From the NCBI GenBank assembly GCA_016935525.1, contig JAFGQU010000013.1, forward strand, positions 90,523 through 154,522: a stretch of 64,000 nucleotides of DNA. Direction: 5' to 3'. Under the pieces are notes generated by a model. The model was not told the origin of the DNA and did not search any database. It worked only from the letters and a program-made list of their open reading frames with translations. Source of the DNA: Candidatus Omnitrophota bacterium. Its GTDB lineage: Bacteria > Omnitrophota > Gorgyraeia > Duberdicusellales > 4484-171. Both the position numbers and the translations under genes were made by a program. This document shows, piece after piece, positions 1 to 64,000 of this stretch (positions are counted from its first letter, which is position 1; the number at the start of each line of letters is the position of its first letter).

Positions 1-223
1 GGTTTCTGCGTAATATGGCCCGTAATATCGTGTCGTTCCTGGTGGAAGGAGGAGGATGCCGGATGTCTTTGGCCCGAGCCAGGGATGTGCTCGAAGGGAG
101 ATTCCCCTGGAAGAAGAAACCAGCTCCGGGGTACGGCCTGTATCTTTATAAAGTGAAATATTCCGGCTAAAGCGGAAAAAAAGCCTTTAAAATAAAGGAT
201 AATTGGCCGGAGATATTTGTGTG

Positions 224-252
224 TTGACAATTTTATAAGGCTCTGTTATGAT
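224..252 (+). promoter_or_regulatory. sigma70-type promoter of the mre operon (TTGACA-17nt-TATGAT)
   Basis: TTGACA at 224-229 and TATGAT at 247-252 with a 17-nt spacer, about 20 nt upstream of the mreB ATG at 271. Confidence 0.6.
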
Positions 253-270
253 TTTTATTAACTATTTGCT

Positions 271-1332
271 ATGGGACGCTTTACACAATATATCACAAAA
301 AGCATAAGTAGTTTCTTGGGAAGGTTTTCTAACGATGTAGGGATCGATCTGGGGACTGCAACTACGCTCGTCTATGTCCGGGGAGAAGGGATCATTCTTT
401 GTGAACCTTCGGTAGTGGCTATTTACAAAAATACCGGTGATGTGCTCGCGGTAGGCGAAGAAGCAAAGAAGATGTTAGGAAAGACTCCCGGGAGTATTGT
501 CGCGATACGTCCTTTAAAAGACGGAGTAATCGCCGATTTTAACATTACCGAAGAAATGTTGCGTTATTTTATCAAGAAAGCCCATTCCAGCCGTTTCCCT
601 ATCCGTCCCCGTATCGTAGTCGCTGTTCCTTCGGGTATTACCGAAGTAGAGAAACGGGCGGTAAAAGATTCGGCGATCCGTGCCGGAGCTCGCGAAGTGA
701 TACCGGTTGAAGAGCCGATTGCCGCCGCTATAGGAGTAGGCCTTCCTATCGCCGAACCGCAAGGAAATATGATCATCGATGTCGGCGGCGGGACGACCGA
801 GATCGCCGTGATTTCTCTTGGCGGTATCGTCTATGCCCGTTCGATCCGTGTCGGCGGCGATGAGATGGATGAAGCGGTCATGGAACATATGAAAAAGAAT
901 TATAATCTGATGATCGGAGAACGTACCGCGGAAGAAATAAAGATTAAAATAGGTTCAGCCTGGCCGTTAGATGAAGAGTTGATGATGGAAGTCCGCGGAC
1001 GGGATTTGATCACGGGGTTACCGAAGTTCACTCGTATTAATTCCGAAGAAATTAGAGAAGCGTTGCAGGCACCGTTAAGGGATATCGTTGAAGCCGCAAA
1101 GGTGACGTTAGAGAGGACTCCCCCGGAATTAGCCGCAGATCTGATCGAACGGGGAATCGTATTATGCGGCGGAGGGTCGATTTTGAAAGGTCTGGATAAA
1201 CTTATTTCGGAGGAGACCGGACTTGCCTGTTTTATTGCCGATGATCCTTTGACCGCGGTCGCCCAAGGAACCGGTAAGATTTTAGAAGAACCTAAGTTTT
1301 TAAAGAAGATCACGCTTGTTTCTACTTTCTAA
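271..1332 (+). CDS. mreB: rod shape-determining actin-like protein MreB
   Basis: 353 aa. The N-terminal GIDLGTATT phosphate-1 motif and the [11 protein letters not shown] and [11 protein letters not shown] motifs are typical of MreB/Hsp70-fold ATPases. It is the first gene of an mreBCD-mrdA-rodA operon. Confidence 0.95.
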
Positions 1333-2038
1333 GTTTCGATATAAACTTGTCGGATACGTCCTCCTTTCCCTTTTCCTTTTCCTGATTTTTAAAGAGAGTA
1401 TGGGCGTTTTGTTTATTTTCATGTCCCAGGGGCTGATCCGGCCTCAGGCCGATATGTCTTTATTGAACGACCTTAAAATAGAGAACATGATCTTGTCGCT
1501 TAAAGTCGAAGAATTAGATAGTTTAGCTCAGGAAAACGAGAAATTAAGGAAAGCGTTAGAACTTAAAGAAGAAAATAACATTGTGGTCATTTATGGCCGG
1601 ATCTGGGGGTTTTCTCCTACAGCCTGGCGGAAGATCGCGTTCTGTAGTGCCGGCAAAAGGCAGAATACCCGAAAAGAAAGCCTGGTTATTACCGAGGATA
1701 AACTTTTAATCGGTAAAGTCAGCGAAGTATTCGAAAATTATAGTACTATTCTTTTAATAAACGACCCTTATTTCTCTTTGCCGGTATTTATCGAAAAGAA
1801 GGGTATGGGATTATTACAGGGGACGTTGAGCGGCCATCCCAAAGTCTTATATATCGAAGCCGGACAAAATGTCTCACCCGGCGATGCCCTTTTTACCAGT
1901 TCCCAATATGTCCCGTTCCAGATAAAAGTAGGCAGTGTCAGTACCGTTGCCGAAGATCCCGACGACTTTTTTCTTAGAGTGGAGGCGACTCCTGATGCGC
2001 ATATCTCGTCGACCAGAGATGTTTTTATTATCCAATGA
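1316..2038 (+). CDS. mreC: rod shape-determining protein MreC
   Basis: N-terminal TM helix, a coiled-coil segment ([25 protein letters not shown]), then a beta-rich domain. It sits between mreB and mreD and overlaps the end of mreB. Confidence 0.7.
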
Positions 2039-2490
2039 GACCGGTATATCTAAAATTATCCGTTGCGCTTTTATTCCTTCTCGGTATAGACTTTTTAAAT
2101 CCTTTCTTGTTCTCGCTTAAAGCCGAACTGCTTTACCTGGGGATACTCTTTATCGCTTTTCATAGTCCTATTGAATTCGCGCTTACGAACGCTTTGGTGC
2201 TGGGTCTTGTGAAAGACCGGTTAGTCTTTGCGCCGTTTCCGTTTTATACCGTTTTTTTCCTCATCACCTGTATCGGGATAGGCTATTTCGTAAAACATTT
2301 CCATCCGCGGGTTATAGTGAAGACGTTAGGGATTGCCGGTATCCTTTTGCTCTATGGGCTGTATAATAGTATACTGGTAGGGCAATTAAGTGTTAAGTTG
2401 TTAAGCCTTTTTATACTACAATCGATCGCTCTTTATCATCTGCTTCATTACATTATGTTCCAATGGATACACGATTTCTCCACAGGATAA
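2035..2490 (+). CDS. mreD: rod shape-determining protein MreD (polytopic membrane protein)
   Basis: 151 aa and very hydrophobic with 4-5 TM helices. Its position between mreC and PBP2 and its 4-nt overlap with mreC support the call. Confidence 0.65.
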   Translation: MRPVYLKLSVALLFLLGIDFLNPFLFSLKAELLYLGILFIAFHSPIEFALTNALVLGLVKDRLVFAPFPFYTVFFLITCIGIGYFVKHFHPRVIVKTLGIAGILLLYGLYNSILVGQLSVKLLSLFILQSIALYHLLHYIMFQWIHDFSTG

Positions 2491-4157
2491 TATTAGTCGG
2501 TTTTTTCATCCTGGTAGCTACTTTTTTTTGTTACCAGATCCAGCAGGGGGATTATTACCTTGAAAAAGCGAGGAATAATTATATCAAAATCGTCCCCTTC
2601 CCTTCCATGCGGGGCCGGATTCTTGACCGGCAAGGGAAAGTGCTTGCCTATGATAGCCCTATCTTTACCATTGCTGTCGTCCCGTATCAGATACGCCAGG
2701 ACCGGGATACGTTTTTCGAAGAGGTCTCTCAAATAACCGGTCAGGAACGGACACAGATCGAAAGTACGTATCAAAAGAATTTTCTCAACGTATTCTCTCC
2801 GGTAGATATTATCGAGGATATTCCGAAAGAAAAAGCCCTCAAGATAAAAGAAAAACTTAAAGGGCAGGTCACTATAAGGGCGTTACCCAGGAGGACCTAC
2901 GCGTTTGGTTATGAATATTCCCATATCCTCGGGTACGTGAAAGATGCGAAAATCGTTTACCGGGATTTAAAAGAGTACGGATATTCTCCTTTTGAACGGA
3001 CCGGGGTGGGGGGGATAGAGCAGTATTACGATAGTTATCTGAAAGGGACCGACGGAGCTGATTTGATCGAGGTGAATTCTAAAGGAGAGATGGTCGGATT
3101 TTTAGGCAAGACCCAGAAAGCAAAAGGGAGCGACCTTTCGCTTACCATCGATTCCCGTCTGCAGGCGCTCGCGTATGAATGTCTCGAAGGTCACCGAGGC
3201 GTCCTCATCTTGATGAACGCAAAAAACGGAGAGATGCTGGCTCTTGTTTCTCATCCTTCCTATAATGTGAACGATTTTTTAGAGGGTAAACACGTGTCGG
3301 CTATTCTTCATGATCGTAACAAACCGTTGATCAACCGGGCTATTCAGGCGAGATACCCTCCCGGTTCTCTATTCAAACCGCTGTTGGCGCTTGCCGCGCT
3401 CCAGGAGAAGGAAATAACTCCCCGGACTACTTTTTTCTGTAACGGAGGGATTTCTTACGGAAACGTATTTTTCGGCTGTACGAAACATCATGGTGATGAG
3501 AATATTTATCAAGCGTTAAGCCACTCCTGTAACGTGTATTTTTATAATATCGGGTTACTGTTAAAAGTAGAGAAATTAGCTCATTGGGCAAAACTGTTCC
3601 GTTTAGACCAGGAATGTTTTATCGATCTGCCTTATGAAAAAAAGGGACTTGTGCCTGACCGAAGATGGAAACGCCGAAAAAAGGGGACATCCTGGTTCGG
3701 AGGAGATACCCTGAATTTTTCTATCGGCCAGGGGTTTTTCGAAATCACGCCCCTGCGGGCCGCGGTGATGATGAACGTGTTCGCCTCGGGCGGAGAAATA
3801 GTGTTTCCGCATATCGGCCGGTTGATCGAGAATACCGAAATTCCTCATCGTAGCAGTATTCCGCTTAACGTATCCCCGGAAAACATCGCGATCGTTCGCC
3901 AGGGATTACGCAGGACCGTCTCTGACCCCGAAGGGACCGCTCATCTGTTGAATGAATTGGGATTGAAGATATCCGGTAAAACCGGAACGGCCCAGACCGG
4001 CCGGGAAGAATCACACGGATGGTTTGCCGGATTTTTTCCCTATAAAGGCTCCGAATATACAATATGTGTCTTTTTGGAATACGGGAAATCAAGCGCCGTG
4101 GCCGTAAAAGTAGCGTACCATTTCCTGGAACAATTGAAAGAAAAAGACCTGTTATGA
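2463..4157 (+). CDS. mrdA: penicillin-binding protein 2 (elongasome transpeptidase)
   Basis: 564 aa with an N-terminal TM anchor. The transpeptidase motifs are present: SLFK (SxxK), SHSCN (SxN) and KTGTA. The gene lies directly upstream of rodA. Confidence 0.9.
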   Translation: MDTRFLHRIILVGFFILVATFFCYQIQQGDYYLEKARNNYIKIVPFPSMRGRILDRQGKVLAYDSPIFTIAVVPYQIRQDRDTFFEEVSQITGQERTQIESTYQKNFLNVFSPVDIIEDIPKEKALKIKEKLKGQVTIRALPRRTYAFGYEYSHILGYVKDAKIVYRDLKEYGYSPFERTGVGGIEQYYDSYLKGTDGADLIEVNSKGEMVGFLGKTQKAKGSDLSLTIDSRLQALAYECLEGHRGVLILMNAKNGEMLALVSHPSYNVNDFLEGKHVSAILHDRNKPLINRAIQARYPPGSLFKPLLALAALQEKEITPRTTFFCNGGISYGNVFFGCTKHHGDENIYQALSHSCNVYFYNIGLLLKVEKLAHWAKLFRLDQECFIDLPYEKKGLVPDRRWKRRKKGTSWFGGDTLNFSIGQGFFEITPLRAAVMMNVFASGGEIVFPHIGRLIENTEIPHRSSIPLNVSPENIAIVRQGLRRTVSDPEGTAHLLNELGLKISGKTGTAQTGREESHGWFAGFFPYKGSEYTICVFLEYGKSSAVAVKVAYHFLEQLKEKDLL

Positions 4158-5230
4158 AGAAAAACGCGCTTATGATCATCGGGTGTGTTCTCATCCTTAA
4201 TGTGTTGAGTATTCTTTGTCTGTATAGCTCGTTGCATCAGGCGGGAGAATTTGTCCATAAAGATATTTTTTATAAACAGATCGTCTGGATCGCCGTTTCC
4301 TGGATCGTCGTCGGTATCGTGGGGTTTATCAACTACCGGGTATATTTCGATTTTAGTTTTATTATTTACGGAATAAGTCTGGGGTTATTGATCGCGGTCA
4401 AGTTTTTCGGTAGAGAAGTGATGGGGGCTAAACGGTGGTTTTCGTTTTTAGGGGTAAATTTTCAACCTTCGGAATTTGCTAAACTGGCGATTTTGATCCT
4501 TTTGGCCCGGTTTTTCTGGCTGAAACGAGAAGAACGAAACCTGTTTCTCAAAAAAGTAATGGCGCCGTTAGGATTGGTATTCGTAAGTTTCCTGTTGATC
4601 TTTACACAACCGGATCTGGGTACGGGACTGGTCTGTGTGCTTTTATTTTTTATCATGGGTTTTTCGTCGCGTATCCCTAAAAAATATTTTTTTGTTCTTC
4701 TGATTTCCGGGATGATCCTTGCTCCGTTTGGCTGGAATGTCCTTAAAGATTATCAAAAGAAACGGTTACTGGTGTTTTTGAACCCGAATATCGAACCGTG
4801 GGGGGCGGGATATACCATTATTCAGTCTAAGATCGCTATCGGATCCGGCCGGATCACCGGAAAAGGATTTTTGGGCGGTACTCAAAACCAGTTCAATTTT
4901 CTTCCCGAACGGCATACCGATTTTATTTTCACGGTATTGGCTGAAGAATGGGGATTTCTCGGCGGATTGTTTCTTGTGATCGTCTACTACCTGATATTGA
5001 GGAATATCCTGATGATCGCGCGCGGAGCAAAAGATGAGTTCGGTTATTTTTTAGCGATAGGGGTAGGTTCGTTATATTTTTTACATATTTTTGTTAATAT
5101 GGGAATGACGATGGGGATCCTTCCGGTAGTAGGTATCCCGCTGCTTTTTTTGAGTTATGGCGGGACCCATATGATGATGACATTTGTCCTTCTGGGGATT
5201 GTGTTTAATATCACCCGGCAACAGAGCTAG
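4154..5230 (+). CDS. rodA: peptidoglycan glycosyltransferase RodA (SEDS family)
   Basis: Start chosen at ATG 4154, which overlaps the mrdA stop as ATGA. It has about 10 TM helices and FtsW/RodA/SpoVE-type motifs (GxxxNGAKRW-like region, PESHTDFIF). Confidence 0.9.
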   Translation: MKKNALMIIGCVLILNVLSILCLYSSLHQAGEFVHKDIFYKQIVWIAVSWIVVGIVGFINYRVYFDFSFIIYGISLGLLIAVKFFGREVMGAKRWFSFLGVNFQPSEFAKLAILILLARFFWLKREERNLFLKKVMAPLGLVFVSFLLIFTQPDLGTGLVCVLLFFIMGFSSRIPKKYFFVLLISGMILAPFGWNVLKDYQKKRLLVFLNPNIEPWGAGYTIIQSKIAIGSGRITGKGFLGGTQNQFNFLPERHTDFIFTVLAEEWGFLGGLFLVIVYYLILRNILMIARGAKDEFGYFLAIGVGSLYFLHIFVNMGMTMGILPVVGIPLLFLSYGGTHMMMTFVLLGIVFNITRQQS

Positions 5231-5238
5231 AACCAAAG

Positions 5239-5331
5239 TCACAAGGTCACATAGTCACATGTCACACGTTGAAACCAGATTCAGGGGGAAATATTCTTTT
5301 ACGTGTGACTATGTGTCGTGTGACGTGTGAC
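5239..5331. repeat. GTCACA-array inverted repeat (long imperfect hairpin) between rodA and the radical SAM gene
   Basis: Left arm: gtcacaaggtcacatagtcacatgtcacacgt. Right arm: acgtgtgactatgtgtcgtgtgacgtgtgac. Arms are about 30 nt with a loop of about 30 nt. Confidence 0.8.
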
Positions 5332-5342
5332 TTTCGTAAATT

Positions 5343-6983
5343 ATGGATTGGGCTCAATTTCAAAAACCTCAACGGTATATAGGTAATGAATGGAACGCAG
5401 TCTCTAAACCTCATGACGGCAGGCTGAAAATCTGTCTATGTTTTCCGGACCTGTATGAGGTGGGGATGAGTAATCTGGGGTTAAGGATCATTTACGGCCT
5501 GATCAATGAATATGAATCGGCGGTATGCGAACGGGTATTCCTGCCGGCTCCCGATCTAGCCGGATATCTTACACAGACCGGGACCAAGCTGTTTTCTTTG
5601 GAAAGTAAGGCCGCTTTGGATACGTTCGATGTAGTAGGTTTCCATTTAGGATGTGAATTGAATTTTACTAATTTTCTGGCTGTATTAGAACTTGCCGGTA
5701 TCCCTTTTGAACCTTCTCGGCGTCGTGATATCATCGTGATGGCCGGAGGATTGGTCAATCCTGAGCCAATCGCGCCTTTTGTCGATGTGTTTTTTTTAGG
5801 CGAGTTTGAAGCAAAAGCCGAGGAGTTTATGGAAGTGTTGAAACGCTATAAAGGCCGTGAGGCACGTTTAGAGGCGTTTGCTCATATCGAAGGGTTTTAT
5901 GTGCCGGCTTATTATGAGGTCGCGACGGGAGAGGGAGGGGCCCGTTTGGTACCGAAAACCCCTAGTGTGCAATTTCCGCTTAAAAAAGTGCATGTAAAAG
6001 ATCTGAATACTTCTTATTATCCTACCCGCTGGCTTACTCCTTATACTCAGATCGTGCATGATCGGGCACCGATTGAGATCGCTCGGGGATGTCCCCACCA
6101 CTGTTATTTTTGTCAGGCCCGGTGTGTATATTTCCCTTATCGTGAAAAAAAAACGGAATACGTGTTAACCCAGATGGAAGAGATATACGCATCAAGCGGT
6201 TATGAGAATCTTTCTTTATTGGCTCTTTCAGCATCGCATCACTCTCAAATAGAAGAGATCATCGACGGGGCCGGGAAATTATTTAAGGAAAAGCGGGTAG
6301 GGATCGCGCTCCCTTCATTACGGGTCGATGATATCGTCGGCCGGTTATATCCCCGCCTGGCGGCATTGAAAAAAGTTTCGCTCACTCTTGCCGTTGAAGC
6401 CGCGACCGTCGAGTTACGGGAAAAAATCAACAAACATATTGATGTCGACGCGGTCTTTGAAGCCAGAGATGTGTTACGGTCGCTGCGTCTGCGCACTATC
6501 AAGCTCTATTTTATGTTCGGGTTACCCGGGGAGACTGATGAGGATGTGGTCGCGATCGCTCAGATGATCCGTAGCTTTCAGAGGGCGTTAGGGGTAAAAG
6601 TGAACGCGAGTATCAACATCTTTATCCCTAAACCTTTTTCCCGGTTCCAGGATGTCGCTATGGATAGCCCCGAAAACTTGAGGCGTAAACGGCAGTTGAT
6701 CCAAAAAGAGTTGGGTTCGTTTCCTTTACGACGGTACCATATTTCATTTTCGACCCAGGAACGCAGTTTCCTGGAAGCGGTCCTTTCCCGGGCCGGGAGA
6801 GAGATCGCTCCGGTGATCTTCCGGGCGTTTGTCGCGGGAGCGCGGTCCGATTCCTGTGAGGAGACCTTTCGTTGGGATATCTGGGAGGAGGCGTTCCGAG
6901 ATGAAAAAATAGATTTCCGGCAGTATACCACATCGGTACATCCGCGGTTCAATCCTCACTATACCGCGGGAGGAGCCGTATGA
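5343..6983 (+). CDS. B12-binding-domain radical SAM protein (TIGR03960-like)
   Basis: 546 aa. CPHHCYFCQARC supplies a CxxxCxxC radical SAM cluster motif. The N-terminal region is consistent with a cobalamin-binding-like domain. It is followed by its usual partner, the DUF2344 protein. Confidence 0.75.
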   Translation: MDWAQFQKPQRYIGNEWNAVSKPHDGRLKICLCFPDLYEVGMSNLGLRIIYGLINEYESAVCERVFLPAPDLAGYLTQTGTKLFSLESKAALDTFDVVGFHLGCELNFTNFLAVLELAGIPFEPSRRRDIIVMAGGLVNPEPIAPFVDVFFLGEFEAKAEEFMEVLKRYKGREARLEAFAHIEGFYVPAYYEVATGEGGARLVPKTPSVQFPLKKVHVKDLNTSYYPTRWLTPYTQIVHDRAPIEIARGCPHHCYFCQARCVYFPYREKKTEYVLTQMEEIYASSGYENLSLLALSASHHSQIEEIIDGAGKLFKEKRVGIALPSLRVDDIVGRLYPRLAALKKVSLTLAVEAATVELREKINKHIDVDAVFEARDVLRSLRLRTIKLYFMFGLPGETDEDVVAIAQMIRSFQRALGVKVNASINIFIPKPFSRFQDVAMDSPENLRRKRQLIQKELGSFPLRRYHISFSTQERSFLEAVLSRAGREIAPVIFRAFVAGARSDSCEETFRWDIWEEAFRDEKIDFRQYTTSVHPRFNPHYTAGGAV

Positions 6984-7264
6984 ACACATTGAAGGTGACT
7001 ATCCAGAAAAGCGGGTTAATGCGTTATTATTCTCAACTCGACCTGGTACGCATTCTTGAACGAGCGGCCCGACGGACAGACCTTCCTTTTGCCTTCACGC
7101 AAGGATTTACTCCGCGCCTTAAAATAAGTTTCCATAACGGCCTCAAACTGGGAGTGGAAGGAGATATCCTGGCCACTTTTTATTTTCATGAAGAGACCTC
7201 TTTTGTGCGGTTAGAGGAAAACCTCTTACCGCAATTGCCGCACGGACTCATCCTTAAACCATAG
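6980..7264 (+). CDS. radical SAM-associated DUF2344 (TIGR03936-like) protein
   Basis: 94 aa. It overlaps the upstream radical SAM gene by 4 nt. This small protein is commonly encoded with, or fused to, TIGR03960 radical SAM enzymes. Confidence 0.55.
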   Translation: MNTLKVTIQKSGLMRYYSQLDLVRILERAARRTDLPFAFTQGFTPRLKISFHNGLKLGVEGDILATFYFHEETSFVRLEENLLPQLPHGLILKP

Positions 7265-7327
7265 GCTTTGAAAAAACCGGATTGTAAAGTGAAGGAATCA
7301 AAGTTGACGTATCATCCGACCTTGATC

Positions 7328-7690
7328 TCAACGGATAAGATAACGAGCGGTCATTTTTTTCGCTTTAAAGAATTTACGGGTGAATTCCTTGGCGAGTTCC
7401 TTATTGTATTTCTTGCAGGAAAAGATATTGATGTATGCCGACCGCCAGAGGTCTGAGAAATGGCCGGTGATAGATGAGGTTTCGATCAGCTGGACTAACG
7501 AATAACCTGCGGTGACCGGGTTCTTTTCGCCGAAGTAAGGTAATAGAGTCTTGCCGTACTTCTTCATTTTGATCTTTTTGCATAACAGGTCGACATATTT
7601 CTGTAATTGTTTTTTCGAGGTGATGATGCTCTTGTCGCATTCAAAAAGATTCAATACCAGTTCGTACCCAAAAGGAGCTCGTTTCTTCAT
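7328..7690 (-). CDS. speH: S-adenosylmethionine decarboxylase proenzyme, pyruvoyl-dependent (class 1, SpeH/SpeD-like)
   Basis: 120 aa. The pattern YELVLNLFECD ... LVQLIETSSITGHF ... AYINIFSCKK matches AdoMetDC: GxELxxCD, the ES/SH self-cleavage site, and the FSCG-like C-terminal region. The gene is on the minus strand. Confidence 0.65.
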   Translation of the reverse strand: MKKRAPFGYELVLNLFECDKSIITSKKQLQKYVDLLCKKIKMKKYGKTLLPYFGEKNPVTAGYSLVQLIETSSITGHFSDLWRSAYINIFSCKKYNKELAKEFTRKFFKAKKMTARYLIR

Positions 7691-8052
7691 GTTACCCCCT
7701 TTCTAGCGTACCTGTTTCCATTACGCTGAAATGTGGTTGTGCGGGTTGTGATACCGCGCTTTTAAAAATAAACTACTACTTTCTCCCGGGAAAAATACTG
7801 AAGAAAAATAACTGGTTTTTTTTGTGTGTAGGGAAATTTTTTTTATCTGGGAAGGAAAATCACGAATCAGAACGCGCCACAGTGTTTCTGTAACACGTAG
7901 GTCAGAACAATTGACGCTATTGTTAATGGAACAATTTGCGTTTTTGGTACAAAAGTTTTTTTTCATTCCCTCTGATCTGGTCTTGCATAAAATTCGTAAT
8001 TTTCTATATAATAAACCAAAATTAAAAATTTAGCAAGAGAAAAATTAAATTT

Positions 8053-8080
8053 TTGTCGATCTCCATATCTTTGATATAAT
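8053..8080 (+). promoter_or_regulatory. candidate sigma70 promoter (TTGTCG-16nt-TATAAT) for the ykgJ-like/GH5 genes
   Basis: TATAAT at 8075-8080 with a weak -35 at 8053-8058, about 40 nt upstream of the ATG at 8121. Confidence 0.35.
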
Positions 8081-8120
8081 AGCCTTTGTCTGGAAAGGAT
8101 CCTTTGGTAAGGACTCAATA

Positions 8121-8420
8121 ATGGATACTCAAGAAAAGTATACTCAATATCTCGAGAAGAAAGAACAGGAATGGGAAAACCGGTGTATTCGTTGCGGAGC
8201 CTGTTGCGGGGCGTATGAGGACCCTTGCGAGCATTTGCGTAAGGACGAACAGGGGTATTATTGTCCGATCTATAAAGACCGTTTCGGCCTGCGTAAGACC
8301 GTCAACGGCGAGGAGTTCTACTGCGTCCCGGTGAAAGAGATCCTTTCGGAATCCTGGCCGGGTTCATATCGCTGTGCCTATAAAAAGAAAGCACATTATT
8401 ATGCCAGATCACGTAAATGA
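8121..8420 (+). CDS. YkgJ-family (UPF0153) Cys-rich putative Zn/Fe-binding protein
   Basis: 99 aa with a CIRCGACCG (CxxCGxCC) signature and further Cys residues (CEH, CPIY, CVP). Confidence 0.55.
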   Translation: MDTQEKYTQYLEKKEQEWENRCIRCGACCGAYEDPCEHLRKDEQGYYCPIYKDRFGLRKTVNGEEFYCVPVKEILSESWPGSYRCAYKKKAHYYARSRK

Positions 8421-9735
8421 AGCCCCATCCGGGCTTCCCGAACATATCGGGATCCCGCTGGATAAACATGTTGGGGTGAGGGAAAAGCCCGGGGTTCCTT
8501 TGGGGCGGAATCCTCGCCACCTCCATCCACGGCCTGAAGGCCGTGGTTTTAAGCGGCGGGATAGATGGCCTTTCCGGTTACGCGGAGTCAATCTGGGAGG
8601 ATGGCTGTTAATGGAGGGATATCTTTTGGCGGGGAGGAATATTGCCGTAAAAGAGATAAAATCCCAGTTTAAAAAGCAATATGGGCCACAGGAGTTAGAG
8701 AAATTCGAGAAAGCGTTTCGTACGAATTTTATTACCGAGGACGATTTTAAGACTATCAGCCGATGGGGAGCTAATTGTATCCGGGTACCGTTTCATTACC
8801 GTCTTTTAGAAAAAGGCCCGTTCCGTCAGAATACACAGGGGATACGGTTATTGGGAAAAGTCCTGGATTGGGCTGGAAATCACGGATTAAAAGTCATTCT
8901 TGACCTTCATGCCGCGCCCGGGGCGCAGAATCACGATTGGCACGCGGATTCGACCGGTGAAGCCCTGTTTTGGCAGGACGTATCGCTGCGGGAAAGATGT
9001 CTTGAGATATGGGAGTGTATCGTTGATCAGCTGAAAGATAAACCGGCCCTTTACGGGTATGATGTATTGAACGAACCGGTCCTGGATAAAAGGGAGATAC
9101 CTCAATTGACCCGGTTTTATTCCCGGCTCATCCGGAGTATAAAAAGTATCGATAAAGATCATACTATTTTCCTGGAAGGTAATCTCTGGGCGACCCAGAT
9201 CGATTTTTTGAAAGATCTGATTGCCGAAAGAGTCGCGATCAGTATCCATTCCTATGTTCCCCTGGATTACAGTTTTCAATTCATACCGTATTTGAGGTAT
9301 CCGGGTACAATCGGTTCCGAGAAATGGGATAAAAAGAAAATATTTAAATGTCTTCAAGGGTACCATGCTTTCGCTCAAAAGAACAAAGTCGACATATTCG
9401 TGGGTGAATTCGGCGTGAATTGGCGCGGCGGTCATTACGGTGAAGGCCGGTATCTTAAAGATATCCTTGACGCGTTTGAGCAGTATAAGTTCCATTATAC
9501 GTATTGGACGTATAAAGCGATAAAGACTTATACGTTTCCCGATGGGATAGTCCAATATCTGCCTAATCCTCCAAGTGTATGCCGCCAGGGCCCGGTTTCG
9601 GGGATGGAAACGTACATTACCCTGTGGGGGAAAAAGAAAAACGATATTATTAATACTTGGAAGACGAAAAACTATACCGTCAATGAAGGGGTACTTGAGG
9701 TCTTACAGACTTATTTCCAAAGGAATAAAAAATGA
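8401..9735 (+). CDS. glycoside hydrolase family 5 (cellulase-like) protein
   Basis: GVNLGGWLLMEGY, the NEP acid/base motif (DVLNEP) and the GEFG nucleophile motif (VGEFGV) are all present. Start taken at ATG 8401; a GTG further downstream is also possible. No signal peptide was seen. Confidence 0.7.
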   Translation: MPDHVNEAPSGLPEHIGIPLDKHVGVREKPGVPLGRNPRHLHPRPEGRGFKRRDRWPFRLRGVNLGGWLLMEGYLLAGRNIAVKEIKSQFKKQYGPQELEKFEKAFRTNFITEDDFKTISRWGANCIRVPFHYRLLEKGPFRQNTQGIRLLGKVLDWAGNHGLKVILDLHAAPGAQNHDWHADSTGEALFWQDVSLRERCLEIWECIVDQLKDKPALYGYDVLNEPVLDKREIPQLTRFYSRLIRSIKSIDKDHTIFLEGNLWATQIDFLKDLIAERVAISIHSYVPLDYSFQFIPYLRYPGTIGSEKWDKKKIFKCLQGYHAFAQKNKVDIFVGEFGVNWRGGHYGEGRYLKDILDAFEQYKFHYTYWTYKAIKTYTFPDGIVQYLPNPPSVCRQGPVSGMETYITLWGKKKNDIINTWKTKNYTVNEGVLEVLQTYFQRNKK

Positions 9736-10367
9736 AAGTCGTTCCGGCACTTTTGACTGATAATAAAGATGAATTCCTGAAAATGATCGATATCTGCCGG
9801 GGATTCACCGATTACGTGCAGGTGGATATCATGGACGGAGAATTCGTGCCGTCGGCAAGTATCACACTCGATGAGTTAACCCAATGCCGGTCTTCGATAG
9901 GAAGTGAGGCCCATTTGATGGTCGAGGACCCTATCCGGTGGATTGTGCCGTTTAAACAGTTTGGTGCCGACCGTATTATCTTTCATCATGAGATGAAAAG
10001 GAAAAACCATGCTGAGGTTATCGAGAAGATCCGCGAGAATGGGTTAAGCGCGGGGCTTGCCGTCAATCCCTCGACCCCAATAGACGATTTTAAAGGCCTT
10101 ATTCCCGATCTCGATATGGTGTTATTTATGAGTGTCATCCCCGGTTTTTACGGCAGTCAGTTTATCCCCGAGGTACTCGATAAGATCCGTACATTCAAAT
10201 CCCTGTTTCCTCAAACCATAGCCGCGATCGACGGGGGCGTCAAGTTAGATAATGCCAAGGAGATCATCCGGTCAGGTGTGGATTATCTTTGTGTGGGCAG
10301 CGCGTTATTAAAAGCGGACCCGCCTCAGGACGCCTACCGCCAGTTCAGGGAATTAACTCATGGGTAA
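9732..10367 (+). CDS. rpe: ribulose-phosphate 3-epimerase family protein
   Basis: 211 aa TIM barrel. The motifs VDIMDG, HLMVEDP, FHHE, GLAVNPSTP and AIDGG match Rpe-type metal-binding and phosphate-binding residues. Confidence 0.7.
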   Translation: MKVVPALLTDNKDEFLKMIDICRGFTDYVQVDIMDGEFVPSASITLDELTQCRSSIGSEAHLMVEDPIRWIVPFKQFGADRIIFHHEMKRKNHAEVIEKIRENGLSAGLAVNPSTPIDDFKGLIPDLDMVLFMSVIPGFYGSQFIPEVLDKIRTFKSLFPQTIAAIDGGVKLDNAKEIIRSGVDYLCVGSALLKADPPQDAYRQFRELTHG

Positions 10368-11175
10368 AGTCGCTAAGATATCACTTATCATCGGGTTTAT
10401 TATCATCGCGGCGCTTGTGTTGTACACTTCTTTCCGTACGACAAAAGACGCCATCGGTAACGCGCCGACACTTGCCGTTATCCCGGATGCCGCGTCGGGA
10501 TATCCTCGGCCTTATTGCGCGTTGATCTTTGATGATCTTGGCACAAGTATCGAAGAAATAAAATCTCTGTATGATCTGGATATTCCCCTTACGATCTCGG
10601 TGTTTCCGGAAGAGCGGTTTTCTAAGAACGTAGCGTATATCGGACAACGGTGCGGGTTTAGCGTGCTTATTCATCTGCCGTTAGAACCAAAAACCGAGAT
10701 AGAAAGCTACAGAAAAGTAAAAAAAGATTTTATCGGGACTCATCACGGCCGTCAGGGAAACGAACGGTTACTGCGGAAATACCTGAATTCGATACGTATC
10801 GCGATGGGAGTAAATAATCATATGGGTTCAAAAGCGACCGAAAACCCTAAAATAATGAGGTTAGTGTTAAGCCATATGAAACGGGACAACCTGGTGTTTG
10901 TCGATAGCCTGACTTCTCTCGATTCGATAGCCTGCGAAGTCGCCGCGCAGGTCGGTGTGCGCTGCCGCCGAAACGACGGATTTCTTGACGCGGTCGATGA
11001 TACGGAAGTGATTAAAGAGAAAATAGTGAAACTCATCGCGCTTGCCCGGGAAAAGGGGAAAATAATCGTCATCGCGCATCCTCGTGCGAATACCCTGACC
11101 GTATTAGAAGAACTCATGCCGGCCTTAAAAGAACAGTTACAGTTCGTTACCCTTAAAGATTATCTGGAATTATGA
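10360..11175 (+). CDS. divergent polysaccharide deacetylase (YibQ/DUF610 family), N-terminal TM anchor
   Basis: 271 aa. ALIFDDLG, IHLPLEP and GVNNHMGS are characteristic of the YibQ-like divergent polysaccharide deacetylase family. Confidence 0.7.
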   Translation: MGKVAKISLIIGFIIIAALVLYTSFRTTKDAIGNAPTLAVIPDAASGYPRPYCALIFDDLGTSIEEIKSLYDLDIPLTISVFPEERFSKNVAYIGQRCGFSVLIHLPLEPKTEIESYRKVKKDFIGTHHGRQGNERLLRKYLNSIRIAMGVNNHMGSKATENPKIMRLVLSHMKRDNLVFVDSLTSLDSIACEVAAQVGVRCRRNDGFLDAVDDTEVIKEKIVKLIALAREKGKIIVIAHPRANTLTVLEELMPALKEQLQFVTLKDYLEL

Positions 11176-11747
11176 AAAAAGTGTTACTGCATATATGCTG
11201 TGGTGTATGTGCCGCGGGTGCGGCGCACCGTCTGCACGAAGAAGGATTCGGTGTGGCCGGATTTTATTTTAACCCGAATATCCATCCCCGGGATGAATAC
11301 GAAAAACGTAAAGAAAACCTGAAACATATCCGGGCCGCGTTTGATATTGAGGTGATCGAAGGCGAATACGCTCCGCGAAAATGGTTTGATGTGTGCCGGG
11401 GATTTGCTGATGAGCCGGAACGAGGCACACGTTGCCAGCTCTGTTATCGTCTGCGGCTTCAGGAGACGTACCGGGTGAGTAAAGAAAAAAAGTTCGACTA
11501 TTTTACGACTACCCTTACGATAAGCCCGCATAAAGAAAGCAGTGTTGTTTTTGAAATAGCAAAATCCGTCGGCGGGGAAGCATTTTTGCCTGTCGATTTT
11601 AAAAAGAAAGACGGATTCAAAATAGCAAATCAGTTCGCCAAAGAACATGATCTTTACCGGCAGGATTATTGCGGGTGCGTATATAGTCTTTTAAAACGAA
11701 GGAGTCACATAGTCATCCCGTGGAATTCGCAGAATTCCCGGGACTGA
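11172..11747 (+). CDS. queH: epoxyqueuosine reductase QueH (DUF208)
   Basis: 191 aa. LLHICCGVCAAG, the conserved Cys residues (CQLCY ... CGC) and an overall architecture match QueH. Confidence 0.8.
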   Translation: MKKVLLHICCGVCAAGAAHRLHEEGFGVAGFYFNPNIHPRDEYEKRKENLKHIRAAFDIEVIEGEYAPRKWFDVCRGFADEPERGTRCQLCYRLRLQETYRVSKEKKFDYFTTTLTISPHKESSVVFEIAKSVGGEAFLPVDFKKKDGFKIANQFAKEHDLYRQDYCGCVYSLLKRRSHIVIPWNSQNSRD

Positions 11748-11753
11748 ATCCCC

Positions 11754-11776
11754 GAAATTTATCAGTGATAAATTTC
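11754..11776. promoter_or_regulatory. perfect 23-bp palindrome GAAATTTATCAgTGATAAATTTC
   Basis: 11-bp perfect arms around a central g, immediately 3' of queH. A 7-bp-arm palindrome ggaattcGCAgaattcc also lies at 11722-11738 inside the queH 3' end. Confidence 0.7.
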
Positions 11777-11786
11777 AAGGGGTAAG

Positions 11787-11946
11787 GTCACATAGTCACA
11801 ATGTATAGGTCGCATAGACACATAGTCACAAGGTCACACGTGAAGGAAACAGGGGTTTTTCATGTGACATGTGACGTGCAACGTGTGACAAAACTGCTGT
11901 GCAGATTTTCGTGTGACGTGTGTCGTGTGACGTGTGTCGTGTGACC
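11787..11946. repeat. GTCACA / TGTGAC degenerate repeat arrays arranged as an inverted repeat
   Basis: The left part reads gtcacatagtcaca ... gtcacaaggtcacacgtg. The right part reads catgtgacatgtgacgtg ... cgtgtgacgtgtgtcgtgtgacgtgtgtcgtgtgacc. It is the same family as 5239-5331. Confidence 0.8.
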
Positions 11947-12861
11947 ATGCGTTATTATTCATACAATCGGTATTTGCGGGAGAAGTTCGGCGAAAGGGTG
12001 CATCGGATAAGCCTTGATGCCGGGTTTAGTTGCCCTAATATCGACGGTACTTTGAGCGATACCGGGTGTATTTACTGTAATAACTCCGCGTTCAGCCATT
12101 TCACAAAGGAGAAAAAGGATATCCGTACCCAGATCAAAGAATCGATCCGGTTTTATGGACAGAAGATGAACGTAAAGAGATTTATCGCCTATTTCCAGGC
12201 GTTCTCCAGTACCTATGCCGATATTGATAGATTAAAGGAAACATATGATATCATCAAAGAGTTTCCCCAGATCGTGGGGCTGTCGATATCTACCCGGCCG
12301 GATTGTGTTGATGAAGAAAAGATAGCGATGATTGCCGATTATGCCAAAGAGTATCTGGTCTGGATGGAATACGGCCTCCAGACTACGCACAACCGGATGT
12401 TGGAGATGATCAACCGTAAACACAGTTACGAAGACTTTTTAAGCGCTTTTACGATTACAAAAAAATATGATATTTCTGTGGGGGTGCATATGATCATCGG
12501 CCTTCCCGGACACACAAGAGCCGATATGCTCGGCGATGCCGAACGTATCGCGAGTGTAGGGGTAGACGGTATAAAATTCCATGTACTTCATGTCTTAAAG
12601 AATACGGCGCTGGAGAAATGGTATCAGGAAGGGGAAGTATCGTTACTTACCAGAGATGCGTATGTCGGTATGGTATGTGATTATGTAGAGAGGTTACCGA
12701 AAGAGACAGTGATTTTAAGATTGGTTTCGACCGCAGATAAAGAATGTCTTATCGCTCCCGATTGGATCAATGACCGTACATCAGTCATGAACGCTATCAA
12801 TGAAGAGCTTGACCGAAGAGGAAGCTATCAGGGAGCGAAATGCGTAACGCGTAACGCGTAA
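11947..12861 (+). CDS. TIGR01212-family radical SAM protein (YhcC-like)
   Basis: SCPNIDGTLSDTGCIYC is a Cx9-ish CxxC variant typical of the TIGR01212 family. It has an elongator/HemN-like fold. Start chosen at ATG 11947, just after the repeat. Confidence 0.7.
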   Translation: MRYYSYNRYLREKFGERVHRISLDAGFSCPNIDGTLSDTGCIYCNNSAFSHFTKEKKDIRTQIKESIRFYGQKMNVKRFIAYFQAFSSTYADIDRLKETYDIIKEFPQIVGLSISTRPDCVDEEKIAMIADYAKEYLVWMEYGLQTTHNRMLEMINRKHSYEDFLSAFTITKKYDISVGVHMIIGLPGHTRADMLGDAERIASVGVDGIKFHVLHVLKNTALEKWYQEGEVSLLTRDAYVGMVCDYVERLPKETVILRLVSTADKECLIAPDWINDRTSVMNAINEELDRRGSYQGAKCVTRNA

Positions 12862-12876
12862 CGTGTCATGCGTTTA
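12842..12876. repeat. cgtaacgcg tandem repeat, left flank of dtd
   Basis: gcgtaacgcgtaacgcgtaacgtgtcatgcgtt overlaps the last codons of the TIGR01212 gene. Confidence 0.7.
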
Positions 12877-13002
12877 AAATGATAATGATCAATGCAAATT
12901 TAGCAGTTAACAATTAGCAATGTAACACAGGGTATCCTTATTGTATTTATTCTCTTCATTGTTAAATGATAATTGCTAATTGAGAATTGATAATTTTCGT
13001 AT

Positions 13003-13443
13003 ATGAAAGTTTTAGTGATACGAGTCCATAGAGGAGAATTGAAGGCCGAAGGGAAAGTTTTTTCCACGATCGGTCCGGGGATCTCGGTATTTGTGGGATT
13101 AGAAAAAGAAGATACCCGGGAAGGCCTTATTACGATGGCGGAAAAAGTAGTTGCGTTAAGGATCTTTGAAGATGAGCGCGGTAAAATGAATTTTTCGGTA
13201 AAGGACAAAAAGTATGATATCCTGTGTATTCCCAATTTTACGTTATGCGCCGATACCGAAGGCGGCCGCCGGCCGTCTTTTGATAACGCGATGAAGCCCC
13301 AAGGAGCAAAAAACATGTATGATGAGTTTGTGGAATTACTCAAATCGTATACAATAGAGGTAAAGACCGGAATATTCGGCGCGCATATGGATATTCAGTT
13401 AGATCTGGACGGCCCGGTCAACATCATTTTGCAGGCAAAATGA
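13003..13443 (+). CDS. dtd: D-aminoacyl-tRNA deacylase
   Basis: 146 aa. MKVLVIRV ... GPGISVFVGL ... GKMNFSV ... ILCIPNFTL ... RPSF ... GIFGAHMDIQLDLDGPV matches Dtd along its full length, including the SQFTL-like and GP motifs. Confidence 0.85.
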   Translation: MKVLVIRVHRGELKAEGKVFSTIGPGISVFVGLEKEDTREGLITMAEKVVALRIFEDERGKMNFSVKDKKYDILCIPNFTLCADTEGGRRPSFDNAMKPQGAKNMYDEFVELLKSYTIEVKTGIFGAHMDIQLDLDGPVNIILQAK

Positions 13444-13445
13444 TG

Positions 13446-13516
13446 TCGTAACGCGTAATGCGTTCTGCGTAAGATAGAGAGCAAAATTCGCGTTACGCGT
13501 GTCGCGTTTCGCGGTA
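13446..13516. repeat. cgtaacgcg inverted repeat, right flank of dtd
   Basis: cgtaacgcgtaatgcgttctgcgt ... cgcgttacgcgtgtcgcgtttcgcgg. Same motif family as 12842-12876. Confidence 0.7.
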
Positions 13517-13518
13517 CG

Positions 13519-14283
13519 GTGAAAACTATGTGTCCGATATTATTTAACATAGGTTTATTTACGATATACACTTACGGGGTATTGGTGTTTATGGGGGTAA
13601 TGGCCGGATACCTTTTCGCGATGCGTGAGGCGAAAAGGTGCCGGTTAGATACCAAGCTTTTTTCCGATATCTTGTTCTGGTCGATCATCGGCGCGTTTAT
13701 CGGCGCTCGGGTTTTATATCTGATAGTCGAATGGGACATGTTTCTCGAAGAACCGGCCGCGATGCTTCTGGGCCGGGCCGGATTTGTATTTTACGGGGGA
13801 GTGATCGGGGGATTAGCGGTGTTATATCTCCTTACCCGAAAATATCGGGTAAATTTTCTGGAACATGTAGATATCATCGCGTTGACTATTCCGTTAGGCC
13901 ATTTCTTCGGCCGGTTAGGATGTTTTTTTTACGGCTGTTGTTACGGCCGGCATACCGATTCCTGGATCGGGATCGAGTTTCCGCATGGTTCGCCGGCCGG
14001 GATGATCGGCGGGAAAGTCATTCCGACTCAATTGATCTCCGCCTTTTTCCTGCTGATGATCTTTTTTCTCCTGCTTTTTATCCGCCGCCGTCAGCGGTTC
14101 CAAGGGCAGATTTTGCTTTCTTATTTCATCCTTTACGGGATATTCCGGTTTATTATCGAATTCTTCCGCGGCGACCCGCGGGGATTTTGGGGGATCTTTT
14201 CTACCTCACAGGTCATAGCTCTTCTTTTAATCATCTCCGGTATCATCGGATGGAGCCGTTTAGCGCGGCCCTCTCGGCGTTGA
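13519..14283 (+). CDS. lgt: prolipoprotein diacylglyceryl transferase
   Basis: 254 aa polytopic membrane protein. The Lgt signature region is GHFFGRLGCFFYGCCYG, and the overall Lgt-like helix pattern and conserved H/R/Y residues are present. Confidence 0.85.
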   Translation: MKTMCPILFNIGLFTIYTYGVLVFMGVMAGYLFAMREAKRCRLDTKLFSDILFWSIIGAFIGARVLYLIVEWDMFLEEPAAMLLGRAGFVFYGGVIGGLAVLYLLTRKYRVNFLEHVDIIALTIPLGHFFGRLGCFFYGCCYGRHTDSWIGIEFPHGSPAGMIGGKVIPTQLISAFFLLMIFFLLLFIRRRQRFQGQILLSYFILYGIFRFIIEFFRGDPRGFWGIFSTSQVIALLLIISGIIGWSRLARPSRR

Positions 14284-14347
14284 TATATCAGAAAAACCCT
14301 TGCAAATCAAAAAAATATTTATTAATATAAAATGAAAAATTTATATA

Positions 14348-14382
14348 GGGATTGCGGTGATTATAGCGGGATTGCGGCGATT
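14348..14382. repeat. direct repeat gggattgcgg(t/c)gatt x2 (GATT-N5-GATT motif) in the nspC promoter region
   Basis: Two 15-nt copies separated by 5 nt, ending 16 nt before the nspC start. Confidence 0.7.
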
Positions 14383-14397
14383 TTTTAAAGGTTAATT

Positions 14398-15501
14398 ATG
14401 AAGTTAAAAACACCCTATTATTTGATTGACGAGAAAAAACTGTTAAAAAACCTTAAGATCATCAAATATATCCGTGATTACTGCGGGGCAAAGTCAGTTC
14501 TGGCCCTCAAATGTTTCTCAACTTGGGGTGTTTTTAAACTGATGAAGAAATATATGGATGGGACTACAGCCAGTTCACCGTATGAGGCCCGTTTAGGATA
14601 TGAGAAATTCGGCAAGGAAGTTCATGCCTATTCAGTCGGCTACTCAAAGGAGGACATAAAGGAAGTCGGCAAGATCGCCGACACGGTTATTTTTAACTCG
14701 GTATCGCAGTTAAAAACTTTTTATTCTTCTGTCCGTACCTGTAAGGTGGGGCTACGAATAAATCCTCGAGTAAGTTATTCCCACTTTGATCTTGCTGATC
14801 CGGCCCGGAGATATTCACGATTAGGGGTGGTAGATAAAAACTCTCTTTCAAAAGTGATGCATTTGATCAGCGGGGTCATGTTTCACTTTAACTGTGAGAA
14901 CGATGATCTCAAAACATTTTCCAAACATCTGGATTACATCACTGAACAATATGAGAGTATTCTTAAACGGTTAGAATGGGTAAGCCTTGGCGGAGGGCTC
15001 TATTTTACGAAAGCAGACTATCCGGTCAAAAAGTTCTGCAGGAAATTGAAAGAATTCAGCGATCGATTTAAACTGCAAATCTATTTAGAGCCGGGGGAAA
15101 GTGCGATTACTCAGTCAGCCGAGCTGGTAACGACGGTGCTTGATATTGTTAAGAATCAGATCGATATCGCTATTGTCGACGCTTCAACTGAGGCCCATAT
15201 GCTTGATCTTTTGATCTATCGTAGCCAGGCGAAAATAAGAGAGGCAGGAGGCGGTAAATACCGATATATGATCGCCGGGAGGTCCTGTTTAGCCGGTGAT
15301 ATTTTCGGGACATATCGGTTTCCCTCGAAGTTAAAAACAGGCAGTATTATCAGGTTTTCCGATGCTGCGGGATATACGATGGTAAAGAAAAATTGGTTTA
15401 ACGGTTTAAAAATGCCGGCAATTGTGGTAAAAAGATTGAATGGAAAGATTGATGTGGTCCGTAAGTTCGAGTATAAAGATTTCATGACGAATCTATCTTA
15501 A
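14398..15501 (+). CDS. nspC: carboxynorspermidine/carboxyspermidine decarboxylase
   Basis: 367 aa. The N-terminus TPYYLIDEKKLLKNLKIIKYIRDYCGAKSVLALKCF is characteristic of CANSDC (PLP-dependent, alanine racemase fold). It is paired with a CANSDH gene downstream. Confidence 0.85.
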   Translation: MKLKTPYYLIDEKKLLKNLKIIKYIRDYCGAKSVLALKCFSTWGVFKLMKKYMDGTTASSPYEARLGYEKFGKEVHAYSVGYSKEDIKEVGKIADTVIFNSVSQLKTFYSSVRTCKVGLRINPRVSYSHFDLADPARRYSRLGVVDKNSLSKVMHLISGVMFHFNCENDDLKTFSKHLDYITEQYESILKRLEWVSLGGGLYFTKADYPVKKFCRKLKEFSDRFKLQIYLEPGESAITQSAELVTTVLDIVKNQIDIAIVDASTEAHMLDLLIYRSQAKIREAGGGKYRYMIAGRSCLAGDIFGTYRFPSKLKTGSIIRFSDAAGYTMVKKNWFNGLKMPAIVVKRLNGKIDVVRKFEYKDFMTNLS

Positions 15502-15520
15502 GAAGAAAAGGGGGGTAGCT

Positions 15521-16789
15521 ATGAGAAAAAACGTGTTGATCGTCGGAGCCGGAGGGGTTGCTCATGTGGCTGCCCATAAATGCGTGCAAAACAATGACGT
15601 GCTGGGCGATATCTGTATCGCATCGCGGACGCAAAGTAAATGTGATAAGATCATCGAAAGCGTAAAAAAGAAAAAAAGCCTGAAAGATCCCTCAAAAAAG
15701 ATATATTCCCGTCAGATCAACGCATTGGATATCCCCGCTACGGTAAAGCTTATCCGGGATACCGGTTCACAGATCGTGATCAACCTTGCTCAGGCTTATG
15801 TGAATATGTCGTTACTCGAAGCCTGTATGAAAAGCGGGGCTGCCTATATAGATACCGCGATACATGAAGAACCGCATAAAGTCTGTGAAGATCCGCCTTG
15901 GTACGGTAATTATGAATGGAAACGTAAAGATAAATGTAAAGAAACCGGTACTACCGCTATTTTAGGAGCCGGGTTCGATCCCGGGGTAGTCAACGCCTAC
16001 GCGGCGCTTGCGGTGAAACATCATTTCGATACGATCGATACGATCGATATCCTGGATGTAAACGCCGGTAATCACGGCAGATATTTTTCGACGAATTTCG
16101 ACCCGGAAATAAATTTCCGCGAATTCAAAAAAGTATGGACCTGGATCGACCGCAGATGGGTGATGGAGAAAGTCCATTCGATAAAGATGATCTATGATTT
16201 CCCGGTCGTCGGTGAACAACCGGTCTATTTGAACGGCCATGACGAACTCCATTCGTTATCGAAAAATATCGACGCCAATACTATCCGGTTCTGGATGGGG
16301 TTCAGCGATCATTATATCAATGTGTTCACGGTCCTGACTAAACTTGGGCTGACTTCAGAAAAACCGGTCCGGACCGCCGAAGGAGTCGAAGTCGTACCGT
16401 TAAAGGTATTGAAAGCGATCCTGCCCGATCCCTTATCGCTTGCGCCTGACTATACCGGAAAGACCTGTATCGGAGATTACGTGCGCGGCGAGAAGAACGG
16501 AGAAAAAAGGGAGATATTTATTTATAATACCTGCGATCACGCGGAGTGTTATAAAAAAGTAGAGTCCCAGGCAATCTGTTATACTGCCGGAGTACCGCCG
16601 GTTGCCGCCGCGATGCTTATTGCCAAAGATATCTGGGACGTAAGGACGATGGTGAATGTCGAAGAACTCGATCCCGATCCTTTTATCGAGTTGCTTGATA
16701 AAATAGGGTTACCAACTCAAATCGATGAAAGTCCGAAACCTCTACCGTCACAGGTAGCCGATCATCTGAAAGGGGTGGAATCAATATAA
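15521..16789 (+). CDS. carboxynorspermidine synthase/dehydrogenase (saccharopine dehydrogenase family)
   Basis: 422 aa with an N-terminal Rossmann motif VLIVGAGGVAHVAA. It has the length and layout of CANSDH and is a neighbour of nspC. Confidence 0.8.
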   Translation: MRKNVLIVGAGGVAHVAAHKCVQNNDVLGDICIASRTQSKCDKIIESVKKKKSLKDPSKKIYSRQINALDIPATVKLIRDTGSQIVINLAQAYVNMSLLEACMKSGAAYIDTAIHEEPHKVCEDPPWYGNYEWKRKDKCKETGTTAILGAGFDPGVVNAYAALAVKHHFDTIDTIDILDVNAGNHGRYFSTNFDPEINFREFKKVWTWIDRRWVMEKVHSIKMIYDFPVVGEQPVYLNGHDELHSLSKNIDANTIRFWMGFSDHYINVFTVLTKLGLTSEKPVRTAEGVEVVPLKVLKAILPDPLSLAPDYTGKTCIGDYVRGEKNGEKREIFIYNTCDHAECYKKVESQAICYTAGVPPVAAAMLIAKDIWDVRTMVNVEELDPDPFIELLDKIGLPTQIDESPKPLPSQVADHLKGVESI

Positions 16790-16791
16790 AA

Positions 16792-16823
16792 GTCACACGA
16801 CACAAAGTCACATAGTCACACGT
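16792..16823. repeat. GTCACA degenerate tandem repeat
   Basis: agtcacacgacacaaagtcacatagtcacacgt lies immediately 3' of the CANSDH stop. Confidence 0.75.
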
Positions 16824-16880
16824 TGTCTCGAAAGATATTAGAGATGATCACTGTGTATAATCTTCAATCAAATTCAGAAT

Positions 16881-16946
16881 AATCACCGTAATCGATGCCG
16901 CAGGCGTAATCACTGTAATCAGGGGCTATTGTACCCCGCAATAGCT
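16881..16946. repeat. AATCACCGTAATC-type repeats plus a hairpin
   Basis: aatcaccgtaatc ... gtaatcactgtaatc is the reverse orientation of the GATT-N5-GATT motif at 14348. The hairpin gctattgtaccccgcaatagc follows. Confidence 0.65.
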
Positions 16947-17095
16947 TCAAATGTGTAAAATTTTCCGAATCTGTAAAATATCCTGACACTTTTTGTGCCT
17001 GTTCTCATATCTGAAAGAATAGGTTTAAGAAATTTTTCCCTCAAAAACCTAAGTTTTAAAAAGGATATTAAATCCTACAGTTTTGGTAGTAATTT

Positions 17096-17116
17096 TTCCG
17101 GCATAAAAATTGCTTA
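17096..17116 (+). promoter_or_regulatory. candidate sigma54 (-24/-12) promoter
   Basis: The sequence cCGGCATaaaaaTTGCTt gives GG at 17100-17101 and GC at 17112-17113 with exactly 10 nt between them. GGCA and TTGCT match the TGGCAC-N5-TTGCW consensus. It lies about 150 nt upstream of the PEP-CTERM gene. The palindromes AGGATattaaATCCT (about 17063), CTTACAtttgagTGTAAG (17113-17130) and GGAAAATTTTCC (about 17130-17141) are nearby. Confidence 0.45.
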
Positions 17117-17261
17117 CATTTGAGTGTAAGGAAAATTTTCCTCATCATTTTTCCCTGCCCGGGATCGATTTCCGAAGAATAGTCTAAGAGAGATGCCTAA
17201 AGAAAAGAGCAAGGGCTTTTTCTTAACGGTGAGGGTCTATATCCATCAGGAGAGGTGGAAG

Positions 17262-18413
17262 ATGAGAAAAGTAGTATTTGGAGTTCTATTTATTTTATTG
17301 TGTTTGGGCATTAATATTGATGTTTTCGCGTTACCCTCATTTAAGATCACCCAGCTTACGGATAATGCAGGATATTTTGATCATGGCCCCTGGATATCGG
17401 GTGATGATGTGGTATGGAAGAGAAGACAAGGAGAAGAGGGGAGTTATCTCTATGAATTATTTTTTTATGACGGTAGCTCTATAATACAATTGGCAGATGT
17501 TTCTACTCATGATTTTGATGCAAGAACTCTAGAAGGTAAGGTCGTCTGGCGAGATTGGGATAGTACCATGCATGATACTGAAATATTTCTTTATGATGGG
17601 ATTATGACTACTCAGATCACCGATAATTCAAATTTTGATATAGATGTTGATATTTCTGGAGACAAAATAGTATGGGAAGGTATTGTTGCTGGGGAGTCGG
17701 AAATATTTTACTATGATGGCTTAACTATTTCACGATTAACAACTAATAGCGTTGACGATGAGTTTCCGAGAATATCCGGAGATACTATTGTATGGTCTCA
17801 TTATGACGGGAATGATTATGAAGTCATTTTTCGTGAAGGTGCCTCTCAGGTTCAACTAACGAATAACAACTACGATGATGAATACGCAGAAATATCCGGG
17901 GACAATATTGTCTGGCATGGCGATGATGGGAATGATCTTGAGATATTTTTATATGATGGGGCAATTACTACGCAACTGACTGATAACGATTATCTTGATT
18001 ATTGGCCGAAAATAGACGGCAATAATGTGGTCTGGCATGGATTTGACGGAAATGATAACGAAATCTTTTATTATGACGGTTCTATTCTTCAGCAGTTGAC
18101 TGACAACGATTATGATGATTGGTATCCTCAGGTTTTTGGAAACAATATCGTCTGGTACGGGTTTGACGGAAATGATAATGAGATCTTTTTTTACGACGGT
18201 ACCGGTATAGTCCAGGTTACCGATAATATCTATGATGACCGGAGTGCCCGCTTATCAGGTATGAATCTTGTATGGTCGGGCTATGATGGAAACGATTATG
18301 AGATATTCCTGGCCAGTCCGGTCCCGGAACCGGCATCGGTTCTGTTATTAGGAGTAGGGTTCATTGGTTTAGGTGCTCATCGCTATCTACGCCGTTTCTT
18401 CAGGATAGATTAA
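17262..18413 (+). CDS. PEP-CTERM sorting-domain protein with eight ~41-aa tandem repeats (putative beta-propeller)
   Basis: A strong RBS AGGAGAGGTGG precedes ATG 17262, followed by a signal peptide. The unit TQLTDNxYDDxxPxISGxNIVWxGxDGNDxEIFxYDG repeats eight times. The C-terminus is PVPEPASVLLLGVGFIGLGAHRYLRRF, i.e. PEP motif, TM helix and RR, the exosortase sorting signal. Confidence 0.8.
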   Translation: MRKVVFGVLFILLCLGINIDVFALPSFKITQLTDNAGYFDHGPWISGDDVVWKRRQGEEGSYLYELFFYDGSSIIQLADVSTHDFDARTLEGKVVWRDWDSTMHDTEIFLYDGIMTTQITDNSNFDIDVDISGDKIVWEGIVAGESEIFYYDGLTISRLTTNSVDDEFPRISGDTIVWSHYDGNDYEVIFREGASQVQLTNNNYDDEYAEISGDNIVWHGDDGNDLEIFLYDGAITTQLTDNDYLDYWPKIDGNNVVWHGFDGNDNEIFYYDGSILQQLTDNDYDDWYPQVFGNNIVWYGFDGNDNEIFFYDGTGIVQVTDNIYDDRSARLSGMNLVWSGYDGNDYEIFLASPVPEPASVLLLGVGFIGLGAHRYLRRFFRID

Positions 18414-18437
18414 TAGCAGTTACCCCGTTCACGCGTT

Positions 18438-18456
18438 GCTTCACCGGAGGTGAAGC
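18438..18456 (+). terminator. stem-loop GCTTCACC-gga-GGTGAAGC followed by CCCGTT/AACGGG repeat hairpins
   Basis: Perfect 8-bp stem located 25 nt after the PEP-CTERM stop. There is no adjacent U-tract, although a T5 run lies about 20 nt downstream. Further cccgttc / aacggg inverted repeats extend to about 18530. Confidence 0.4.
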
Positions 18457-18540
18457 TTCCCGTTCACCCGTTCTTTTTAACGGGCATAACGGGGGGAACG
18501 GGCTAACGGGTTAACCGGACTATTCTTACCGCTATTTTAT

Positions 18541-18566
18541 GTGTGACCTTGTGACTTTGTGACCTT
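18541..18566. repeat. TGTGAC tandem repeat (reverse orientation of the GTCACA family)
   Basis: gtgtgaccttgtgactttgtgacc. Confidence 0.75.
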
Positions 18567-18570
18567 CATA

Positions 18571-18613
18571 TCTGCGATCATCTGGGGTTTTTCCTTCTGT
18601 GATCATCTGCGTG
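18571..18613. repeat. TGTGATCATCTG-type repeat pair
   Basis: tctgcgatcatctg ... ctgtgatcatctgcgtg. The same motif recurs at 21844-21882. Confidence 0.65.
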
Positions 18614-18619
18614 AAAGTA

Positions 18620-18648
18620 TTGACAAGCCGGGGATATGTCCTATAATA
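18620..18648 (+). promoter_or_regulatory. sigma70 promoter (TTGACA-17nt-TATAAT) of the regulator/PAPS operon
   Basis: Consensus TTGACA at 18620-18625 and consensus TATAAT at 18643-18648 with a 17-nt spacer. The MarR-like gene ATG is at 18656. Confidence 0.7.
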
Positions 18649-18655
18649 TTGTTCA

Positions 18656-19069
18656 ATGTTTGAACAATCTCCGGATAAAAAGAACAATGGTGCTGCCGAA
18701 TTAGAACGGGAAGAGATACTCAATCTCCTCTCCGAACTCCATAAAACCCCGGACATCACCCAACGGGAGATGTCTTTGCGGCTGGATGTCTCCTTGGGGA
18801 AAGTCAATTATCTTCTTAACGCCCTTATTAAAAGGGGACTTTTAAGTATCAAAAATTTCTCGAAAAACGAAGGTAAAGTAAAACTCAAACGGGTCAAATA
18901 TAACCTTACGAAAAAAGGGTTTCAGGAGAAACTCAAACTTACCTACCACTTTCTCAAGAAAAAAGAAAAAGAATTCAACCGGTTATGTGAAGAATGGGAA
19001 GACCTGAAAAATCTTTCCGAAACCCTGCAGAAAGCCGGGATCGAGTTGGAAGGGGGGAGCAAACGATGA
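18656..19069 (+). CDS. small winged-helix transcriptional regulator, MarR-like (EPS-associated type)
   Basis: 137 aa. The central region [30 protein letters not shown] reads as HTH then wing. The size and layout resemble the MarR-family regulators that accompany PEP-CTERM/EPS loci. Its stop overlaps the start of sat/cysC. Confidence 0.55.
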
Positions 19070-20958
19070 ACGATGACCTTATGATCTCCGCGCACGGCGG
19101 ACGTGGGCTGATCAACCGGACGATCCCGGAGATAGAACGGGACCATTTTATCGAAAAAGTCTTAAAGCATAAAGTCTATACGATACGTAACGCGGATCTC
19201 GCGACATTTTACCGTATTGCCGACGGAACGCTTTCTCCGTTAGAAGGGCCGATGGGTAAAGATGAATTTTACCGGGTATTAGAAGATGAGATTATCGAAC
19301 GGGATGGAAAAAAATATGCCTGGACGATTCCGCTTGCTTTTCCTGTCGGTAAAAAGGAAAGTAAACAATTTGAGGTGGGTGAGACGATCGCGATAAAAAA
19401 CGAACACGGCCAGATCGTAGGAGCTTTAGAGGTCTCCGATATCTATCCGTTCGATAAGAAACTTTATAATAAATCGGTCTATGGAACCGAACGGACCGGT
19501 CATCCCGGGCCGCGTATCGTCAATGATGACGCCAGAGATCATCTTTTAGGCGGGAAGATCTGGGCGATCAAAGAGCCTCTTCATCCGGTATATGGGAAAT
19601 ATATGCTTTCGCCGGAAGAAACGCGAGCATTATTTACCGAACGTGCATGGGGCAAGGTCGTCGCGTTTCAGACCAGGAATCCCCTGCATCGCGCTCATGA
19701 ATATACTATGGTCTATGCGGCCGAGACCTTGACCAAAGAAGGATTTTTTACCGGAGTCGTCCTTAACCCGCTGGTCGGTACGACTAAAAGTGACGATGTT
19801 CCGGCAGAAATAAGGATGAGGACGTATGAATCATTACTTAAACATAGATTGATCGGCTATGGAGATAAGAACGAAAAATTCTGGGAAGAGAAAGGATATG
19901 ACCTGTGTGATCAGCTCGTATTGGTCGGATTAGACATAAAAATGTTTTATGCCGGCCCGAAAGAGGCGGTTATGCACGCGATCTACCGGCAAAACCTGGG
20001 ATTTACCCACCTCATTATCGGCCGGCGTCATGCCGACGCTCCGTTTGATGACGGTAAACAGGTATGGGGCGATTTTGACGCGCAGGAGAAATTCGAACAG
20101 TTAAACGGTGAGTTGCTTATCCGGCCTTTAAAGGTAGGGTTTGCCGCTTATTATGAGGAACTGGGCCGGGTAGGGTTGATGGATGAGTATAAAGAGAAAG
20201 GGTACCACACGATAAGTATCAGCGGAAAAGAATTAAGAAAAAAACTGAATTCCGGGGACGATATCGATGAACGGATCATGCGTAAACCGGTTGCCGATAT
20301 TTTACGTGAATTCTACGCTGACCGTCAAAAAGAAGAGACCAAAACTAAAAGTACGAATATTACCTGGCATGATGTAAAAGTCACCAAAAAAGAACGGGAA
20401 TTACGTAATAAACATCGCGGCGCGGTCATCTGGATGACCGGGCTTTCGGCGTGCGGGAAATCGACGATCGCGGTCAAACTTCAGTCGCAACTGTTTACCC
20501 GGGGTGTAAACGTCTATGTGCTTGACGGTGATAATGTCCGGCACGGGTTGAACAAAAACCTGGGTTTCTCGCCCGAGGACCGTACCGAAAATATACGCCG
20601 GATCGCGGAAGTCGCGAAACTCTTTGCCGATGCCGGGTTTTTGGTGATTACCTCCTTTATCTCTCCTTACCGGCGTGACCGGGACGCGGCAAGAGCATTA
20701 TTAGGAGATGGAGACTTTATCGAGGTGTTTGTGAACACCTCGTTAGAAGAATGTGAAAAAAGAGACCCTAAAGGCCTTTATAAAAAAGCGCGGAAGGGTG
20801 AGGTGAAAGAATTTACCGGGATATCCGCGCCGTATGAAGAACCGGAAAATCCGGAAGTGATCATTAAGACCGAGAACGAGACCAAAGAAGAAAGCGCTCA
20901 GTTTTTGGTCAATTGGTTAGAAGAAAAAGGCTATATACCACGCAGCGTAGTCGTATAA
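19066..20958 (+). CDS. sat/cysC: bifunctional sulfate adenylyltransferase (ATP sulfurylase) / adenylylsulfate kinase, PAPS synthase
   Basis: The N-terminal two-thirds carries [10 protein letters not shown] and GRRHAD-type ATP-sulfurylase motifs. The C-terminal third carries [16 protein letters not shown] (P-loop) and the [13 protein letters not shown]-kinase motif. Confidence 0.85.
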
Positions 20959-21018
20959 TCGTGAAGGAATGGCCGTAAAATAGATGGAAATACAGTCGCA
21001 ATACGATAGAAATGCATG

Positions 21019-21053
21019 GAAATACAATTGTATTTCAACGTATTTCGCGAAAT
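21019..21053. promoter_or_regulatory. two adjacent perfect palindromes upstream of the second APS kinase gene
   Basis: GAAATACAATTGTATTTC is an 18-bp perfect palindrome at 21019-21036. ATTTCGCGAAAT is a 12-bp perfect palindrome at 21042-21053. Both are embedded in a gaaatac-rich region spanning 20960-21098. Confidence 0.6.
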
Positions 21054-21098
21054 GGAATTGAGCATATTTCTATGTATTTCAAATCATAGGAGAGATAT

Positions 21099-21821
21099 GT
21101 GTTTCGGGAGACAAAACGCCGGTCAGCTTTAAAAACTATTTCCTGGCGCGTAGTCGCGACACTCACGACTACGTTGTTAGTGTTTATTTTTACCGGGAAA
21201 CTTTCTATCGCGATCACGGTAGGAAGTATTGAAGTCATCGCGAAACTGATATTTTATTTTTTCCATGAACGGATGTGGGATAAGATCAATTTCGGCCGCA
21301 GAGAATTAAATCCTTTCGTGATATGGCTTACGGGACTGCCGGCTTCCGGTAAAACTACGATCGGTGACGCGTTAGCCGGTGAATTAAAGAAAATGAACAT
21401 AAAAACCGAACGGCTCGATGCCCATCAGGTAAGAGATATTTTCCCGGAAGAAGGATTCTCCCGTGAAGAACGTAACCGGCATATCAAACGGGTAGGGCAC
21501 CTGGCGAGTGTGCTTGAGAAAAACAACGTGTGTGTGATCGCTTCGTTCATTTCGCCTTATACCGAAAGCCGTGATTTTGTGAGAGGGTTATGCAGGAACT
21601 TTGTCGAAGTGTATATATCGGTTTCGCTTGAAACCTGTCAAAAACGGGATTCCCGCGGGCTTTATGAAAAAGCAAGACGAGGCGAGATACAGAATTTTAC
21701 CGGGATTTCGGATACGTACGAAGAACCGGTGAATCCTGAGATCATAATTGATACCGACCATGAAACGATAGAGGAGAGTGTGAGAAAGATATCCTCTTTT
21801 GTAAAGAAGAAATATTTGTGA
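21099..21821 (+). CDS. cysC: adenylylsulfate kinase with N-terminal membrane (DUF2061-like) domain
   Basis: Residues 1-60 are hydrophobic with two TM helices. They are followed by VIWLTGLPASGKTTIG (P-loop) and the LDAHQVRD ... FISPY APS-kinase motifs. The C-terminal half aligns with the C-terminus of the upstream Sat/CysC (EVYISVSLETCQKRDSRGLYEKARRGEIQNFTGIS against [35 protein letters not shown]). Confidence 0.75.
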   Translation: MFRETKRRSALKTISWRVVATLTTTLLVFIFTGKLSIAITVGSIEVIAKLIFYFFHERMWDKINFGRRELNPFVIWLTGLPASGKTTIGDALAGELKKMNIKTERLDAHQVRDIFPEEGFSREERNRHIKRVGHLASVLEKNNVCVIASFISPYTESRDFVRGLCRNFVEVYISVSLETCQKRDSRGLYEKARRGEIQNFTGISDTYEEPVNPEIIIDTDHETIEESVRKISSFVKKKYL

Positions 21822-21843
21822 AAAGATTACAGTGATTTTAAAT

Positions 21844-21882
21844 CTGTGATCATCTGTGGTTATCATCAGCGATCATCAGTGC
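21844..21882. repeat. TGTGATCATCTG-type repeats (second locus)
   Basis: ctgtgatcatctgtggttatcatcagcgatcatcagtg. Confidence 0.65.
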
Positions 21883-21911
21883 ATGCCCGAAGGGCAACGT
21901 GTGACGAAGAT

Positions 21912-22769
21912 ATGAGAAATACATTAGGAAAAATATCGTTGGTAGATATTTTACGTATTGCCGAAAGGGCCGGACAAGAGATATTGACGGTCTATGGTTC
22001 CGCGTTTGAAGTAGAAAAAAAAGAAGATACATCGCCGTTGACGTTAGCCGATAAAAGATCGCATGCGTTGATCGTGAAGGAATTAGAAATGCGTTACCCG
22101 GACATTCCTATCCTTTCGGAAGAAGGCAAAGGAATCCCCTATGAGCAGAGAAAAAACTGGGAATATTTCTGGCTGGTAGATCCTCTGGACGGGACGAAAG
22201 AGTTCGTAAACCGCAACGGAGAATTTACCGTCAATATCGCTTTGATCCGTAATGCAAAATCTATATTAGGCGTAATCTATGTGCCGGTAAAAGATACGTT
22301 TTATTTTGCAAAAGAAGGCCAAGGAGCCTATAAATTGGAAGGCAGTAAGAAGTTGAAGACTGTCCATGATGAAGAGAGCCTTTTTAATATTTCCCAAAAG
22401 CTACCAACGACGAACGACGAACGACGATATACTATCATCGCCAGCCGTTCTCATCTGTCGGATGAGACAAAAAATTATATCGATAGTTTAAAAGGAACCC
22501 ATAGTGAGATTAGAATCGTATCTATCGGGAGTTCTCAGAAATTCTGTCTTATTGCCGAAGGGACCGCTGATTGTTATCCGCGGTTCGGCCCGACGATGGA
22601 ATGGGATACCGCTGCCGGACAGGTCATTGCCGAAGAAAGCGGCGCGACAATAATGATAGCCGAAGGAGGCGAACCGTTACGTTACAACAAAGAAAACCTT
22701 TTAAATCCCTGGTTCATCGTTCAACAGAAAAGCGTATTGTATTATTCAGAGGATGTGTTGAAAAAATGA
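21912..22769 (+). CDS. cysQ: 3'(2'),5'-bisphosphate nucleotidase CysQ (inositol monophosphatase family)
   Basis: WLVDPLDGTKEF is the metal-binding DPxDGT motif, and the overall IMPase fold is present. The location next to the PAPS-forming genes supports the call. Confidence 0.75.
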   Translation: MRNTLGKISLVDILRIAERAGQEILTVYGSAFEVEKKEDTSPLTLADKRSHALIVKELEMRYPDIPILSEEGKGIPYEQRKNWEYFWLVDPLDGTKEFVNRNGEFTVNIALIRNAKSILGVIYVPVKDTFYFAKEGQGAYKLEGSKKLKTVHDEESLFNISQKLPTTNDERRYTIIASRSHLSDETKNYIDSLKGTHSEIRIVSIGSSQKFCLIAEGTADCYPRFGPTMEWDTAAGQVIAEESGATIMIAEGGEPLRYNKENLLNPWFIVQQKSVLYYSEDVLKK

Positions 22770-22853
22770 ATAGGCTTCAACCACGGAGAACACAGAGGGT
22801 GCTGAGGTAAGATGAGAAGAGTTACTTTAAAAGTTTTAAATCTATTTGGTTTC

Positions 22854-22966
22854 GCGCTTTCAAGAACCATGAAAGCGCCGTCCTTCGTGAAAACCGCCGA
22901 AGCCGAAAAATCATATTTTTCGGTTCGATTCGGTTTTCATGAAGATGCCCCATCGAGTAACGATGG
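22854..22966 (+). other. structured intergenic leader with three consecutive perfect stem-loops (possible cis-regulatory RNA or small RNA)
   Basis: Hairpin 1 is GCGCTTTCA-agaacca-TGAAAGCGC at 22854-22878. Hairpin 2 is CCGAAAAAT-cat-ATTTTTCGG at 22903-22923. Hairpin 3 is CCATCG-agtaa-CGATGG at 22950-22966. The 65-aa ORF 22812-23009 that covers them has no recognisable protein features. Confidence 0.35.
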
Positions 22967-23092
22967 AGGAAACCAAATATTCTCGTATCCTCTCTGTGGA
23001 ACTCTGTGAGCTCTGTGTTTAAATTTTTTTTGGGTAAACAGATTTTTGCATTATGCAAGGATGTCAGGAATTGTAAAATAGTATAGTGAATG

Positions 23093-23154
23093 AATCGCCG
23101 TAATCATTTTTTAATCGTTGAAATCAGGCGCTGGTGTTATTATTCAACAGCGCC
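23093..23154. promoter_or_regulatory. AATCGCCGTAATC-type motif plus a 7-bp stem-loop directly upstream of gmd
   Basis: aatcgccgtaatca (same family as 14348 and 16881), then aatcgttgaaatca, then the hairpin GGCGCTG-N14-CAGCGCC at 23127-23154. The RBS AGGAGG and a GTG start at 23168 follow immediately. Confidence 0.5.
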
Positions 23155-23167
23155 ATAGGAGGGCAAC

Positions 23168-24193
23168 GTGAAAAAAGCGTTGATCACCGGTATTACCGGC
23201 CAGGACGGAAGTTATTTAGCCGAATTATTGCTTGAAAAAGGATATGAAGTGTATGGATTGGTACGCCGGGTCGCTTTTGAAGACCAGGCTCATCGCATGA
23301 CCAGGATCCTGCATATTAAAGATAACCTTGATCTTGTCGCCGGTTCAGTAGAAAGTTTTCCCAGTATTTATAAAATAGTTCAGCAAGTCAGGCCTGATGA
23401 AGTATACCATCTGGCCGCGCAGAGTTTTGTCTCTTACAGTTTCGATGATGAATTCTCTACCTTACAGACCAATATCAACGGTACTCACCATATCCTTTCG
23501 GCGTGTAAAGACCTTAATACTCCGGTACGGGTCTATTTCGCCGGTTCAAGCGAGATGTTCGGCCAGGTAAGAGAAGTCCCGCAGAAAGAGACAACCCCGT
23601 TTCATCCCCGTTCCCCTTATGGGGTTTCTAAAGTGACCGGATTCGAACTTACTAGAAATTACCGGGAAGCGTACGGTATGTTTACCTGTAACGGGATCCT
23701 GTTTAATCACGAATCGCCTCGGCGGGGTTATGAGTTTGTCACCAGGAAAATTACCTCATCAGTGATCAATATTAAATCCGGTACACAGGATACACTGCTT
23801 CTGGGGAACCTCGATGCCAAACGGGACTGGGGATTTGCCGGTGATTATGTGAAAGCGATGTGGCTTATGCTCCAGCAGGATACCCCGGATGATTATGTGG
23901 TCGCAACCGGTGAGGCCCATACCGTGAGAGAATTTGCCGGGCTCGCTTTTAAATACGCCGGGTTCGATATCACATGGGAAGGGAAAGGGACTGATGAGAA
24001 AGGTATCGATACACATACCGGTAAAGTAGTGGTCGAGGTGGATACACAGTTTTTCCGTCCGGCGGAAGTGAACCTTTTGATCGGCGATTATAGTAAAGCA
24101 AAAAAAATATTAGGATGGAAACCACAGGTGACGTTTGAAGGATTAGTAAAAATGATGGTTGAATCCGATCGGGAGGCATATGGATCATCGTAA
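23168..24193 (+). CDS. gmd: GDP-mannose 4,6-dehydratase
   Basis: 341 aa. ALITGITGQDGSYLAELLLEKGYEVYGLVRR and the downstream YxxxK / ETTPFHPRSPYGVSK region are near-canonical for Gmd. Confidence 0.95.
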   Translation: MKKALITGITGQDGSYLAELLLEKGYEVYGLVRRVAFEDQAHRMTRILHIKDNLDLVAGSVESFPSIYKIVQQVRPDEVYHLAAQSFVSYSFDDEFSTLQTNINGTHHILSACKDLNTPVRVYFAGSSEMFGQVREVPQKETTPFHPRSPYGVSKVTGFELTRNYREAYGMFTCNGILFNHESPRRGYEFVTRKITSSVINIKSGTQDTLLLGNLDAKRDWGFAGDYVKAMWLMLQQDTPDDYVVATGEAHTVREFAGLAFKYAGFDITWEGKGTDEKGIDTHTGKVVVEVDTQFFRPAEVNLLIGDYSKAKKILGWKPQVTFEGLVKMMVESDREAYGSS

Positions 24194-25016
24194 GGTTCTT
24201 ATATTAGGTAAAGGTTTTATCGGGACAAGGATCTGTCAGGAACTACAGTGCGATATCGATGAAGAGATGATATCCCGTTACGAAGATGCCGAAAAACTGG
24301 TCAAAAAACATAATCCTAAAATATTGATCAACTGTATCGGTTTTACCGGCACAAAAAACGTCGATGGGTGCGAAGAGAAAAAAAATCAGACCCTTCTTGC
24401 CAACGTATTCATACCGATCATGCTGGCTGAAGTCGCGTTACGTCACGATATCAAATTCGTCCATATCAGTTCCGGCTGTATCTATCATTATGATTTTGAG
24501 CGTGACGAACCGATTCCAGAGATTAAACCGCCCGATTTTTTCGACCTTTTTTACAGCCGCAGCAAGATGTACTGTGAAGGCTCCTTAGGTATGATAGAAG
24601 AAAAATACCGGATGCTTGCGTTACGATTACGTATTCCGCTCGATGACCGGCCGCATCCGCGGAATCTCTTGACTAAACTGATCTCGTTTGGCCGGGTCAT
24701 CGATATCCCTAATTCGATAAGTTATATTCCCGATTTTATAGAGATGTTACGGCATCTGATCGAAAAAGACGCTTTCGGTATATATAATACGGTAAATAAA
24801 GGGGCTTTGAGGTATCCCGAACTTCTTGACGTATACAAAAAATACCGGCCGGATTTTGATTATTCGGTGATCCCCATAAAAGACCTTAATTTAGTGAGGA
24901 CGAATCTGGTCCTTTCTACGGAGAAATTGGAAAAAAGCGGGTTTCACGTACGCGATATTAATGAGATATTAGAGGAATGTGTCGGTACATATTTAGAAAG
25001 TGAGGTTGCAAAATGA
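24180..25016 (+). CDS. SDR-fold NAD(P)-dependent sugar-nucleotide reductase/epimerase (RmlD/Rmd-like)
   Basis: GxGxxG-like VLILGKGFIGTRI at the N-terminus, about 278 aa. Its position right after gmd suggests a GDP-4-keto-6-deoxymannose reductase or a related enzyme. Confidence 0.55.
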   Translation: MDHRKVLILGKGFIGTRICQELQCDIDEEMISRYEDAEKLVKKHNPKILINCIGFTGTKNVDGCEEKKNQTLLANVFIPIMLAEVALRHDIKFVHISSGCIYHYDFERDEPIPEIKPPDFFDLFYSRSKMYCEGSLGMIEEKYRMLALRLRIPLDDRPHPRNLLTKLISFGRVIDIPNSISYIPDFIEMLRHLIEKDAFGIYNTVNKGALRYPELLDVYKKYRPDFDYSVIPIKDLNLVRTNLVLSTEKLEKSGFHVRDINEILEECVGTYLESEVAK

Positions 25017-26026
25017 AGTTTACCATCGGATTTGAAAAAGAAGACATGAAAGTATTACACCGTTATTGGGATGAGATCGTCGAATCACAACGATGGAGTG
25101 AATGGAAATTTACTCAAAGTTTTGAAGAAAAATGGAACGCGTTGCATAATACAACATCCGTCGCTTTTTCCAGCTGGGGCGGCGCGGCCTTGGCGGCTCT
25201 TGAGTTTTTTAAGATAAAAGGGAAAACCGTTCTTTGTCCATCGAATACGTTTATGGCGACACCGCTGAGCGCGGTAAAAGCCGGAGCGCAGGTCGAATTT
25301 GTCGATTGCCGCCGCGATGATCTATGTGTTGATATTGAAGATCTGAAGAAAAAAATAGAAAAATATAAACCGGCAGCCGTATGGGTTGTCCATATCGGCG
25401 GGCATATCTCTTTTGCGATAGAAGAGATCGCCCGATTCTGTAAAACCAAAGGGATCATTCTTTTGGAAGATTGCGCTCATGCCCATGGCGCGTCTTGGAA
25501 CGGAAAAGCCGCTGGTACCTGGGGAGATGCGGGAATATACTCGTTTTACGCGACAAAGACGATTTCTACCGGTGAAGGAGGGATGTTGGTGACCAAACAT
25601 CAGGCGTTGGCCGATTACGCGAAAGCGTACCGTAATTACGGGAAATTTGATTATAAAGTAGAAGGGTTGAATTACCGGATGAGCGAGTTTACCGCGGCTA
25701 TGGGGTGCGTACAGTCCGATAGATTGAACGATATTGTCAGTTGGAAAAACGAATATGCCGCTAAATATCTCGATCCGCAGTATCCCAACCGTATAAAATT
25801 TCCCGAAGGGATGGTGTCGGGATATTATAAATATATCGTGTTTGAGGAAATAGAGAAATCGACCGGGAAAGTATATGACCAACCCTGCCATAAGATCATG
25901 GGTAAAGATTACGAATTACCCAATACCGAATGGGTAGCTCAACATCATTGGTGTGTTCCTTTATATTATAAAGGAGCGGATTTAGAGCTTGCCGGATCAG
26001 TAGAAGAAAGGAGCGTGCAATCATGA
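25013..26026 (+). CDS. DegT/DnrJ/EryC1/StrS-family PLP-dependent sugar aminotransferase
   Basis: FYATKTISTGEGGMLVT contains the PLP-lysine motif (K in ATKTIS). The downstream Y(R)NYG region is also present. Confidence 0.8.
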   Translation: MKFTIGFEKEDMKVLHRYWDEIVESQRWSEWKFTQSFEEKWNALHNTTSVAFSSWGGAALAALEFFKIKGKTVLCPSNTFMATPLSAVKAGAQVEFVDCRRDDLCVDIEDLKKKIEKYKPAAVWVVHIGGHISFAIEEIARFCKTKGIILLEDCAHAHGASWNGKAAGTWGDAGIYSFYATKTISTGEGGMLVTKHQALADYAKAYRNYGKFDYKVEGLNYRMSEFTAAMGCVQSDRLNDIVSWKNEYAAKYLDPQYPNRIKFPEGMVSGYYKYIVFEEIEKSTGKVYDQPCHKIMGKDYELPNTEWVAQHHWCVPLYYKGADLELAGSVEERSVQS

Positions 26027-26979
26027 AAGTATTAGTCACCGGAGGGTCAGGATTTATCGGGTCACATGTAGTTGATAAACTCCGTGATAAAGGGGTCGAA
26101 GTGAGAATATTCGATATGGTATTCCCCGCGTTTCGCAGTGATATCGAATATTATCAGGGCAGTTTGTTGGATTTTGAGACGGTACGGATGTCGATGAACG
26201 GTATTGACGCGGTATTACATCTGGGCGCGGTGGCTGACGTGAACTTTGTGTTTGCCGAACCGCATTATTCCGAATCGATCAATGTGCGCGGGACGATCAA
26301 TGTGTTAGAAGCCGCGCGCCGGGCGAAAGTGAAAAGAATCGTCTACGGCAGTACTACCTGGGTATACAGTGAAGCCGAAGGGACTCATGTGAACGAGAAT
26401 ACTCCGTTACATGCTCCCTCGCATCTTTATACCGCGACCAAGATGGCCGGAGAATTTTACTGTAAGACGTATAGTAAATTGTACGATCTTGAAGTAACGA
26501 TCCTTCGTTACGGTATCCCTTACGGCCCGCGGGCGCGCGATGCGGCGGTGATCCCTATTTTTGTCCGGAAAGCGTTAAGCGGTGAGGCGCTCACGATTGC
26601 CGGAGACGGTTCACAGTTCCGTAAATTCGTATATGTTGAAGATTTAGCTGAAGGGAATGCCCTTGGGCTTAAATCTATCGCGAAAAATAAAACCTATAAT
26701 CTCGACGGCCAGGAAAAAGTCACGATCAAACAGATCGCCGAAACGATTAAGAAGATCATCGGTAACGTGAAGATCGAATATGTCCCGGCCCGGCCGGGTG
26801 ATTTTTCCGGAAAAGAAGTCTCAAGTATTATGGCGAAAGAAGAATTGAACTGGGAACCGAAAGTGCCTTTTGAAGAAGGAGTACGCCGCTATATCGATTG
26901 GTATAAACAACGGGAAGAATACCGTAAACGTGCCTGGGATAATCTGGATGATACTTTAAAAGAAGGCGCGTTACGATGA
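26023..26979 (+). CDS. NAD-dependent epimerase/dehydratase (extended SDR; UDP-sugar 4-epimerase-like)
   Basis: VLVTGGSGFIGSHVVDKL Rossmann motif and YxxxK (YTATKMAGE). Confidence 0.8.
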   Translation: MKVLVTGGSGFIGSHVVDKLRDKGVEVRIFDMVFPAFRSDIEYYQGSLLDFETVRMSMNGIDAVLHLGAVADVNFVFAEPHYSESINVRGTINVLEAARRAKVKRIVYGSTTWVYSEAEGTHVNENTPLHAPSHLYTATKMAGEFYCKTYSKLYDLEVTILRYGIPYGPRARDAAVIPIFVRKALSGEALTIAGDGSQFRKFVYVEDLAEGNALGLKSIAKNKTYNLDGQEKVTIKQIAETIKKIIGNVKIEYVPARPGDFSGKEVSSIMAKEELNWEPKVPFEEGVRRYIDWYKQREEYRKRAWDNLDDTLKEGALR

Positions 26980-27644
26980 AAAAGGTATTGGTAGTTGCTC
27001 CCCATATGGATGACGAAGTCTTAGGTATGGGGGCGACTATCGCCAAACATGTCGCTGCCGGAGATGAAGTGCATGTGTGTATTATTGCGCACCGGGTATA
27101 TGACCATAAGTATGATGAGGAGACCAACCGTGAAGAACTGGAATCGACGAAAAAAGCAAAAGATATTTTAGGTTATCAACATTTGGAATTTTTGAATCTT
27201 CCTGATGAACGTCTGGACGGATGTGTGCAGGATATCCTCATTCCGCTTGAGAAGTATTACAATGAATTGAATCCGGATATTTTGTACGTTAATTTTTATG
27301 GCGATAACAATCAGGACCATCGGGCGGTGTTTTCCGCGGTACGGATACTTATCCGTTCGGCAAACACCTATAAAGTCCCGCGGGTGCTTATGTATGAAGT
27401 CCCTTCTTCGACTGACCAATCACCGCCGATACCGGATGCGATCTTTGTCCCGAACTTTTATGTCGATGTATCGGGGGTATGGCAGAAAAAGATCGAAGCG
27501 TTCCATTGTTACCAGAGGGAAAGGCGCGTGTCGCCTCATCCGCGCAGTGATAAGGCTCTCGATGCGCTTGTCATACGCCGCGGCGTCGAAGGCGGTTTTG
27601 AACGGGCCGAAGGGTTTATGTTATTAAGGGATGAATGGAAATGA
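26976..27644 (+). CDS. PIG-L/LmbE-family N-acetyl sugar deacetylase
   Basis: VVAPHMDDEVLGMG (HxDDE metal site) and the later HRAV / H-x-D motifs. Confidence 0.8.
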   Translation: MKKVLVVAPHMDDEVLGMGATIAKHVAAGDEVHVCIIAHRVYDHKYDEETNREELESTKKAKDILGYQHLEFLNLPDERLDGCVQDILIPLEKYYNELNPDILYVNFYGDNNQDHRAVFSAVRILIRSANTYKVPRVLMYEVPSSTDQSPPIPDAIFVPNFYVDVSGVWQKKIEAFHCYQRERRVSPHPRSDKALDALVIRRGVEGGFERAEGFMLLRDEWK

Positions 27645-28345
27645 TCAAAGTGCTTGGCTGTATTCAGGCAAGGATGGGGTCGCGGCGGCTACCGGGGAAA
27701 GTATTAAAAAAGATATCCGGAAAATCGTTGATTGTCCATATCATCGAACGATTGCGGGCCTGTAAGACGATAGACCGTATAGTGCTTGCGACATCGAAAA
27801 AAGAAGAGGATGACCTGTTAGAAAAGGTGGCTTGTAAAAATGGCATCGAATGTGTTCGCGGGTCCGAACAGAATGTACTCAAACGTTTTTATGATGTCGT
27901 TTGTCTGTACTGGCCGCATCATATCGTACGGATATGTGCCGATAGTCCCTTGATCGATCCCCTAGAGATCGACCGCATTGTACGCCACCATATACGTAGA
28001 GATGCCGATTATTCGTTTAATCATATTCCCGAGATGAATAACAGTTATCCGGACGGAGTAGGGGCCGAGATCTTTAAAAGTAATGTGATCGCGAATATTA
28101 TCAGACAAAAGACAACAAAAGCCGAACAGGAGCATATCAATGAGTATATCTGGAACCATTTGGACCGGTTCCGTATCGAGACGATAGCTGCTCCCAAAAG
28201 TATCGCTTATCCCGAATATCGTTTTGAAGTCAATACCGAGGATGATTTAAAATTTATACGTAAGATCTATAACCACCTTTATGAAGGGAAAGCCTTTAAT
28301 ACCCGATCGGTAATAGAATATTTAAAGTCACAATCGGTCCAATAA
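27635..28345 (+). CDS. acylneuraminate cytidylyltransferase-family protein (CMP-nonulosonate synthetase / SpsF-like)
   Basis: N-terminal IQARMGSRRLPGKVLKKISGKSLI is the nucleotide-binding motif of CMP-KDO/CMP-NeuAc synthetase-like cytidylyltransferases. Confidence 0.7.
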   Translation: MEMIKVLGCIQARMGSRRLPGKVLKKISGKSLIVHIIERLRACKTIDRIVLATSKKEEDDLLEKVACKNGIECVRGSEQNVLKRFYDVVCLYWPHHIVRICADSPLIDPLEIDRIVRHHIRRDADYSFNHIPEMNNSYPDGVGAEIFKSNVIANIIRQKTTKAEQEHINEYIWNHLDRFRIETIAAPKSIAYPEYRFEVNTEDDLKFIRKIYNHLYEGKAFNTRSVIEYLKSQSVQ

Positions 28346-28350
28346 AACGT

Positions 28351-29046
28351 ATGGAAAAGAAGGTCGTCGCTATCCAGCAACCCGAACATCTTCCCTGGCT
28401 GGGATTCTTTGACAAGATGAAACGTTGTCATGAATATATTTACTTGGATAACGTCCAGTTTAAAAAACGGTATTTTGAGAACCGTAACCGTATTTTGACC
28501 GAACAGGATATCCAATGGGTCACGGTTCCGGTAAAGACAAAAGGAAAATATCACCAGTATATTAACGAAGTGCTTATTGATGATGAAAAGCCCTGGCGCA
28601 GAAAATATCTGGGTATTATTCAACGGGCATATGCGAAAAGTCCGGAATTTGAGCGGTATTACGGTGAGCTTACCGATATCATTTCCCGTCCGGTCACGCG
28701 CCTGGTCGATTTGAATATTATGCTTATCGACTGGATAAGGACACATTTAGAGATTACGACACCGGTACGATGCGCTTCCGATATACGGGGATATCACGAT
28801 AAAGGGAGCGATTTGATCCTGGCGATTTGTAAAGATACAAAAGCCGATGTGTATATATCCGGTCCCGACGGCAGGAATTATCTCGATTTCGATGCATTTG
28901 CCGAGGAAAGAATCGAAGTCGTTTTCCATGAGTATCACCATCCGGTCTATCGACAAATGTCTGAACCGTTTCAAAGCCATATGTCAATCATTGATATATT
29001 GTTTTGCGGACAAAAAGATCAAATAGCCCAGAAAGTTTTTATTTAA
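28351..29046 (+). CDS. WbqC-like family protein
   Basis: The N-terminus VVAIQQPEHLPWLGFFDKM matches the WbqC family opening (MQP-Y/H-LPW-GYF). Confidence 0.7.
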   Translation: MEKKVVAIQQPEHLPWLGFFDKMKRCHEYIYLDNVQFKKRYFENRNRILTEQDIQWVTVPVKTKGKYHQYINEVLIDDEKPWRRKYLGIIQRAYAKSPEFERYYGELTDIISRPVTRLVDLNIMLIDWIRTHLEITTPVRCASDIRGYHDKGSDLILAICKDTKADVYISGPDGRNYLDFDAFAEERIEVVFHEYHHPVYRQMSEPFQSHMSIIDILFCGQKDQIAQKVFI

Positions 29047-29055
29047 AAAAGAAAA

Positions 29056-29850
29056 ATGATTTCTCAAAAGACGATTGAATATGGATTGCGCAAGGCAGGG
29101 TTGAAAAAAGGGGATACTGTTTTGGTCCACAGTTCATTGCGTAGCCTCGGGCCATTAGAAGGTGTCGATCCCGATGACCGTAATGGGTTTGTAAGCACGG
29201 TGTTTGCCGCGTTCTCCCGGATTTTAGGGTTACCTCGGCAGGGGACTTTAGTTGTGCCGACATTTACTCACGAGTACGCCCGTAATAATATCCCGTTTAT
29301 GTATGAAAAGAGCCCTTCGGAAGTGGGTTTATTCACCGAATACGTTCGTAAACAGAAAGGGGCGTACCGGTCGATGCATCCAATAAATTCGTTTTGTGCG
29401 ATCGGAAAGAAAAAACACGATATCTGTAAAGACGTGAGCATTTCCTGTTACGGATATAATTCTGTTTTTGATCGTCTTTATCAATTAGATGCAAAAATGA
29501 TGTTTTTCGGTTGCGGTATGTATCATATGACGTTGAAACATCATCTGGAGCAGATGGTGGCTTTACCTTATGTCTACACGAAAGCATATTTCACTCCGGT
29601 ATATAAGAATAACAAACCGGTAAAACTACCTTTTCTTGCGGTAGTACGGTATTTGAACGGGAGAGTCAACAACAACGATTGCCGGCAGTTTGAGCGTCAT
29701 CTAAAAAAGAAGAGAATGCTTACGAGTGTAGAAATCAGTAAAACGAAAATACTTCTTATGCGTATCCGTGACGCGTATGATCAAGGATATGAACTATTGC
29801 AGAAGAATCCCTGTTATTTTTTAAAAAAACCTTACTACACGACAAAATGA
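29056..29850 (+). CDS. AAC(3)-fold N-acetyltransferase-like protein
   Basis: LKKGDTVLVHSSLRSLGPLEG resembles the N-terminal motif of aminoglycoside 3-N-acetyltransferase-family proteins. In this locus it is a candidate amino-sugar N-acyltransferase. Confidence 0.55.
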   Translation: MISQKTIEYGLRKAGLKKGDTVLVHSSLRSLGPLEGVDPDDRNGFVSTVFAAFSRILGLPRQGTLVVPTFTHEYARNNIPFMYEKSPSEVGLFTEYVRKQKGAYRSMHPINSFCAIGKKKHDICKDVSISCYGYNSVFDRLYQLDAKMMFFGCGMYHMTLKHHLEQMVALPYVYTKAYFTPVYKNNKPVKLPFLAVVRYLNGRVNNNDCRQFERHLKKKRMLTSVEISKTKILLMRIRDAYDQGYELLQKNPCYFLKKPYYTTK

Positions 29851-30932
29851 AAAGCATTTTCATAACTGGGATGTTTCGTTCCGGGACGACACTATTAGCC
29901 AGAATGTTGGACGTGCATCCGGATGTCTCTGCCGTGTATCAGGTGATCACACCTTTTTTTCGGATGTGGCGGAATATTTTCCTTGGTGAATATGATTGTG
30001 AGAGGCTACTCCAGCTGCCGATGGGGAGTAATGTGTTATTCGATTTGGGATTATATGAAAAGTTCATCCAAGAAGCCTGGCGCGTTCGATTCGACGAAAA
30101 ACACATCTTACAGTTAAAAGAAGATCTATCGTGTGAATTGTATCGTGATGCTCATGAGAAACCGCTTTTAAAAAAAGGATTATTCGCTACGCTCACTCCC
30201 GGTGGTACGGTAGAAGATGTATTGATACAGCTTATCCGCTGTGTATATCCCGATATCGATGCACAAAAATATGTTGGGTTTAAAGAGATATGGTGTGAAG
30301 AGTTTATCCCGGTTTTACTTAAACTGTCTGAAGTCAAGTTTAATGCCATACAGATAATCCGTGATCCGAGAGGTGTATTTGCGTCACGCAATACCGGTAA
30401 TTATCTTAAAGAATGCGGCGGTAAACGGTATCCCTTATTGTTTATCGCCGAGACGTGGAATAGAAGTGCCGATATATTATTTCGTTGTAAGGATTTGGAC
30501 GGTTTCTTTCCAGTCCGTTACGAAGATATTGTTTCTTTTCCCAAAGAAACAATACAAAAGATCTGTGCATTTCTCGACATAGATTTTTATGATGATATGG
30601 CCAACCCGGAGAATTTTACCGATAGTAAGGGTAAACAGTGGAGGCCCAATACTACAGGAGACGATACTCGGCCCCGGTTTTTAAACAGTCAGACGAACTA
30701 TTGGAAAACCGCTTTAAATGATGAGGAAATCGGCAGTATCGAGTTTTTATGCGGCGAATCTATGGATACCCTGGGATACCAAAGAAAATTTACCCGTGAA
30801 CAGGCCCATCAATTATTCCTTCGATATCAAGAAGAAACTGATGAGATACATCCCTGGCTTGTCCCTTTGGGGTATGTATGTACAGCGGCCCGTAAAGAAA
30901 AAGAACTGGCAAAATTGGAACGTATTTCATGA
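29847..30932 (+). CDS. sulfotransferase-family protein
   Basis: The N-terminal 5'-PSB loop is IFITGMFRSGTTLLARML. A central RDPRG region gives a 3'-PB-like motif. Confidence 0.8.
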   Translation: MKSIFITGMFRSGTTLLARMLDVHPDVSAVYQVITPFFRMWRNIFLGEYDCERLLQLPMGSNVLFDLGLYEKFIQEAWRVRFDEKHILQLKEDLSCELYRDAHEKPLLKKGLFATLTPGGTVEDVLIQLIRCVYPDIDAQKYVGFKEIWCEEFIPVLLKLSEVKFNAIQIIRDPRGVFASRNTGNYLKECGGKRYPLLFIAETWNRSADILFRCKDLDGFFPVRYEDIVSFPKETIQKICAFLDIDFYDDMANPENFTDSKGKQWRPNTTGDDTRPRFLNSQTNYWKTALNDEEIGSIEFLCGESMDTLGYQRKFTREQAHQLFLRYQEETDEIHPWLVPLGYVCTAARKEKELAKLERIS

Positions 30933-31918
30933 AAGTAAATGTCGATCAATTCGCGTTAGATACCCGGATGAGAGGATTTTGGTGGCAATGGAAAAGAAGG
31001 TATCCGTTTTCGTTTATGCGTAATCGTATCGAATGGTACGCGTATCCTCAGTTTAAAGTCGTTCCGCGGTTCCCTTTACATGTGGATTTTGAGATCTCAT
31101 CTCTTTGTAATCTTCAGTGCCCGATGTGTTATCGTCCGCATCGTACCGATAGTAATGACGGGTTCATGGATTTAAATGCCTATAAACAGGGGGTCGACGA
31201 GTGCGCTAAATTCGATTTGTATTCGATCCGGTTAAGCTGGCGGGGAGAACCGACCATGCATTCGGATCTGGTCGAGATGGTCCGGTACGCCAAAGAAAAA
31301 GGGATAAAAGAAGTCTCGTTTATCACGAACGGTTTTAAACTGGATGAAAAACTCTCCCATGATCTCGTAACTGCCGGGATCGACTATTTTTCCGTATCGA
31401 TCGATGGAGTAGGCGAAAAATATAACGAGATCAGGTATCCGTCCCGGTTCGATGAGATGGTTAAACGTCTAAAGAATATGCGTGAGTTACGGGATACGAT
31501 CGGGGGGGGATATCCGCGGATACGGATCAACTCTATATGGAGCGCGATCAAAGACACTAAACAGGATTATTATAATACGTTTTCTCCGATCGTCGATTTT
31601 ATCACTGTTAATCCCGATTATGACCATTCGTTAAAAGATACCGGGATCGATCCCGACCATGTTTGTCAATATCTTTACCAGCGGTTGACCGTTATGTGGG
31701 ACGGTACGGTGCCGTTATGTATCTGTGATAAATCAAAAGAGGTAGTGTTAGGAAAGCTGGGTATCGATTCGTTATACGATATTTGGCATAGCTCGTTACT
31801 TAATAAGATGAGAGATCTGCAGAAACAGGGGCGGATAAGAGAGATAGTTCCCTGCACTAAATGTCAACGGTCGCTTACCGCGCAGATCGGAAACCAGAGG
31901 GACGTGAAGAAAAAATGA
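30929..31918 (+). CDS. radical SAM protein with C-terminal partial SPASM/twitch domain (paralog 1)
   Basis: CNLQCPMC is a CxxxCxxC motif. The C-terminus TVMWDGTVPLCICD ... CTKCQ gives a C-X12-G-X4-C first SPASM motif plus CxxC. Confidence 0.8.
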   Translation: MKVNVDQFALDTRMRGFWWQWKRRYPFSFMRNRIEWYAYPQFKVVPRFPLHVDFEISSLCNLQCPMCYRPHRTDSNDGFMDLNAYKQGVDECAKFDLYSIRLSWRGEPTMHSDLVEMVRYAKEKGIKEVSFITNGFKLDEKLSHDLVTAGIDYFSVSIDGVGEKYNEIRYPSRFDEMVKRLKNMRELRDTIGGGYPRIRINSIWSAIKDTKQDYYNTFSPIVDFITVNPDYDHSLKDTGIDPDHVCQYLYQRLTVMWDGTVPLCICDKSKEVVLGKLGIDSLYDIWHSSLLNKMRDLQKQGRIREIVPCTKCQRSLTAQIGNQRDVKKK

Positions 31919-32787
31919 AAACGATAATTATTGCTGAAATCGGTGAATGTTTTAACGGTGATATGGACCAGGCGAGAAAACTGATCGTGACCGCGAAAGC
32001 CGCCGGATGTGATTATGCCAAGTTTCAAACTTTGGATCGAGAAGGGATAGCCGAAGACGATCCGGAACGGGAATGGTTTTTGAAGGTAGCCCTTCAAAAA
32101 GAACAGTTAACACAACTGCAGAGTTGGTGCAGGGACGCGGGTATCGGGTTTCTCTGTACTCCGGAAAATAAGAAAAAAGCCGAAGAATTAAAAGAGCTGG
32201 GATGCCGGGAAGTAAAAATCGCCAGTACCTGTGCGTGGGATGATGAGTTGGTCTCTTATATATCGGAACATTTTTCCATCATTTTTGTATCGACCGGTTT
32301 ATCGACATTAGAAGAAGTCGATAAAGTCGTATCCCGTCTTAAAAAGCAGGAAAAAATATACCTTATGCATTGCGTATCGGAATATCCGACCGGCCCGTTA
32401 CTTACCCAACGGGGACTGCAGGCGTTATCTCATGAAAACGTGAATTTGCGGATGATGGATATCCTGAAAGAACGGTATCCCCATTGTGTAGTAGGGTATT
32501 CCGATCATACGGTGGATATAATAGTGCCGGTTGTCGCGGTTGCCCGGGGAGCGGGAGTGATCGAGAAACATATCACCCTGGATCGGAAAGGCCCGGTGAA
32601 TCTCTTCCTTTCCAAGCGCGGCTATAGCGGTACCGACCATGTGTTATCACTCGAGCCGGATGAGTTGAAAGAGATGGTCCGTCAGATAAGAGAAACCGAA
32701 AAAATATTAGGCGAAGCGGTCTGGCAGCGCAGTCCGGGAGAGAAGATCTTGATGGATTTTTTAAAAGGGCGGTTTTCTAATCCATGA
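31915..32787 (+). CDS. N-acetylneuraminate/pseudaminate synthase family (NeuB/PseI/SpsE-like) TIM-barrel protein, no SAF domain
   Basis: MKTIIIAEIGECFNGDMDQARKLIVTAKAAGCDYAKFQT matches the NeuB N-terminus (IAEIG-NHNG, AKFQ). At 290 aa it ends before the usual C-terminal SAF domain. Confidence 0.75.
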   Translation: MKTIIIAEIGECFNGDMDQARKLIVTAKAAGCDYAKFQTLDREGIAEDDPEREWFLKVALQKEQLTQLQSWCRDAGIGFLCTPENKKKAEELKELGCREVKIASTCAWDDELVSYISEHFSIIFVSTGLSTLEEVDKVVSRLKKQEKIYLMHCVSEYPTGPLLTQRGLQALSHENVNLRMMDILKERYPHCVVGYSDHTVDIIVPVVAVARGAGVIEKHITLDRKGPVNLFLSKRGYSGTDHVLSLEPDELKEMVRQIRETEKILGEAVWQRSPGEKILMDFLKGRFSNP

Positions 32788-33782
32788 AATATGTTTTTTT
32801 AACTCAAGGATCGCAGGCAGTCGGATACGGCCATGTATATGAGGCCCTCGCGATTGCCGAGACGTTATCTTCACCGGCTGATTTTATCTTGTTTGACTCT
32901 TCGGATATCGCCGAAACGATTGTGCGTCAAAAAGGGTATAACCGGATAAAAAGGCTAACTATGGATACGCTGGATACATGTGATATTTCCCGGGAGACGT
33001 GCGTGGTCTTAGACACCCGGTTGAACGATATCGTTCTCCAGAAGAAGATCCGCACACATGCCGGGAGACTCATCATGATCGATGAGTTAGGCGATAAAAA
33101 AGTCGATTGTGATGTCCTTATTAATTTCAGTATCTGTAAAGAATGGGTTTCTTCTTATCGTTACGAAAAAGAACCTCACTGTTTTTTCGGAGCACAATAC
33201 TATCCGTTACGCGAAGAATTTCTCTCTTTACCTAAAAAGGATAAGGGGCATCCGGTAAAAAGAGTGCTGATCAGCATGGGGGGAGCGGACCGGACACGGG
33301 CCACGTTAAAGATCGCCGAAAGTTGCGCATCGATAGAAGGCTGCGAATTTACTTATATCGTCGGCGGGGGATTTGAGTTTGGGTTAGACGAAATAAAAAC
33401 ATGTACCGGAAATAGAAAAAAACATCACATCATTAAAGATTCGTCCGATTTTGCCGGAATCTTAAATAGTCACGATATGATCATCACTGCCGGCGGAAAT
33501 ACGCTGTTCGAAGCCGCGTTTTGCGGGGTGCCGTCGCTGGTGGTATGGGAAGATGAACATGAACGGGTTCAGGGAGAAGCCTTTGAGCAATATGGAGTTG
33601 CTCGAGTGATAGGAAACGCCGGGGGATTTTCCGCTGAACAATTGCGAAATACGATAGAAAAAGTCCTGTCCAATCCTGCAGTACTGAAAAAAATGTCCGA
33701 TACCGGAAAGAAGCTGGTTGATGGAAACGGGTGTGAACGTATCACTCATATTTTAAGGGGAGTAAAAAATGTCAGTGTTTAA
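32784..33782 (+). CDS. PseG-like UDP-sugar hydrolase / GT28 C-terminal-domain family protein
   Basis: The N-terminus FLTQGSQAVGYGHVYEALAIAETL and the C-terminal GT-B half ITAGGNTLFEAAFCGVPSLVV resemble PseG (pseudaminic acid pathway UDP-sugar hydrolase). Confidence 0.6.
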   Translation: MKYVFLTQGSQAVGYGHVYEALAIAETLSSPADFILFDSSDIAETIVRQKGYNRIKRLTMDTLDTCDISRETCVVLDTRLNDIVLQKKIRTHAGRLIMIDELGDKKVDCDVLINFSICKEWVSSYRYEKEPHCFFGAQYYPLREEFLSLPKKDKGHPVKRVLISMGGADRTRATLKIAESCASIEGCEFTYIVGGGFEFGLDEIKTCTGNRKKHHIIKDSSDFAGILNSHDMIITAGGNTLFEAAFCGVPSLVVWEDEHERVQGEAFEQYGVARVIGNAGGFSAEQLRNTIEKVLSNPAVLKKMSDTGKKLVDGNGCERITHILRGVKNVSV

Positions 33783-34731
33783 TAAATATATGCAGACTTC
33801 TCAAGGGAAGCTGTTTGCCGATAAATATTGTAATGTTACCCCGGGAGAAAATGTCAGTTGCATACTCTGTGGTAGTCCTCAGGCGAAAGAGTGGTATCGT
33901 ATGGGTGATTTTATCAGTAAGATATGCCGGCGATGCGGATGCCGTTATGTTTCACCCCGGTTCAATGACGCTCAATTGGATGCTCATTACTCCGAAGATC
34001 TGTTTACCAAAAGTAAGGATTATGAAGGTGTTCGGCACAATATGCTTGATGAAAACGAACGTGCCCGTAAACGAAGCGATATGAAAGAAGAAATCCGGAC
34101 GACGATAGAACGCTGTCCTGACGGAGGGAAGGTCCTTGATATCGGTTGTCAGACCGGAATATACCTTCAAGCTCTTCCCGCATCTATAGAGAAATACGGG
34201 ATTGAACGAAGCCGCTGGGCCGCCGAACATACCCGCAAGATAACCGGTGCCGGGATACGGACCGGTAAGGTAGAAGACGGATATTTCGAACAGGGTTTTT
34301 TTGATGTGATCAATATGTCTTATGTCGTCGAGCATCTGCAGCATCCGCCGGTAATTATCAAGAAGATCGTCAGTTGGTTAAAACCGCAAGGAACGTTGAT
34401 CATATCGGTCCCTAATTTTGACAGTTTTTGCGCGAAGGTTTTCCGGGAGTTTTACCGGTTGGTCGAACCGCGTCAACATCTGTTTCTTACGACACCCGCT
34501 TCTCTACGGTATTTATTGGATCAAATGGGAGTGAAAATAGAGAAGATATATTATCCCTATTTCGGCACTTCCTATTGCCGTTTTTCAGAACAGTTCAGAC
34601 TTTTAACGAATATGATACGACGGATATGTCTGCCGGTTTTACTGAAAATAAACAAAGTTCCCGAAATACCGCGATTGATATCTCCGGCATTTTACGGGAA
34701 CATTATGACGGTAATCGCCAGGAAACGATGA
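33769..34731 (+). CDS. class I SAM-dependent methyltransferase with N-terminal Cys4 zinc ribbon
   Basis: CILCGS ... CRRCGC is an N-terminal zinc ribbon. VLDIGCQTGIYLQ is motif I. VVEHLQHP and LKPQGTLIISVPN are post-I motifs. Confidence 0.75.
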   Translation: MSVFNKYMQTSQGKLFADKYCNVTPGENVSCILCGSPQAKEWYRMGDFISKICRRCGCRYVSPRFNDAQLDAHYSEDLFTKSKDYEGVRHNMLDENERARKRSDMKEEIRTTIERCPDGGKVLDIGCQTGIYLQALPASIEKYGIERSRWAAEHTRKITGAGIRTGKVEDGYFEQGFFDVINMSYVVEHLQHPPVIIKKIVSWLKPQGTLIISVPNFDSFCAKVFREFYRLVEPRQHLFLTTPASLRYLLDQMGVKIEKIYYPYFGTSYCRFSEQFRLLTNMIRRICLPVLLKINKVPEIPRLISPAFYGNIMTVIARKR

Positions 34732-35579
34732 TGCAACTGGCTGCGACACAAGAAGATATGATCTATCAAGCCTATGTGCGTAAAAATGCGCCTATAGCCG
34801 GTACCGGGTATTTTATTTCTAAAGAAGCTCTCTTAAAACATGACACGTATGTCGTGCTTTATCATGCCGGAGAGCCGGTGCTCTTTTTCAGCAAATCTAC
34901 TATGCGCGATAAAGAAAAAACAATGCTTTCGAATTTCCTTATCTTAGCCGATGTATCTATTATAAAAACCCGTTCTTTATTAGAAGAATATATCAAGTCT
35001 CAGTCCGGACACTCATTTATCTGTGTGGTTGAAGAGTATCTTAAAGACGAATATGCGATGATAAATGACGGCCAATATGAAGTCGATCATATCGCGATCC
35101 GGATGTGGAATAAAGATGTGAGCCGATTCGCCTGTCCTGATCCTGAAAATATAACCATAGAACCGTTTCGGGTAGGGCATGATGAACAGCGGTTTGTGGA
35201 TATTTTTAATGAAACGTTTGTCGGATTATGTACACCGACGAATAAAGAAGAGGTGATCCGCTGGACTAAAGCTCCCGGCTTCTACCCGGACCTGTATCTC
35301 TTCGCGGTTAAAAACAAAAAAACTATCGGATTTATTGCCGTGGAAATCGATATCGATTCAGGGATAAGTTATCTGCAGGAGATCGGAGTCGGGAGAGAAG
35401 AACGTAACACTTCAGCCGCTGGGTTTTTAATCTGTACTGCTTACCGGTCAGTACGGGATAAAGGGGTTAAGTGTATGGGGGTCGGAGTACTCAAGCGTAA
35501 TGTGGGCGCGTATAAGTTTTTTTCTAAATGGGGATTTGAAGAGTTATATCGACGAATATTTTTGAGGAGGATCGTATGA
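34728..35579 (+). CDS. GNAT-like acyltransferase domain protein
   Basis: Start at ATG 34728, where its ATGA overlaps the methyltransferase stop. The 5' part of the six-frame ORF overlaps the methyltransferase in another frame and is rejected. The C-terminal FIAVEIDIDSGISYLQEIGVGREERN ... GVGVLKRNVGAYKFFSKWGF resembles GNAT motifs A and B. Confidence 0.45.
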   Translation: MMQLAATQEDMIYQAYVRKNAPIAGTGYFISKEALLKHDTYVVLYHAGEPVLFFSKSTMRDKEKTMLSNFLILADVSIIKTRSLLEEYIKSQSGHSFICVVEEYLKDEYAMINDGQYEVDHIAIRMWNKDVSRFACPDPENITIEPFRVGHDEQRFVDIFNETFVGLCTPTNKEEVIRWTKAPGFYPDLYLFAVKNKKTIGFIAVEIDIDSGISYLQEIGVGREERNTSAAGFLICTAYRSVRDKGVKCMGVGVLKRNVGAYKFFSKWGFEELYRRIFLRRIV

Positions 35580-36580
35580 TCTACTATAAAACGTCTAAAC
35601 AGGATGATCCGTATTTTGAATTGTGGAGCAGAAAAGAATGGTTATACCCGCTTGAGAATGCCGATGCGATGCAATTCCCTTTGATCGTCACGGTCGAACC
35701 GACCAATCGTTGCCAGAATAAGTGCCTGTATTGTTCCCGGCAGCTTATGACGCGTACATTCGGCAATCTTGATTTAGCAACTATGGAAAAAATCGCCGAA
35801 GAGTCAGGGCATCACCGGGCCGCGATTCGTCACGGCGGGTTCGGAGAGCCGCTTTTGCATCCGGATATCGAAAAGATCGTTGCGATCAGCAACAAATATA
35901 ATGTGCTTACGACGATCTTTACTAACGGTATGAATTTAAGCGAAAAGATGATGGAATCGTTCGTACGGAACGATTTATCTGAAATCCGGTTTTCTTCATC
36001 AGGTATCACACCGGATGTCCATAATAAGATACGCAGAAACAGCGACTATTCCCGTGATTTCGATGAGAAAATAAAGATGGCTCACCGGGTGAGAGCGCGC
36101 ATGGGAAGTAAAAAACCATTTTTTACGTTATATACAAACGTGATCGATTATAATGATTCTAATTTCCAGGAGAATCTCGAAATATACAGAGACCGATACC
36201 TGGAGTATGTCGACAAAGTCGATATCGATCTTACGATGTTTTCGCGGGTAAAACATCTTGATCATGTAAAGGACCTTTACTCTAAACAGACAGTCAACGA
36301 AGAATATAAAAAATGTGTCGGACTGTTTCTTAAGGTTATTGTCCATTGGAACGGAGATCTGTTTGCCTGCGACAAATTATATGATTTCCATGAAGATTAC
36401 TATTTAGGTAATTTAAAAGATGTCTCTATCGCGCAAGGATACGGATCGGAAAAGATGAAATATCTGCGTGATAACGTGAGCTTTGCCATGAACCATCAGG
36501 ATTTCGAGTATTGCCGGAATTGTTATACCAATACGAGTAAGTGGGATAAACCCGAAGAGTTTATCGGTAAAACAAAATGA
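35576..36580 (+). CDS. radical SAM protein with partial SPASM domain (paralog 2)
   Basis: CQNKCLYC is a CxxxCxxC motif. The C-terminus reads VIVHWNGDLFACDK ... CRNC. Confidence 0.8.
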   Translation: MIYYKTSKQDDPYFELWSRKEWLYPLENADAMQFPLIVTVEPTNRCQNKCLYCSRQLMTRTFGNLDLATMEKIAEESGHHRAAIRHGGFGEPLLHPDIEKIVAISNKYNVLTTIFTNGMNLSEKMMESFVRNDLSEIRFSSSGITPDVHNKIRRNSDYSRDFDEKIKMAHRVRARMGSKKPFFTLYTNVIDYNDSNFQENLEIYRDRYLEYVDKVDIDLTMFSRVKHLDHVKDLYSKQTVNEEYKKCVGLFLKVIVHWNGDLFACDKLYDFHEDYYLGNLKDVSIAQGYGSEKMKYLRDNVSFAMNHQDFEYCRNCYTNTSKWDKPEEFIGKTK

Positions 36581-37605
36581 ATATTTTTTGGGAAATAGGC
36601 ATATTATTTTTAGGTCTTCTTATCTTGGGTGAATTATATCTGCAGTTGAAATATACCCAGCGTATCCTTCAGAAAAAGAGAAGGATTCGAAAAAAAATCG
36701 ATCTTAATACGCAGGAAAAGAAATATTCCGAAGATCTGGTTAAGACTCATAGTAATGTTTTTCATAGAATAGGCTACGCATTAATTCCATGCTCGAACGC
36801 TGAATTTAATCATCCCGGCCTTTTCTCTGCGCCTTACCGGGTGCATGTTAATGCGCAGGGGATACGTGAAGAAGATGATGTGGTTCCTGAAAAGATTACT
36901 CCGAATACATTCGTCGGTATCTTCCTGGGCGATTCGGTTACTTTTGGATCGGGAGTACCTTTAGAAGAAACATTTACGAAGCAAACTCAGATGTTTTTAA
37001 AAGAACGAGGAGTGAATGCTCTCTGTCTTAATTTCGGTGTCGGCGGATATTCGGTAATAGAGAGTTTGCTTTCGGTTTTTTATCGCCGGGCTGAGGATTA
37101 TAGACTAAAATATATTATTTTCAATCTTACGATAAAATCTTTGTTTGATGCATCTAGATGTAACGATCCTTTAACGGGATATCATATGGAAGCGCGTCAA
37201 AAGTCATTTATTCTGCATGCGTTAAGAGTTCGATTGTCAGGAGGGAAATTGGTTTATTTGCATAAAAAAATGAGAAAATTCGATGATTGGTGTCGAACTC
37301 AAGACGTCCGGTTTATTGTTAATCTTTTACCGGCACTCTATCAAAACAAGATCCTTTCGCTTCAGACTAAAAACGAGTTTTCTTCTTTAAAATACACACA
37401 GACATTGGACTTTATGGAAATTTTAAAAAAAGATCAGAAATTAACCGTATGGGATTTTACGGAAGAATTTCTTAAATATGAGAAATTCGGACATTTTTAT
37501 CGTACCGGGGTAGATGGTAATTCGTCTGAGTTAGAAGTACATTATAGCAAAGAAGGAAATCAATTTTTGGGGCAACTAATAGCTCAGAAAATTTACGCAG
37601 AATAA
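36577..37605 (+). CDS. SGNH/GDSL-family hydrolase, membrane-anchored
   Basis: N-terminal TM helix. GIFLGDSVTFGSG is the block I GDS(x) motif. It is a candidate glycan O-acyl transferase or esterase. Confidence 0.6.
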   Translation: MNIFWEIGILFLGLLILGELYLQLKYTQRILQKKRRIRKKIDLNTQEKKYSEDLVKTHSNVFHRIGYALIPCSNAEFNHPGLFSAPYRVHVNAQGIREEDDVVPEKITPNTFVGIFLGDSVTFGSGVPLEETFTKQTQMFLKERGVNALCLNFGVGGYSVIESLLSVFYRRAEDYRLKYIIFNLTIKSLFDASRCNDPLTGYHMEARQKSFILHALRVRLSGGKLVYLHKKMRKFDDWCRTQDVRFIVNLLPALYQNKILSLQTKNEFSSLKYTQTLDFMEILKKDQKLTVWDFTEEFLKYEKFGHFYRTGVDGNSSELEVHYSKEGNQFLGQLIAQKIYAE

Positions 37606-37613
37606 AAAATAAT

Positions 37614-38483
37614 ATGAAAGATAACCTTTTGAATTGTTTGTTAGATTTAAAATATCGATATGTTTCTATCTTGCGTACAATTTATAATTGGTATAAAAAT
37701 AGGCATTTATCTTATACGGCACTTTCTCTAGATGATGTGAAAAGTAAATACAAGAAATCAGATACTATTTTTATTTTGGGTAGTGCCGAATCGATAAATG
37801 ATATTACGGATGAACAGTGGAGAACCGTTGCTCAGCATGATTCGTTTGGCATCAATAAATGGCCTATGCATGATTTTGCACCTACTTTTTATTATACAAA
37901 TTATCCCCGTAATAAGATCCATTTATATTGTTATTTAAATTCTATAAAAGAGAAAATTGCCCGTTATCATAATACTATATTTTTTGTGAGCTTTAATCGC
38001 GCGGTAAGAAGAGGTATGCATCCCCGCGTTTTTCCTGATTTTTTTTCTAAAAACCCTTTATGTTGTTTTTATGAAGCGGCGCCTCCGATAAAATTGACGG
38101 GTAATAAGATATTTGGTTGTGATTCATTTGAATTGACATTGCATTATCGAGGAGCTCTTTCGTTAATTCTAGATTTGGTTGATAAATTGGGGTACAGAAA
38201 TATTGTATTATTAGGGGTTGACTTGATAAACGCAGTCCATTTTTATGATAGCTATCCCGAAATGCAATGGCAGGTCGAGACCAAATATGCTCAGTCGATT
38301 CAGATAAATAGGAACCGAAAACATGGGACGATGTCGGATAAAAACGGGACCAAGGTGACAATGGATCAATATATATATGCGGTGGACAGATATTATTTTA
38401 AGCCAAAAAATGTGCGTCTCTATGTCGGGTCATCTGCATCTATTCTTGCAGAAAAAATTCCGGTGTATGATTTTAAAAATTGA
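37614..38483 (+). CDS. hypothetical protein, weakly DUF115/Maf-like (possible nonulosonate transferase)
   Basis: IFILGSAESINDI followed later by IVLLGVDL resembles the two glycine-rich Rossmann-like blocks of DUF115 proteins. This is uncertain. Confidence 0.3.
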   Translation: MKDNLLNCLLDLKYRYVSILRTIYNWYKNRHLSYTALSLDDVKSKYKKSDTIFILGSAESINDITDEQWRTVAQHDSFGINKWPMHDFAPTFYYTNYPRNKIHLYCYLNSIKEKIARYHNTIFFVSFNRAVRRGMHPRVFPDFFSKNPLCCFYEAAPPIKLTGNKIFGCDSFELTLHYRGALSLILDLVDKLGYRNIVLLGVDLINAVHFYDSYPEMQWQVETKYAQSIQINRNRKHGTMSDKNGTKVTMDQYIYAVDRYYFKPKNVRLYVGSSASILAEKIPVYDFKN

Positions 38484-38486
38484 AAA

Positions 38487-40241
38487 ATGAAACTCTTTAA
38501 AGGTAAAATTGGGTTTATATTAAAATTATTTGGTGTATATAAGCGGCAAGCTTTATGGCTTTTATTTCTTATTTTGTTCTCTGCGTTTCTTGAAAGTTTC
38601 GGGGTATCACTTATAATGCCTATTTTGCAAACGGGATTACAGGATAAAATAGATGCAAAATTTGAGATTTTTTTAAGACCCATACTCGCATTATCCGGTA
38701 ACAGTTCTCCTCTGGCAGCATTGACTATGTTTTTTCTGTTGGTTATGGCGCTAAAGTTTATTTTAGTATGTATGAGCATCTTTTTTTCTAAAAGATTTGT
38801 CTGGAGGATGCGTTTGGAATGGATTAATAAAATTTTTGAGAAATATATGCATTGTAATTATTCTTTTATTTTGAATGCTAAACAAGGTGAACTTATTAAT
38901 ACATTGATTTCTGAAACCCATCGCGGAGTGATCTGTTGCTCTCAGATGATCGAATTTACTGCTAAGGCGGTATTGGCTATTTTCTTAACCGCTGCGTTAC
39001 TATACGTCGACTGGAAAATAACTTTTCTCTCATTAGGGGCGATAGTTATTTTAATATTTTCAACCCATACTTTATCAAGAAAGTTCGCTCAGAATATCGG
39101 TAGAAAAAGATTGTTATTAGCACAACAATTAGCTGCCTGGGTGGCTGAATCTATTGTCGCGCTTCGTCAGATAAAAACTTTTGGCTTAGAGAATTTTATC
39201 ATTAAGAATCAAAAGAAGGTATCGACTTCTTTAAGTGATGTCAACGTGAGATTTGAGGTAGTAAAGTCTTTGCATGTTCCTTTTGGCGAATTTTTTATGG
39301 CCTTATTGATTGTCGGGATTATTGTTTTTTCTGATTTGCTTTTTCATGTGCCTTTCAAACTTTTAATCCCTGTCTTAGGGGTTTTTGTGGTTGTCGGCGT
39401 GCAATTAACAACATGTATGTCACAATTGGCAGGATTGCGTCTTCAAATAATAGCTCTTATGCCTGCTTTAAGATTATCCTATCATGTCGCTAATGATTTG
39501 GTAAAGGGAGAGGATTTTAAGAGTGGTAATGTTTTTAAAAAAATACAAAACGATATTGCATTTAATGATGTGAGTTTTTCCTATGGCGAAAATGATTCGG
39601 TACGAGTCTTTCGACATTTAAATTTAAATATACCCCAGGGAAAAATGACGGCGATTATCGGGCCTTCGGGAATCGGAAAGTCGACGATCGCCGATCTATT
39701 GCTCAGGCTTTATGATCCCCAGGAAGGCCGAATATCAGTAAATGGTGATGATCTGCGTCACTGGAATCTTCGCGATTGGCGAAGCCGTATCGGTTTTGTC
39801 AGTCAGGATACGTTTATCTTTAATACCAGTATCCGGGAAAATATTGCTTTTGGGAATTTAGGTGTGAATGAGCAAACGATTATTGAGGCTGCCAAGAAAG
39901 CCTATGCGCACGATTTTATTATGCAGTTACCTCAAGGGTACGATACGATCGTCGGGGAACGCGGTTTAAAATTGTCCGGAGGTCAAAGGCAGAGGATAGC
40001 CATTGCGCGAGCAATCGTCCGCGACCCTGATCTGTTTATTTTCGATGAAGCAACCAGTTCCCTTGATCATGAATCGGAACAGATGGTGCAAAAGGCCATA
40101 GAAAATTTAGGACAGGAAAAAACAATGTTAATTATTGCTCATCGTCTGACTACTATAGAAAAAGCGGATGTTGTCTATGATTTAGGAAAAATGACGGATT
40201 CCTGTGCCTTAGCTAGTAATGCTATGAAAAACCGCGTGTAA
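38487..40241 (+). CDS. ABC exporter, fused permease/ATPase (MsbA/PglK-like)
   Basis: Six N-terminal TM helices. Walker A is GPSGIGKST, the signature is LSGGQRQR, Walker B is LFIFDEATSSLD, and the H-loop is IAHRL. Confidence 0.9.
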   Translation: MKLFKGKIGFILKLFGVYKRQALWLLFLILFSAFLESFGVSLIMPILQTGLQDKIDAKFEIFLRPILALSGNSSPLAALTMFFLLVMALKFILVCMSIFFSKRFVWRMRLEWINKIFEKYMHCNYSFILNAKQGELINTLISETHRGVICCSQMIEFTAKAVLAIFLTAALLYVDWKITFLSLGAIVILIFSTHTLSRKFAQNIGRKRLLLAQQLAAWVAESIVALRQIKTFGLENFIIKNQKKVSTSLSDVNVRFEVVKSLHVPFGEFFMALLIVGIIVFSDLLFHVPFKLLIPVLGVFVVVGVQLTTCMSQLAGLRLQIIALMPALRLSYHVANDLVKGEDFKSGNVFKKIQNDIAFNDVSFSYGENDSVRVFRHLNLNIPQGKMTAIIGPSGIGKSTIADLLLRLYDPQEGRISVNGDDLRHWNLRDWRSRIGFVSQDTFIFNTSIRENIAFGNLGVNEQTIIEAAKKAYAHDFIMQLPQGYDTIVGERGLKLSGGQRQRIAIARAIVRDPDLFIFDEATSSLDHESEQMVQKAIENLGQEKTMLIIAHRLTTIEKADVVYDLGKMTDSCALASNAMKNRV

Positions 40242-40247
40242 TCAATT

Positions 40248-41162
40248 ATGATCAAAAAGACTCTTAAAAAAATAATAAAAAAAATTAAATTCAGCAAGAA
40301 CCGTCCTGATCTTCTTTTCCTGGAACCGACCAATCTGTGTAATTTAAACTGTCCTTTTTGTCTGGTCAATGTGGATAAGACCTACAAAACAACTGCTCAT
40401 GATCAGATGCGGCGGCCTTTCGGCTATATGGACCTTGTATTATTCGACAAAATACTGGATGACGCCAGAGATTTTGGTATAAAAACTATCTACTTGGAAT
40501 TTTGGGGAGAATCTTTTCTCCATCCACAGATAGGAAAGATGTTAGAAAAGACCAGCCGGATGAAATTTAAAACTTCTATTTTTACCAACGGATTACTTCT
40601 CGATTCCCGCCGTATGGGGTCTATTCCCGATAACGTCGATAGAATCATTATTTCAATCGATGGTGCTAGTGCCGAAACATACGAGCAAAACCGTATCGGG
40701 GGTAATTTCGATCGGGTATGGCATAATATGGTGACTTTAAACCAAATGTGTGTCGGGACTAAAACGAACGTTATATGGCAGTTTGTCGTAATGAGGAATA
40801 ATGAATATGAGATAGAACGTGCCCGGCAGCTGGCGAAAGAACATAATCTGCAACTGAGACTAAAAACCTTTAACCCCAGTGTTGCCGAACGGGTCACTTC
40901 GTTAAAGCAGTATGCCCGAAAAAAGCCCTTAAAACCGTGTACTTCGATTTACCGTCAGTTTGCCGTGTTGTGGAATGGAGATATCGTGCCATGTTGTCAG
41001 GATCCTGACGGGAGAAATGTGTTGGGAAATATAAAAGAATCTTCTTTTGGAGAAATTTGGAATAGTGAGAAATATCGTATTTTTCGCCAAAAAGTAAAAC
41101 GAGCCGTCATCTGTCCGGAAGAAGAACCTTTGATCTGTAAAACGTGTTCGGCGTATCAATGA
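40248..41162 (+). CDS. radical SAM protein with partial SPASM domain (paralog 3)
   Basis: CNLNCPFC, and at the C-terminus VLWNGDIVPCCQDPDG ... CKTCSAY. It is clearly paralogous to 45613-46554 (RPFGYMDL against RPFGKMDL, and NRIGGNFD against NRVGGDFP). Confidence 0.8.
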   Translation: MIKKTLKKIIKKIKFSKNRPDLLFLEPTNLCNLNCPFCLVNVDKTYKTTAHDQMRRPFGYMDLVLFDKILDDARDFGIKTIYLEFWGESFLHPQIGKMLEKTSRMKFKTSIFTNGLLLDSRRMGSIPDNVDRIIISIDGASAETYEQNRIGGNFDRVWHNMVTLNQMCVGTKTNVIWQFVVMRNNEYEIERARQLAKEHNLQLRLKTFNPSVAERVTSLKQYARKKPLKPCTSIYRQFAVLWNGDIVPCCQDPDGRNVLGNIKESSFGEIWNSEKYRIFRQKVKRAVICPEEEPLICKTCSAYQ

Positions 41163-41941
41163 GCAATCAAAAAATAATTCCTACAATCAATAGCCAGCAA
41201 TCTATGGAAAATTTCATCCGTGATGATTCTCCTTTACGGGAGATCGTTAAAAGTATCACTACGGAACAGTTACAGGATTTGGGCGCAAGTTTGAAGATAT
41301 TGGAGGTAGGATGTGGAAACCGTACTTTTATTAAACAACTTGTCGAACAGCGACAAAGCCAATGGTTTGGATTAGATCTTAAGAAAAATTCGGCCGCTAC
41401 TCATAAGGGATCTGTCAGTAAGATCCCTTTTCCCGACGGTTTTTTTGACAGGGTAATCGCAAGTCAATCTATAGAGCATTGGTATGAATATGCTACTACA
41501 TTTAATGAGGGGCTACATGAGATCTACCGGGTTTTAAAACGTGATGGGGAGTTTATTCTGAATTATCCTCTGTATCTTCACGGTCATCCGTTTTTTATGT
41601 TGGGAAAAACGGATAGGATCCATGCGTTATTTTCACCCGAAGTTTGGAAAATAGAAGATATCCGGATACATCATCCAGCACAGCCTTTCTATTGTTGGCA
41701 GGGTAGACGTTTGAGATTGTATGACCAATGGTTCATGACCCGACTTGTTAAAAGACAGCATAAGAGTGCGTATATTGAGCAGATTGTCCTCTGTAAGAAT
41801 AAGCAAGATATTCCCCGTCGTAGCAGTATGAGTCATATTTTACGTGGTATCGAAAAATTGGGATACACTGTTTTATATCTCATGAGAGGAGTTACAGAAA
41901 AGGTTGCTCTTTACATAATCAGAACGAAAGGGAACATATGA
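41159..41941 (+). CDS. class I SAM-dependent methyltransferase
   Basis: ILEVGCGNRTF is motif I. ASQSIEHW and LKRDGEFIL are the later motifs. The start overlaps the radical SAM stop as ATGA. Confidence 0.7.
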   Translation: MSNQKIIPTINSQQSMENFIRDDSPLREIVKSITTEQLQDLGASLKILEVGCGNRTFIKQLVEQRQSQWFGLDLKKNSAATHKGSVSKIPFPDGFFDRVIASQSIEHWYEYATTFNEGLHEIYRVLKRDGEFILNYPLYLHGHPFFMLGKTDRIHALFSPEVWKIEDIRIHHPAQPFYCWQGRRLRLYDQWFMTRLVKRQHKSAYIEQIVLCKNKQDIPRRSSMSHILRGIEKLGYTVLYLMRGVTEKVALYIIRTKGNI

Positions 41942-42780
41942 AACGATTTTTTCTCATAGGATTTCAGCGAAGCGGGACTACGCTTCTGGATTATCTTTTA
42001 AACGCTCATCCCGAGGTGGTTTCGATATGTGAGTGGGAGCTGATTCCTATGATTTATTCGGGAAGCTTGCATCGTTTGCATGATACGGATTTTGATTCTT
42101 TCGTGAAAGTAAAGAAAAATCATAATGTCGATGTCGAGGACTATTTACGATTGTTAGATACTTACCGGGCTAAAAAGATATCTACCCATCAGTTTATAGA
42201 GCAGGCTTGTGATTTGTGTGTCCATGACGATAAGATAAAAGTGGTGGGAGCAAAAGAAGCAATCCCTTTGTCCCGAAGGAAATTCCGATTCATGAAAAAA
42301 CTGTATAGAGATTTTGGGAAATGTACTGATATTGTTTTTATTGAAAGAGATATCAAGGGAATAGTGAATTCTTACATGAAACTTGGTTTTTTACCGGTAG
42401 GGAACAGGAAAATAAGTGAGAAAAATATCAAATCTTTTGTAAAACATTATGTCAAATATATGAATCATATCGATAAAATCCTTTCTCTGTTTCCGCGGAC
42501 GATATATGTGCGGTACCGGGATTTGATGGATGTTCCTCAGAACACTTTGAAGATGATTTTTGAATTTTTAGGAGTTGCTTCAGATGACAGCACTCTCGAT
42601 GCAATCATTAAGACTCCGTGTCGTACCAGCCGGGTCAATTTCGAAGGGATTGTCTCTGAACGTAAAGAAGGTTGGCGTGTGCGCCTGTCTTCGGATATGG
42701 CCGGGTTTATAGATGTTTACTACAAAAAAAATCGCAAGTTTTTTTGTGAAAAAACACAGGATGTATATGCCGCTACCTGA
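41938..42780 (+). CDS. sulfotransferase-family protein
   Basis: FFLIGFQRSGTTLLDYLLNAHP is the 5'-PSB P-loop-like motif. Confidence 0.8.
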   Translation: MKRFFLIGFQRSGTTLLDYLLNAHPEVVSICEWELIPMIYSGSLHRLHDTDFDSFVKVKKNHNVDVEDYLRLLDTYRAKKISTHQFIEQACDLCVHDDKIKVVGAKEAIPLSRRKFRFMKKLYRDFGKCTDIVFIERDIKGIVNSYMKLGFLPVGNRKISEKNIKSFVKHYVKYMNHIDKILSLFPRTIYVRYRDLMDVPQNTLKMIFEFLGVASDDSTLDAIIKTPCRTSRVNFEGIVSERKEGWRVRLSSDMAGFIDVYYKKNRKFFCEKTQDVYAAT

Positions 42781-43702
42781 AGCAGGACAGATAGTATTAG
42801 AGTCAGTCAATTGTGATCTGTGTACAGGGAATAATACTAAATTATTGTATCGTCGTCCCGATCTACGGATGCGTCTCTATCAGCCGGAATATTCTGTTAT
42901 TGAATGTATTAACTGTGGACACCGTTTTGTATCTCCCCGTCCGACAAAAGAAAGCACCCGGTTTCTATATCCTGAGACCTATTATACTAATCGGGGATCA
43001 AGTGATCCTCGTCAGCACCGACGATATATAAAACAAATGTCTTATCTGCCACAAATTAAAAACGGCAAGATCCTTGATATCGGTTGCGCCGGGGGTGCTT
43101 GGTTGCAGATTGTAAAACAGAACGGATGGGAATGTTATGGAGTTGATTTTGTCGAATCCGGTCAAAATCAGGAGAATATCGAGATCCGGTACGGATATCT
43201 GCCTGAACTGTCCTATCCCGAAGAATATTTTGATGTGATCACCGCGTGGGGAGTGCTTGAACATGTCCACGAACCTTCCAGATATTTTGAGACTGTTTTT
43301 CGGCTCTTAAAGAAAAAAGGGGCATTTATTTTTATGGTTCCTAACGGAGACAGCTTATGGTCACGTTGGGCATATAAAGAAGATACTCCGAGACATCTGC
43401 ACTCCTTTCGGCCGTCTACTCTGAAAAAATATGCTCAAAAGTATGGATATTATTTTAAAAAAATCGATTTTACCAACGACGTGTACTCTCATCCTTCAAG
43501 TGGAAGGGGGATGATAAAGAGGCAGTTGTTACGGAAGTTCGGTATCCCTTGGAGTGAGATCATAGAACCGTCTCACCGGTTCACAATTAAAGCCCTTGGG
43601 AAAGCCGCCGGATTGTTAGACCATTGCTTGATCCATCCTAAAATAGAAAAGTTATTTCATGTTTCGGGTACTATAGTGGTTATTTTAACCAAAGAGATAT
43701 AA
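42761..43702 (+). CDS. class I SAM-dependent methyltransferase with N-terminal Cys4 zinc ribbon
   Basis: CDLCTG ... CINCGH is an N-terminal zinc ribbon. ILDIGCAGGAWLQ is motif I. It is a paralog of 33769-34731. Confidence 0.7.
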   Translation: MYMPLPEAGQIVLESVNCDLCTGNNTKLLYRRPDLRMRLYQPEYSVIECINCGHRFVSPRPTKESTRFLYPETYYTNRGSSDPRQHRRYIKQMSYLPQIKNGKILDIGCAGGAWLQIVKQNGWECYGVDFVESGQNQENIEIRYGYLPELSYPEEYFDVITAWGVLEHVHEPSRYFETVFRLLKKKGAFIFMVPNGDSLWSRWAYKEDTPRHLHSFRPSTLKKYAQKYGYYFKKIDFTNDVYSHPSSGRGMIKRQLLRKFGIPWSEIIEPSHRFTIKALGKAAGLLDHCLIHPKIEKLFHVSGTIVVILTKEI

Positions 43703-43718
43703 AAACAGGAGGAAAGTC

Positions 43719-44756
43719 ATGAAAAAATTGTTAAACATTATCAGGGTTTTTAAAGCACGAGGTATTTCAAAAAGTGTCACGGCCGCGGTTAATTGGCTTT
43801 TTATGCTTTTTCATAGAAATGTGTTAGGGCGGAAACACCTGGTAAGAAGGATTTATACCTATAAGATGAAACTTCCTATCGATCAAGAGGGGATACAGGG
43901 GATATCAAAAGCACTCGTTATGTATGGGACCCGGGAAGAAGACCAATTGCGTATTGTGAAAGAAGAGCTTAAAGAAGGGATGCGAGTGCTAGATATAGGA
44001 GCTAATATCGGTTACTATTCTTTATTGTTGGCTTCAATTGTCGGGCCTACAGGAAAAGTATACTCTATAGAACCTTCCAGCCAGAATTTTCGGTTATTAA
44101 AAGAAAATATCGCGCTTAATCACGCGGAAAATATCGTTGACGTTTTTCATATGGGTGTTTCTGATAAAGTTTCTTCGGAAAACCTGTATCTTTCAATACA
44201 TTCAAACAGCCATAGTTTTTTTAGAGGCACATTGCATTCAAAAAAGACCGAAAAAGGAGAAGGTGAAACCGAACCGGTCGAGATGACCGATGTGGATAGT
44301 TTTGTCAAAGGTAAAGAACCTATACATTTTATCCGGATGGATGTCGAAGGCTTTGAGGTGAAAGTATTTCAGGGGATGAAGAGTTTTATTGAAAATAGTA
44401 GTAATGAGATCAAGATTCTTTTTGAGGTACATCGATCTCGTTATGATGAAAAAGATTTCAATATGCGTGAACAGCTCACCCGTCTTTTTAAATTGGGATT
44501 CGTACCGAAAACTCTTATTGCAAAACCACTTCTAAAAAGCAAACCATATGGGATATATCCTTTTTCAGAAAGGGGGTATTCTCCTGATTTTTTAATACCT
44601 ACCGATGGATTCCAGCGCGGGTATTATACGAATATCTCTCAGAATGATGTGCTTGATTATGTTTGTTCTCTTGGTTGCGTGCGCGCATTGTTGCTTGTTC
44701 GGATGCCGCAGGCGGCTACACAAAGAGAAACTTCGTATTCCCGTTTATCTGAATGA
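43719..44756 (+). CDS. FkbM-family methyltransferase
   Basis: VLDIGANIGYYSLLLA and the downstream IRMDVEGFE match the FkbM family. Confidence 0.75.
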   Translation: MKKLLNIIRVFKARGISKSVTAAVNWLFMLFHRNVLGRKHLVRRIYTYKMKLPIDQEGIQGISKALVMYGTREEDQLRIVKEELKEGMRVLDIGANIGYYSLLLASIVGPTGKVYSIEPSSQNFRLLKENIALNHAENIVDVFHMGVSDKVSSENLYLSIHSNSHSFFRGTLHSKKTEKGEGETEPVEMTDVDSFVKGKEPIHFIRMDVEGFEVKVFQGMKSFIENSSNEIKILFEVHRSRYDEKDFNMREQLTRLFKLGFVPKTLIAKPLLKSKPYGIYPFSERGYSPDFLIPTDGFQRGYYTNISQNDVLDYVCSLGCVRALLLVRMPQAATQRETSYSRLSE

Positions 44757-44772
44757 TTTGTCTGGAGATAGT

Positions 44773-45549
44773 ATGACTACAAAAAATATAAATATTGTGA
44801 AACAGAATGATTCGCCCAAAATCTTTAACCGATACCAGTATGAAGGTGCGTATCATTGGGGGGAGGCTTCTCGAAACATACGCAAAATGAACGCGTACTT
44901 ACATGCCCGTTATCAAATCGTACTGCAGTATATCAAACGATATCCCTATAAAAGAAAACTGAAAATTCTTGATGTCGGATGCGGGGATGGGGCTTTGACC
45001 GGGTTAATCAACCGGCAAGGGCATCCGGTGTGGGGGATTGATGTTGATAAAGAAGGAATACGGCTTGCTAAAGAACAATTCGGTATCCATGGGCTTGAAG
45101 GGGTGTTTTCCGCAATCGAAGGATCAGAATATCCTTTCGGTGACGGCGAGTTTGATATCGTTATATGTGCCGATGTGATCGAACATGTGAAAGAGCCCGG
45201 GGCTGTCCTTACAGAGATAAGACGGGTTCTTAGTCCCGGCGGATGGGCGATCATTACGACTCCCATAGCCGTAAGTGATATGCCGCTTGGAGCATATCAT
45301 GTCCAGGAGTGGACGCCGCAAACTTTTGAGAAGTTTTGTTTAGGAGTTTTTGACAAGATCATCGATAAGAAAAAAACGCACCCGTTGTTGCTCTATTATC
45401 TCTATACTGCAAAAAATAGATATATACATAAATCAGCAAGATTGATTATTAATTGTTTAGTCCGTTTAGGGTTTAATCTTTTTCTTTTGCGAGCTCCTAA
45501 AGGATTGTTGAAAGCACATATGCAGACGGTCGTGTTAGGTAAATCGTAG
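44773..45549 (+). CDS. class I SAM-dependent methyltransferase
   Basis: ILDVGCGDGALTGLI is motif I. DIVICADVIEHV and LSPGGWAIITTP follow. Start chosen at ATG 44773, after the FkbM stop. Confidence 0.7.
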   Translation: MTTKNINIVKQNDSPKIFNRYQYEGAYHWGEASRNIRKMNAYLHARYQIVLQYIKRYPYKRKLKILDVGCGDGALTGLINRQGHPVWGIDVDKEGIRLAKEQFGIHGLEGVFSAIEGSEYPFGDGEFDIVICADVIEHVKEPGAVLTEIRRVLSPGGWAIITTPIAVSDMPLGAYHVQEWTPQTFEKFCLGVFDKIIDKKKTHPLLLYYLYTAKNRYIHKSARLIINCLVRLGFNLFLLRAPKGLLKAHMQTVVLGKS

Positions 45550-45612
45550 GATCGGATGTTTTAATGAACGAGTTTGTCTTAATCCCGTTTAGGCAAAAGG
45601 AGTGTATATCCC

Positions 45613-46554
45613 ATGCGTAGTTTTTTTTCAAAACTGTATGGATATTTTAAAAGGATTTGTAAAAAAGCACGAATGCGGCCTGACCGGGTAGTGATCGAAC
45701 TTACCAATTATTGCAATTTAAACTGCCCCTATTGTCTCGCGGGAATGCAGGAAGACCAGCAATCAGTGGCGCATTCGGATCTGGACCGTCCGTTTGGGAA
45801 GATGGATCTATCTCTTGCGGAAAAAATAATAACAGATGCGAATCGGTTCGGCATTAAAGAAGTCATGTTGACTTTCCAGGGCGAACCGTTGCTTCATGAA
45901 AACTTTGTCGATATTATCCGGTTTGTGAAAAAAACAGGGATGAAAGCGGTAGTCTTTACAAACGGGATGCTGCTTACTCCTGTTCTTGCGAAAGATATTA
46001 TTGAAGCGGGATTGGATTCGATCCGTTTTTCTATTGACGGTGCATCATCTCAGACCTATGAATCCAACCGTGTCGGAGGAGATTTCCCTACGGTATTTAA
46101 TAACCTTACACAGATGGCTTGGATCGCGCGAGAATTGAGGAGCCCGATTGATATCACCTGGCAGTTTATCGCTCTTAAGAACAATGAACATGAGATCTCT
46201 CAGGCAAGAAAAATAGCCAAAGATATCGGCGTTACGTTTATTGTGAAAACCTTTGCCGAAAGTGTCCCGGAATTGACTCCCCGTGATCCAAAATATCGGC
46301 GTATGCTTCAAAAAAAACCGTGTATTGATATTTATCGGATGATCTGCGTCTATTGGAACGGAGATGTTGTCCCGTGTTGTTATGATATGGCAGGTAAAGA
46401 AGTGATGGGGAATATAAGGGGTCAATCGTTTTATGATATGTGGATAAGCCCCCGTTATAAAGATTTCCGGAAACGTGTCCATAATGCGCCGAGATTCCCT
46501 TCGGATGAACCAGACTTGTGTAAGACTTGTTTGAAATGGGCTCCGGTAGAATAA
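45613..46554 (+). CDS. radical SAM protein with partial SPASM domain (paralog 4)
   Basis: CNLNCPYC, and at the C-terminus VYWNGDVVPCCYDMAG ... CKTC. Confidence 0.8.
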   Translation: MRSFFSKLYGYFKRICKKARMRPDRVVIELTNYCNLNCPYCLAGMQEDQQSVAHSDLDRPFGKMDLSLAEKIITDANRFGIKEVMLTFQGEPLLHENFVDIIRFVKKTGMKAVVFTNGMLLTPVLAKDIIEAGLDSIRFSIDGASSQTYESNRVGGDFPTVFNNLTQMAWIARELRSPIDITWQFIALKNNEHEISQARKIAKDIGVTFIVKTFAESVPELTPRDPKYRRMLQKKPCIDIYRMICVYWNGDVVPCCYDMAGKEVMGNIRGQSFYDMWISPRYKDFRKRVHNAPRFPSDEPDLCKTCLKWAPVE

Positions 46555-46558
46555 GCAT

Positions 46559-47458
46559 ATGAAAAGTTTTATGCCAAAAAAAGGTATTTATATCTCGATC
46601 CGTCCTCATTCTCATGCCCACGGCGGCGGCGCAAACACCTTTGCCTGGAATTTCGTAAATTATCTCATTAAAAAAGATATTCCTATTAATTGGAATCTGC
46701 TTACCGCAGAAAAAGCATTGATCATCGCCGATAAAGTAAATACCTTTTTATTGCGGATAGCAAAAAAAACCGGATGTCATATCGTCCATCGTCTTGATGA
46801 ACATATTACTCCCGATGAGTCTATCCAGCGCAAGAGAAAACACGCTCGGATATTCAGGGTCAATCGGCTAACCGATATTACTGTGTTTCAGAGTGAATTT
46901 GTTAAGAATAATGTCCTTCCGTATTTAAATCCTTCTCGACATGAAGTTATCATTAATGGTGGCGATCCGGATATCTTTTATGACCGAAAAAGCGACGACC
47001 GCCGGTTTGTAGGGCATGTTACCAACTCTGTCGGTGACAAAAAACGGCTTGATCTGCTTGAAAAAGCGATTATCACTTACCCCAAAGAGCAGTTTTTGTT
47101 AGTTGGCAATCATGCAAAATCCGTAATCCCGTTTAGTAAATATGAAAATGTCACGATTGCAGGGCCGTTCCCCCGGCAGCAACTTGCGCTTTATTATCAA
47201 CAGATGAAGTGCCTTTATTTTCCTTCTGAAAACGACCCTTGTCCGAATACAGTTGTGGAGGCTATCCTTTCCGGTGTTCCGGTCTGTTATAATCTTTTAG
47301 GAGGCACGGTAGAGGTTGTACGCGATTGCGGGCTTTCTCTTGAGCAATTTGATGTTCTTTTAGGTCAGACTGCCGAATTCAGGCAACGATGCCGGTTGCG
47401 AAAAGATCTTTATTTCGATGCCGTGGCTGAACGGTATGTATCCTTATTGTCAGGATAA
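46559..47458 (+). CDS. small GT-B (GT1/GT4-like) glycosyltransferase
   Basis: C-terminal EX7E-like region FPSENDPCPNTVVEAILSGVPV. Confidence 0.55.
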   Translation: MKSFMPKKGIYISIRPHSHAHGGGANTFAWNFVNYLIKKDIPINWNLLTAEKALIIADKVNTFLLRIAKKTGCHIVHRLDEHITPDESIQRKRKHARIFRVNRLTDITVFQSEFVKNNVLPYLNPSRHEVIINGGDPDIFYDRKSDDRRFVGHVTNSVGDKKRLDLLEKAIITYPKEQFLLVGNHAKSVIPFSKYENVTIAGPFPRQQLALYYQQMKCLYFPSENDPCPNTVVEAILSGVPVCYNLLGGTVEVVRDCGLSLEQFDVLLGQTAEFRQRCRLRKDLYFDAVAERYVSLLSG

Positions 47459-47475
47459 CAAGAAGGAGTATTTTT

Positions 47476-48285
47476 ATGACCCAGAAAGCGATTATCGAAA
47501 AACATTTTTCTAAGCTGGCTGATGTGTGGAAAGATAATATATATAAGCCGATACATCATCAAGGGGTTTTCGATTATTTTGATAAACAGTATCGATTTGA
47601 TCATGTCGTCAGGATGATCGGACATATCCCGGAAAAAAAGGGGAAAGCTCTTGATGTCGGTTGCGGAGCCGGACAATTATTACCGGTTTTATATAATTAT
47701 AATTACGATGTTTTCGCTATTGATGTGTCAGAAGCCATGCTGTCTCGCGCCCGAGAAGTATGCCAAAAGCATAATATTCACGCGAATATCGAATGGGGCG
47801 ATTGCGAAAAGCTGAAATATCCCGATTCTTTTTTTGATTTATATGTCGCGATGGGGGTCATTGAATATATGGATACCGATACGCCGATGATTCACGAAAT
47901 ATACAGGCTTTTGACACCGGATGGTACAGCTATTGTTACCACGCGGAATATCCGCTGTCTCCATATCCGTTGGAGAAACTTTTTTCAAAAAAACATAGAA
48001 ACACCTTTGAAGAATTTAGTACGCTTTATATCTAAACGTCCCCTCAAAGAATATGGGGGTATTTCCCGGGAACACGACCCATCCCGGCTTTGTCAATTAA
48101 TCAAAGAGCAGGGGTTTGATGTAGTAGAGCAACGGTATGTCCATTTTCATTTTTTACCCGCGCCTCTCGATCGCTGGTTAAAACCGGTAGAGGCGATAGT
48201 GGGGAAATGGATGGAACGGCATTTCGGTGGAGCAAAATTCTCTTTTCTCGCTTCGGCATATATAGTGAAATTTCAGAAAAAATAA
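47476..48285 (+). CDS. class I SAM-dependent methyltransferase
   Basis: ALDVGCGAGQLL is motif I. MGVIEYM and LTPDGTAIVTT follow. Confidence 0.75.
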   Translation: MTQKAIIEKHFSKLADVWKDNIYKPIHHQGVFDYFDKQYRFDHVVRMIGHIPEKKGKALDVGCGAGQLLPVLYNYNYDVFAIDVSEAMLSRAREVCQKHNIHANIEWGDCEKLKYPDSFFDLYVAMGVIEYMDTDTPMIHEIYRLLTPDGTAIVTTRNIRCLHIRWRNFFQKNIETPLKNLVRFISKRPLKEYGGISREHDPSRLCQLIKEQGFDVVEQRYVHFHFLPAPLDRWLKPVEAIVGKWMERHFGGAKFSFLASAYIVKFQKK

Positions 48286-48287
48286 TT

Positions 48288-49304
48288 ATGTTATCATTGC
48301 ATTCGATCACTGCTCAGATTAAAAAAAAAGGCAAGAATATTTATTATTCCTTTGCCTCTTTTTCTCCCTTATCCCCGTGCGCGATAATATTTTTATTCCA
48401 TACCGTAGAATCGCAAAGCTCTCCCTGGACGGCCGGGCATCGCTACATCACTCCCTACAGGATATTCCAGAAACAGATACGCTTTATTAAAGATAACTTT
48501 TCTGTGGTGCCGACGAGCGTTTTAGTCGGGGCATTAAGTAAGAGTGAACTTAAGTGTCCCCTGGCGTCTATCCATTTTGATGACGGGTTTCGTTCTTATC
48601 AGGATATCGCGTTGCCTTATCTGAAACGGGAGTCAGTCCCTTCGACTGTTTTTCTTGTCGATGCGGTCCTTAAAGGATATATCCCTTTACGGAACAGGCT
48701 TGCCTTTTGTCTTAATACCGGTAATAAAAAAAGATTGTTTCGCGCAATCGAAGAATATACACACACAAAGTCAGCCCAAAAAAGTAAGATTGGTAAAATG
48801 AATGTTTATGATTTTTTAGCATGGATAAAGAATCGTATGGATCCGCAGATAGAGAATATAATTAATAGGGAATTTTTACTGTGTCAAAATGATCTCTCTG
48901 TGCGGTCACCGTTTATCGGTAGTAAGGATGCGATTGAGTTAAGCAGAGATCCTGATGTTGAGATCGGTTCACATACGTTAACTCATCCCATGCTGACCGA
49001 TCTGAATGCGGAAGAACAGAAAAAGGAGATCATCACCGGACATGAGAATCTTGAAAACATATTAGGCAAAAAAATACATTTTTTTGCTTATCCCCATGGA
49101 GGGAAAACCCATTTTAATGAAACAAGCCGGGCCATTATTCTCGAGCAGGGTCATATGGTCGCATTCAGCAGTTACGGCGGAGTGAATCCCGATTATCAAC
49201 GGGATGATATCCGCCGTATTACTCTGACCGATCATTCGACTCTTGATATAAAGAGTACGGTGTTGAGTAATTACCGTAAATCTTCATCTTCAATTAATGT
49301 ATAG
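48288..49304 (+). CDS. polysaccharide deacetylase (carbohydrate esterase family 4, NodB domain)
   Basis: IHFDDGFRSY is CE4 motif 1 with its Asp-Asp. The later HTLTHP region gives the His-His metal site. Start at ATG 48288. Confidence 0.7.
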   Translation: MLSLHSITAQIKKKGKNIYYSFASFSPLSPCAIIFLFHTVESQSSPWTAGHRYITPYRIFQKQIRFIKDNFSVVPTSVLVGALSKSELKCPLASIHFDDGFRSYQDIALPYLKRESVPSTVFLVDAVLKGYIPLRNRLAFCLNTGNKKRLFRAIEEYTHTKSAQKSKIGKMNVYDFLAWIKNRMDPQIENIINREFLLCQNDLSVRSPFIGSKDAIELSRDPDVEIGSHTLTHPMLTDLNAEEQKKEIITGHENLENILGKKIHFFAYPHGGKTHFNETSRAIILEQGHMVAFSSYGGVNPDYQRDDIRRITLTDHSTLDIKSTVLSNYRKSSSSINV

Positions 49305-49313
49305 GGTCAAAGC

Positions 49314-50291
49314 ATGTCTTCTAAGGTGAGTAAGTCTATTCCCATTGGCTGGGTAGTGCCGAAACTGTTGCCATATCCGATGGTTATGGCCTCAACACGG
49401 TTACGGGTATATGATGTCATTCGTTATTTACGGGAGAATGGTCTTGCCACTGAGTCGTACCGACCGTGGGGGGGATATAAGGTCGTTATATTCCAGAAAT
49501 GTTTTCATAAAAAAGCCATCCGGCTTGCGCAAAAGCTGCGTAAGAAAAATATCAAGGTGGTGCTTGATATCAATGTGAATTATATTGATGGTGATCCTGC
49601 ATTTGTTACCGATGAACATAGGAAAAATATTCTGGATATGCTTTCGGTATGTGATGCGGTAATCACCCCGTCCCAATATCTGCGGGACCTTTACGCGAGA
49701 CATCATCACTTTTGTTTTCTTATCGAAGAGATCATTGAAGATAGGTTCCTTTCGGTACGCAAGATGCATAACGATATACAAAAGGTTATGGTCATTTTTT
49801 GCGGGTATGCGATAAAGGCCAGAGAGGTCTATATGATCGGTGATCTGATAAGGTCGCTGTATCAACGTAGAAAAATAGAATTTACCTGTATATGTGAAAA
49901 AGATCCGCGGCTCCAAGATGTTCCCTATCAGTTTGTTCGGTATAATCATAAACGGTTGCCTCAGTTGTTGCTCAAAGGAGATATCAAGATCAGTCCGCGC
50001 GATATGGAAAGAAAATATAATCTCGGGCATACGTTTACCCGTATCGGCTATCCCATGGCAGTAGGATTACCCGTTGTGGCCAGTCCGTTGGCGGCTTATA
50101 AAGGGTCGCCGGCATTGCTTTGTAATACCCAGGATGATTGGACAAAGGGCCTGGAACGTTTGATCTCGGATTGGCGGTATCGCCGGGAATTAGGAGAAAA
50201 AGGACAGGCGTTTGTCCGTGATCATTTTACAAAAGGGCCGATTATCCGGAAATATTTAGATTTTTTTAGCCAGGTCATGCAAGAATCATGA
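49314..50291 (+). CDS. GT-B fold glycosyltransferase-like protein
   Basis: The C-terminal block GYPMAVGLPVVASP is typical of GT1/GT4 donor-binding halves. It is divergent. Confidence 0.45.
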   Translation: MSSKVSKSIPIGWVVPKLLPYPMVMASTRLRVYDVIRYLRENGLATESYRPWGGYKVVIFQKCFHKKAIRLAQKLRKKNIKVVLDINVNYIDGDPAFVTDEHRKNILDMLSVCDAVITPSQYLRDLYARHHHFCFLIEEIIEDRFLSVRKMHNDIQKVMVIFCGYAIKAREVYMIGDLIRSLYQRRKIEFTCICEKDPRLQDVPYQFVRYNHKRLPQLLLKGDIKISPRDMERKYNLGHTFTRIGYPMAVGLPVVASPLAAYKGSPALLCNTQDDWTKGLERLISDWRYRRELGEKGQAFVRDHFTKGPIIRKYLDFFSQVMQES

Positions 50292-51268
50292 GAATTTGCC
50301 TTTACTACCGCACAATCGATAAACCATGGGGAGGAGCTAACTCTTTTATCGTCAACCTCCGTAATTTCTTTATGAAGAATGATGTCGAAATAACGACGGA
50401 TATAAATTCCCAATATGATGTCCTTTTCCTTAACGGAGCTTATAAGGCGCCGGGAAAGATGTTTGATCTTTCATCCATACGGGCGATAAAACGTTATGGA
50501 TACGCTTCTTTCATAAAACGGATATTTGGTCAAAAAAGAAAAGTGAAAATAGTATATCGGTTGGATGGTTTACGGAAAATATATGCCGGTGTGAACAGTA
50601 AAATGGATACGATCCAGCTTCAGTGTCTGCCGTATGCCGATCATATCATTTTCCAGAGTAAATTCGCTCATCAGATTTTTTCTGATGCAGGATATAACGG
50701 GAATAATTTTTCTGTTATTCATAATGGGGTTAATACGAATATGTTCAATATAGCCGGGCGTGACTTTTGGGATGGAAAATATCCTTTAAAGATCGTTGCC
50801 TGTTCCTGGTCGGCAAATCCGGCAAAAGGCCATGCGATAATAGCCCGCTATGCGGATGTGGAGGGAGTAGAAGTCCATTATGTAGGCAAATGGCCGCAAA
50901 ATATCTCATCAGGCAAGGTTATTTGCCACGGCCCATTACCACAGAGAGAAATAGCGGAAATATTTAAACAATCTCATGTATTTCTTTTTCCGGCACTTCA
51001 AGAGGCTTGTTCGAACACTCTGTTGGAGGCATTAGCGTGCGGGTTACCGGTGCTTTATATCGATAGCGGCAGTAACCGGGAAATTGCCGGAGAGTACGGG
51101 ATAGAACTAAGAGAAGAATCTTTTGAAAGATCTATTACCTATATGCGGGAGCAATACGGTCTGTTGCGAGCTAGAATAGAGAATGAAAATAAAAAGTTTT
51201 CTATAGGATGTGTGGGGGAAAAATATCTTGAAATATGCCAAAAGTTATGCCATGGATCTGATAGCTGA
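50288..51268 (+). CDS. glycosyltransferase family 4 (GT-B)
   Basis: FPALQEACSNTLLEALACGLPVLY (EX7E motif). Confidence 0.7.
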   Translation: MRICLYYRTIDKPWGGANSFIVNLRNFFMKNDVEITTDINSQYDVLFLNGAYKAPGKMFDLSSIRAIKRYGYASFIKRIFGQKRKVKIVYRLDGLRKIYAGVNSKMDTIQLQCLPYADHIIFQSKFAHQIFSDAGYNGNNFSVIHNGVNTNMFNIAGRDFWDGKYPLKIVACSWSANPAKGHAIIARYADVEGVEVHYVGKWPQNISSGKVICHGPLPQREIAEIFKQSHVFLFPALQEACSNTLLEALACGLPVLYIDSGSNREIAGEYGIELREESFERSITYMREQYGLLRARIENENKKFSIGCVGEKYLEICQKLCHGSDS

Positions 51269-52346
51269 AACCAAACAAAGTTCGCTTTTGTTTCTTGATA
51301 AGGTTTATCAGGGAGATGGTTTCTTTGCTTATTCTTTAGAGTACGACCGTTATTCAAAGGATTCTAACTGGTGGGGATTGGCTAATACGGTTTTTGCCGT
51401 CAAGACTTATCATATTCTGCGTTCTTTAACCAGTTTGGATGAACAGCGAAAAAAGGATATTGTTGATTTCATGCAATCTTTCCATCGAGGGGGAGGAGTA
51501 TATAGCGACAAATTGGTGTGTAGAGAGACAAGGCTCTACAATAAACTTGCTGCAATAAAACATTTTAATTTTTCTAATTTTTTCGGCCAAAAAACGGTTA
51601 TAGCTGAAACCAGACAGGCCGTAGCAGCCTTGTTTATTAGTGGTTCGCGGCCTGTAGAAATGTTCGATGACATACCCTATACCGTAAGAGATGTCGATAA
51701 GTATTTTAATAGTCTTAATTGGCGCAATATATGGGGGGCGGCTAGTCATGTCGGGCATCTGGTCTTTTTTTATAAAATGAATGCTGATTTATTTGGACAT
51801 AATAAAGGACTTAATCAGGAATTGATTGCTTATTGTTTGCATAAATTGACGATATTACAGAATCCTAAAGATGGGCTGTGGTATAAGCAGGAGGTTTCAG
51901 CTAAACAGAAAATTAACGCTGCGATGAAAATAATATCTGCTTTCAATATCGCTGACAAAAAAGATATCCCTTACGCTGAAAAGATTATAGATTTTATGCT
52001 TTCTCTGAAAGATGATTACTACCGCAATGGAGATGGGTGTGATAATTTAAATTCTATGTTCGTAATGAAATATGCTCTCGATAGCGCCGGGCCTAATTAT
52101 AAAGAGAATAATGTGCATGATTTCTGTTGGAACGCTCTCGATCGGTATAAAACCTATGCTTATCCGGAAGAAGGAGGTTTTACTTTTTTGCGCAATGCCG
52201 GGCCTCGTAAATGGTATGGTATGGAAATTACAAAAAAATTTAGTGGTCCGGATATCCAGGGGACTTTTATGTTTACGTGGGCAATATCTCTTGCTGCCTT
52301 TTTATTGAAAATTAACTGGGAAGAATTTCAGGAAATAATAAATTAA
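51252..52346 (+). CDS. hypothetical alpha/alpha-toroid-like protein (prenyltransferase/terpene-cyclase-type repeats)
   Basis: Recurrent motifs GGGVYSD, QNPKDGLWY and EEGGFTF resemble the QxxDGGW/GGF repeats of PFTB/SQHop-cyclase-like toroids. No catalytic assignment is possible. Confidence 0.3.
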   Translation: MDLIAETKQSSLLFLDKVYQGDGFFAYSLEYDRYSKDSNWWGLANTVFAVKTYHILRSLTSLDEQRKKDIVDFMQSFHRGGGVYSDKLVCRETRLYNKLAAIKHFNFSNFFGQKTVIAETRQAVAALFISGSRPVEMFDDIPYTVRDVDKYFNSLNWRNIWGAASHVGHLVFFYKMNADLFGHNKGLNQELIAYCLHKLTILQNPKDGLWYKQEVSAKQKINAAMKIISAFNIADKKDIPYAEKIIDFMLSLKDDYYRNGDGCDNLNSMFVMKYALDSAGPNYKENNVHDFCWNALDRYKTYAYPEEGGFTFLRNAGPRKWYGMEITKKFSGPDIQGTFMFTWAISLAAFLLKINWEEFQEIIN

Positions 52347-52349
52347 AAT

Positions 52350-53480
52350 ATGAAAATAGCCCTTGTTTTCACTTTTAATGTCTCCGTCCGGATATGGCAT
52401 GCTCGGGGGTTCTTGAGCCGGGAAAGAGCTATTTACGAAAAACTGATGTCAGCAGGGGGGGTAGATGAGATCTATTGGTTTACGTATGGTATAGATGATG
52501 CCGGGTATCAACACTATTTGCCGTCAACTATCAAGATAATCCCTGCCCCGCGATTTTGCCGTAATCCTCTAGGAAAAATAATATATTCGTTTCTTATGCC
52601 TGTTATTCAACGTCACTGGTTCAGGCAATGTGATCTTATCAAGACAAACCAGGTTAAAGGAGCGTGGACTGCGCTTATAGTTAAGTTGTTTTTGCGGAAA
52701 AAGATTATTGTGAGAGCAGGATATTTGTGGAGTCGGGTCGCAGTTCAATCTAAATATGCCGGGTCTCTGGACCGTTTTTCTCATCTTGTCGAAAAAGTAT
52801 GTTTTCAGAAAGCTGATTGTGTGATGGTAACTGCCCTGTCACATAAACAATATATCATGAAACATTATCTGGTATCTGAAGAAAAAATAAAAGTAATACC
52901 TAATTGTATCGATACGGAAATTTTTAAGCCGATACCGGGAATCGAAAAGTTTCGTGACCGGATAATCTATGTAGGCAGGATCTCTTCCGAGAAAAATATC
53001 CCGATGGTCATCGAGACGCTTTCCGGTACAGATTATGAGTTGGATATATATGGCGAAGGAGATAAGAATCAGCAAGATTCCCTCGCTGATTTAGCTGATA
53101 AGCTCAAGGTCAAAGTGCGTTTTCAGGGGACGGTTGATAATGCTTTTTTGCCGGAAACATTGAACAAGTACAGAGTTTTTGTCCTTTATTCGGAATATGA
53201 AGGCATGCCTAAAGCGTTATTGGAAGCGATGGCTTGCGGATTGGTGTGTGTAGGAACCCGAGTCGAAGGGATCCTCGATATCATCCGGGATAATGAGACC
53301 GGAATATTGGTGGAAAAAGGGAATATAACACAGCTTACCGCTACGTTACATAAAATATTTACCGATAATAACTTCACGGAATCGTTAAGCCGTAATGCGG
53401 TTGAATATATAAAGCAAAACTTTACTACCGAAAAAATAGCTCAAGAGGAAGATACAGTTATCCGATCGTTTTTGTATTAA
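52350..53480 (+). CDS. glycosyltransferase family 4 (GT-B)
   Basis: YSEYEGMPKALLEAMACGLVCVGT (EX7E) and the upstream GRISSEKN donor-binding block. Confidence 0.8.
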   Translation: MKIALVFTFNVSVRIWHARGFLSRERAIYEKLMSAGGVDEIYWFTYGIDDAGYQHYLPSTIKIIPAPRFCRNPLGKIIYSFLMPVIQRHWFRQCDLIKTNQVKGAWTALIVKLFLRKKIIVRAGYLWSRVAVQSKYAGSLDRFSHLVEKVCFQKADCVMVTALSHKQYIMKHYLVSEEKIKVIPNCIDTEIFKPIPGIEKFRDRIIYVGRISSEKNIPMVIETLSGTDYELDIYGEGDKNQQDSLADLADKLKVKVRFQGTVDNAFLPETLNKYRVFVLYSEYEGMPKALLEAMACGLVCVGTRVEGILDIIRDNETGILVEKGNITQLTATLHKIFTDNNFTESLSRNAVEYIKQNFTTEKIAQEEDTVIRSFLY

Positions 53481-53509
53481 ATAGAGTTCTCGACGTTTAT
53501 GCGGTATTT

Positions 53510-55753
53510 ATGAAGAGGGTATTACGCGCCATACTTATTATATTCATAATCGGGATAGCCGCTTTTTTTATCTCTTTTCCGATATTTAGTAAGGTCTCAC
53601 CGTTAAAACATCCTAAATCAGCTTTAAAAGATTATATGCGTAATATCCAGAGAGAATGGGATTACATGATGTTTTTGTGTTTTCCAAAGCCGCAGTCGAC
53701 ACTATCTGTTTCTCCTGCAATGTTGCCGATAAAAATTCCATTAGATATCTTAGGTGAATATCCTTCATCAAACGCCGTATCGGGATTTTTCCTTTTTTCA
53801 CCGGGCCGGGTTTTTGATTATAATATTTTCTCTCTGTATTCAGAACCTTTGGGTATTCCGGTGGATGTGCAGCATAAGATAATGTCTCGGTGGCCGGATG
53901 GGTCCGCGAAATGTGTCCATGTGGTCGCTGTCGCTGACGCGGATCTTTTAAAGAGTGGGGATTTATATTTGATCGTGGATAAACAAAGAAAAGATTCTAC
54001 GATTACACGGTCTCAGGAGGTTCCATCTGTTTTCCACCGGCAGACTTTCATCAAAAATATCCGGGTAAATATGGGGGTAGAAGGTAAACGTTTTACTCAA
54101 ACAACATCGAATATCGATCGTAATAAGTGGGAGAAAGGACCTGTTCGGTGGCAGACTTATGATCATAGGCGGAGTAAGTATATTGAAGCACTCTTTTTAC
54201 AGAAATATTTTGCGGATTTACCCCAAAAGACGATTCAGTTAACGGCAAAATATACATATCCGCAAGAAAAAGATGTGGTGGATTTTGATTTTCTGGAATG
54301 GCAGATCAGTTTCGATAAGACGTTAAATAACTGGCGTGTCGTTGATCCCGATCGGGGAATTTTTTCTGTTTTTTTTGATGGGGAAGAAGTCTATGTGTAT
54401 CTACCCTGGTTTTCGGAGATCTTCCGTTGGATCCATATAGGTGTCCAGGGGAATGTATTGTCTATAAGATTTTCTCCGAATAAAGATGGACCCATGTATA
54501 TTCATTTAGGATCCGGTAATACGATAAATGTCCATTTATTTGCGGTAGATAAAAATAAGGGAGAGAATGTCTTAAGCAAATTGATTTCCCCTGACGAATA
54601 TGTCTCTCTTGTGCCCAAAGATGTAGAAGCTGAAGGCTTATGGTATTACTATTCTCCGGAAAATATCCCGGAATCATCTTTGCGAAAATTAGAAGAGATA
54701 ATCGGTTTTTATAGAAACCATTTCCGTATTGCTCCAACTGATTATAATCATCCCCGGTTAGATTCAGAACCGCCTCCGGCCGTACATAGTCTATTTTTCC
54801 GCCGGGGAGCTTTGGCGAATCGGGGAGGAGAGTCGCTATATACACGGGGAGGAGATAAGCTTTCAAGAGATTATCGTCAGGGAGATCTCTCATATTATCT
54901 GCTTCTTTATTATTACCATTGTAAGGATATCCTTGCCAAAGAGGTTGCTCTGGATTACGCTCGTTATGTATGTGATAACGGAATAATGTCCCATAATAAA
55001 GGGTATTGGAATGGCAGTATGCGGTATTATACTGCGCACGATTACAGTGAATCGGTATATAATCGTTTTTCGGGTATTCTTGCTGCCTATTATACGACCA
55101 ATAGTTATTATTTTTATCTTATGAGTAAAAGAGTCGCCGATGCCGGATATTTCCGTTTAACTGCCAATGGCGAGCTCCTTTCGGTTGACCAGAGCGGTGC
55201 CGTGAGTGATATCACGTTAAGCCGGACTCCGTATCTTGCCTATGATTATATCCTCGCGTTTCAGACTTTCGGAGACGCTCGCTACCTTTATACAGCAGAA
55301 AAACTTATGGATTTTCTCCGTTATTCGCAGAATCCCGGTATTCCCTATTGGTATATGTCATGGAATTGGCGGCAAAAACAATGGGCTCCGGTTTCTTCTC
55401 GAAATAACCCGGGTGATAGTTTTCGTAATTTCTATGCGTATGCGTTTAGCGGTATTTATCTGGCTTTAATGGAATATGACGGGGGGTTGCCTGAGAAAAA
55501 TATCCCTTATTTAGAACAAATGCTCCGTGTCGAACATCGGTATTTCCCGGAACACATCATGTATGATCCCCGTTGGGGATTGATGTATTTACTTTATTCT
55601 CATGGGATGGGAGATGAGGAATATTTTCAGGCAACTAAAGATGCTCTGGAGGAATTTGAGAAAGATGTCTGGCCGGTCCTTTCCAACCAGCGTATGAAAG
55701 AAAACCTGCTTTTTATTCCTTTGACCTACCGATCGATGTCAGATTTCAATTGA
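53510..55753 (+). CDS. large membrane-anchored hypothetical protein (747 aa), possible polysaccharide-processing enzyme
   Basis: A single N-terminal TM helix, then about 700 aa rich in Tyr/Trp with no motif I recognise. It is the largest ORF of the island. Confidence 0.3.
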   Translation: MKRVLRAILIIFIIGIAAFFISFPIFSKVSPLKHPKSALKDYMRNIQREWDYMMFLCFPKPQSTLSVSPAMLPIKIPLDILGEYPSSNAVSGFFLFSPGRVFDYNIFSLYSEPLGIPVDVQHKIMSRWPDGSAKCVHVVAVADADLLKSGDLYLIVDKQRKDSTITRSQEVPSVFHRQTFIKNIRVNMGVEGKRFTQTTSNIDRNKWEKGPVRWQTYDHRRSKYIEALFLQKYFADLPQKTIQLTAKYTYPQEKDVVDFDFLEWQISFDKTLNNWRVVDPDRGIFSVFFDGEEVYVYLPWFSEIFRWIHIGVQGNVLSIRFSPNKDGPMYIHLGSGNTINVHLFAVDKNKGENVLSKLISPDEYVSLVPKDVEAEGLWYYYSPENIPESSLRKLEEIIGFYRNHFRIAPTDYNHPRLDSEPPPAVHSLFFRRGALANRGGESLYTRGGDKLSRDYRQGDLSYYLLLYYYHCKDILAKEVALDYARYVCDNGIMSHNKGYWNGSMRYYTAHDYSESVYNRFSGILAAYYTTNSYYFYLMSKRVADAGYFRLTANGELLSVDQSGAVSDITLSRTPYLAYDYILAFQTFGDARYLYTAEKLMDFLRYSQNPGIPYWYMSWNWRQKQWAPVSSRNNPGDSFRNFYAYAFSGIYLALMEYDGGLPEKNIPYLEQMLRVEHRYFPEHIMYDPRWGLMYLLYSHGMGDEEYFQATKDALEEFEKDVWPVLSNQRMKENLLFIPLTYRSMSDFN

Positions 55754-56685
55754 TCCGGCTGTTTATAAAATACTACGTTAAGAAAGGGAGCCGTACGAGT
55801 GAGCGGAATGCGAAATAGACGCGAGCAGACGGTAGCTATTAAAAGTGTACAGTATTTGAGACTTGTTTTTCTTATATCATATTGTCCGGGAAATATAGCG
55901 TCTCTATCATGGTAACCCGTTTCTTTGGATATATCTATTACTGGAGAAGATAGATTTGTGGGGAATAGCTCGGAATATGTAGCTCCTTGCCAGCCGGAGC
56001 CTGGTTCAGTAAATTGTTTTTTTCCGCCTTTTGCCTTACCGAAAAGTTTCGCGTAATAATAAGCCGTATTCGGTTCTAAAAATTGTATAAACGGTAAATG
56101 CGTGGAATGGACTTCGATCGGAAATAATCTATTCGGGGTATCAAAAAATCCTATCAAGCCTCCCGGTTTCAGTTTACGGTAATATGCAGTTATATGTTTT
56201 TGCCGGTTGGGATAATCGATATGTTCAACTACGGCTAAAGCGATGACCAGATCAAAAAAATTGTCGGGATACGGTAATTGAATAGAATTAGGATCGGCAA
56301 TATGGTCTATGCTTCTCACTTTTTCCAATTTTAATTCTTCTTTTTTTATTTTGGTTATTTCGACCATCTTTTTGTCGATATCGAACGTGTAAATCTCTTC
56401 CACACATAGTTGTTCATTAAGATATTCGGTAATATGTCCGGTCGAACATCCAATCTCTAAGACTTTCATATTTTTATATCCGTGAGCATGGAGATAATCA
56501 AAAAGAGGCTGCAGGAATTTTGATCTTTTTTCTTTTAAAGAAAGATAAATAAGAGCGCGTTCCAGGCCTTTGCGTTCAATGATCGTGTCAATTACCTTTT
56601 TGCTGTAATAAGTTTTCGTTTCCTGCAAATTCGTTTTCAAGATACGATATTCTCCGGTATCAATAATCGAGTAAGTTTCGGCCAT
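55726..56685 (-). CDS. class I SAM-dependent methyltransferase (minus strand)
   Basis: VLEIGCSTGHITEYL is motif I. LVIALAVVEHI and LKPGGLIGFFDTP follow. Its 3' end converges on, and overlaps, the 747-aa ORF by 28 nt. Confidence 0.75.
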   Translation of the reverse strand: MAETYSIIDTGEYRILKTNLQETKTYYSKKVIDTIIERKGLERALIYLSLKEKRSKFLQPLFDYLHAHGYKNMKVLEIGCSTGHITEYLNEQLCVEEIYTFDIDKKMVEITKIKKEELKLEKVRSIDHIADPNSIQLPYPDNFFDLVIALAVVEHIDYPNRQKHITAYYRKLKPGGLIGFFDTPNRLFPIEVHSTHLPFIQFLEPNTAYYYAKLFGKAKGGKKQFTEPGSGWQGATYSELFPTNLSSPVIDISKETGYHDRDAIFPGQYDIRKTSLKYCTLLIATVCSRLFRIPLTRTAPFLNVVFYKQPDQLKSDIDR

Positions 56686-56808
56686 GATTGTGTGTATTGG
56701 GTTTAATTATATGCCTTGCAAGTTTTGTAGGGTTCGGATAAACTTATACATAATAATAAAAATAATAAGGGATTATACAACATTTTCAGCTTATTGTCAG
56801 GGAAATAA

Positions 56809-57621
56809 ATGCCGAAAGCTCAAACTTTTTATGATCTAAGTCGTGATGCTCTTGTGATGGTGAGTAATAACGCTACGGCCAGGTATTGGGACCAACTCTG
56901 GCGTGATTCACAAAAAGATATCAAAAAAGCGGTTACTCAAAGATATAATTACATGCTCCGTAAATTTGTCCCCCGGTATCTATCTCAAGGCGCAAAAATA
57001 CTGGATGCTGGCTGCGGTGTGGGAGATAAAGTCTATATGTTGAAAAAGATGGGATACGATGCATATGGTGTTGATTTTGCCGAAGAAACAGTGAAAAGAG
57101 TTACTGCTTATTTTCCGGATATAAATATCAAGTGCGCGGATGTCCGGGGCCTATCTTTTCCCGATAAAATGTTTGATGCCTATCTCTCTTTCGGGGTTAT
57201 TGAACATTTTTTTGAAGGATATGGAGAAGTTATCGATGAGGCCCGCCGGGTCCTTTGTGATAAGGGGTATCTCTTTTTAGCTTTTCCCCATATTTCGCCA
57301 TTACGGCGTTGGAAAATACGATTCAATAGGTATTCTCACATAACCATGCCGGAACAGACTAAGGAAAAGTTCTATCAATTTTTTCTCAATGTGCCGGAAG
57401 TTATTCGAGAAGTTGAGTCAAAAGGATTTTCCGTTGTTTCGGTTTATCCGTTTGATGCCGTAAAGGGGTGGAAAGATGAGGTGTCTTTATTGAATCCGGC
57501 ATTTTCGTATATTTACAATTCTCAACATATTTTTTTAAAAGGTGTAAAGTTTTTTATCGACCGTTTGACTTCCTTCCTGGCCGGACATACCGTTTTAATC
57601 ATCTTCCAAAAAAATGTGTAA
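56809..57621 (+). CDS. class I SAM-dependent methyltransferase
   Basis: ILDAGCGVGDKVYML is motif I. SFGVIEHF and LCDKGYLFLAFP follow. Confidence 0.75.
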   Translation: MPKAQTFYDLSRDALVMVSNNATARYWDQLWRDSQKDIKKAVTQRYNYMLRKFVPRYLSQGAKILDAGCGVGDKVYMLKKMGYDAYGVDFAEETVKRVTAYFPDINIKCADVRGLSFPDKMFDAYLSFGVIEHFFEGYGEVIDEARRVLCDKGYLFLAFPHISPLRRWKIRFNRYSHITMPEQTKEKFYQFFLNVPEVIREVESKGFSVVSVYPFDAVKGWKDEVSLLNPAFSYIYNSQHIFLKGVKFFIDRLTSFLAGHTVLIIFQKNV

Positions 57622-58870
57622 TATCAAAGAGTGTACAGGTTTGCTGTTAAAGCGTGTTTTTAATTTCTTTTATATAAGTTTTTTAGTAAGTCAGCTTTGT
57701 CTGGCCAGCATATATATATATGATATCCCGTTGCGGGCGTATTTTATCGCTGCCGGTTTTATTGTGTGTGTGATCATGTTGATATTTTTTGAATCGGAAA
57801 GTATATGGAATAATGCCTATATCAGAAATATTTCTTTTTTGTTCATCGGTTTTGCTTTTTCCTCGTTTATGGCATTTCTCATATCAAGAGTGCTCTACGA
57901 TAATACGCTTAGTTTAAAAAGTTTTCTGTTTCTTCTCACCAGGTTTCTTATCCAATTGTGGATAGCATTTTTTATTTCAAGTTATTTTTTGAAACAAAAC
58001 GGGATTGTGCCTTTGCTTTGGTCGGTAATGCTTTACGCGGCTTTATCCGGCCTGGTCGCTTTTTTTCAATTTCTGGGTATTGAAACGTTCTGGAAGATGA
58101 AATTTTTGTTTACCACGGATCTAAATAAATATATTGTCACATTTATCACCAGCCATACTGATTCACAGCGAGCAGCCGGGTTGTCCCTTTATTTTATATC
58201 TTTGTCGTATGAGATGCTTTTATCATTACCGCTGGGTATATATCTTATAACCCGATCCGCAGGAAAGTGGCGGTGGTTAGCTGTTTTTTGTTCGATTATG
58301 ATATTATTAGGCCTGGTCGCTTCAAAAACGATGTCGGCATATCTTGCCCTTACAATAATGCTCCTTTTGTGGTTTTACGGTAAAGGGAAACGTAAAATTA
58401 CCATTTCCCTGATATTTTTAATTCTAATCGGCAGTTATATTTTTCGGGATCATTTTACTTTTTTGTTGGCCAGCCTCAAGGCGCGAATGGGATTCTGGCA
58501 GGTAGCGATAAAGACCTTTTTGAAATATCCGTTCGGGATCCCTTTTTTGCGTGAGTATGGCCGATATTCATCCCAGTTTTATTCGCCGGATCTACCTGAT
58601 ATTGTCGGTTCAGTTCCCCATAACCAGTTTTTAAATACCGTTATTTCTTATGGCCTGGGCGGGATCATTTGCCTGTTTTTGTTCTTTTTCCTGCTCTATA
58701 AAAGGGCTATGAAAATTCATGATAACCATTTGGCATTATTAATGGTTTGTGCTTTTTCCGGTTATTTTGTCCATTCTTTTTTTCATAATTTAGGGATGTT
58801 TTACAATGATGTATTCTTCTGGGTGTTCGCTGCCGTGTTTTTTGTCCAACCCGATCACAAAAATGGATAG
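57614..58870 (+). CDS. O-antigen polymerase/ligase-like (Wzy/O-antigen ligase family) polytopic membrane protein
   Basis: 418 aa with about 10-12 TM helices and a larger loop near residue 330. The call rests on its position among glycosyltransferases. Confidence 0.5.
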   Translation: MCNIKECTGLLLKRVFNFFYISFLVSQLCLASIYIYDIPLRAYFIAAGFIVCVIMLIFFESESIWNNAYIRNISFLFIGFAFSSFMAFLISRVLYDNTLSLKSFLFLLTRFLIQLWIAFFISSYFLKQNGIVPLLWSVMLYAALSGLVAFFQFLGIETFWKMKFLFTTDLNKYIVTFITSHTDSQRAAGLSLYFISLSYEMLLSLPLGIYLITRSAGKWRWLAVFCSIMILLGLVASKTMSAYLALTIMLLLWFYGKGKRKITISLIFLILIGSYIFRDHFTFLLASLKARMGFWQVAIKTFLKYPFGIPFLREYGRYSSQFYSPDLPDIVGSVPHNQFLNTVISYGLGGIICLFLFFFLLYKRAMKIHDNHLALLMVCAFSGYFVHSFFHNLGMFYNDVFFWVFAAVFFVQPDHKNG

Positions 58871-58972
58871 AGATCGTAACGATTGATAAAAAGCCCAGGC
58901 TCTTGAGTTGCCTTCGAGGGTGTTATATAATATGGAAGTTTTAATGATAAGAGGAGTTTTCAGGAAGAGTAT

Positions 58973-60061
58973 ATGAAAAATAAAAAAATACTTTTCTCTT
59001 TGGTCGCGATCATCGGGGGGCTACTTTTAACCCTATTGGTCATAGAGATAATCCTTCGAATATTGGGATTTGGTAACCTGGTCATATATCAATATGATAA
59101 AGATGTGTACTGGAAACCTAGACCGAATCAGCATTGTTTTACCAAAGAAGGGCATCAGCCGGTACAGATAAATCGTTTAGGCCTGCGCGGACAGGAAGTA
59201 TCTCTCGATAAACCGCAGGGTACTTTCAGGATCCTCTCATTAGGCGATTCCCGTACGTTCGGCTGGGGCGTAGCTGATAACCAGACTTATAGTTATATAC
59301 TACAGGAAGAACTGTCTAAACGTACCGGTAAAAATATCGAAGTATTGAATGCCGGTGTAAACGGATATTCATATCCGCAAATGTATGTTGTATTGCGCGA
59401 TATGGTAGATAAATTTGATATCGATGCGGTGATCGTCGGGAGCAGTAATTGGTGGTCATATTTCATCCCGGATGCCATGCTTGAATATAAACGAGCCTGG
59501 CAGAAAAAAATATTTCTTAAAAATATTGTCCGTAGATTCGCGATATACCATACTCTGGTAGAATTAAAATTAAGACAATATTATGTGCGCTGGAGGAAGA
59601 GATTTATCCCGGTTTCTCCGGAAGATGTTCCGAGTGTCTTAGACGAAACCGCTCCTTCCGTTTCGCCCAATGGTTCCAACAGAGAAAAATCATTAGATGG
59701 GATCCTTAATATCTATCAAGAAAAATCTCCGGCGTTTGCGACCTCATATGCGGTTGGTGAATACTATTTAAAAGAGATGGCAAAGCTAGCTACGGAAAAA
59801 AAGGTCCCTTGTGTTTTTCTATATATCCCGCATGAAAAGTCTAATGATAACTCGTTGCATCTGGTGATGAAGAGAAGAGTCGAGCAGGAATTTAAAGGAA
59901 ATGTCTTTGTTCTTGATTCTTCAAAAATACTGAACTCTCCTCAAATTTCCTATGGGAGTGTATTCCTCGAAGGCGATCGAGTCCATATGAATGCATATGG
60001 ACATGAAAAGTTGGCGGAATTTCTTGCCGGGCAGATAATAAACAGGAAGATTGTGTTCTGA
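58973..60061 (+). CDS. SGNH/GDSL-family hydrolase, membrane-anchored (second copy)
   Basis: N-terminal TM helix. ILSLGDSRTFGWGV is the GDS block, and DRVHMNAYGHEKLA at the C-terminus gives the DxxH block. Confidence 0.65.
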   Translation: MKNKKILFSLVAIIGGLLLTLLVIEIILRILGFGNLVIYQYDKDVYWKPRPNQHCFTKEGHQPVQINRLGLRGQEVSLDKPQGTFRILSLGDSRTFGWGVADNQTYSYILQEELSKRTGKNIEVLNAGVNGYSYPQMYVVLRDMVDKFDIDAVIVGSSNWWSYFIPDAMLEYKRAWQKKIFLKNIVRRFAIYHTLVELKLRQYYVRWRKRFIPVSPEDVPSVLDETAPSVSPNGSNREKSLDGILNIYQEKSPAFATSYAVGEYYLKEMAKLATEKKVPCVFLYIPHEKSNDNSLHLVMKRRVEQEFKGNVFVLDSSKILNSPQISYGSVFLEGDRVHMNAYGHEKLAEFLAGQIINRKIVF

Positions 60062-60063
60062 TT

Positions 60064-60864
60064 ATGAGTGATCTGAAGAAGGAAGCGACTTTTCTTTGTT
60101 CATTCCATAAAACCGATTCGCTGTTTTATGAAATGATAGATAGTCTTTTAAAACAATCTTACGAAAATTTCAAAGTGATCTTAGTAAATGATATCGGGCA
60201 ACCAGTAACTTTTGATTCCCGGTATCAAACCGATAACCGGGTTGCCCTATTGCATAATCCTTCTAATCAGGGATTGATACATTCTCTTAATAGAGGGGTC
60301 GTCGATATTGATTCCGAATATATCGCTCGGGTTGATCGCGGGGATATATGTCTTCCGGAAAGGTTAAAAGAACAGGTCGAGTATCTTGAAAAAAACGACC
60401 TTGATATAGTAGGCAGTTATGTCGAAGAAATAGATGAAGCTGGTAAAATTTTACGGATTGTCAAGCCTCCATTAGAGCACAGTAAAATCGTTACCGCATT
60501 GGAAAGATATAATTGTCTTGTCCATTCTTCGATTTTAATGAAGACAGAAGTCATAAAAAAACTTGGAGGCTACAACGAACGCTTCCAATATGCCCAGGAT
60601 TATGATCTGTATCTGCGGGCGATACGGGCTGGGTGTCGATTCGGTGTAGTCGATAAAATCCTTACCCGGCGCCGGGTCTATCGGGATTCGACTACACGTA
60701 AGAAACGGAAGCAACAGATACTTTATGCGTCAGCAGCTTTAATGATGTATTATGCCGCAGAGGAGAGGCTAACCGGTACCCATATTCTTCGAGTGTGTGC
60801 CCATCTTAGCAAGATCCTTATCCCGCAGTGGATGCGTTCTATGCGGAACCGGCCGATATCATGA
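60064..60864 (+). CDS. glycosyltransferase family 2-like
   Basis: FKVILVNDIG is a GT2 DxD-region-like motif. The ED/QxxRW-like region is YAQDYDLYLRA. Confidence 0.6.
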   Translation: MSDLKKEATFLCSFHKTDSLFYEMIDSLLKQSYENFKVILVNDIGQPVTFDSRYQTDNRVALLHNPSNQGLIHSLNRGVVDIDSEYIARVDRGDICLPERLKEQVEYLEKNDLDIVGSYVEEIDEAGKILRIVKPPLEHSKIVTALERYNCLVHSSILMKTEVIKKLGGYNERFQYAQDYDLYLRAIRAGCRFGVVDKILTRRRVYRDSTTRKKRKQQILYASAALMMYYAAEERLTGTHILRVCAHLSKILIPQWMRSMRNRPIS

Positions 60865-61982
60865 ATATCTATGTGATCGGTACCCGAGGTGTCCCCGGAT
60901 TGCAGGGAGGAGTCGAGAAGCATTGTGAACAGCTTTATCCGCTTCTTGTCGAAAAGGGATGTGCTGTTACCGTATTCGCCCGTACCCCTTATTTCTGCAA
61001 AGAGAAACGGTTGACACAATGGCGGGGGATTGAACTTCGTTATCTGTGGACTATACGGCAAAAGCATCTTGAGGCTATAATCCATTCGTTCCTAGCGGTA
61101 TTTGTCAGTATCATCCGGAAGCCGGATATCGTGTGTATCCATAATATCGGGCCGGCGATCTGGAGTCCATTACTGAAACTGTTCGGTATAAAAACAGTTC
61201 TTACCTATCACAGTGCTAATTATGAACATCAAAAGTGGGGGGCCGTTGCAAAAAAGGTGTTACGGTTTGCTGAATGGGTAAGCGTGCGTTGTACCGACGG
61301 CATTATATGTGTTTCTCAGGATACACAAAGAAGGATATCAGATAAATATCCGGATAAAAAGATCGACGCTATCCCTAATGGTGTTGCTGTCTGTGAGATG
61401 ATTCAGCCTCCGGAAAGTATATTAGAAAGGTATGGGTTGAACAGGAAACAATTCGTATTAGTAGTGGGTCGATTCACTCCGGAAAAAGGTATATATGATA
61501 TCCTTTGTGCGTTTGAGGGGTTAAAAGAAAACAGCTATAAACTGGTCATTGTCGGTGAGAGCGATTATGATTGTAAATATAGTCGGAAGATCAAAGATAA
61601 AGCACGAAATATTTCCCATGTCATTTTGACCGGAATGTTAAGTCATGAGGATCTTATTCCGTTATATGCGACGGCCGCTCTTTTTGTTATCCCTTCCTAT
61701 AATGAAGGGTTCCCGCTGGTCCTTTTGGAAGCATTAGTGAATGGGTGTCCGGTATTGGCCAGTGAGGTACTTAAAGATAAAGGGATCCCGCTTAGGGATT
61801 ACCGGTATTTTCACACCGGTGATATTGCTCATTTGACGGAAAAAATGGCTGAATTGCTGCGCCAGGATATTGATTCGTCTGAATCGGTCCGGTATAAGGA
61901 TTTTGTACGATCTCACTTTGACTGGAATGATATTGCCGAAAAAACAGTCCGGTTCTATCATGAAGTCGCATCCGGACAATAG
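60861..61982 (+). CDS. glycosyltransferase family 4 with DUF1972-type N-terminus
   Basis: The N-terminus MNIYVIGTRGVPGLQGGVEKH and the C-terminal EX7E block EGFPLVLLEALVNGCPVLAS support the call. The start overlaps the GT2 stop as ATGA. Confidence 0.8.
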   Translation: MNIYVIGTRGVPGLQGGVEKHCEQLYPLLVEKGCAVTVFARTPYFCKEKRLTQWRGIELRYLWTIRQKHLEAIIHSFLAVFVSIIRKPDIVCIHNIGPAIWSPLLKLFGIKTVLTYHSANYEHQKWGAVAKKVLRFAEWVSVRCTDGIICVSQDTQRRISDKYPDKKIDAIPNGVAVCEMIQPPESILERYGLNRKQFVLVVGRFTPEKGIYDILCAFEGLKENSYKLVIVGESDYDCKYSRKIKDKARNISHVILTGMLSHEDLIPLYATAALFVIPSYNEGFPLVLLEALVNGCPVLASEVLKDKGIPLRDYRYFHTGDIAHLTEKMAELLRQDIDSSESVRYKDFVRSHFDWNDIAEKTVRFYHEVASGQ

Positions 61983-62052
61983 AGGGAAAATGTTGATATA
62001 TTGCTCAAATAAATATACACTATATTAAAAGAACAGAGAGATAAAACCGGTT

Positions 62053-63465
62053 ATGATCCGTCCCACACGTAAAATATATCCGATTTATTTTTTTATTGAT
62101 GTATTCTTTATTACGCTCAGTTTTTTCTTATCTTATTTTTTTAAATATAATACCGTTGAAAGTCTTTTTACCACTATGCGGTTCCCTTACCTGCAACGGT
62201 ATCTTTTTATCTTTTTTTTGTGGACATTATTCATCGTTGTTTCGTTTCGCAGAAGGAACCTCTATTCGACCGACCGCGGTTTGAGTATTCCGAAAGAAAC
62301 TGTCCGGGTCATAGTAAGTATTTTCTATACGAGTGTGTTAATATCGTCGATAATATTTTTTGCTCAATATAAATTCTTTTCCCGCCAGATCTTTAGCCAT
62401 AGTTTTCTTTTTTTATGTATTTCGTTAAGTGTATGGCGGATCATAAAACGGTTGATCATCCGCGATCTGGTCGCCCGCGGATATCATAATATCAACGTGC
62501 TGATTGTTGGCGCCGGGAAGGTAGGGAAGATTGTCCTTGATGAGATACAAAAAGTCCCCTGGTGGGGGTTCCGCGTGGTGGGGGTGCTTGACGATAAAAA
62601 AGATGAGGATTTTAACGGGGTGTCGGTTCTGGGAAAAATAAGTGACTTTGAAATGGTGGTAAAACAGTATTTCGTCGATGAAGTGATCATCACTATCCCT
62701 TCGGAGAAACAGATCGTATCTCAACTTATCGAGAAAGTGAAAGCCATGCATCTGGGATTGGGGATAGTGCCTGAAAATTTTGAAGGGCCGTTAATGATCC
62801 TTAATGTCAATTATCTGGGGATTATGCCGTTATTGACTTACAAAGAACGTAAATATCATCCTACCGCTCTTGCGCTTAAACGGTTGTTTGATTTTACCGT
62901 TTCGTTCATATCGCTTCTTATCGGCCTTCCGTTGTATATTATCATCGCCTGTGTGATCAAATTCGATTCTCCCGGGCCGGTATTCTACCGGCAGAAACGG
63001 GCGGGACTTAAAGGGAAACCGTTTAAAGTGTATAAGTTCCGTTCGATGGTCAAAGATGCCGATAAGATGAAAGAAGAATTACTTGAAAAGAACGAAGTGT
63101 GCGATGGGGTCATTTTTAAGATCAAAGAAGATCCCCGGATAACCAAGGTGGGCCGTTTCCTGCGGCGGTATAGCCTTGATGAGTTTCCTCAGTTATTTAA
63201 TGTGTTAAAAGGGGATATGAGCCTTATCGGGCCGCGGCCGCCTACATTTGATGAAGTCGAAAAGTATAATTATATTCAGATGCAGCGGCTTTCGATACGG
63301 CCCGGGATTACCGGGCTTTCTCAGGTAAAAGGGCGCAGTACTCTTACTTTCCGCCGTTGGGTAAAGTGGGATCTCTGGTATGTGAATAACTGGTCATTCG
63401 GGCTGGATCTACGTATTTTATGGTGGACCATACCGGCAGTGATCAAAGGACAGGGCGCTTATTGA
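62053..63465 (+). CDS. polyprenyl-phosphate sugar phosphotransferase (WbaP/EpsB-type bacterial sugar transferase, initiating enzyme)
   Basis: Four to five N-terminal TM helices and a central Rossmann-like VLIVGAGKVG. The C-terminal bacterial sugar transferase domain carries KFRSM, DELPQLFNVLKGDMSLIGPRP and PGITGLSQV. Confidence 0.85.
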   Translation: MIRPTRKIYPIYFFIDVFFITLSFFLSYFFKYNTVESLFTTMRFPYLQRYLFIFFLWTLFIVVSFRRRNLYSTDRGLSIPKETVRVIVSIFYTSVLISSIIFFAQYKFFSRQIFSHSFLFLCISLSVWRIIKRLIIRDLVARGYHNINVLIVGAGKVGKIVLDEIQKVPWWGFRVVGVLDDKKDEDFNGVSVLGKISDFEMVVKQYFVDEVIITIPSEKQIVSQLIEKVKAMHLGLGIVPENFEGPLMILNVNYLGIMPLLTYKERKYHPTALALKRLFDFTVSFISLLIGLPLYIIIACVIKFDSPGPVFYRQKRAGLKGKPFKVYKFRSMVKDADKMKEELLEKNEVCDGVIFKIKEDPRITKVGRFLRRYSLDEFPQLFNVLKGDMSLIGPRPPTFDEVEKYNYIQMQRLSIRPGITGLSQVKGRSTLTFRRWVKWDLWYVNNWSFGLDLRILWWTIPAVIKGQGAY

Positions 63466-63587
63466 AGATTCCCTCTTTTTTTAGCCAGCTTTTTAAAACG
63501 ATTGATAATCGTTCTCTTATCCTTCCTGTTTCTCTTTCCCGGTTCACATTATCTATTGCTGTTTTTATCATCGTCTCGGCAAGTTTT

Positions 63588-64000
63588 ATGCGCCAGATAG
63601 TCGATTGGGTGAGGAATAACCTTCTTGATGAAAAAGGAGTGGGCGTTGTCATTATATGTCTGGCCATGGCGATTGTATTGGCATTGCTTATTTCCCTGTC
63701 TAAAAAAAAGTTGTCTTTTTTGCGTCTGGCTTCTATCTTGATTGTAATTGCCGCCGGTTTTCTGGTAATGGCCCGATTGGAATTGGCCGTAGAAAAAGTG
63801 CATATCTTAGAGTATGCATTTCTCGGTTGGTTGACTTTGAGTGATACTACTCGTACCCATTCGAAATCGGAAGGGACATGTATCGCGGTTATTTTCTGTG
63901 CGGTTGTCGGTATTATTGATGAATTGTTCCAGGCTGTCTTACCGTATCGGTTTTATGATGCCCGGGATATCGTCTTTAATCTGATCGGTGCTATCGAAGG
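63588..64000 (+). CDS. VanZ-family membrane protein (3'-truncated by the window edge)
   Basis: The C-terminal visible part is GIIDELFQAVLPYRFYDARDIVFNLIGAIEG, the VanZ signature (DExxQxxxPGRxxxxxDxxxNxxG). The start is uncertain: ATG 63588, or the in-frame ATG at 63420, which would overlap the 3' end of the sugar phosphotransferase gene. The ORF runs off the end of the window. Confidence 0.45.
   Translation, partial: MRQIVDWVRNNLLDEKGVGVVIICLAMAIVLALLISLSKKKLSFLRLASILIVIAAGFLVMARLELAVEKVHILEYAFLGWLTLSDTTRTHSKSEGTCIAVIFCAVVGIIDELFQAVLPYRFYDARDIVFNLIGAIE

Follow-up and report, generated by a model that had tools for sequence, protein, structure and literature searches.

Tandem arrays of 7-8-nt units, often paired as predicted hairpins, in the intergenic spacers of an uncultured Omnitrophota bacterium

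Introduction

The cyanobacterial STRR (short tandemly repeated repetitive) sequences comprise several heptamer families. They have been proposed, though not established, to act in regulation close to start codons or promoters (10.1101/2022.06.06.494920). In Xanthomonas, arrays of the GGGAATC unit are 89-93% intergenic and lie at a mean of 28 nt from the upstream ORF, sometimes over its stop codon (Rehm et al. 2015, PMC4692102). Each genome carries 70-75 convergent inverted pairs that could form a stem-loop, most of the arrays are transcribed, and they differ between related species; paired inverted arrays were reported to be rare in Nostoc (PMC4692102). Among the long simple sequence repeats (SSRs) of many bacteria, those with heptanucleotide units show the strongest over-representation, and polymerase slippage is the proposed cause (work cited in PMC4679880 and PMC4692102). 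The Xanthomonas inverted pairs, the STRR and the TAACTGA repeats are the closest known systems to the elements described here.

We analysed a stretch of 64,000 nucleotides (the window) from an uncultured Omnitrophota bacterium, whose spacers between genes are full of tandem 7-8-base-repeat hairpins, a little-studied kind of bacterial repeat already described in Xanthomonas and cyanobacteria. The elements are best read as short-unit (7-8 nt) arrays of the heptanucleotide long-SSR kind, located just 3' of stop codons; two inverted arrays often lie together, which is best read as one long, regularly interrupted hairpin.

Results

Four clusters of GTCACA and TGTGAC units

The whole window contains 31 GTCACA/TGTGAC hexamers, compared to 13.4 ± 3.9 expected from 100 dinucleotide-preserving shuffles, none of which reached 31. 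Twenty-five of the 31 fall in four sites with a total span of about 310 nt, confirming, to within ±1 nt, the clusters of a real intergenic repeat family that a preliminary description of this DNA had reported. The TRF period was 7-8 at all four. The features concerned, all on the + strand, are:

5232..5337, +, site 1, a complete hairpin filling the spacer from rodA to a radical-SAM (TIGR03960-type) gene
11704..11716, +, decayed extra GTCACA units (GTCACAtaGTCAtc) coding for part of the QueH C-terminal tail
11750..11782, +, small A/U-rich hairpin of the MFE structure, 2 nt past the queH stop and upstream of the site 2 array hairpin
11787..11953, +, site 2, a compound array hairpin
16792..16820, +, site 3, a one-armed GTCACA/GACACA array starting 2 nt past the CANSDH stop
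18541..18566, +, site 4, a one-armed TGTGAC array of 3 units between a CCCGTT/AACGGG hairpin and a strong sigma-70 promoter

At site 1, the 5' arm (5238-5266) consists of four GTCACA units starting at 5238, 5246, 5254 and 5261 (spacing 8, 8, 7), and the 3' arm (5301-5331) of TGTGAC units starting at 5304, 5319 and 5326 plus a degenerate TGTGTC at 5312. The loop region between them, about 35 nt, has small helices of its own. The predicted fold has -44.4 kcal/mol (z -5.2), and its stem begins 1 nt past the rodA stop and ends 5 nt short of the next ATG.

Site 2 combines a 5' array of 8-nt units (11787-11838; GTCACA at 11787, 11795, 11825 and 11833, with degenerate GTCGCA and GACACA units in between), an inner 3' array of 7-nt units (11861-11890) and an outer 3' array (11909-11945), the TGTGAC units starting at 11863, 11870, 11884, 11912, 11926 and 11940. 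Since the outer array is a perfect 14-nt repeat in 2.6 copies, it suggests a recent two-unit duplication. The predicted fold of this site has -71.7 kcal/mol (z -4.65), and its predicted outer stem (11800-11953) encloses the ATG at 11947.

Site 3 has GTCACA at 16792, 16807 and 16815 and GACACA at 16800; site 4 has TGTGAC at 18542, 18550 and 18558. Neither site folded better than shuffles (z +0.5 and -0.35, respectively), and the inverted partner is absent at both. Thus, the hairpins initially proposed were recovered at sites 1 and 2, whose arms measure about 30 nt or more, but not at sites 3 and 4. As these last two have a single arm and do not fold, pairing cannot account for everything.

The unit had also been likened to CRP/FNR half-sites. 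The spacing TGTGA-N6-TCACA gave 0 matches even with one mismatch allowed, and the order of the arms is the opposite one (GTCACA first), so this membership is unsupported.

Other units in neighbouring spacers

GTCACA is one repeat unit among several, and arrays or hairpins of GCGTAAC, CGTAACG, TTAGCAA, AACGGG and GAAATAC occupy neighbouring spacers, the hairpins with z from -2 to -4:

12835..12873, +, GCGTAAC heptamer array running over the end of a TIGR01212-type radical SAM gene and providing its stop codon
12879..13000, +, hairpin with TTAGCAA/ATTGCTAA-type arms between rSAM2 and dtd, ending 2 nt short of the dtd ATG (z -3.2)
13447..13513, +, CGTAACG/CGCGTTA heptamer-array hairpins between dtd and lgt, from 3 nt past the stop (z -2.05)
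18414..18534, +, CCCGTT/AACGGG octamer-array hairpin, 0 nt past the stop of the PEP-CTERM gene
21005..21085, +, hairpin of GAAATAC/GTATTTC units, about 11 nt apart, in the sat/cysC to cysC spacer (z -4.0)

Comparison with relatives revealed that orthologous junctions carry different units. At the rodA to radical-SAM junction, GTCACA is present in the window and in relative L482, and GGACGA/TCGTCC in L483. After CANSDH, the GTCACA array of the window corresponds to arrays of GGGTGCN in L488 and of AACGGGN in L486. Between dtd and lgt, L483 has a 7-nt-periodic hairpin with drifted units (CGTCGCG), compared to CGTAACG in the window. The CCCGTT/AACGGG unit after the PEP-CTERM gene is also kept in L486, which has only 1 TGTGAC unit at the position of site 4. 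Arrays can also overlap stop codons or code for C-terminal tails: in L483, four intact GTCACA units code for the QueH tail at the position matching GTCACAtaGTCAtc, and the TIGR01212-type radical SAM gene ends within a TGTGACG array. From these comparisons, structure would seem to outweigh sequence.

These results bear on the proposal that the elements are REP/BIME-like, either mobilised by a RAYT transposase or as MITE-like mobile hairpins. They are indeed intergenic, palindromic and multi-copy, they occur in both orientations, and site 2 looks gained relative to other genomes. Against this, the copies share no consensus palindrome, their loops and lengths vary, and the stems are tandem 7-8-nt arrays of variable copy number, with several unrelated units coexisting and different ones at orthologous sites. 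By eye, no conserved GTAG-type head and no target-site duplication at the site 2 junction were visible, and the 20 neighbouring genes that were annotated include neither a RAYT nor another transposase. Membership of the REP/RAYT class is therefore unsupported, and we consider mobile elements of this type very improbable.

Conservation and turnover

The site 1 spacer, the one element for which conservation was measured, is 79% identical to the orthologous spacer of one relative, L482, and its loop 76%, compared to 44% identity at fourfold-degenerate sites (173 sites; p = 2e-5 for the loop) and 61-65% in ordinary spacers. Note that the L482 3' arm has three core changes, which are uncompensated.

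Site 2 is absent from L483, L485 and L489, where queH and rSAM2 overlap; in L489, queH, rSAM2, dtd and lgt all overlap or abut. As the two genes flanking site 2 overlap in these three syntenic relatives, we propose that the site was gained inside an operon.

Alternatively, the arrays might be a neutral or selfish by-product, that is, functionless debris of the slippage of 7-8-nt units and of hairpin-templated (quasi-palindrome) arm copying, tolerated in spacers. The turnover of unit identity at orthologous positions, the perfect 14-nt duplication, the spilling of arrays into coding tails and the gain of a 199-nt element between genes that overlap in relatives all fit with it, as do the one-armed arrays, the relatives without any array (L489, L119 and L120) and the heptanucleotide over-representation attributed to slippage in work cited in PMC4679880 and PMC4692102. 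It fits poorly with the conservation of site 1, including its non-repetitive loop, with the persistence of hairpins at given junctions despite the change of unit, and with the stop-side bias of the arrays and the tight fit of the stems between stop and start codons. We regard this explanation as possible, although we would not bet on it.

Position relative to genes and promoters

The elements had been placed at four operon boundaries. Sites 3 and 4 lie ahead of promoters, site 3 upstream of a predicted, conserved sigma-54-like promoter (17100-17114) and site 4 upstream of a predicted sigma-70 promoter (18620-18647) with a score of 12/12. This does not extend to site 1, whose stem fills a stop-to-start spacer, or to site 2, with its overlapping counterparts in relatives. 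The stop-codon side, in turn, was borne out: across loci, 69 unpaired arrays were nearer to the upstream stop and 34 nearer to the downstream start (p = 7e-4), and paired elements in other genomes also take up the spacer, leaving about 0-30 nt on either side.

The main initial suggestion, that these are U-tract-independent transcription terminators marking operon ends, would agree with this placement, with the long and stable stems, and with sites 3 and 4 being just upstream of promoters. As reported, there is no U-tract at any of the four sites, and their membership of the canonical terminators is unsupported. A consensus scan of 20 kb gave no excess of these either (24 terminator-like sites compared to 21.2 ± 3.9 expected, 0 at gene ends and 0 at the four sites), a further point in favour of the suggestion. 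However, it is sites 3 and 4, where transcription units really end, that lack a hairpin, and neither an array nor a significant fold is present in the convergent spacer 7265-7327. Moreover, the two strong hairpins fill their spacers, with no room for a separate promoter, and site 2 lies in an operon context, so that efficient termination there would silence the downstream genes. Termination at operon ends is therefore unlikely.

Distribution across genomes

The family had been considered genome-specific, which it is not. Our search found GTCACA/TGTGAC hairpins adjoining stop codons in genomes labelled as seven phyla (Omnitrophota, Planctomycetes, Acidobacteria, Verrucomicrobia, Elusimicrobia, Gemmatimonadota and Alistipes), with 38-77% GC. 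Over this range the GTCACA core is constant and the spacer bases track genome GC. The constancy of the core across phyla may reflect sequence-specific recognition, something that a model based on structure alone leaves unexplained. TGTGAC/GTCACA arrays also occur in viral contigs, where they flank AT-rich spacers in an iteron-like arrangement.

Paired elements were found in 21 tandem, 3 convergent and 4 divergent spacers, compared to a background of 70/15/15%, a small sample with crude gene calls in which divergent spacers are not avoided. The sense strand gave the better fold in 23 of 29 hairpins and in all six window hairpins tested. The G·U excess was 90 vs 70 (p = 0.13), sense-strand fourfold-degenerate sites are already 58% G+T, and L059 is a strong counter-example (antisense -53, sense -36 kcal/mol). 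This folding asymmetry is not decisive.

Omega of pSM19035, a ribbon-helix-helix protein, binds WATCACW heptads, which the GTCACA unit presumably resembles. The arrays could accordingly be double-stranded DNA binding sites for a sequence-specific oligomerising protein (e.g. a ribbon-helix-helix, nucleoid or segregation factor), with the hexamer core as the recognition unit. A core kept while its spacer bases vary would be expected from such sites, and direct, inverted and one-armed arrays all occur, as well as the iteron-like viral ones. Mismatches within arrays are concentrated at particular unit phases (z about 18), a pattern that multi-unit duplication can also yield. Conversely, a single genome has several unrelated units within 20 kb, units differ at orthologous sites, and arrays combine 7-nt with 8-nt units (68 of 320 contain indels), breaking the fixed phasing that these proteins need; in addition, the arrays abut stop codons, not promoters. 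We find binding sites an improbable explanation.

A model for the elements

With moderate confidence, we favour the reading that the elements are transcribed intercistronic or 3'-end RNA hairpins, grown by slippage. Points against it are the one-armed sites, the divergent spacers that are not avoided, the constant core and the uncompensated changes in L482. Starting from the observed anatomy, positions, predicted folds, conservation and turnover between relatives, we infer that the elements are transcribed, act at the RNA level and arose by slippage, and likewise any influence on termination, stability or translational coupling. Replication slippage would add or remove units, sometimes two at once, local copying would carry a unit into neighbouring spacers, and arrays would be retained mainly where two arms pair. 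The hairpin would then be transcribed within the mRNA of the upstream gene and act as an RNA structure. In operon-internal positions (sites 1 and 2, rSAM2 to dtd, and dtd to lgt) it would be an intercistronic stem-loop that may give the upstream cistron a protected 3' end, and the stem may keep a long untranslated spacer base-paired and thus closed to Rho and nucleases. The start codon of the next gene would then lie at the stem base or within it, so that downstream translation could depend on stem opening. Where a transcription unit truly ends (sites 3 and 4), the arrays would be part of the 3' UTR and precede the next promoter.

Comparison with known systems

Like the REP/BIME elements of enterobacteria and pseudomonads, these intergenic palindromes are multi-copy and often separate genes of one operon. 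REPs can stabilise mRNA 3' ends, which is our working analogy for function here. However, a REP is one conserved imperfect palindrome of 20-40 nt with a defined head and a cognate RAYT transposase, and the stems here are variable-copy tandem arrays of several unrelated units.

The TAACTGA repeats of marine Beggiatoaceae, cyanobacteria and Bacteroidetes are likewise heptamer arrays (2-6 copies), nearly all intergenic, that abut coding sequences closely (most commonly 1 nt from the start codon) and are scattered across phyla, raising the same question of transfer versus convergence (MacGregor 2015, PMC4679880). They differ in their single dominant unit and start-codon proximity, compared to the stop-codon bias here, and in the Guaymas genome 169 direct sets contrast with 1 inverted set, whereas inverted pairs are common here (PMC4679880). 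The STRR and other heptanucleotide long SSRs share the intergenic tandem heptamers, the several units per genome and the lineage-specific sequences; yet the STRR are described mainly as one-directional arrays, and no STRR unit is known to match GTCACA.

Finally, the Xanthomonas unit is G-rich and has been read as a G-quadruplex former, which GTCACA cannot be. The host phylum is different, several unrelated units of mixed 7/8 length coexist per genome here, and the hairpins fill whole stop-to-start spacers. Nevertheless, as with GGGAATC in Xanthomonas and GGGGA(C/T)T in Nostoc, whose tandem 7-nt units number from a few to about 14 copies, the arrays are about 90% intergenic, mostly between co-oriented genes, lie within about 50 nt of the upstream stop or overlap it, and vary in length and sequence between related species (PMC4692102).

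Arrays in the spacers of the first 23 kb

Our analysis bore out the four GTCACA/TGTGAC clusters of the preliminary description. The window carries 31 copies of the two hexamers, compared with 13.4 ± 3.9 expected from dinucleotide-preserving shuffles (0 of 100 shuffles reached 31), and 25 of the 31 lie inside the four clusters. TRF returned a period of 7-8 nt and 3-7 copies at sites 1-4 and at positions 12835, 12958, 13447, 13487 and 18478; by this analysis the window arrays are head-to-tail tandems, as in the heptanucleotide class of repeats (unit of 7 nt, range 5-11 nt, at least three copies). The earlier gene calls were upheld by Pfam, and the named homologues of the window proteins all come from Candidatus Omnitrophota.

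Gene orders around the four GTCACA/TGTGAC clusters
Site 1: mreB ... PBP2, rodA, site 1, radical SAM gene of the TIGR03960 type (rSAM) and DUF2344
Site 2: ... polysaccharide deacetylase, queH, site 2, radical SAM gene of the TIGR01212 type (rSAM2), dtd, lgt
Site 3: carboxynorspermidine decarboxylase-like gene, saccharopine-dehydrogenase family gene (CANSDH), site 3, PEP-CTERM protein gene
Site 4: after the PEP-CTERM gene, site 4, MarR-type HTH gene, sat/cysC

Repeat-built elements of the window (z, folding energy relative to shuffled sequence)
5232-5337: site 1, fold of -44.4 kcal/mol, z -5.2; opposite strand about equally stable
11775-11955: site 2, fold of -71.7 kcal/mol, z -4.65
12835-12873: GCGTAAC array, spans a stop codon
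12879-13000: TTAGCAA/ATTGCTAA hairpin
13447-13513: CGTAACG hairpins
16792-16820: site 3, GTCACA array only, one-armed
18414-18534: CCCGTT/AACGGG hairpin
18541-18566: site 4, TGTGAC array only, one-armed
21005-21085: GAAATAC/GTATTTC hairpin

Hairpins had been described as a frequent feature of the clusters. This holds for sites 1 and 2, and not for sites 3 and 4, which fold no better than shuffled sequence. Convergent inverted pairs able to form stem-loops are present at sites 1 and 2, 13447-13513 and 18414-18534; sites 3 and 4 are unpaired. In the window's lineage the arms are asymmetric, with 8-nt units in the 5' arms and 7-nt units in the 3' arms, and a perfect 14-mer repeat at 11909-11945 in site 2 exemplifies multi-unit duplication.

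GTCACA is not the only unit used, since neighbouring spacers show the same architecture built from other units. In the first 23 kb, most genuine spacers of more than 40 nt contain a repeat-built array or hairpin, and the four GTCACA sites and at least six sites with other units all fall in this region, where most intergenic DNA of the window is found. Beyond it the window has no arrays, which is explained by the near absence of spacer DNA in a dense + strand gene cluster. From 23168 to 55753, approximately 32 kb of + strand ORFs have overlapping or abutting ends and probably form one very long gene cluster. Note that the syntenic region after sat/cysC in L486, a locus from a relative, opens with sugar-nucleotide epimerase/dehydratase genes. 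The spacer between lgt and the decarboxylase gene is without a 7-8-nt array; it contains a 15-nt direct repeat, GGGATTGCGG(T/C)GATT, in two copies 20 nt apart (14348-14382).

Other repeats were observed inside genes. The PEP-CTERM gene (17450-18310) is itself made of 120-nt (40-residue) tandem repeats, in at least six copies with 60-73% nucleotide identity. A perfect AACGACG x3.1 lies within the coding sequence of an inositol-monophosphatase-family gene (22406-22427), and a perfect TCGATACGA x2.7 within that of CANSDH (16026-16049), kept as TCGATACCA x3.6 in L483/L486, loci of the same relative. The last queH codons hold a near-perfect palindrome, CCCGTGGAATTCGCAGAATTCCCGGG (11717-11742), directly 3' of decayed GTCACA units.

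Arrays are placed against stop codons

The window arrays are predominantly intergenic and abut the upstream stop codon: they overlap it or begin 0-3 nt after it. The stem of site 1 reaches from 1 nt past the rodA stop codon to 5 nt short of the next ATG, the ATG at 11947 lies within the outer stem of site 2 (11800-11953), the stem between rSAM2 and dtd stops 2 nt short of the ATG, and the stem after the PEP-CTERM gene starts directly at the 3' side of the stop codon. Paired elements in other genomes likewise occupy the whole spacer. Among unpaired arrays across loci, 69 were nearer the upstream stop vs 34 nearer the downstream start (p = 7e-4). At sites 1 and 2 the gene that follows seems to have no Shine-Dalgarno sequence beside the array. 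In a test of spacer orientation, with a small sample and crude gene calls, divergent spacers were not significantly avoided.

Sites 3 and 4 lie upstream of, and outside, promoter hexamers: site 3 precedes a conserved sigma-54-like promoter (17100-17114) and site 4 a 12/12 sigma-70 promoter (18620-18647). The placement of the clusters at operon boundaries stands for sites 3 and 4, which are at transcription-unit ends, and fails for site 2, which is inside an ancestral operon.

Several promoter-like motifs were seen along the way. The -24/-12-like motif before the PEP-CTERM gene reads GGCAT-N5-TTGCT and is kept in L488 (a contig from the same sample as the relative L482) and in L486; so is an upstream block, TGTGTAAAATTTTCCGAATCTGTAAAATA (16952-16980), a possible enhancer-binding-protein site. 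The sigma-70 promoter (TTGACA-16-TATAAT) stops 8 nt short of the ATG of the MarR-type HTH gene, so that the mRNA would be leaderless or nearly so; L486 has the whole 18620-18655 block conserved. Upstream of a small ORF of 99 aa (8121-8420) lies a conserved extended -10 promoter (TTGTCG-16-TATAAT with TG upstream; 8053-8080). The position and sequence of this ORF are conserved in L482, L483, L485 and L489, and its homologues gave no Pfam match. A candidate promoter in the site 1 loop (TTGAAA-17-TATTCT, 9/12) was dropped, being not conserved in L482.

Conservation and turnover at orthologous spacers

The relatives' loci were obtained through protein homologues. L481 is an independent assembly of the same species, 100% identical; L482 is from a relative, with 76% identity in the TIGR03960 radical SAM protein; L483 and L486 come from a 61% relative with perfect synteny to the window from mreB to sat/cysC; L485 is from a 58% relative, and L489 from a compact relative of 34% GC. 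A metagenome scan with the radical SAM protein retrieved only relatives at 48% identity or less. The L481 assembly begins at window position 5302, so that this short-read assembly ends exactly within the 3' arm of the site 1 hairpin; the arrays appear to break short-read assemblies.

L482 carries the same GTCACA hairpin between rodA and rSAM. The full spacer is 79% identical, and its non-repetitive loop 76%. The baselines for the same pair are 44% at fourfold-degenerate sites of the adjacent gene (173 sites) and 61-65% in ordinary spacers, and the loop alone differs from the synonymous-site rate with p = 2e-5. For this one element, compared between the window and L482, sequence conservation argues that the site 1 hairpin is under purifying selection. 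At the same junction L483 also has a hairpin, built of GGACGA/TCGTCC units.

At orthologous spacers the arrays vary in length and sequence between these related genomes (window, L482, L483, L486 and L488). The position after CANSDH shows three units in three genomes (GTCACA, GGGTGCN and AACGGGN), and the AACGGG hairpin after the PEP-CTERM gene is common to the window and L486. The rSAM2 gene terminates within an array in both the window and L483, using GCGTAAC units (giving TAA) and TGTGACG units (giving TGA). Array load per 10 kb is 6.0 in the first 23 kb of the window and 3.3-3.7 in L483/L486; L489 has A/T-rich low-complexity runs only. The array-rich lineages also include L482, L027 and L112; L119 and L120 are, like L489, Omnitrophota free of arrays. 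The idea that insertion of the PEP-CTERM gene had separated the two arms of a single hairpin into sites 3 and 4 was rejected, the gene being syntenic in L486 and L488. The main rival to a functional reading is that most arrays are tolerated mutational by-products and that only some, like site 1, are secondarily constrained.

The queH junction revealed a gain. In L483, L485 and L489 queH and rSAM2 overlap, and in L489 queH, rSAM2, dtd and lgt all overlap or abut. The overlap in the relatives indicates that the window's lineage gained its 199-nt element within what was ancestrally one operon. The last 11 residues of QueH in L483 are encoded by four GTCACA units, and the 'CACGTGA' that ends this array holds both the stop codon and the start codon that follows; the window retains a decayed GTCACA remnant at 11704 in queH.

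The arrays do not match canonical terminators, CRP or omega-type operators, or REP elements

As described from the sequence, no U-tract follows the arrays: the tails read directly were TTTCGTAAAT, CATGCG, GTTGTCTCG and CTTCATATC. A consensus scan found no intrinsic (Rho-independent) terminator, a short GC-rich stem with a U-tract, at any array, and canonical terminators were not enriched in 20 kb (24 vs 21.2 ± 3.9), none being at a gene end.

The proposed resemblance to CRP/FNR half-sites was lost on inspection, as the CRP arrangement TGTGA-N6-TCACA had 0 matches in the window at up to one mismatch and the arms are ordered GTCACA...TGTGAC. The operators of omega-type ribbon-helix-helix proteins are contiguous heptads that keep a strict 7-bp phase at promoters; in the arrays 7- and 8-nt units are mixed, and it is stop codons that they abut. 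A REP/BIME identity is not supported either: no imperfect palindrome of 20-40 nt and no head tetranucleotide is conserved, the 6-nt unit being all that the copies have in common. They vary in the length of their arms, the number of units and the loops, and unrelated units occupy neighbouring and orthologous sites. REP elements go with a cognate RAYT (Y1 HUH transposase) gene; the 20 genes annotated around the sites include no transposase. Rfam 15 gave only sub-threshold, chance-level matches over 4500-19500; the sole one overlapping an array was SSRC8_2, with 15 bits vs a gathering score of 72.

The hairpins occur beyond this genome

The arrays had been taken for a genome-specific family, which our searches contradict, since the same hairpins were found in genomes of several labelled phyla. 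A scan for (GTCACA-N1-2)x3 with one genome per species returned at least 116 stretches, a measure of breadth and not of enrichment; among the matches listed, Omnitrophota contributed 16, genomes labelled Planctomycetes 11 and Acidobacteriota 10. Many of those read individually consist of a GTCACA array, a short loop and a TGTGAC array directly after a stop codon. Because GTCACA is the 5' arm in the hairpins read, either strand would yield the same RNA arrangement. This object was found in Omnitrophota of 38-69% GC, in genomes labelled Planctomycetes, Acidobacteria, Elusimicrobia, Gemmatimonadota and Alistipes, and in a 77%-GC genome labelled Verrucomicrobia. The bases between the cores track genome GC and the GTCACA core is constant.

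Other 7-8-nt arrays are numerous at the same loci, often as inverted pairs. For this reason the elements are a class with frequent GTCAC-type units, not a single genome-specific family. Note that L483/L486, L024 and L059 belong to one MAG, GCA_964483625.1, which bears the label 'uncultured Planctomycetia bacterium'. Between mreB and sat/cysC this MAG is collinear with the window, and the closest homologues of the window proteins include proteins of this MAG. The label is probably wrong, and the apparent 'Planctomycetes' share of the GTCACA matches is consequently inflated.

Viral contigs showed no excess of bare GTCACA arrays (84 stretches) over composition-matched controls (81, 113 and 77). 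The presence of an inverted partner depended on the unit: partners accompanied 24 of 88 GTCACA, 27 of 118 GCTACA, 3 of 83 ACACTG and 2 of 78 GACTCA arrays, the last two being composition-matched hexamers that hardly ever had one. The viral loci L134, L143, L153, L157, L358, L363 and L402 have TGTGAC/GTCACA or TGTAGC/GCTACA arrays around AT-rich spacers. They are arranged like iterons, which suggests replication origins or operators. As these are a different object, we left them out as evidence on the bacterial elements.

Folding of the sense strand

The sense strand was more stable than the antisense strand in 23 of 29 hairpins (sign test p = 0.002), including all six window hairpins tested; the L059 hairpin is strongly opposite, with the antisense strand favoured. 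The excess of G·U pairs (90 vs 70) was not significant, and fourfold-degenerate sites on the sense strand already are 58% G+T. The folding asymmetry is consistent with a role at the RNA level, which it does not establish. Mismatches within arrays cluster at particular unit phases (z ~18, 192 arrays), which fits a conserved core plus variable spacer. Because multi-unit duplication can also yield such clustering, we do not count it as evidence of selection.

Discussion

The sequences show the anatomy, the conservation and the evolutionary pattern of the elements; that the hairpins are transcribed and have functional effects is our inference. In our preferred mechanism, slippage would create and resize arrays directly after stop codons, and arrays would be kept where their arms pair. 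The transcribed hairpin, modelled as an intercistronic or 3'-UTR RNA structure, may protect the upstream 3' end and hold a long untranslated spacer closed. With the downstream start codon set at the stem base, upstream translation or processing could control access to it. This mechanism does not account for the return of one hexamer core in several phyla and over a wide span of GC content.

A bolder proposal, which we think improbable, would address this point: the GUCACA/UGUGAC 'zipper' hairpin may be a functional RNA module common to several phyla that couples operon expression. Stacked 6-bp helices separated by 1-2-nt internal loops would be set exactly from the stop to the next start codon, and would be recognised by a conserved factor (a nuclease or an RNA-binding protein) or opened by the terminating ribosome. 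Operon gene order could in this way be turned into coupled, tunable expression, with slippage in unit number as a fast evolutionary dial. If true, the zipper reading would explain the persistence of the core from 38% to 77% GC, the tolerance of large insertions between genes that ancestrally overlapped and were translationally coupled, and the apparent absence of Shine-Dalgarno sequences at sites 1 and 2.

Three additions, taken together, make of a loosely defined repeat family a testable hypothesis on RNA structure inside operons where canonical terminators are not enriched. They are an Omnitrophota lineage in which arrays account for most of the spacer DNA, usually paired into hairpins that bridge stop and start codons; direct comparative evidence of purifying selection on one hairpin, with unit swaps in other hairpins at the same junctions; and evidence for hairpin insertion between genes that overlap in relatives. 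In practical terms, the arrays shift the C-termini and start codons that are called for the genes beside them.

We know of no function established for heptanucleotide arrays since their first description in cyanobacteria. Our literature search found no description of such arrays in Omnitrophota, nor of the GTCACA unit. We file the elements with the long simple sequence repeats of the heptanucleotide kind (STRR / Xanthomonas GGGAATC type), which count among the most over-represented simple repeats in bacteria (as cited in PMC4679880 and PMC4692102). Related phenomena are the cyanobacterial heptamer repeats and the TAACTGA repeats (PMC4679880). The closest published parallel to the window arrays is the GGGAATC heptamer arrays of Xanthomonas, whose function is unknown: about 90% of them are intergenic, they prefer co-oriented genes, their mean distance from the upstream ORF is 28 nt and some run into its stop codon, they form 70-75 convergent inverted pairs per genome, and they are mostly transcribed and variable between related species (PMC4692102).

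Follow-up and report, generated by a model that had tools for sequence, protein, structure and literature searches.

A putative sigma54-controlled gene for a predicted exosortase-sorted beta-propeller protein in Candidatus Omnitrophota

Described PEP-CTERM systems and the present locus

The PEP-CTERM/exosortase (EpsH) system was described by Haft et al. (2006) together with a proteobacterial cis-regulatory region and PrsK/PrsR/PrsT (PMC1569441). The PEP-CTERM cis-regulatory motifs were found in Proteobacteria only; motif 1 is 17 nt long, ends in TTTACA and lies 32–92 nt upstream of the sigma54 motif, and exosortase genes often lie apart from the genes of their substrates (PMC1569441). In Aquincola tertiaricarbonis the pepA gene has a mapped TGGCAC/CTGCTT sigma54 promoter and its RpoN dependence has been shown experimentally; PEP-CTERM proteins are also needed for flocs in Zoogloea (PMC9850573).

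The window analysed here is the whole stretch of 64,000 nt from a Candidatus Omnitrophota bacterium, and it holds one gene that resembles these systems. Like the proteobacterial genes, it forms an operon by itself, has a long stretch of non-coding DNA upstream and lies next to a large EPS locus, and its −24 GG/−12 GC motif is followed by a leader in the range of tens to ∼200 nt (PMC1569441). A conserved upstream block carries TGTAAA (TTTACA on the other strand) twice, a possible likeness to the proteobacterial region in the TTTACA core. The phylum differs, being Omnitrophota, and so does the geometry: the block is 111–146 nt from the sigma54 motif, whereas motif 1 lies at 63 ± 11 nt (maximum 92), and the TTTACA core has the opposite orientation, reading TGTAAA(A) on the plus strand and TTTACA on the minus strand. 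Aquincola pepA shares with the present gene the PEP-CTERM signal, the sigma54-type promoter and an own terminator; PepA, unlike the present protein, has ∼250 residues and is not a propeller, and its spacer is only ∼85 nt (PMC9850573). The function of PepA is tied to the retention of exopolysaccharide on the cell (PMC9850573), and the present gene may have a like function.

We consider that the locus is probably a single-gene unit encoding a secreted, exosortase-sorted eight-bladed propeller under sigma54 control. The unit structure is seen in the 472-nt spacer upstream, the terminator of its own and a downstream gene that has its own sigma70 promoter; the features are collected in Table 1.

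Table 1. Features of the propeller gene and its surroundings, in window coordinates
Feature	Position	Strand	Evidence or remark
Candidate bEBP/UAS site CAAATGTGTAAAATTTTCCGAATCTGTAAAATATCC	16948..16983	+	33/36 nt identical in L002
Palindrome AGGATattaaATCCT	17062..17076	.	From the first-pass annotation; not kept in L002
Sigma54-type promoter cGGCATaaaaaTTGCT	17099..17114	+	GG 17100-01 (−24), GC 17112-13 (−12)
Promoter-proximal/early-transcribed block	17113..17141	+	CTTACA-N6-TGTAAG (17113-30) overlapping perfect palindrome GGAAAATTTTCC (17130-41)
5' leader elements TTCCCTGCCCGGGAT, TTTCCGAAGAA	17151..17179	+	Kept in L002 although the leader of that locus has a 66-nt insertion
Leader hairpin AAAGAAAAGAGC..GCTTTTTCTT	17198..17226	+	Hairpin at the same place in L002
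Shine–Dalgarno sequence GGAGAGG	17249..17255	+	6 nt before ATG; L002 counterpart GGAGGAAGG
Coding sequence, 383 aa + stop	17262..18413	+	ORF, TIGR04275 and PF07589 matches, AF2 model, PDB fold matches, homologs
Predicted Sec signal peptide	aa 1-23, nt 17262-17330	+	...DVFA|LP
Predicted eight-bladed beta-propeller	aa ~27-352, nt 17340-18317	+	AF2, TIGR04275
PEP-CTERM sorting domain	aa 353-383, nt 18318-18410; VPEP at 18321-32	+	PF07589
Terminator-like hairpin GGTGAAGCTTCCCGTTCACC then CGTTCTTTTT	18449..18478	+	Terminator scan
Sigma70 promoter TTGACA-16-TATAAT	18620-47	+	12/12 matches in promoter scan; kept in L002
MarR-family EPS-associated regulator gene	18656-19069	+	TIGR04176, 97.5 bits vs 88

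One true syntenic ortholog locus, L002, was found, and the promoter and UAS footprinting uses this single ortholog locus. The genes flanking the propeller gene are 68–89% identical between L002 and the window, the propeller protein is 49% identical, and 238 of the 594 columns of the intergenic alignment are identical. Among 80 genome loci around CANSDH the PEP-CTERM gene is kept in L002 only. A further 80 metagenome loci with propeller relatives gave no additional syntenic ortholog, most of them being from GC-rich taxa and without the motif. Close homologs of the MarR-family gene lie on contigs of <1.5 kb, and one at 68% identity (L165/L166) has no PEP-CTERM gene beside it. As a speculative reading, the propeller gene might be a mobile cassette with GTCACA/TGTGAC arrays at its ends.

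The propeller protein and its sorting signals

The likely start codon is ATG 17262 rather than ATG 17193; it follows a Shine–Dalgarno sequence and begins a signal peptide that is conserved in the ortholog. The longer reading frame from ATG 17193 was rejected: its N-terminal extension is out of frame and not conserved in L002. The predicted signal peptide, MRKVVFGVLFILLCLGINIDVFA|LP, is kept in L002 and coincides with a helix at residues 2–20 of the AF2 model.

The repeat model TIGR04275 (beta_prop_Msarc) matches the protein with 113 bits against a cut-off of 85, in five matched stretches. We counted eight repeats of 40–44 residues each, in agreement with the eight tandem units of ∼41 residues given in the first-pass annotation; their conserved Trp residues are at positions 52, 96, 138, 178, 218, 258, 298 and 338, giving Trp-to-Trp spacings of 44, 42 and then 40 five times, and the DNA of the repeat region has a 120-nt periodicity. 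TRF reported no tandem repeat in the coding repeats, because the copies are too diverged. The W-x-G-x-DGND-x-EIF-x-YDG core had been called invariant and is a consensus: DGND is present in five of the eight repeats (repeats 4–8 only), EIF is replaced by ELF in repeat 1 and by EVIF in repeat 4, and YDG is absent from repeats 4 and 8.

The AF2 model (pLDDT 93.9, pTM 0.88) has 32 strands arranged as 8 × 4, which bears out the earlier suggestion of an eight-bladed propeller. Searching solved structures with Foldseek returned TolB, tricorn, trilobed-protease and acylaminoacyl-peptidase propellers (E ∼1e-12 to 1e-10), and eight-bladed matches to Fbw7 and the designed Tako8/Ika8 (TMq 0.55–0.61). The protein shares with the first group (PD40-type propellers) four-stranded blades and a similar strand pattern; those propellers differ in having 6–7 blades, in being only 12–15% identical and in being joined to peptidase or TolB N-terminal domains, whereas the present propeller is eight-bladed and stands alone, with no catalytic domain. 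A non-catalytic, TolB/tricorn-like propeller is predicted with high confidence. Homologs at E ≤ 0.001 number 585, many of them named PEP-CTERM or beta-propeller repeat proteins, and those of like architecture carry the PEP-CTERM protein annotation. Among these relatives, the TIGR04275 propellers of Planctomycetota/Phycisphaerae (e.g. P0032, P0087 and P0114) have the same ∼40-residue repeat, ITQLTDN...P.ISG.NVVW.G.DG.D.EIF.YDG, and the same layout of 360–400 residues with a signal peptide and PEP-CTERM; they differ in being 30–48% identical, in belonging to GC-rich genomes and in having no upstream sigma54 motif in most of the loci fetched.

In the C-terminus, VPEPASVLLLGVGFIGLGAHRYLRRFFRID, a PEP motif is followed by a hydrophobic helix and then by a basic cluster. 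It reads VPEP-ASVLLLGVGFIGLGA-HRYLRRFFRID directly before the stop codon, with an AF2 helix at residues 357–380, and PF07589 scores 26.1 bits (cut-off 20.7); the sorting signal of VPEP, transmembrane helix and RR that had been noted from the sequence is supported. TIGR02595 falls just below its cut-off (15.8 vs 16), and the VPLPA-CTERM profile scores 23 against 25.35. A search of all six frames of the window for PEP-CTERM-like tails found the tail of this protein only. No part of this fast-evolving propeller protein is conserved better than the tail: LASPVPEPAS.LLLGVG is identical in L002 in spite of the 49% identity of the protein as a whole, which argues for selection on the sorting signal itself.

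Promoter, upstream block and leader

The sequence GGCATaaaaaTTGCT at 17100–14 has the exact GG-N10-GC spacing and lies 149 nt before the ATG. The motif, cGGCAT-N5-TTGCT at 17099–17114, is the sole match of its kind in the 64-kb window. Significance attaches to its position and conservation, not to the motif by itself. The pattern GGCAY-N5-TTGCW has one match where 0.26 would be expected in a window, and at least one is present in 23% of shuffles. With a weighted score it is again the only match in the window, and 0.79 matches per window are expected by chance. The chance of such a match on the plus strand of the 472-nt spacer is ∼0.003 (0.79 × 472/128000). As about one such match per window is expected by chance, the evidence for the promoter is comparative. 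In L002 the corresponding sequence is TGGCATAAAAATTGCT, identical at 15 of 16 nt, and sits within a 46-nt block (17095–17140 in the window) conserved between the two loci in a spacer that has otherwise diverged. The motif occurs independently in L163, which holds a third PEP-CTERM propeller gene (42% identical); the upstream sequence there is TGGCATAATAATTGCT, with TGGCAT-N5-TTGCT as in L002. GGCAT and TTGCT are thus found at the canonical spacing in three loci, and the sigma54-type promoter placed ∼150 nt upstream in the first-pass annotation is supported. In two further loci (L103 and L155) a strong sigma54 motif precedes a gene for a related propeller; they are uninformative, since they are near-identical to each other. 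The usual spacing from the −12 element predicts a transcription start at ∼17123–17127.

The spacer has a second conserved block, 16948–16983, one of only three at ≥13/15 identity between the intergenic regions of the window and L002. It contains two 15-mers with TGTAAAAT (16954–68 and 16972–86), 18 nt apart and about 130–146 nt upstream of the −24 GG. When the window is compared with L002, the gap between this candidate UAS and the −24 element changes by 5 nt, which is half a helical turn. L163 has a similar pair of 15-mers 100–120 nt upstream of its sigma54 motif, one upstream copy reading ...TTTTTACA on the plus strand ∼86 nt upstream of that motif; this likeness is not significant on its own, its score being reached in 415 of 5000 shuffles and in 94 of 2001 control windows, and it serves as a lead only. 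The block falls outside the coordinates covered by the first-pass annotation.

Three palindromes had been put forward as bEBP or IHF sites, and this proposal is not supported. The window has 30 perfect 12-mer palindromes, and between 14 and 45% of the shuffles of the intergenic region yield at least one of each of the three types, so that they occur at chance frequency; inverted repeats of the AGGATattaaATCCT type are present in 45% of the shuffles, and this palindrome is probably due to chance. AGGAT..ATCCT is not kept in L002, and the IHF consensus WATCAANNNNTTR is absent between the UAS and the promoter in the window, L002 and L163. Two of the palindromes are downstream of the −24 element (about −12 to +17), which is not the usual place for enhancer sites. 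The block at 16948–16983 is the better candidate for an activator site. The block at 17113–17141, which in L002 has CTTATA-N7-TGTAAG and GGAAAATTTTCT, is a possible operator of a second regulator.

The conserved 46-nt block might instead be the operator of a conventional factor (e.g. a dimer on AAAATTTTCC/GGAAAATTTTCC), with transcription starting from a weak or atypical sigma70-family promoter. We think this rather unlikely, although several observations speak for it. AAAATTTTCC occurs three times in the window, always in this spacer (16957, about −168; 17130/17132 on the two strands, about +6 to +17), and the copies are kept in L002; the AAAATTTTCC/GGAAAATTTTCC site recurs in the upstream block, and the GG-N10-GC match, taken by itself, is no more than chance would give in a window. 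An extended −10 (TGTTATAAT) lies just upstream of the sigma54 motif in L163, and in another AT-rich organism (L164) two PEP-CTERM propeller genes are preceded by sigma70-like promoters and lack a sigma54 motif. The operator reading is countered by the fact that precisely GGCAT and TTGCT, canonically spaced, are retained in the three loci, by L163 keeping both without the downstream AAAATTTTCC palindrome, and by the promoter scan, which found no sigma70-like promoter or hexamer pair on the plus strand of the spacer upstream of the propeller gene. The two readings are also compatible, as an operator could overlap a sigma54 promoter. It is far less probable that the spacer blocks belong to a structured leader RNA or small RNA (a riboswitch or attenuator) acting as the main regulator. 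The leader is ∼137 nt long, and its segments at 17151–79 and its hairpin are present in both orthologs, the L002 hairpin having a perfect 12-bp stem (AAGAAAAAGAAC/GTTCTTTTTCTT); but Rfam gave no riboswitch or leader family, either in the window at gathering thresholds or in the spacer at E ≤ 1, and the folding is not significantly more stable than that of shuffles (z = −1.4 and −1.6). The L002 leader also tolerates a 66-nt repeat insertion, the L163 leader is only ∼36 nt long, and two sequences allow no covariation test.

For the protein, the alternative is that VPEP-helix-RR is a plain membrane anchor, or that the sorting system has been lost, leaving a periplasmic propeller tethered to the inner membrane; this we hold to be quite improbable. 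Omnitrophota genomes are small and often reduced (PMC10066038), no exosortase was found in the ∼73 kb examined and TIGR02595 is marginally under its threshold, all of which would suit a plain anchor. The PF07589 score and the identity of the tail in L002, where it is the best-conserved part of the protein, argue the other way, as does the common separation of exosortase genes from their substrates (PMC1569441).

Genomic context and possible role

The MarR-family gene downstream, which has the same name at NCBI (MBN2483439.1) and is followed by EPS genes, is the first gene of a sulfated-EPS cluster. The cluster has sulfation genes (sat/cysC, a second APS kinase, a CysQ-like phosphatase and two sulfotransferases) and polymer genes (glycosyltransferases, Wzy, an ABC exporter and a priming transferase). 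In the ∼73 kb comprising the window, 7 kb downstream and 2 kb upstream, no gene was found for an exosortase, rpoN, an enhancer-binding protein, PrsK, PrsR or PrsT, which fits the earlier expectation that exosortase and regulator lie elsewhere; the dependence on rpoN and an exosortase is thus inferred. Each of the polytopic membrane ORFs in the window has an assignment (MreD, RodA, Lgt, ABC exporter, Wzy_C, priming transferase and VanZ). Scanning the window and all of the fetched loci for the RpoN box, GAFTGA and ESELFGH turned up neither an RpoN box nor a genuine enhancer-binding ATPase; the one sequence resembling GAFTGA (GSFTGA, L011) belongs to an unrelated spermidine-synthase-like membrane protein.

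In the sigma54 mechanism that we propose, an NtrC/PrsR-like enhancer-binding protein would bind the conserved block at 16948–83 and contact RNA polymerase–sigma54 at GG 17100 and GC 17112, opening the promoter, as motif, position and conservation suggest. Transcription would start near 17125, run through the ∼137-nt leader and end at the hairpin at 18449–78. The pre-protein would be exported by Sec, cleaved after Ala23 and folded into the TolB/tricorn-like propeller. Judging from the family, the PEP-CTERM helix would keep the propeller in the inner membrane until an exosortase encoded elsewhere cuts it, and the exosortase would then hand it on to the cell surface or polysaccharide layer. That the propeller gene heads a sulfated-polysaccharide cluster of >45 kb suggests, by analogy, a role like that of PepA of floc-forming Betaproteobacteria, in which the propeller may bind or retain a sulfated polymer at the cell surface.

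Bacteria of the Omnitrophota are ultra-small, and some are predatory or host-attached. It is conceivable, if doubtful, that they have a sigma54/enhancer regulon of their own, with a TGTAAAAnTTTTCGA-like site related to and distinct from the proteobacterial PrsR box, that switches on a rapidly diversifying exosortase-sorted surface propeller together with a sulfated capsule, the propeller serving as the adhesin, or setting the specificity, when the cell attaches to host or prey cells; this would account for the 49% identity of the propeller compared with 68–89% in the neighbouring genes.

The design is already known from Proteobacteria; what is new is the phylum, and a search of the literature for exosortase/PEP-CTERM and sigma54 systems in Omnitrophota found nothing. 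There is no new mechanism, so the value lies mainly in annotation and in the prediction of regulons in Omnitrophota. If confirmed, the locus would extend the PEP-CTERM design (single gene, long spacer, enhancer site and sigma54 promoter) to a phylum with no prior report, and its promoter, with two short conserved stretches of DNA, would give a testable handle on the control of a surface protein linked to sulfated polysaccharide in an uncultured ultra-small bacterium.

The propeller protein and its divergence

The gene was read from the ORF list with an ATG at 17193, a start that was rejected because the equivalent ATG is not in frame in L002 (CAZABB010000016.1), the only syntenic ortholog locus. 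The conserved start is the ATG at 17262: it follows a GGAGAGG, a signal peptide of typical type (MRKVVFGVLFILLCLGINIDVFA/LP) begins there and the two propeller proteins are alignable from Met1. At its C-terminus the 383-residue product carries VPEP, a hydrophobic helix and RR, the PEP-CTERM tail seen in the ORF by the first-pass annotation; it scores 26.1 bits against PF07589 (cut-off 20.7) and falls just below the cut-off for TIGR02595 (15.8 versus 16). In all six frames of the window, no second ORF with a PEP-CTERM-like tail was found. Eight repeats of 40-44 residues separate the signal peptide from the tail; their anchoring Trp residues are at 52, 96, 138, 178, 218, 258, 298 and 338, and they match NCBIfam TIGR04275 with 113 bits (cut-off 85). 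The number of repeats is as annotated, but their W-x-G-x-DGND-x-EIF-x-YDG core is not invariant: DGND is limited to repeats 4-8, and repeats 1, 4 and 8 have degenerate versions of EIF and YDG.

The AlphaFold2 model (50 homologs; mean pLDDT 93.9, pTM 0.88) has 32 strands in an 8 × 4 pattern with a terminal helix on either side. Foldseek against the PDB returned TolB, trilobed-protease, acylaminoacyl-peptidase and tricorn propellers (E values of 1e-12 to 1e-10); the eight-bladed matches were Fbw7 (TMq 0.61) and the designed Tako8/Ika8 (0.55-0.57). The model and these matches thus argue for a stand-alone, non-catalytic eight-bladed propeller, the fold that had been proposed, and the protein is very probably a PEP-CTERM eight-bladed propeller. 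Its identity to the L002 protein is 48-49%; all eight neighbouring proteins compared between the same two genomes are 68-89% identical. Between the two, blade cores and PEP-CTERM tail are kept and the loops are variable, suggesting that the surface-exposed propeller evolves fast and is possibly diversifying.

The probable promoter and a candidate activator site

The motif GGCAT-N5-TTGCT fits the GG-N10-GC geometry exactly; no other match occurs in the window, where 0.26-0.79 matches are expected by chance. Taken alone the motif is weak, and the comparative evidence decides. Among 80 genomic loci around the carboxynorspermidine synthase gene (CANSDH), searched for orthologs, only L002 keeps the order lgt-nspC-CANSDH-propeller-MarR_EPS-sat/cysC-...-GMD, MarR_EPS being a MarR-family EPS-associated regulator (TIGR04176). 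The spacers upstream of the two propeller genes are mostly unalignable (238 of 594 columns identical), with three blocks of at least 13/15 identity. One of these, 17095-17140, holds the promoter, and the L002 version, TGGCATAAAAATTGCT, is one step nearer the consensus. A further copy, TGGCATAATAATTGCT, lies 36 nt upstream of the ATG of P0011, a 42% identical PEP-CTERM propeller gene at a third locus (L163) that comes from a different sequencing run and adjoins carbamoyltransferase-type EPS genes. This conservation and recurrence support the sigma54-type promoter first proposed; the + strand of the window spacer yielded no sigma70-like promoter. The pattern is not universal among the propeller relatives: another AT-rich organism (L164) has two tandem PEP-CTERM propeller genes with sigma70-like promoters, and most GC-rich relatives have no sigma54 motif upstream. 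L163 also has an extended -10 element, TGTTATAAT, ~15 nt upstream of its sigma54 motif, and this gene may have two promoters.

Three palindromes annotated as candidate enhancer sites are present, but do not fit that role. The window contains 30 perfect 12-mer palindromes, and each of the listed types occurs in 14-45% of spacer shuffles. L002 does not keep the AGGAT..ATCCT palindrome; the other two are part of the conserved block but, at about -12 to +17, are not classical upstream enhancer sites. Three copies of the 10-mer AAAATTTTCC (1.06 expected) are present in the window, all of them in the spacer: one in the upstream block and one on each strand of the palindrome just after the promoter, two places that L002 also keeps. 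These copies may point to a second DNA-binding protein; looping between the two sites, or a second regulator, is possible.

As an activator site (UAS) the best candidate is 16948-83, which is identical to L002 at 33 of 36 nt and contains two 15-mers with TGTAAAAT, 18 nt apart and 130-146 nt 5' to the -24 element. Two similar 15-mers are found in L163, in inverted orientation and 100-120 nt upstream. A UAS pattern defined post hoc occurs together with a sigma54 match only at the window, L002 and L163 gene loci in 1.75 Mb. Unbiased local alignment of the window block with the L163 spacer was not significant (the score was reached by 415 of 5000 shuffles and 94 of 2001 control windows), and the cross-locus UAS motif is therefore a lead only.

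Coordinates of features (window unless L002, L162 or L163 is named)
Feature	Position
Span in ORF list	17193-18413 (+)
Propeller gene	17262-18413 (+); L002 11742-12893
GGAGAGG	17249-55
Sigma54-type motif	17100-14
Conserved spacer blocks	16948-83, 17095-17140, 17151-65
AAAATTTTCC copies	16957-16966 (upstream block), 17130-17141 (both palindrome strands)
Extended -10 and sigma54 motif	L163 965-1011
Terminator-like hairpin	18449-78
MarR_EPS promoter	18620-18680 (with the inverted repeat after it)
Polysaccharide cluster	18656-64000; L162 11368-18225
Sulfotransferases	29847-30932, 41938-42780
Large proteins lacking matches	51210-52346, 53510-55753
nspC and CANSDH	14398-16789
SpeD-like ORF	7328-7690 (-)
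Repeat arrays, window	5238-5331, 11787-11945, 16791-16820, 16880-16921, 18424-18515, 18542-18563, 18571-18609, 22785-23020
Repeat arrays, L002	11300-11335, 11556-11600, 12900-12985

Gene neighbourhood and intergenic repeats

The gene order is mreBCD-pbp2-rodA ... lgt-nspC-CANSDH, the PEP-CTERM propeller and MarR_EPS. CANSDH is 80-86% identical to versions from Candidatus Omnitrophota MAGs, and the MarR product is NCBI MBN2483439.1, encoded on a 161-kb contig of such a MAG. The propeller gene is a transcription unit of its own, with a 472-nt spacer 5' and a terminator-like hairpin 3', and MarR_EPS has its own perfect sigma70 promoter (TTGACA-16-TATAAT). After this promoter a perfect 9-nt inverted repeat, ATTGTTCAA-tgt-TTGAACAAT, spans the MarR_EPS start codon; both are kept in L002, and the repeat is likely an autoregulatory operator. 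Not far from nspC and CANSDH is a 120-residue ORF that, judged by eye, may encode a small homolog of pyruvoyl-type S-adenosylmethionine decarboxylase (SpeD; motif LIETSSITGHF).

MarR_EPS is followed by a bifunctional sat/cysC, a second APS kinase fused to DUF2061, a CysQ-like phosphatase and GDP-mannose dehydratase, and then by ~40 kb of glycosyltransferases, several radical-SAM/SPASM-like enzymes and many methyltransferases. The cluster also encodes two sulfotransferases, an ABC exporter, two Wzy-like proteins, a carbamoyltransferase and a priming transferase; two large proteins have no Pfam or NCBIfam match. It exceeds 45 kb on a single strand, running into the sequence 3' of the window (L162), and is a sulfated-polysaccharide locus with the propeller gene at its head.

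The intergenic regions carry arrays of 6-9 nt motifs repeated three to six times, usually with an inverted array tens of nucleotides off (GTCACA xN ... TGTGAC xN; CCCGTTCAC / AACGGG; TAATCACyGTAATC; GATCATCTG; CACAGAG / CTCTGTG). Triple 6-mer arrays number 38, against 2.4 in shuffles, and AAGTCACA has six matches against 1.06 expected. The same motif families occur in L002 at other positions and in other orientations, for example as a TAATCAC array inside the 5' leader. The arrays look like fast-turnover hairpin-forming elements, either REP/MITE-like or terminators. GTCACA and TGTGAC arrays elsewhere are adjacent inverted pairs; the halves at 16791-16820 and 18542-18563 form a 21-nt inverted repeat (90% complementary) and stand 1.7 kb apart, enclosing the UAS, promoter, gene and terminator. 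AACGGG arrays bracket the corresponding position in L002 instead. The PEP-CTERM cassette may have been inserted into a GTCACA/TGTGAC element.

The L002 record bears the title 'uncultured Planctomycetia bacterium'. In gene order and protein identities it matches the Omnitrophota window, the next-best matches are Omnitrophota MAGs and the label is probably a misclassification.

Comparison with known PEP-CTERM systems

PEP-CTERM genes mostly form single-gene operons, preceded by upstream regions of > 200 nt (Haft et al., 2006; PMC1569441). In Proteobacteria, the only group in which those authors found the upstream motifs, a 17-nt motif ending in TTTACA, sometimes repeated, is followed by a ~63-nt spacer, a sigma54 motif and a leader of about 71 nt, and the phylogenetic profile of the arrangement matches PrsK, PrsR and PrsT (PMC1569441). 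RpoN dependence and the start site were later shown for an Aquincola PEP-CTERM gene (PMC9850573). The overall design at the window locus is alike, and its upstream block has TGTAAA, the complement of TTTACA; the orientation and distance of the block differ.

Genes for an exosortase, rpoN or an enhancer-binding ATPase were found neither in the window nor in the 7 kb beyond its 3' end and 2 kb beyond its 5' end; we thus infer sigma54 dependence, an activator and exosortase processing from the motif, its conservation and knowledge of the family. The whole model, including sigma54 control, seems to us reasonably likely. The first-pass annotation had observed the locus essentially correctly, save for the start codon, the core and palindromes at chance level, and its interpretation holds in its main lines, the enhancer sites excepted. 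We found no paper joining Omnitrophota with PEP-CTERM, exosortase or sigma54; the locus would represent a known kind of system, now in a new phylum, the Omnitrophota.

Follow-up and report, generated by a model that had tools for sequence, protein, structure and literature searches.

In rhizobia, nodPQ (with nodH or noeE) is an extra, pathway-dedicated copy of the PAPS synthase that serves glycan or glycolipid sulfotransferases; NodPQ is of the CysDN/CysC type, its regulator is NodD, and the acceptor is a lipochitooligosaccharide or K-antigen/LPS. Townsend et al. are said to have described, in 2006, nodPQ-dependent sulfated surface polysaccharides of Mesorhizobium, and the Synechocystis xss cluster, an EPS cluster with sulfotransferases, reportedly makes the sulfated exopolysaccharide synechan. 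We know of no CysQ and no membrane-anchored APS kinase (APSK) paralogue in the NodPQ system and, to our knowledge, no protein combining a DUF2061 domain with an APSK domain (DUF2061-APSK) has been reported for the synechan cluster. The bifunctional Sat/APS kinase of Aquifex aeolicus serves assimilation, not a glycan locus. The capsule cluster of Cobetia marina KMM 1449 encompasses cysN/cysC, cysD, cysQ, a sulfate permease and sulfotransferases, and the sulfation of the resulting capsule is chemically proven (PMC11766843). Pontiella, of the PVC superphylum, carries a putative sulfated-EPS cluster for which DUF2061-APSK is not reported; a search of the paper's text for PAPS, cysC or adenylyl gave no match (PMC7356697).

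We analyzed a 64-kb stretch of the genome of an uncultured Omnitrophota bacterium (Candidatus Omnitrophica MAG), hereafter the window, in which positions 18656-22769 encode four genes, marR_EPS, sat-cysC, DUF2061-APSK and cysQ. Such a combination of a PAPS cassette with a surface-sugar locus is a known kind of arrangement, as in the Cobetia marina CPS cluster and rhizobial nodPQ. The first-pass annotation overstated the case in calling a sulfated cell-surface glycan rare outside a few lineages, given that capsule-cluster PAPS cassettes are documented (PMC11766843) and that database proteins with the DUF2061-APSK architecture number in the thousands and come from polysaccharide loci of many phyla. 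The features of the window are as follows.

18449..18468, + strand: terminator-like hairpin and T-run, stem GGTGAAGC...GTTCACC, then CGTTCTTTTT
18571..18609, + strand: two copies of TCTG[TC]GATCATCTG, 25 nt apart, just 5' of the -35 hexamer (motif count)
18620..18647, + strand: sigma70-type promoter, TTGACA-16-nt spacer-TATAAT, 12/12 match
18649..18667, no strand assigned: perfect 8-bp inverted repeat TTGTTCAA-TGT-TTGAACAA, read from the sequence
18656..19069, + strand: marR_EPS, EPS-associated MarR-family regulator, 137 aa (TIGR04176; HTH_24/MarR_2)
19066..20958, + strand: sat-cysC fusion, 630 aa (PUA_2, ATP-sulfurylase and APS_kinase domains)
20959..21098, no strand assigned: 140-nt spacer between sat-cysC and the DUF2061-APSK gene, with a GAAATAC/GTATTTC motif array
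21099..21821, + strand: DUF2061-APSK, a DUF2061 two-helix hairpin plus APS-kinase-fold protein (Pfam; AlphaFold2 model)
21912..22769, + strand: cysQ, 3'(2'),5'-bisphosphate nucleotidase, 285 aa (TIGR01331; DPLDGT, SEE and WDTAAG motifs)
23168..63465, + strand: glycan locus of ~40 kb, genes tightly packed, nearly all on the + strand
29847..30932, + strand: sulfotransferase 1 (Pfam Sulfotransfer_3/Sulfotransfer_1), inside a nonulosonic-acid sub-cluster
41938..42780, + strand: sulfotransferase 2, cytoplasmic (Pfam Sulfotransfer_3/Sulfotransfer_1; 5'-PSB GFQRSGTT, 3'-PB RDIKGIVNS)

All elements described in the first-pass annotation were found at or very near the positions it gave, including the consensus promoter said to drive the MarR-like gene. 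Its hexamers (TTGACA 18620-18625, TATAAT 18642-18647) form the sole 12/12 sigma70 match within 17-25 kb, the estimated number of chance matches being ~0.06 for 64 kb and both strands, and the surrounding 38-nt block (18618-18655) is 97% identical to positions 7541-7578 of the related locus L083, the remaining spacer being unalignable and synonymous sites saturated. Given that the marR_EPS ATG lies only 8 nt past the -10 hexamer, with the next in-frame start codon inside the HTH, the mRNA is probably leaderless. The inverted repeat, which is identical in L083, runs across the predicted start of transcription as well as the ATG and would be a candidate MarR operator for autoregulation; with up to 3 mismatches allowed, the window has no further copy, so that there is no evidence of control over other promoters. 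A third copy of the TCTG motif is present upstream of cysQ (21843-21856), and the motif count, with up to 2 mismatches allowed, was 4 vs 0.27 expected; these copies are possible regulator sites. They are not conserved in L083, which carries GTGTGAC repeats at both equivalent upstream positions. The array in the 140-nt spacer, for which no conservation was found in L083, includes an 18-bp perfect palindrome (21019-21036). In addition to its EPS-family regulator, the cassette has a PEP-CTERM protein gene just upstream, which ends at 18413 and is separated from the cassette by the terminator-like hairpin.

The product of marR_EPS scores 97.5 bits against the NCBIfam model TIGR04176 (MarR_EPS; cutoff 88 bits) and hence belongs with the EPS regulators, a kinship on which the first reading depended. 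As initially described, its stop overlaps the start of the 630-aa fusion (ATGA), in which all three domains were matched. The kinase domain of the fusion has all motifs in canonical form (210 bits vs the human PAPSS1 kinase), and the sulfurylase domain reads GRRHAD where GRDHAG is expected; the NF004040 score of the fusion is below the cutoff. Judging by these motifs, the fusion alone is a complete PAPS synthase with a canonical kinase part. The last gene is indeed the PAP phosphatase gene cysQ (TIGR01331, 289.7 bits vs the 228.8 cutoff), whose product would remove PAP, the sulfotransferase by-product. Its start is ATG 21912, conserved in L083; GTG 21846 was rejected as the start on this ground. 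Both sulfotransferases announced downstream are present, with intact PAPS-binding motifs (in sulfotransferase 1, the N-terminal 5'-PSB GMFRSGTT and the 3'-PB RDPRGVFAS); no signal peptide or TM helix was found in the sequence of sulfotransferase 1, which is assigned to the cytoplasm. The glycan locus encodes sugar enzymes (gmd, short-chain dehydrogenases, DegT and a divergent NeuB/PseG/CMP-transferase set), many methyltransferases, four radical SAM/SPASM proteins, a PglK/MsbA/HepA-like ABC exporter, GT1, GT2 and GT4 glycosyltransferases, a Wzy_C-like protein and the priming enzyme EPS_sugtrans (TIGR03025, 427 bits). No intergenic terminator or strong promoter was found between cysQ and this locus.

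The cassette recurs in several relatives. The order in L083 is nspC, carboxynorspermidine synthase, an unknown gene, marR, sat/cysC, DUF2061-APSK, cysQ and gmd, and, of the five genes compared with the window, CysQ has an amino acid identity of 67% and the other four have 79-89%. In L084/L085, sat/cysC and DUF2061-APSK are followed by two sulfotransferases, a flippase and glycosyltransferases, and in L088/L089 the order is DegT, DUF2061-APSK, sat/cysC, cysQ and an HTH regulator.

The third gene of the cassette starts with GTG (ATG at the homologous start in L083) behind an AGGAG ribosome-binding site, and its product combines DUF2061 (residues 11-61) with APS_kinase (72-218) in Pfam; in the AlphaFold2 model, an APS-kinase fold (domain 72-238) comes after helices 6-31 and 36-62. 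The dN/dS relative to L083 is ~0.11, indicating purifying selection and therefore a functional gene. The first-pass annotation called this protein a second APS kinase with a two-helix membrane domain, and the fold, the HMM score and the hairpin agree with that description, but the catalytic DGDN loop reads D107-A-H109-Q, such that the second Asp is lost. In addition, the lid Lys is replaced by Arg.

Other family members show such decay as well: 66 of 167 distinct DUF2061-APSK proteins have degenerate catalytic motifs, and a neighbor-joining tree built with the motif columns left out implies at least 8 losses of the canonical state. The second-Asp position has an entropy of 2.47 bits in degenerate members (H, K, E, L, R and others) vs 0 in canonical ones, and constraint is likewise relaxed at the P-loop Ser/Thr, the lid Lys and the FTG Thr, whereas R112, H128, the SFISPY core S-F-x-x-P, R158, D184 and G202 remain invariant or nearly so. 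The window protein, with its GKTT P-loop and first Asp both intact, is among the less decayed of the degenerate members. Among members flanked by 2.5 kb or more on each side, another APS kinase is encoded within 4 kb of 11 of the 12 degenerate ones but of none of the 6 canonical ones; these counts were obtained with a crude ORF/phmmer pipeline (radius 4 kb) and from few loci, some of them related. The partners of degenerate members are all canonical (Sat/CysC fusion, CysN/CysC fusion or ~200-aa CysC), whereas the CysN-like neighbors of canonical members lack kinase motifs.

The cassette is very probably a supply of the PAPS donor for glycan sulfation, a reading that is well supported in silico because the same genes are found together in relatives, in one case immediately next to two sulfotransferases; sulfation of the window's glycan is itself only predicted. 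An ordinary assimilatory operon (from PAPS via sulfite to cysteine) that just happens to adjoin the glycan locus would also start with Sat and CysC and use CysQ to clear PAP; our gene survey covers the 64-kb window, so the cassette may be the genome's sole sulfate-activation system and might feed assimilation too; and cysQ and gmd are 398 nt apart in the window, so that co-transcription with the glycan genes is only a possibility there. We nevertheless regard assimilation as very improbable. Among the ~60 genes of the window, profile and domain annotation found no cysH, cysIJ, sulfite reductase/sir or sulfate transporter/permease, which agrees with the initial claim that reductive genes are absent; the first gene is a member of the EPS-associated MarR family; the trio abuts sulfotransferases in L084/L085, sits among sugar-nucleotide genes in L088 and overlaps gmd by 4 nt in L083; and a polysaccharide locus is the setting of every DUF2061-APSK locus with informative Pfam-annotated context. 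The original view of a sulfation module, not an assimilatory one, is thus upheld. As for the membrane protein, a fully active second kinase that makes PAPS beside membrane-proximal sulfotransferases retains a substantial minority of our belief, given the TIGR00455 score (189 vs the 138.7 cutoff of this APS-kinase equivalog domain model), the similarity to solved APS kinases (TM 0.92 to 7yq1), the intact GLPASGKTT P-loop and first Asp, the conserved APS-contacting residues, the strong purifying selection, and the canonical members in other phyla, each evidently the sole APS kinase in its module. Yet, in the window protein, Gly and the second Asp of DGDN are replaced by Ala and His, and the latter position corresponds to D89 of human PAPSS1, in which D87A or D89A abolishes APS kinase activity (PMC8528679). 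The hypervariability of this position across degenerate clades argues for lost constraint, not a specific replacement, although His109 could conceivably take over metal coordination, with residual or altered kinase activity. Furthermore, a complete canonical kinase is encoded 140 nt upstream, degenerate members almost always have such a partner, and some close relatives have lost even the P-loop Ser/Thr (GKK, GKR) while keeping the same neighborhood. On balance, we lean toward a catalytically impaired protein with a non-catalytic role. The earlier proposal that a membrane kinase channels PAPS is accordingly doubtful, because this branch of the family shows catalytic decay where a canonical kinase is co-encoded.

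Campylobacter Cj1415 is a cytidine diphosphoramidate kinase, so that APS-kinase homologs with other substrates do occur in glycan loci, and L083 itself carries a Cj1418-1415-like cassette. A kinase acting on another nucleotide derivative or on a membrane-bound acceptor, which the anchor could suggest, would also fit the canonical Bacteroidota members, located between a NusG-like gene and a priming transferase, with no sulfotransferase found within 8 kb. However, the 173-aa Cj1415-like homolog of L083 keeps DGD (IDGDQVR), such that phosphotransfer in the APSK fold seems to need this motif whatever the substrate; the APS/PAPS-contacting residues are invariant, and the recurrent neighbors of the family are CysQ, Sat, CysN and CysC. 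We therefore consider another substrate very unlikely. Less remote, but still rather unlikely, is a membrane sensor of PAPS, APS or PAP that couples the donor pool to export, polymerization or sulfate uptake and is not a tether. Loss of catalytic residues with retention of ligand-contacting ones is in its favor, as are the invariant polar residues of the DUF2061 hairpin (E45, K49, H56-E57-R58, W60), a domain equally conserved in degenerate and canonical groups (1.22 vs 1.23 bits) that also exists on its own as a membrane module, often in tandem duplicates. In Vibrio vulnificus, PAPS is a signal to which exopolysaccharide expression responds (PMC6113621), and APSK-like domains are known as regulatory PAPS binders or without a catalytic role, including the PAPS sensor of fungal ATP sulfurylase (PMC3779200). 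Against a sensor, no output domain or partner was identified, no connection of stand-alone DUF2061 proteins with sulfur metabolism is known, and nothing in the sequence tells a sensor from a tether.

The likely overall explanation is a PAPS cycle cassette that heads a locus for a polyprenyl-phosphate-based surface heteropolysaccharide and includes a non-catalytic membrane paralogue. The sigma70-type promoter would yield an essentially leaderless marR_EPS transcript, translationally coupled to sat-cysC, with MarR_EPS probably autoregulating its own gene via the inverted repeat. The fusion alone would convert sulfate and 2 ATP into PAPS; the two cytoplasmic sulfotransferases would sulfate a sugar, nucleotide-sugar or lipid-linked intermediate; and CysQ would hydrolyze PAP, an inhibitory by-product. 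DUF2061-APSK, which keeps the fold, the P-loop and the APS/PAPS contacts, probably has a non-catalytic role, for example as a tether, PAPS binder or sensor. A role in membrane proximity is plausible, with a tether or binder likelier than a catalyst: the protein may anchor the PAPS synthase to the inner membrane, its APSK-fold domain pairing with the canonical kinase domain, a specific mechanism that we propose tentatively, or else it may be a binder of PAPS or APS at the membrane site of lipid-linked glycan assembly.

Among known systems, the cassette resembles that of Cobetia, where a dedicated set for PAPS synthesis and PAP recycling likewise lies inside a surface-polysaccharide cluster with sulfotransferases; Cobetia, however, uses GTPase-coupled CysDN in place of a homo-oligomeric Sat fusion, includes a sulfate permease, and lacks both the MarR_EPS regulator and, in its listed PAPS gene set, a membrane-anchored APSK paralogue (PMC11766843). 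The Synechocystis and Pontiella clusters are Wzx/Wzy- or ABC-type EPS clusters with PF13469/PF00685 sulfotransferases whose regulators differ from that of the window; the Pontiella cluster shares gmd, methyltransferases and a DegT-type transaminase with our locus (PMC7356697). With rhizobial nodPQ, the window shares a pathway-dedicated PAPS synthase feeding sulfotransferases, and its sulfotransferases match NoeE weakly at the N-terminus. Among PDB sequences, the fusion is matched best by the Aquifex enzyme (2gks, 294 bits), which has the same domain order and both activities in a single chain; the window fusion differs by a sulfurylase insertion of ~28 residues and by GRRHAD vs GRDHAS/G. The membrane paralogue has fungal parallels: yeast ATP sulfurylase has an APSK-like domain of undefined function (PMC3779200), and the C-terminal allosteric PAPS-binding domain of the Penicillium chrysogenum enzyme (PDB 1i2d, 1m8p) keeps the APSK fold but has lost catalytic motifs (in the alignment, P-loop GKD, and LGD in place of DGD). 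The fungal domains are soluble and fused to the sulfurylase, whereas the window copy is a separate, membrane-anchored protein with an intact P-loop and ligand binding that is only predicted; the P. chrysogenum domain, with ligand binding retained, works alongside a true PAPS-forming activity, and the window likewise co-encodes a PAPS-forming kinase.

The ORF listing and profile searches recovered every gene that the first-pass annotation had placed in the cassette (a regulator, a Sat/CysC fusion, a membrane protein of kinase fold and CysQ):

18656-19069, + strand: marR_EPS, winged-helix protein, 137 aa (NCBIfam TIGR04176, 97.5 bits, cutoff 88)
19066-20958, + strand: sat-cysC fusion, 630 aa, with PUA_2, ATP-sulfurylase and APS_kinase domains (Pfam)
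21099-21821, + strand: DUF2061-APSK gene, 240 aa, with DUF2061 at residues 11-61 and APS_kinase at residues 72-218 (Pfam)
21912-22769, + strand: cysQ (TIGR01331, 289.7 bits, cutoff 228.8)

By both score and EPS-locus location, the regulator belongs to TIGR04176, the "MarR family EPS-associated transcriptional regulator", and the suggested kinship with EPS regulators holds; its gene sits between a PEP-CTERM protein gene and a glycan locus that ends with a TIGR03025 EPS_sugtrans gene. The ATG of the fusion overlaps the TGA of the regulator (ATGA). The DUF2061-APSK gene starts with a GTG at 21099 that is preceded by an AGGAG ribosome-binding site (its counterpart in the syntenic Omnitrophota relative L083, GCA_964483625.1, starts with ATG), and the conserved cysQ start is the ATG at 21912, not the GTG at 21846. 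CysQ falls within its equivalog family and carries the IMPase-family metal-binding motifs SEE, DPLDGT and WDTAAG.

A consensus sigma70 promoter had been proposed ahead of marR_EPS, and TTGACA-16 nt-TATAAT at 18620-18647 is indeed the sole 12/12 match in the region, with about 0.06 such matches per window expected by chance by our estimate. L083 matches the window at 97% identity over the 38 nt that lead from the -35 hexamer up to the marR ATG, whereas the remaining upstream spacer is unalignable and synonymous sites between the window and L083 are saturated (pS 0.6-0.76), which argues for a function. Given that the ATG lies 8 nt past the -10 hexamer and that the next in-frame start codon is inside the HTH, the marR mRNA is probably leaderless. 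A perfect 8-bp inverted repeat, TTGTTCAA-TGT-TTGAACAA (18649-18667), straddles the predicted start region, is identical in L083 and is a plausible candidate for an autoregulatory operator of MarR_EPS; a search ahead of the glycan genes found no second copy of the TTGTTCAA-N3-TTGAACAA palindrome, which is unique in the window, so that there is no evidence of direct MarR_EPS control of other promoters. A terminator-like hairpin (18449-18468) lies just after the upstream PEP-CTERM gene. No terminator-like sites were found on the + strand downstream of marR within the cassette or from the cassette to the glycan genes, and promoter and terminator scans of 22-42 kb showed nothing above the shuffled background at intergenic positions.

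The spacers hold repeats of several kinds. The 14-mer TCTG[TC]GATCATCTG is confined to cassette spacers, with two copies upstream of the -35 hexamer (18571-18584 and 18596-18609), one upstream of cysQ (21843-21856) and a degenerate copy at about 21866-21879 (4 matches when up to 2 mismatches are allowed, where 0.27 would be expected); these repeats are not conserved in L083, where GTGTGAC repeats occupy the same two positions. The spacer between sat-cysC and the DUF2061-APSK gene (20985-21085) is packed with GAAATAC/GTATTTC motifs, among them a perfect palindrome of 18 bp (21019-21036), and shows no conservation in L083, no Rfam match and no resemblance to a terminator. The genes cysQ and gmd, which overlap by 4 nt in L083, are separated here by a 398-nt non-coding spacer (22770-23167) that contains a 14-nt inverted repeat (22883-22896/22931-22944), CTCTGTG repeats near 22990 and no promoter or terminator calls. 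The Rfam search of the entire window returned zero matches, so the spacers carry no known riboswitch or leader.

The genes upstream of the cassette are housekeeping ones (mreBC, PBP2, rodA, rpe, queH, nspC and carboxynorspermidine synthase). The PEP-CTERM protein gene immediately upstream (17193-18413) encodes 40-residue beta-propeller repeats (TIGR04275), seen also as a 120-nt DNA periodicity in 6 copies; no gene in the window was recognised as coding for an exosortase. The glycan locus downstream (23168-63465) runs almost uninterrupted on the + strand and encodes the following:

gmd, short-chain dehydrogenases, DegT
Divergent nonulosonic-acid set: PIG-L, CMP-transferase, WbqC, N-acetyltransferase, NeuB-like, PseG-like
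About 10 methyltransferases, 4 radical SAM/SPASM proteins
Exporter: PglK/MsbA/HepA-like ABC exporter
Glycosyltransferases GT1, GT2 and GT4, with a Wzy_C-like protein
Priming enzyme: TIGR03025 EPS_sugtrans, 427 bits
29847-30932: sulfotransferase ST1, 5'-phosphosulfate-binding loop GMFRSGTT, 3'-phosphate-binding motif RDPRGVFAS
41938-42780: sulfotransferase ST2, 5'-phosphosulfate-binding loop GFQRSGTT, 3'-phosphate-binding motif RDIKGIVNS

The radical SAM/SPASM paralogues (about 300-330 aa) are scattered (30929-31918, 35576-36580, 40248-41162 and 45613-46554); neither they nor the no-family ORFs of the locus score above any NCBIfam cutoff, the best weak match of the radical SAM/SPASM proteins being a tungsten-cofactor maturase. 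A low-GC island at 36000-40000 (0.355-0.371 vs about 0.44) contains ORFs without a family match (36577-37605 and 37614-38483) and the ABC exporter gene; such islands are typical of the horizontally exchanged, serotype-specific parts of glycan loci.

Both ST1 and ST2 combine a PF13469/PF00685 domain with the two binding motifs of PAPS-dependent sulfotransferases. The 5'-phosphosulfate-binding loop is at the extreme N-terminus and neither protein has a signal peptide or TM segment, so that sulfation is predicted to be cytoplasmic. ST1 lies inside a nonulosonic-acid sub-cluster (25013-36580) that comprises DegT, SDR, PIG-L deacetylase, CMP-transferase, WbqC, N-acetyltransferase, ST1, rSAM, NeuB-like, PseG-like, methyltransferase and GNAT genes; because of this embedding, the sulfated sugar could be a nonulosonic acid or its precursor.

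Among the approximately 60 genes of the 64-kb window, none is cysH or cysIJ or encodes a sulfite reductase or a sulfate transporter, in agreement with the first-pass annotation on reduction genes, and no assimilatory operon of the cysDNC-cysHIJ type with linked reductase genes occurs within the 64 kb. In L083, the gene order is nspC, carboxynorspermidine synthase, an unknown gene, marR, sat/cysC, DUF2061-APSK, cysQ and gmd. At another locus (L084/L085), sat/cysC and DUF2061-APSK are followed by two sulfotransferases, a flippase and glycosyltransferases, and at a third (L088/L089), DegT, DUF2061-APSK, sat/cysC, cysQ and an HTH_24 regulator lie within a run of sugar-nucleotide genes. These contexts point to the cassette being a donor-supply module and, together with the PAPS motifs of the two sulfotransferases, uphold a PAPS-for-sulfation module and a sulfated glycan as predictions. 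The otherwise syntenic L083 locus contains four extra genes between SDR and DegT (L083 13554-17927), whose products are a PPDK_N/PEP-utilizers protein of 805 aa, a glutamine amidotransferase (Peptidase_C26), an NTP_transferase and an APS-kinase homologue of 173 aa with the motifs GLSAAGKST and IDGDQVR. The insert corresponds to the O-methyl-phosphoramidate pathway genes of Campylobacter (Cj1418-Cj1415), which suggests a phosphoramidate-modified glycan in this relative; the window has no such gene set.

The fusion has the domain order of a bifunctional PAPS synthase (PUA_2, ATP-sulfurylase, APS_kinase), and its kinase domain carries every canonical motif (P-loop GLSACGKST, LDGDNVR and KGLYKKAR) and matches the human PAPSS1 kinase domain with 210 bits. 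In the sulfurylase domain, the motif at the QxRNPxHxxH position is present, GRRHAD stands where characterised enzymes have GRDHAG, and there is an insertion of about 28 residues. The fusion easily clears the Pfam domain cutoffs but falls under the NCBIfam Sat cutoffs (NF004040, 423.6 vs 669; TIGR00339, 272.6 vs 322.95). The GRRHAD variant (GRKHAD in L088) is kept in all 4 fusions of this type (window, L083, L084 and L088), which appear to form a Sat/CysC subfamily of their own with ties to glycan loci; we infer an active but divergent Sat, and the fusion would by itself be sufficient for PAPS synthesis.

The DUF2061-APSK protein had been described as a second, membrane-tethered APS kinase. The fold stands, as does a predicted membrane anchor: the protein scores 189 bits against TIGR00455 (cutoff 138.7) and 169 bits against PF01583, its AlphaFold2 model (pLDDT 83.7) has only APS kinases among the best Foldseek matches (TM 0.92 to 7yq1), and its N-terminal domain is a two-helix hairpin (helices 6-31 and 36-62) with a Kyte-Doolittle hydropathy of 1.6-1.9 (19-residue windows) and basic flanks on both sides, which implies a cytoplasm-facing kinase-fold domain. 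The activity is what the motifs call into question. The Walker A motif is intact (GLPASGKTT; same-clade relatives have GKK or GKR) and the APS/PAPS-contacting residues are present (R112, F120, S149-F150-I-S-P-Y154 and FTG), but the lid Lys is replaced by Arg (SRGLY vs KGLY) and the DGDN loop lacks its second aspartate, reading L-D107-A-H109-Q-V-R where all solved APS kinases shown have LDGD and the same-operon fusion has LDGDNVR. Human PAPSS1 loses its APS kinase activity with either D87A or D89A (PMC8528679). The protein, in which the P-loop and the first Asp are intact, is thus among the milder cases of degeneration and is probably a catalytically impaired, membrane-anchored APS-kinase paralogue; a dN/dS of about 0.11 vs L083 indicates purifying selection on its gene. 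A recent duplication of the fusion kinase domain was rejected because the two are only 45% identical and differ in their closest solved relatives, which are A. pernix, A. fulgidus and Synechocystis-type APS kinases for the DUF2061-APSK protein and the human and fungal type for the fusion.

The homologue search, together with loci from genomes and metagenomes, yielded 167 distinct DUF2061-APSK proteins, 101 of which are canonical (intact catalytic motifs) and 66 degenerate (decayed motifs), so that about 40% of the sampled members have degenerate motifs although databases label them "adenylyl-sulfate kinase". The two groups compare as follows:

Entropy of DUF2061-APSK positions in canonical and degenerate members
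Second Asp of DGDN: canonical 0 bits; degenerate 2.47 bits (H, K, E, L, R and others)
P-loop Ser/Thr: canonical 0.58 bits; degenerate 1.75 bits (often Lys or Arg)
Lid Lys: canonical 0 bits; degenerate 1.96 bits
FTG Thr: canonical 0 bits; degenerate 1.26 bits
DUF2061 domain, mean: canonical 1.22 bits; degenerate 1.23 bits

R112, H128, R158, D184 and G202 are invariant in both groups alike, and the S-F-x-x-P core of the SFISPY motif is invariant or nearly so. A neighbor-joining tree calculated after removal of the motif columns implies that the canonical state was lost independently at least 8 times. Where the contig extends at least 2.5 kb beyond the gene in each direction, another APS-kinase gene lies within 4 kb in 11 of the 12 degenerate members, the partner being canonical in every case (a fusion of the Sat/CysC or CysN/CysC type or a CysC of about 200 aa), whereas none of the 6 canonical members has a canonical partner; we estimate a Fisher probability of about 4e-4 for this association, which comes from a small number of loci that lack phylogenetic independence. 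Two canonical members (L004 and L121) neighbour a CysN-like protein without kinase motifs. At three Bacteroidota-type loci (L090, L174 and L175), a canonical DUF2061-APSK gene is the first after a NusG-like (UpxY-type) gene and stands alone, directly upstream of priming transferase or capsule export genes, with no Sat, CysDN, CysQ or recognisable sulfotransferase within 8 kb. Loci at contig ends (L086/L087, P0013; L173, P0089) are uninformative on context. The matches listed from a scan of genome contigs are mostly plain CysC, and the window's own clade is not among them. As a domain, DUF2061 is an autonomous membrane module with 3415 clusters at E <= 1e-3; its best-scoring matches are mostly tandem duplicates in 130-200-aa proteins, which fits a hairpin dimer as the functional unit.

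In the mechanism we propose, PAPS made by the fusion would be used by the two cytoplasmic sulfotransferases and PAP removed by CysQ, and the function of the DUF2061-APSK protein would outlive the loss of catalysis. That function might be to sense PAPS or APS by binding, an alternative with precedents in the non-catalytic APSK-like domains of fungal and yeast ATP sulfurylases (PMC3779200); in Vibrio vulnificus, PAPS serves as a signal for exopolysaccharide expression (PMC6113621). The simplest model is nevertheless a tether, in which the protein would pair with a canonical kinase domain and keep PAPS production at the membrane, where assembly of the lipid-linked glycan takes place. This preference follows from the constancy of the partner, an APS-kinase domain across three architectures, and from the fact that APS kinases are dimers. 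A role of DUF2061 as a PAPS exporter for periplasmic sulfation was rejected as unnecessary, since both sulfotransferases lack a signal peptide or TM helix.

Tentatively, as a combined reading to which we give rather less than an even chance, DUF2061-APSK proteins would form a widespread and so far uncharacterised class of APS-kinase paralogues that are anchored in the membrane and dedicated to polysaccharide loci, with membrane coupling (a synthase tether via APSK-APSK pairing, or PAPS binding or sensing) and not catalysis as their common function; catalysis would be dispensable and lost at least 8 times when a canonical APS kinase is co-encoded, the window gene would be one such pseudo-kinase, and the product of this Omnitrophota locus would be a sulfated glycan that contains nonulosonic acid. 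In the literature searched, neither the membrane paralogue as an accessory component nor its complementary degeneration is described: DUF2061 is mentioned only incidentally, and nothing relevant was found on membrane-bound APS kinases. The finding as a whole yields a concrete, testable hypothesis, drawn entirely from sequence inference.

Bacterial sulfated glycans are relevant to biofilms, to host and particle attachment and to biomaterials, and the genetics of PAPS supply and delivery for them are known in few systems only. The locus points to a conserved accessory component, the membrane-anchored APS-kinase paralogue. Should this paralogue act as a tether or sensor, bacteria would have in it a counterpart to the spatial organisation of sulfation in eukaryotes (Golgi PAPS transport), it would be a useful part for engineered microbial production of sulfated polysaccharides, and the "adenylyl-sulfate kinase" annotation of such genes would require a caveat.

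The rarity of such glycans outside a few lineages was overstated in the first-pass annotation, given the precedent of the Cobetia marina capsule cluster, in which cysN/cysC, cysD, cysQ and a sulfate permease lie beside sulfotransferases (PMC11766843). This cluster is the closest documented analogue; sulfation of the Cobetia capsule was shown chemically (PMC11766843), whereas the sulfated glycan of the window is a prediction from its genes. The window likewise groups the genes for a PAPS synthase, CysQ and sulfotransferases in a single polysaccharide cluster, of the Cobetia CPS region 2 type, and the arrangement is of an already known kind. The literature search on Omnitrophota and sulfotransferases returned nothing relevant, and in this uncultured PVC-related phylum, to which the pattern of a donor cassette plus sulfotransferases now extends, the arrangement is new as far as that literature goes.
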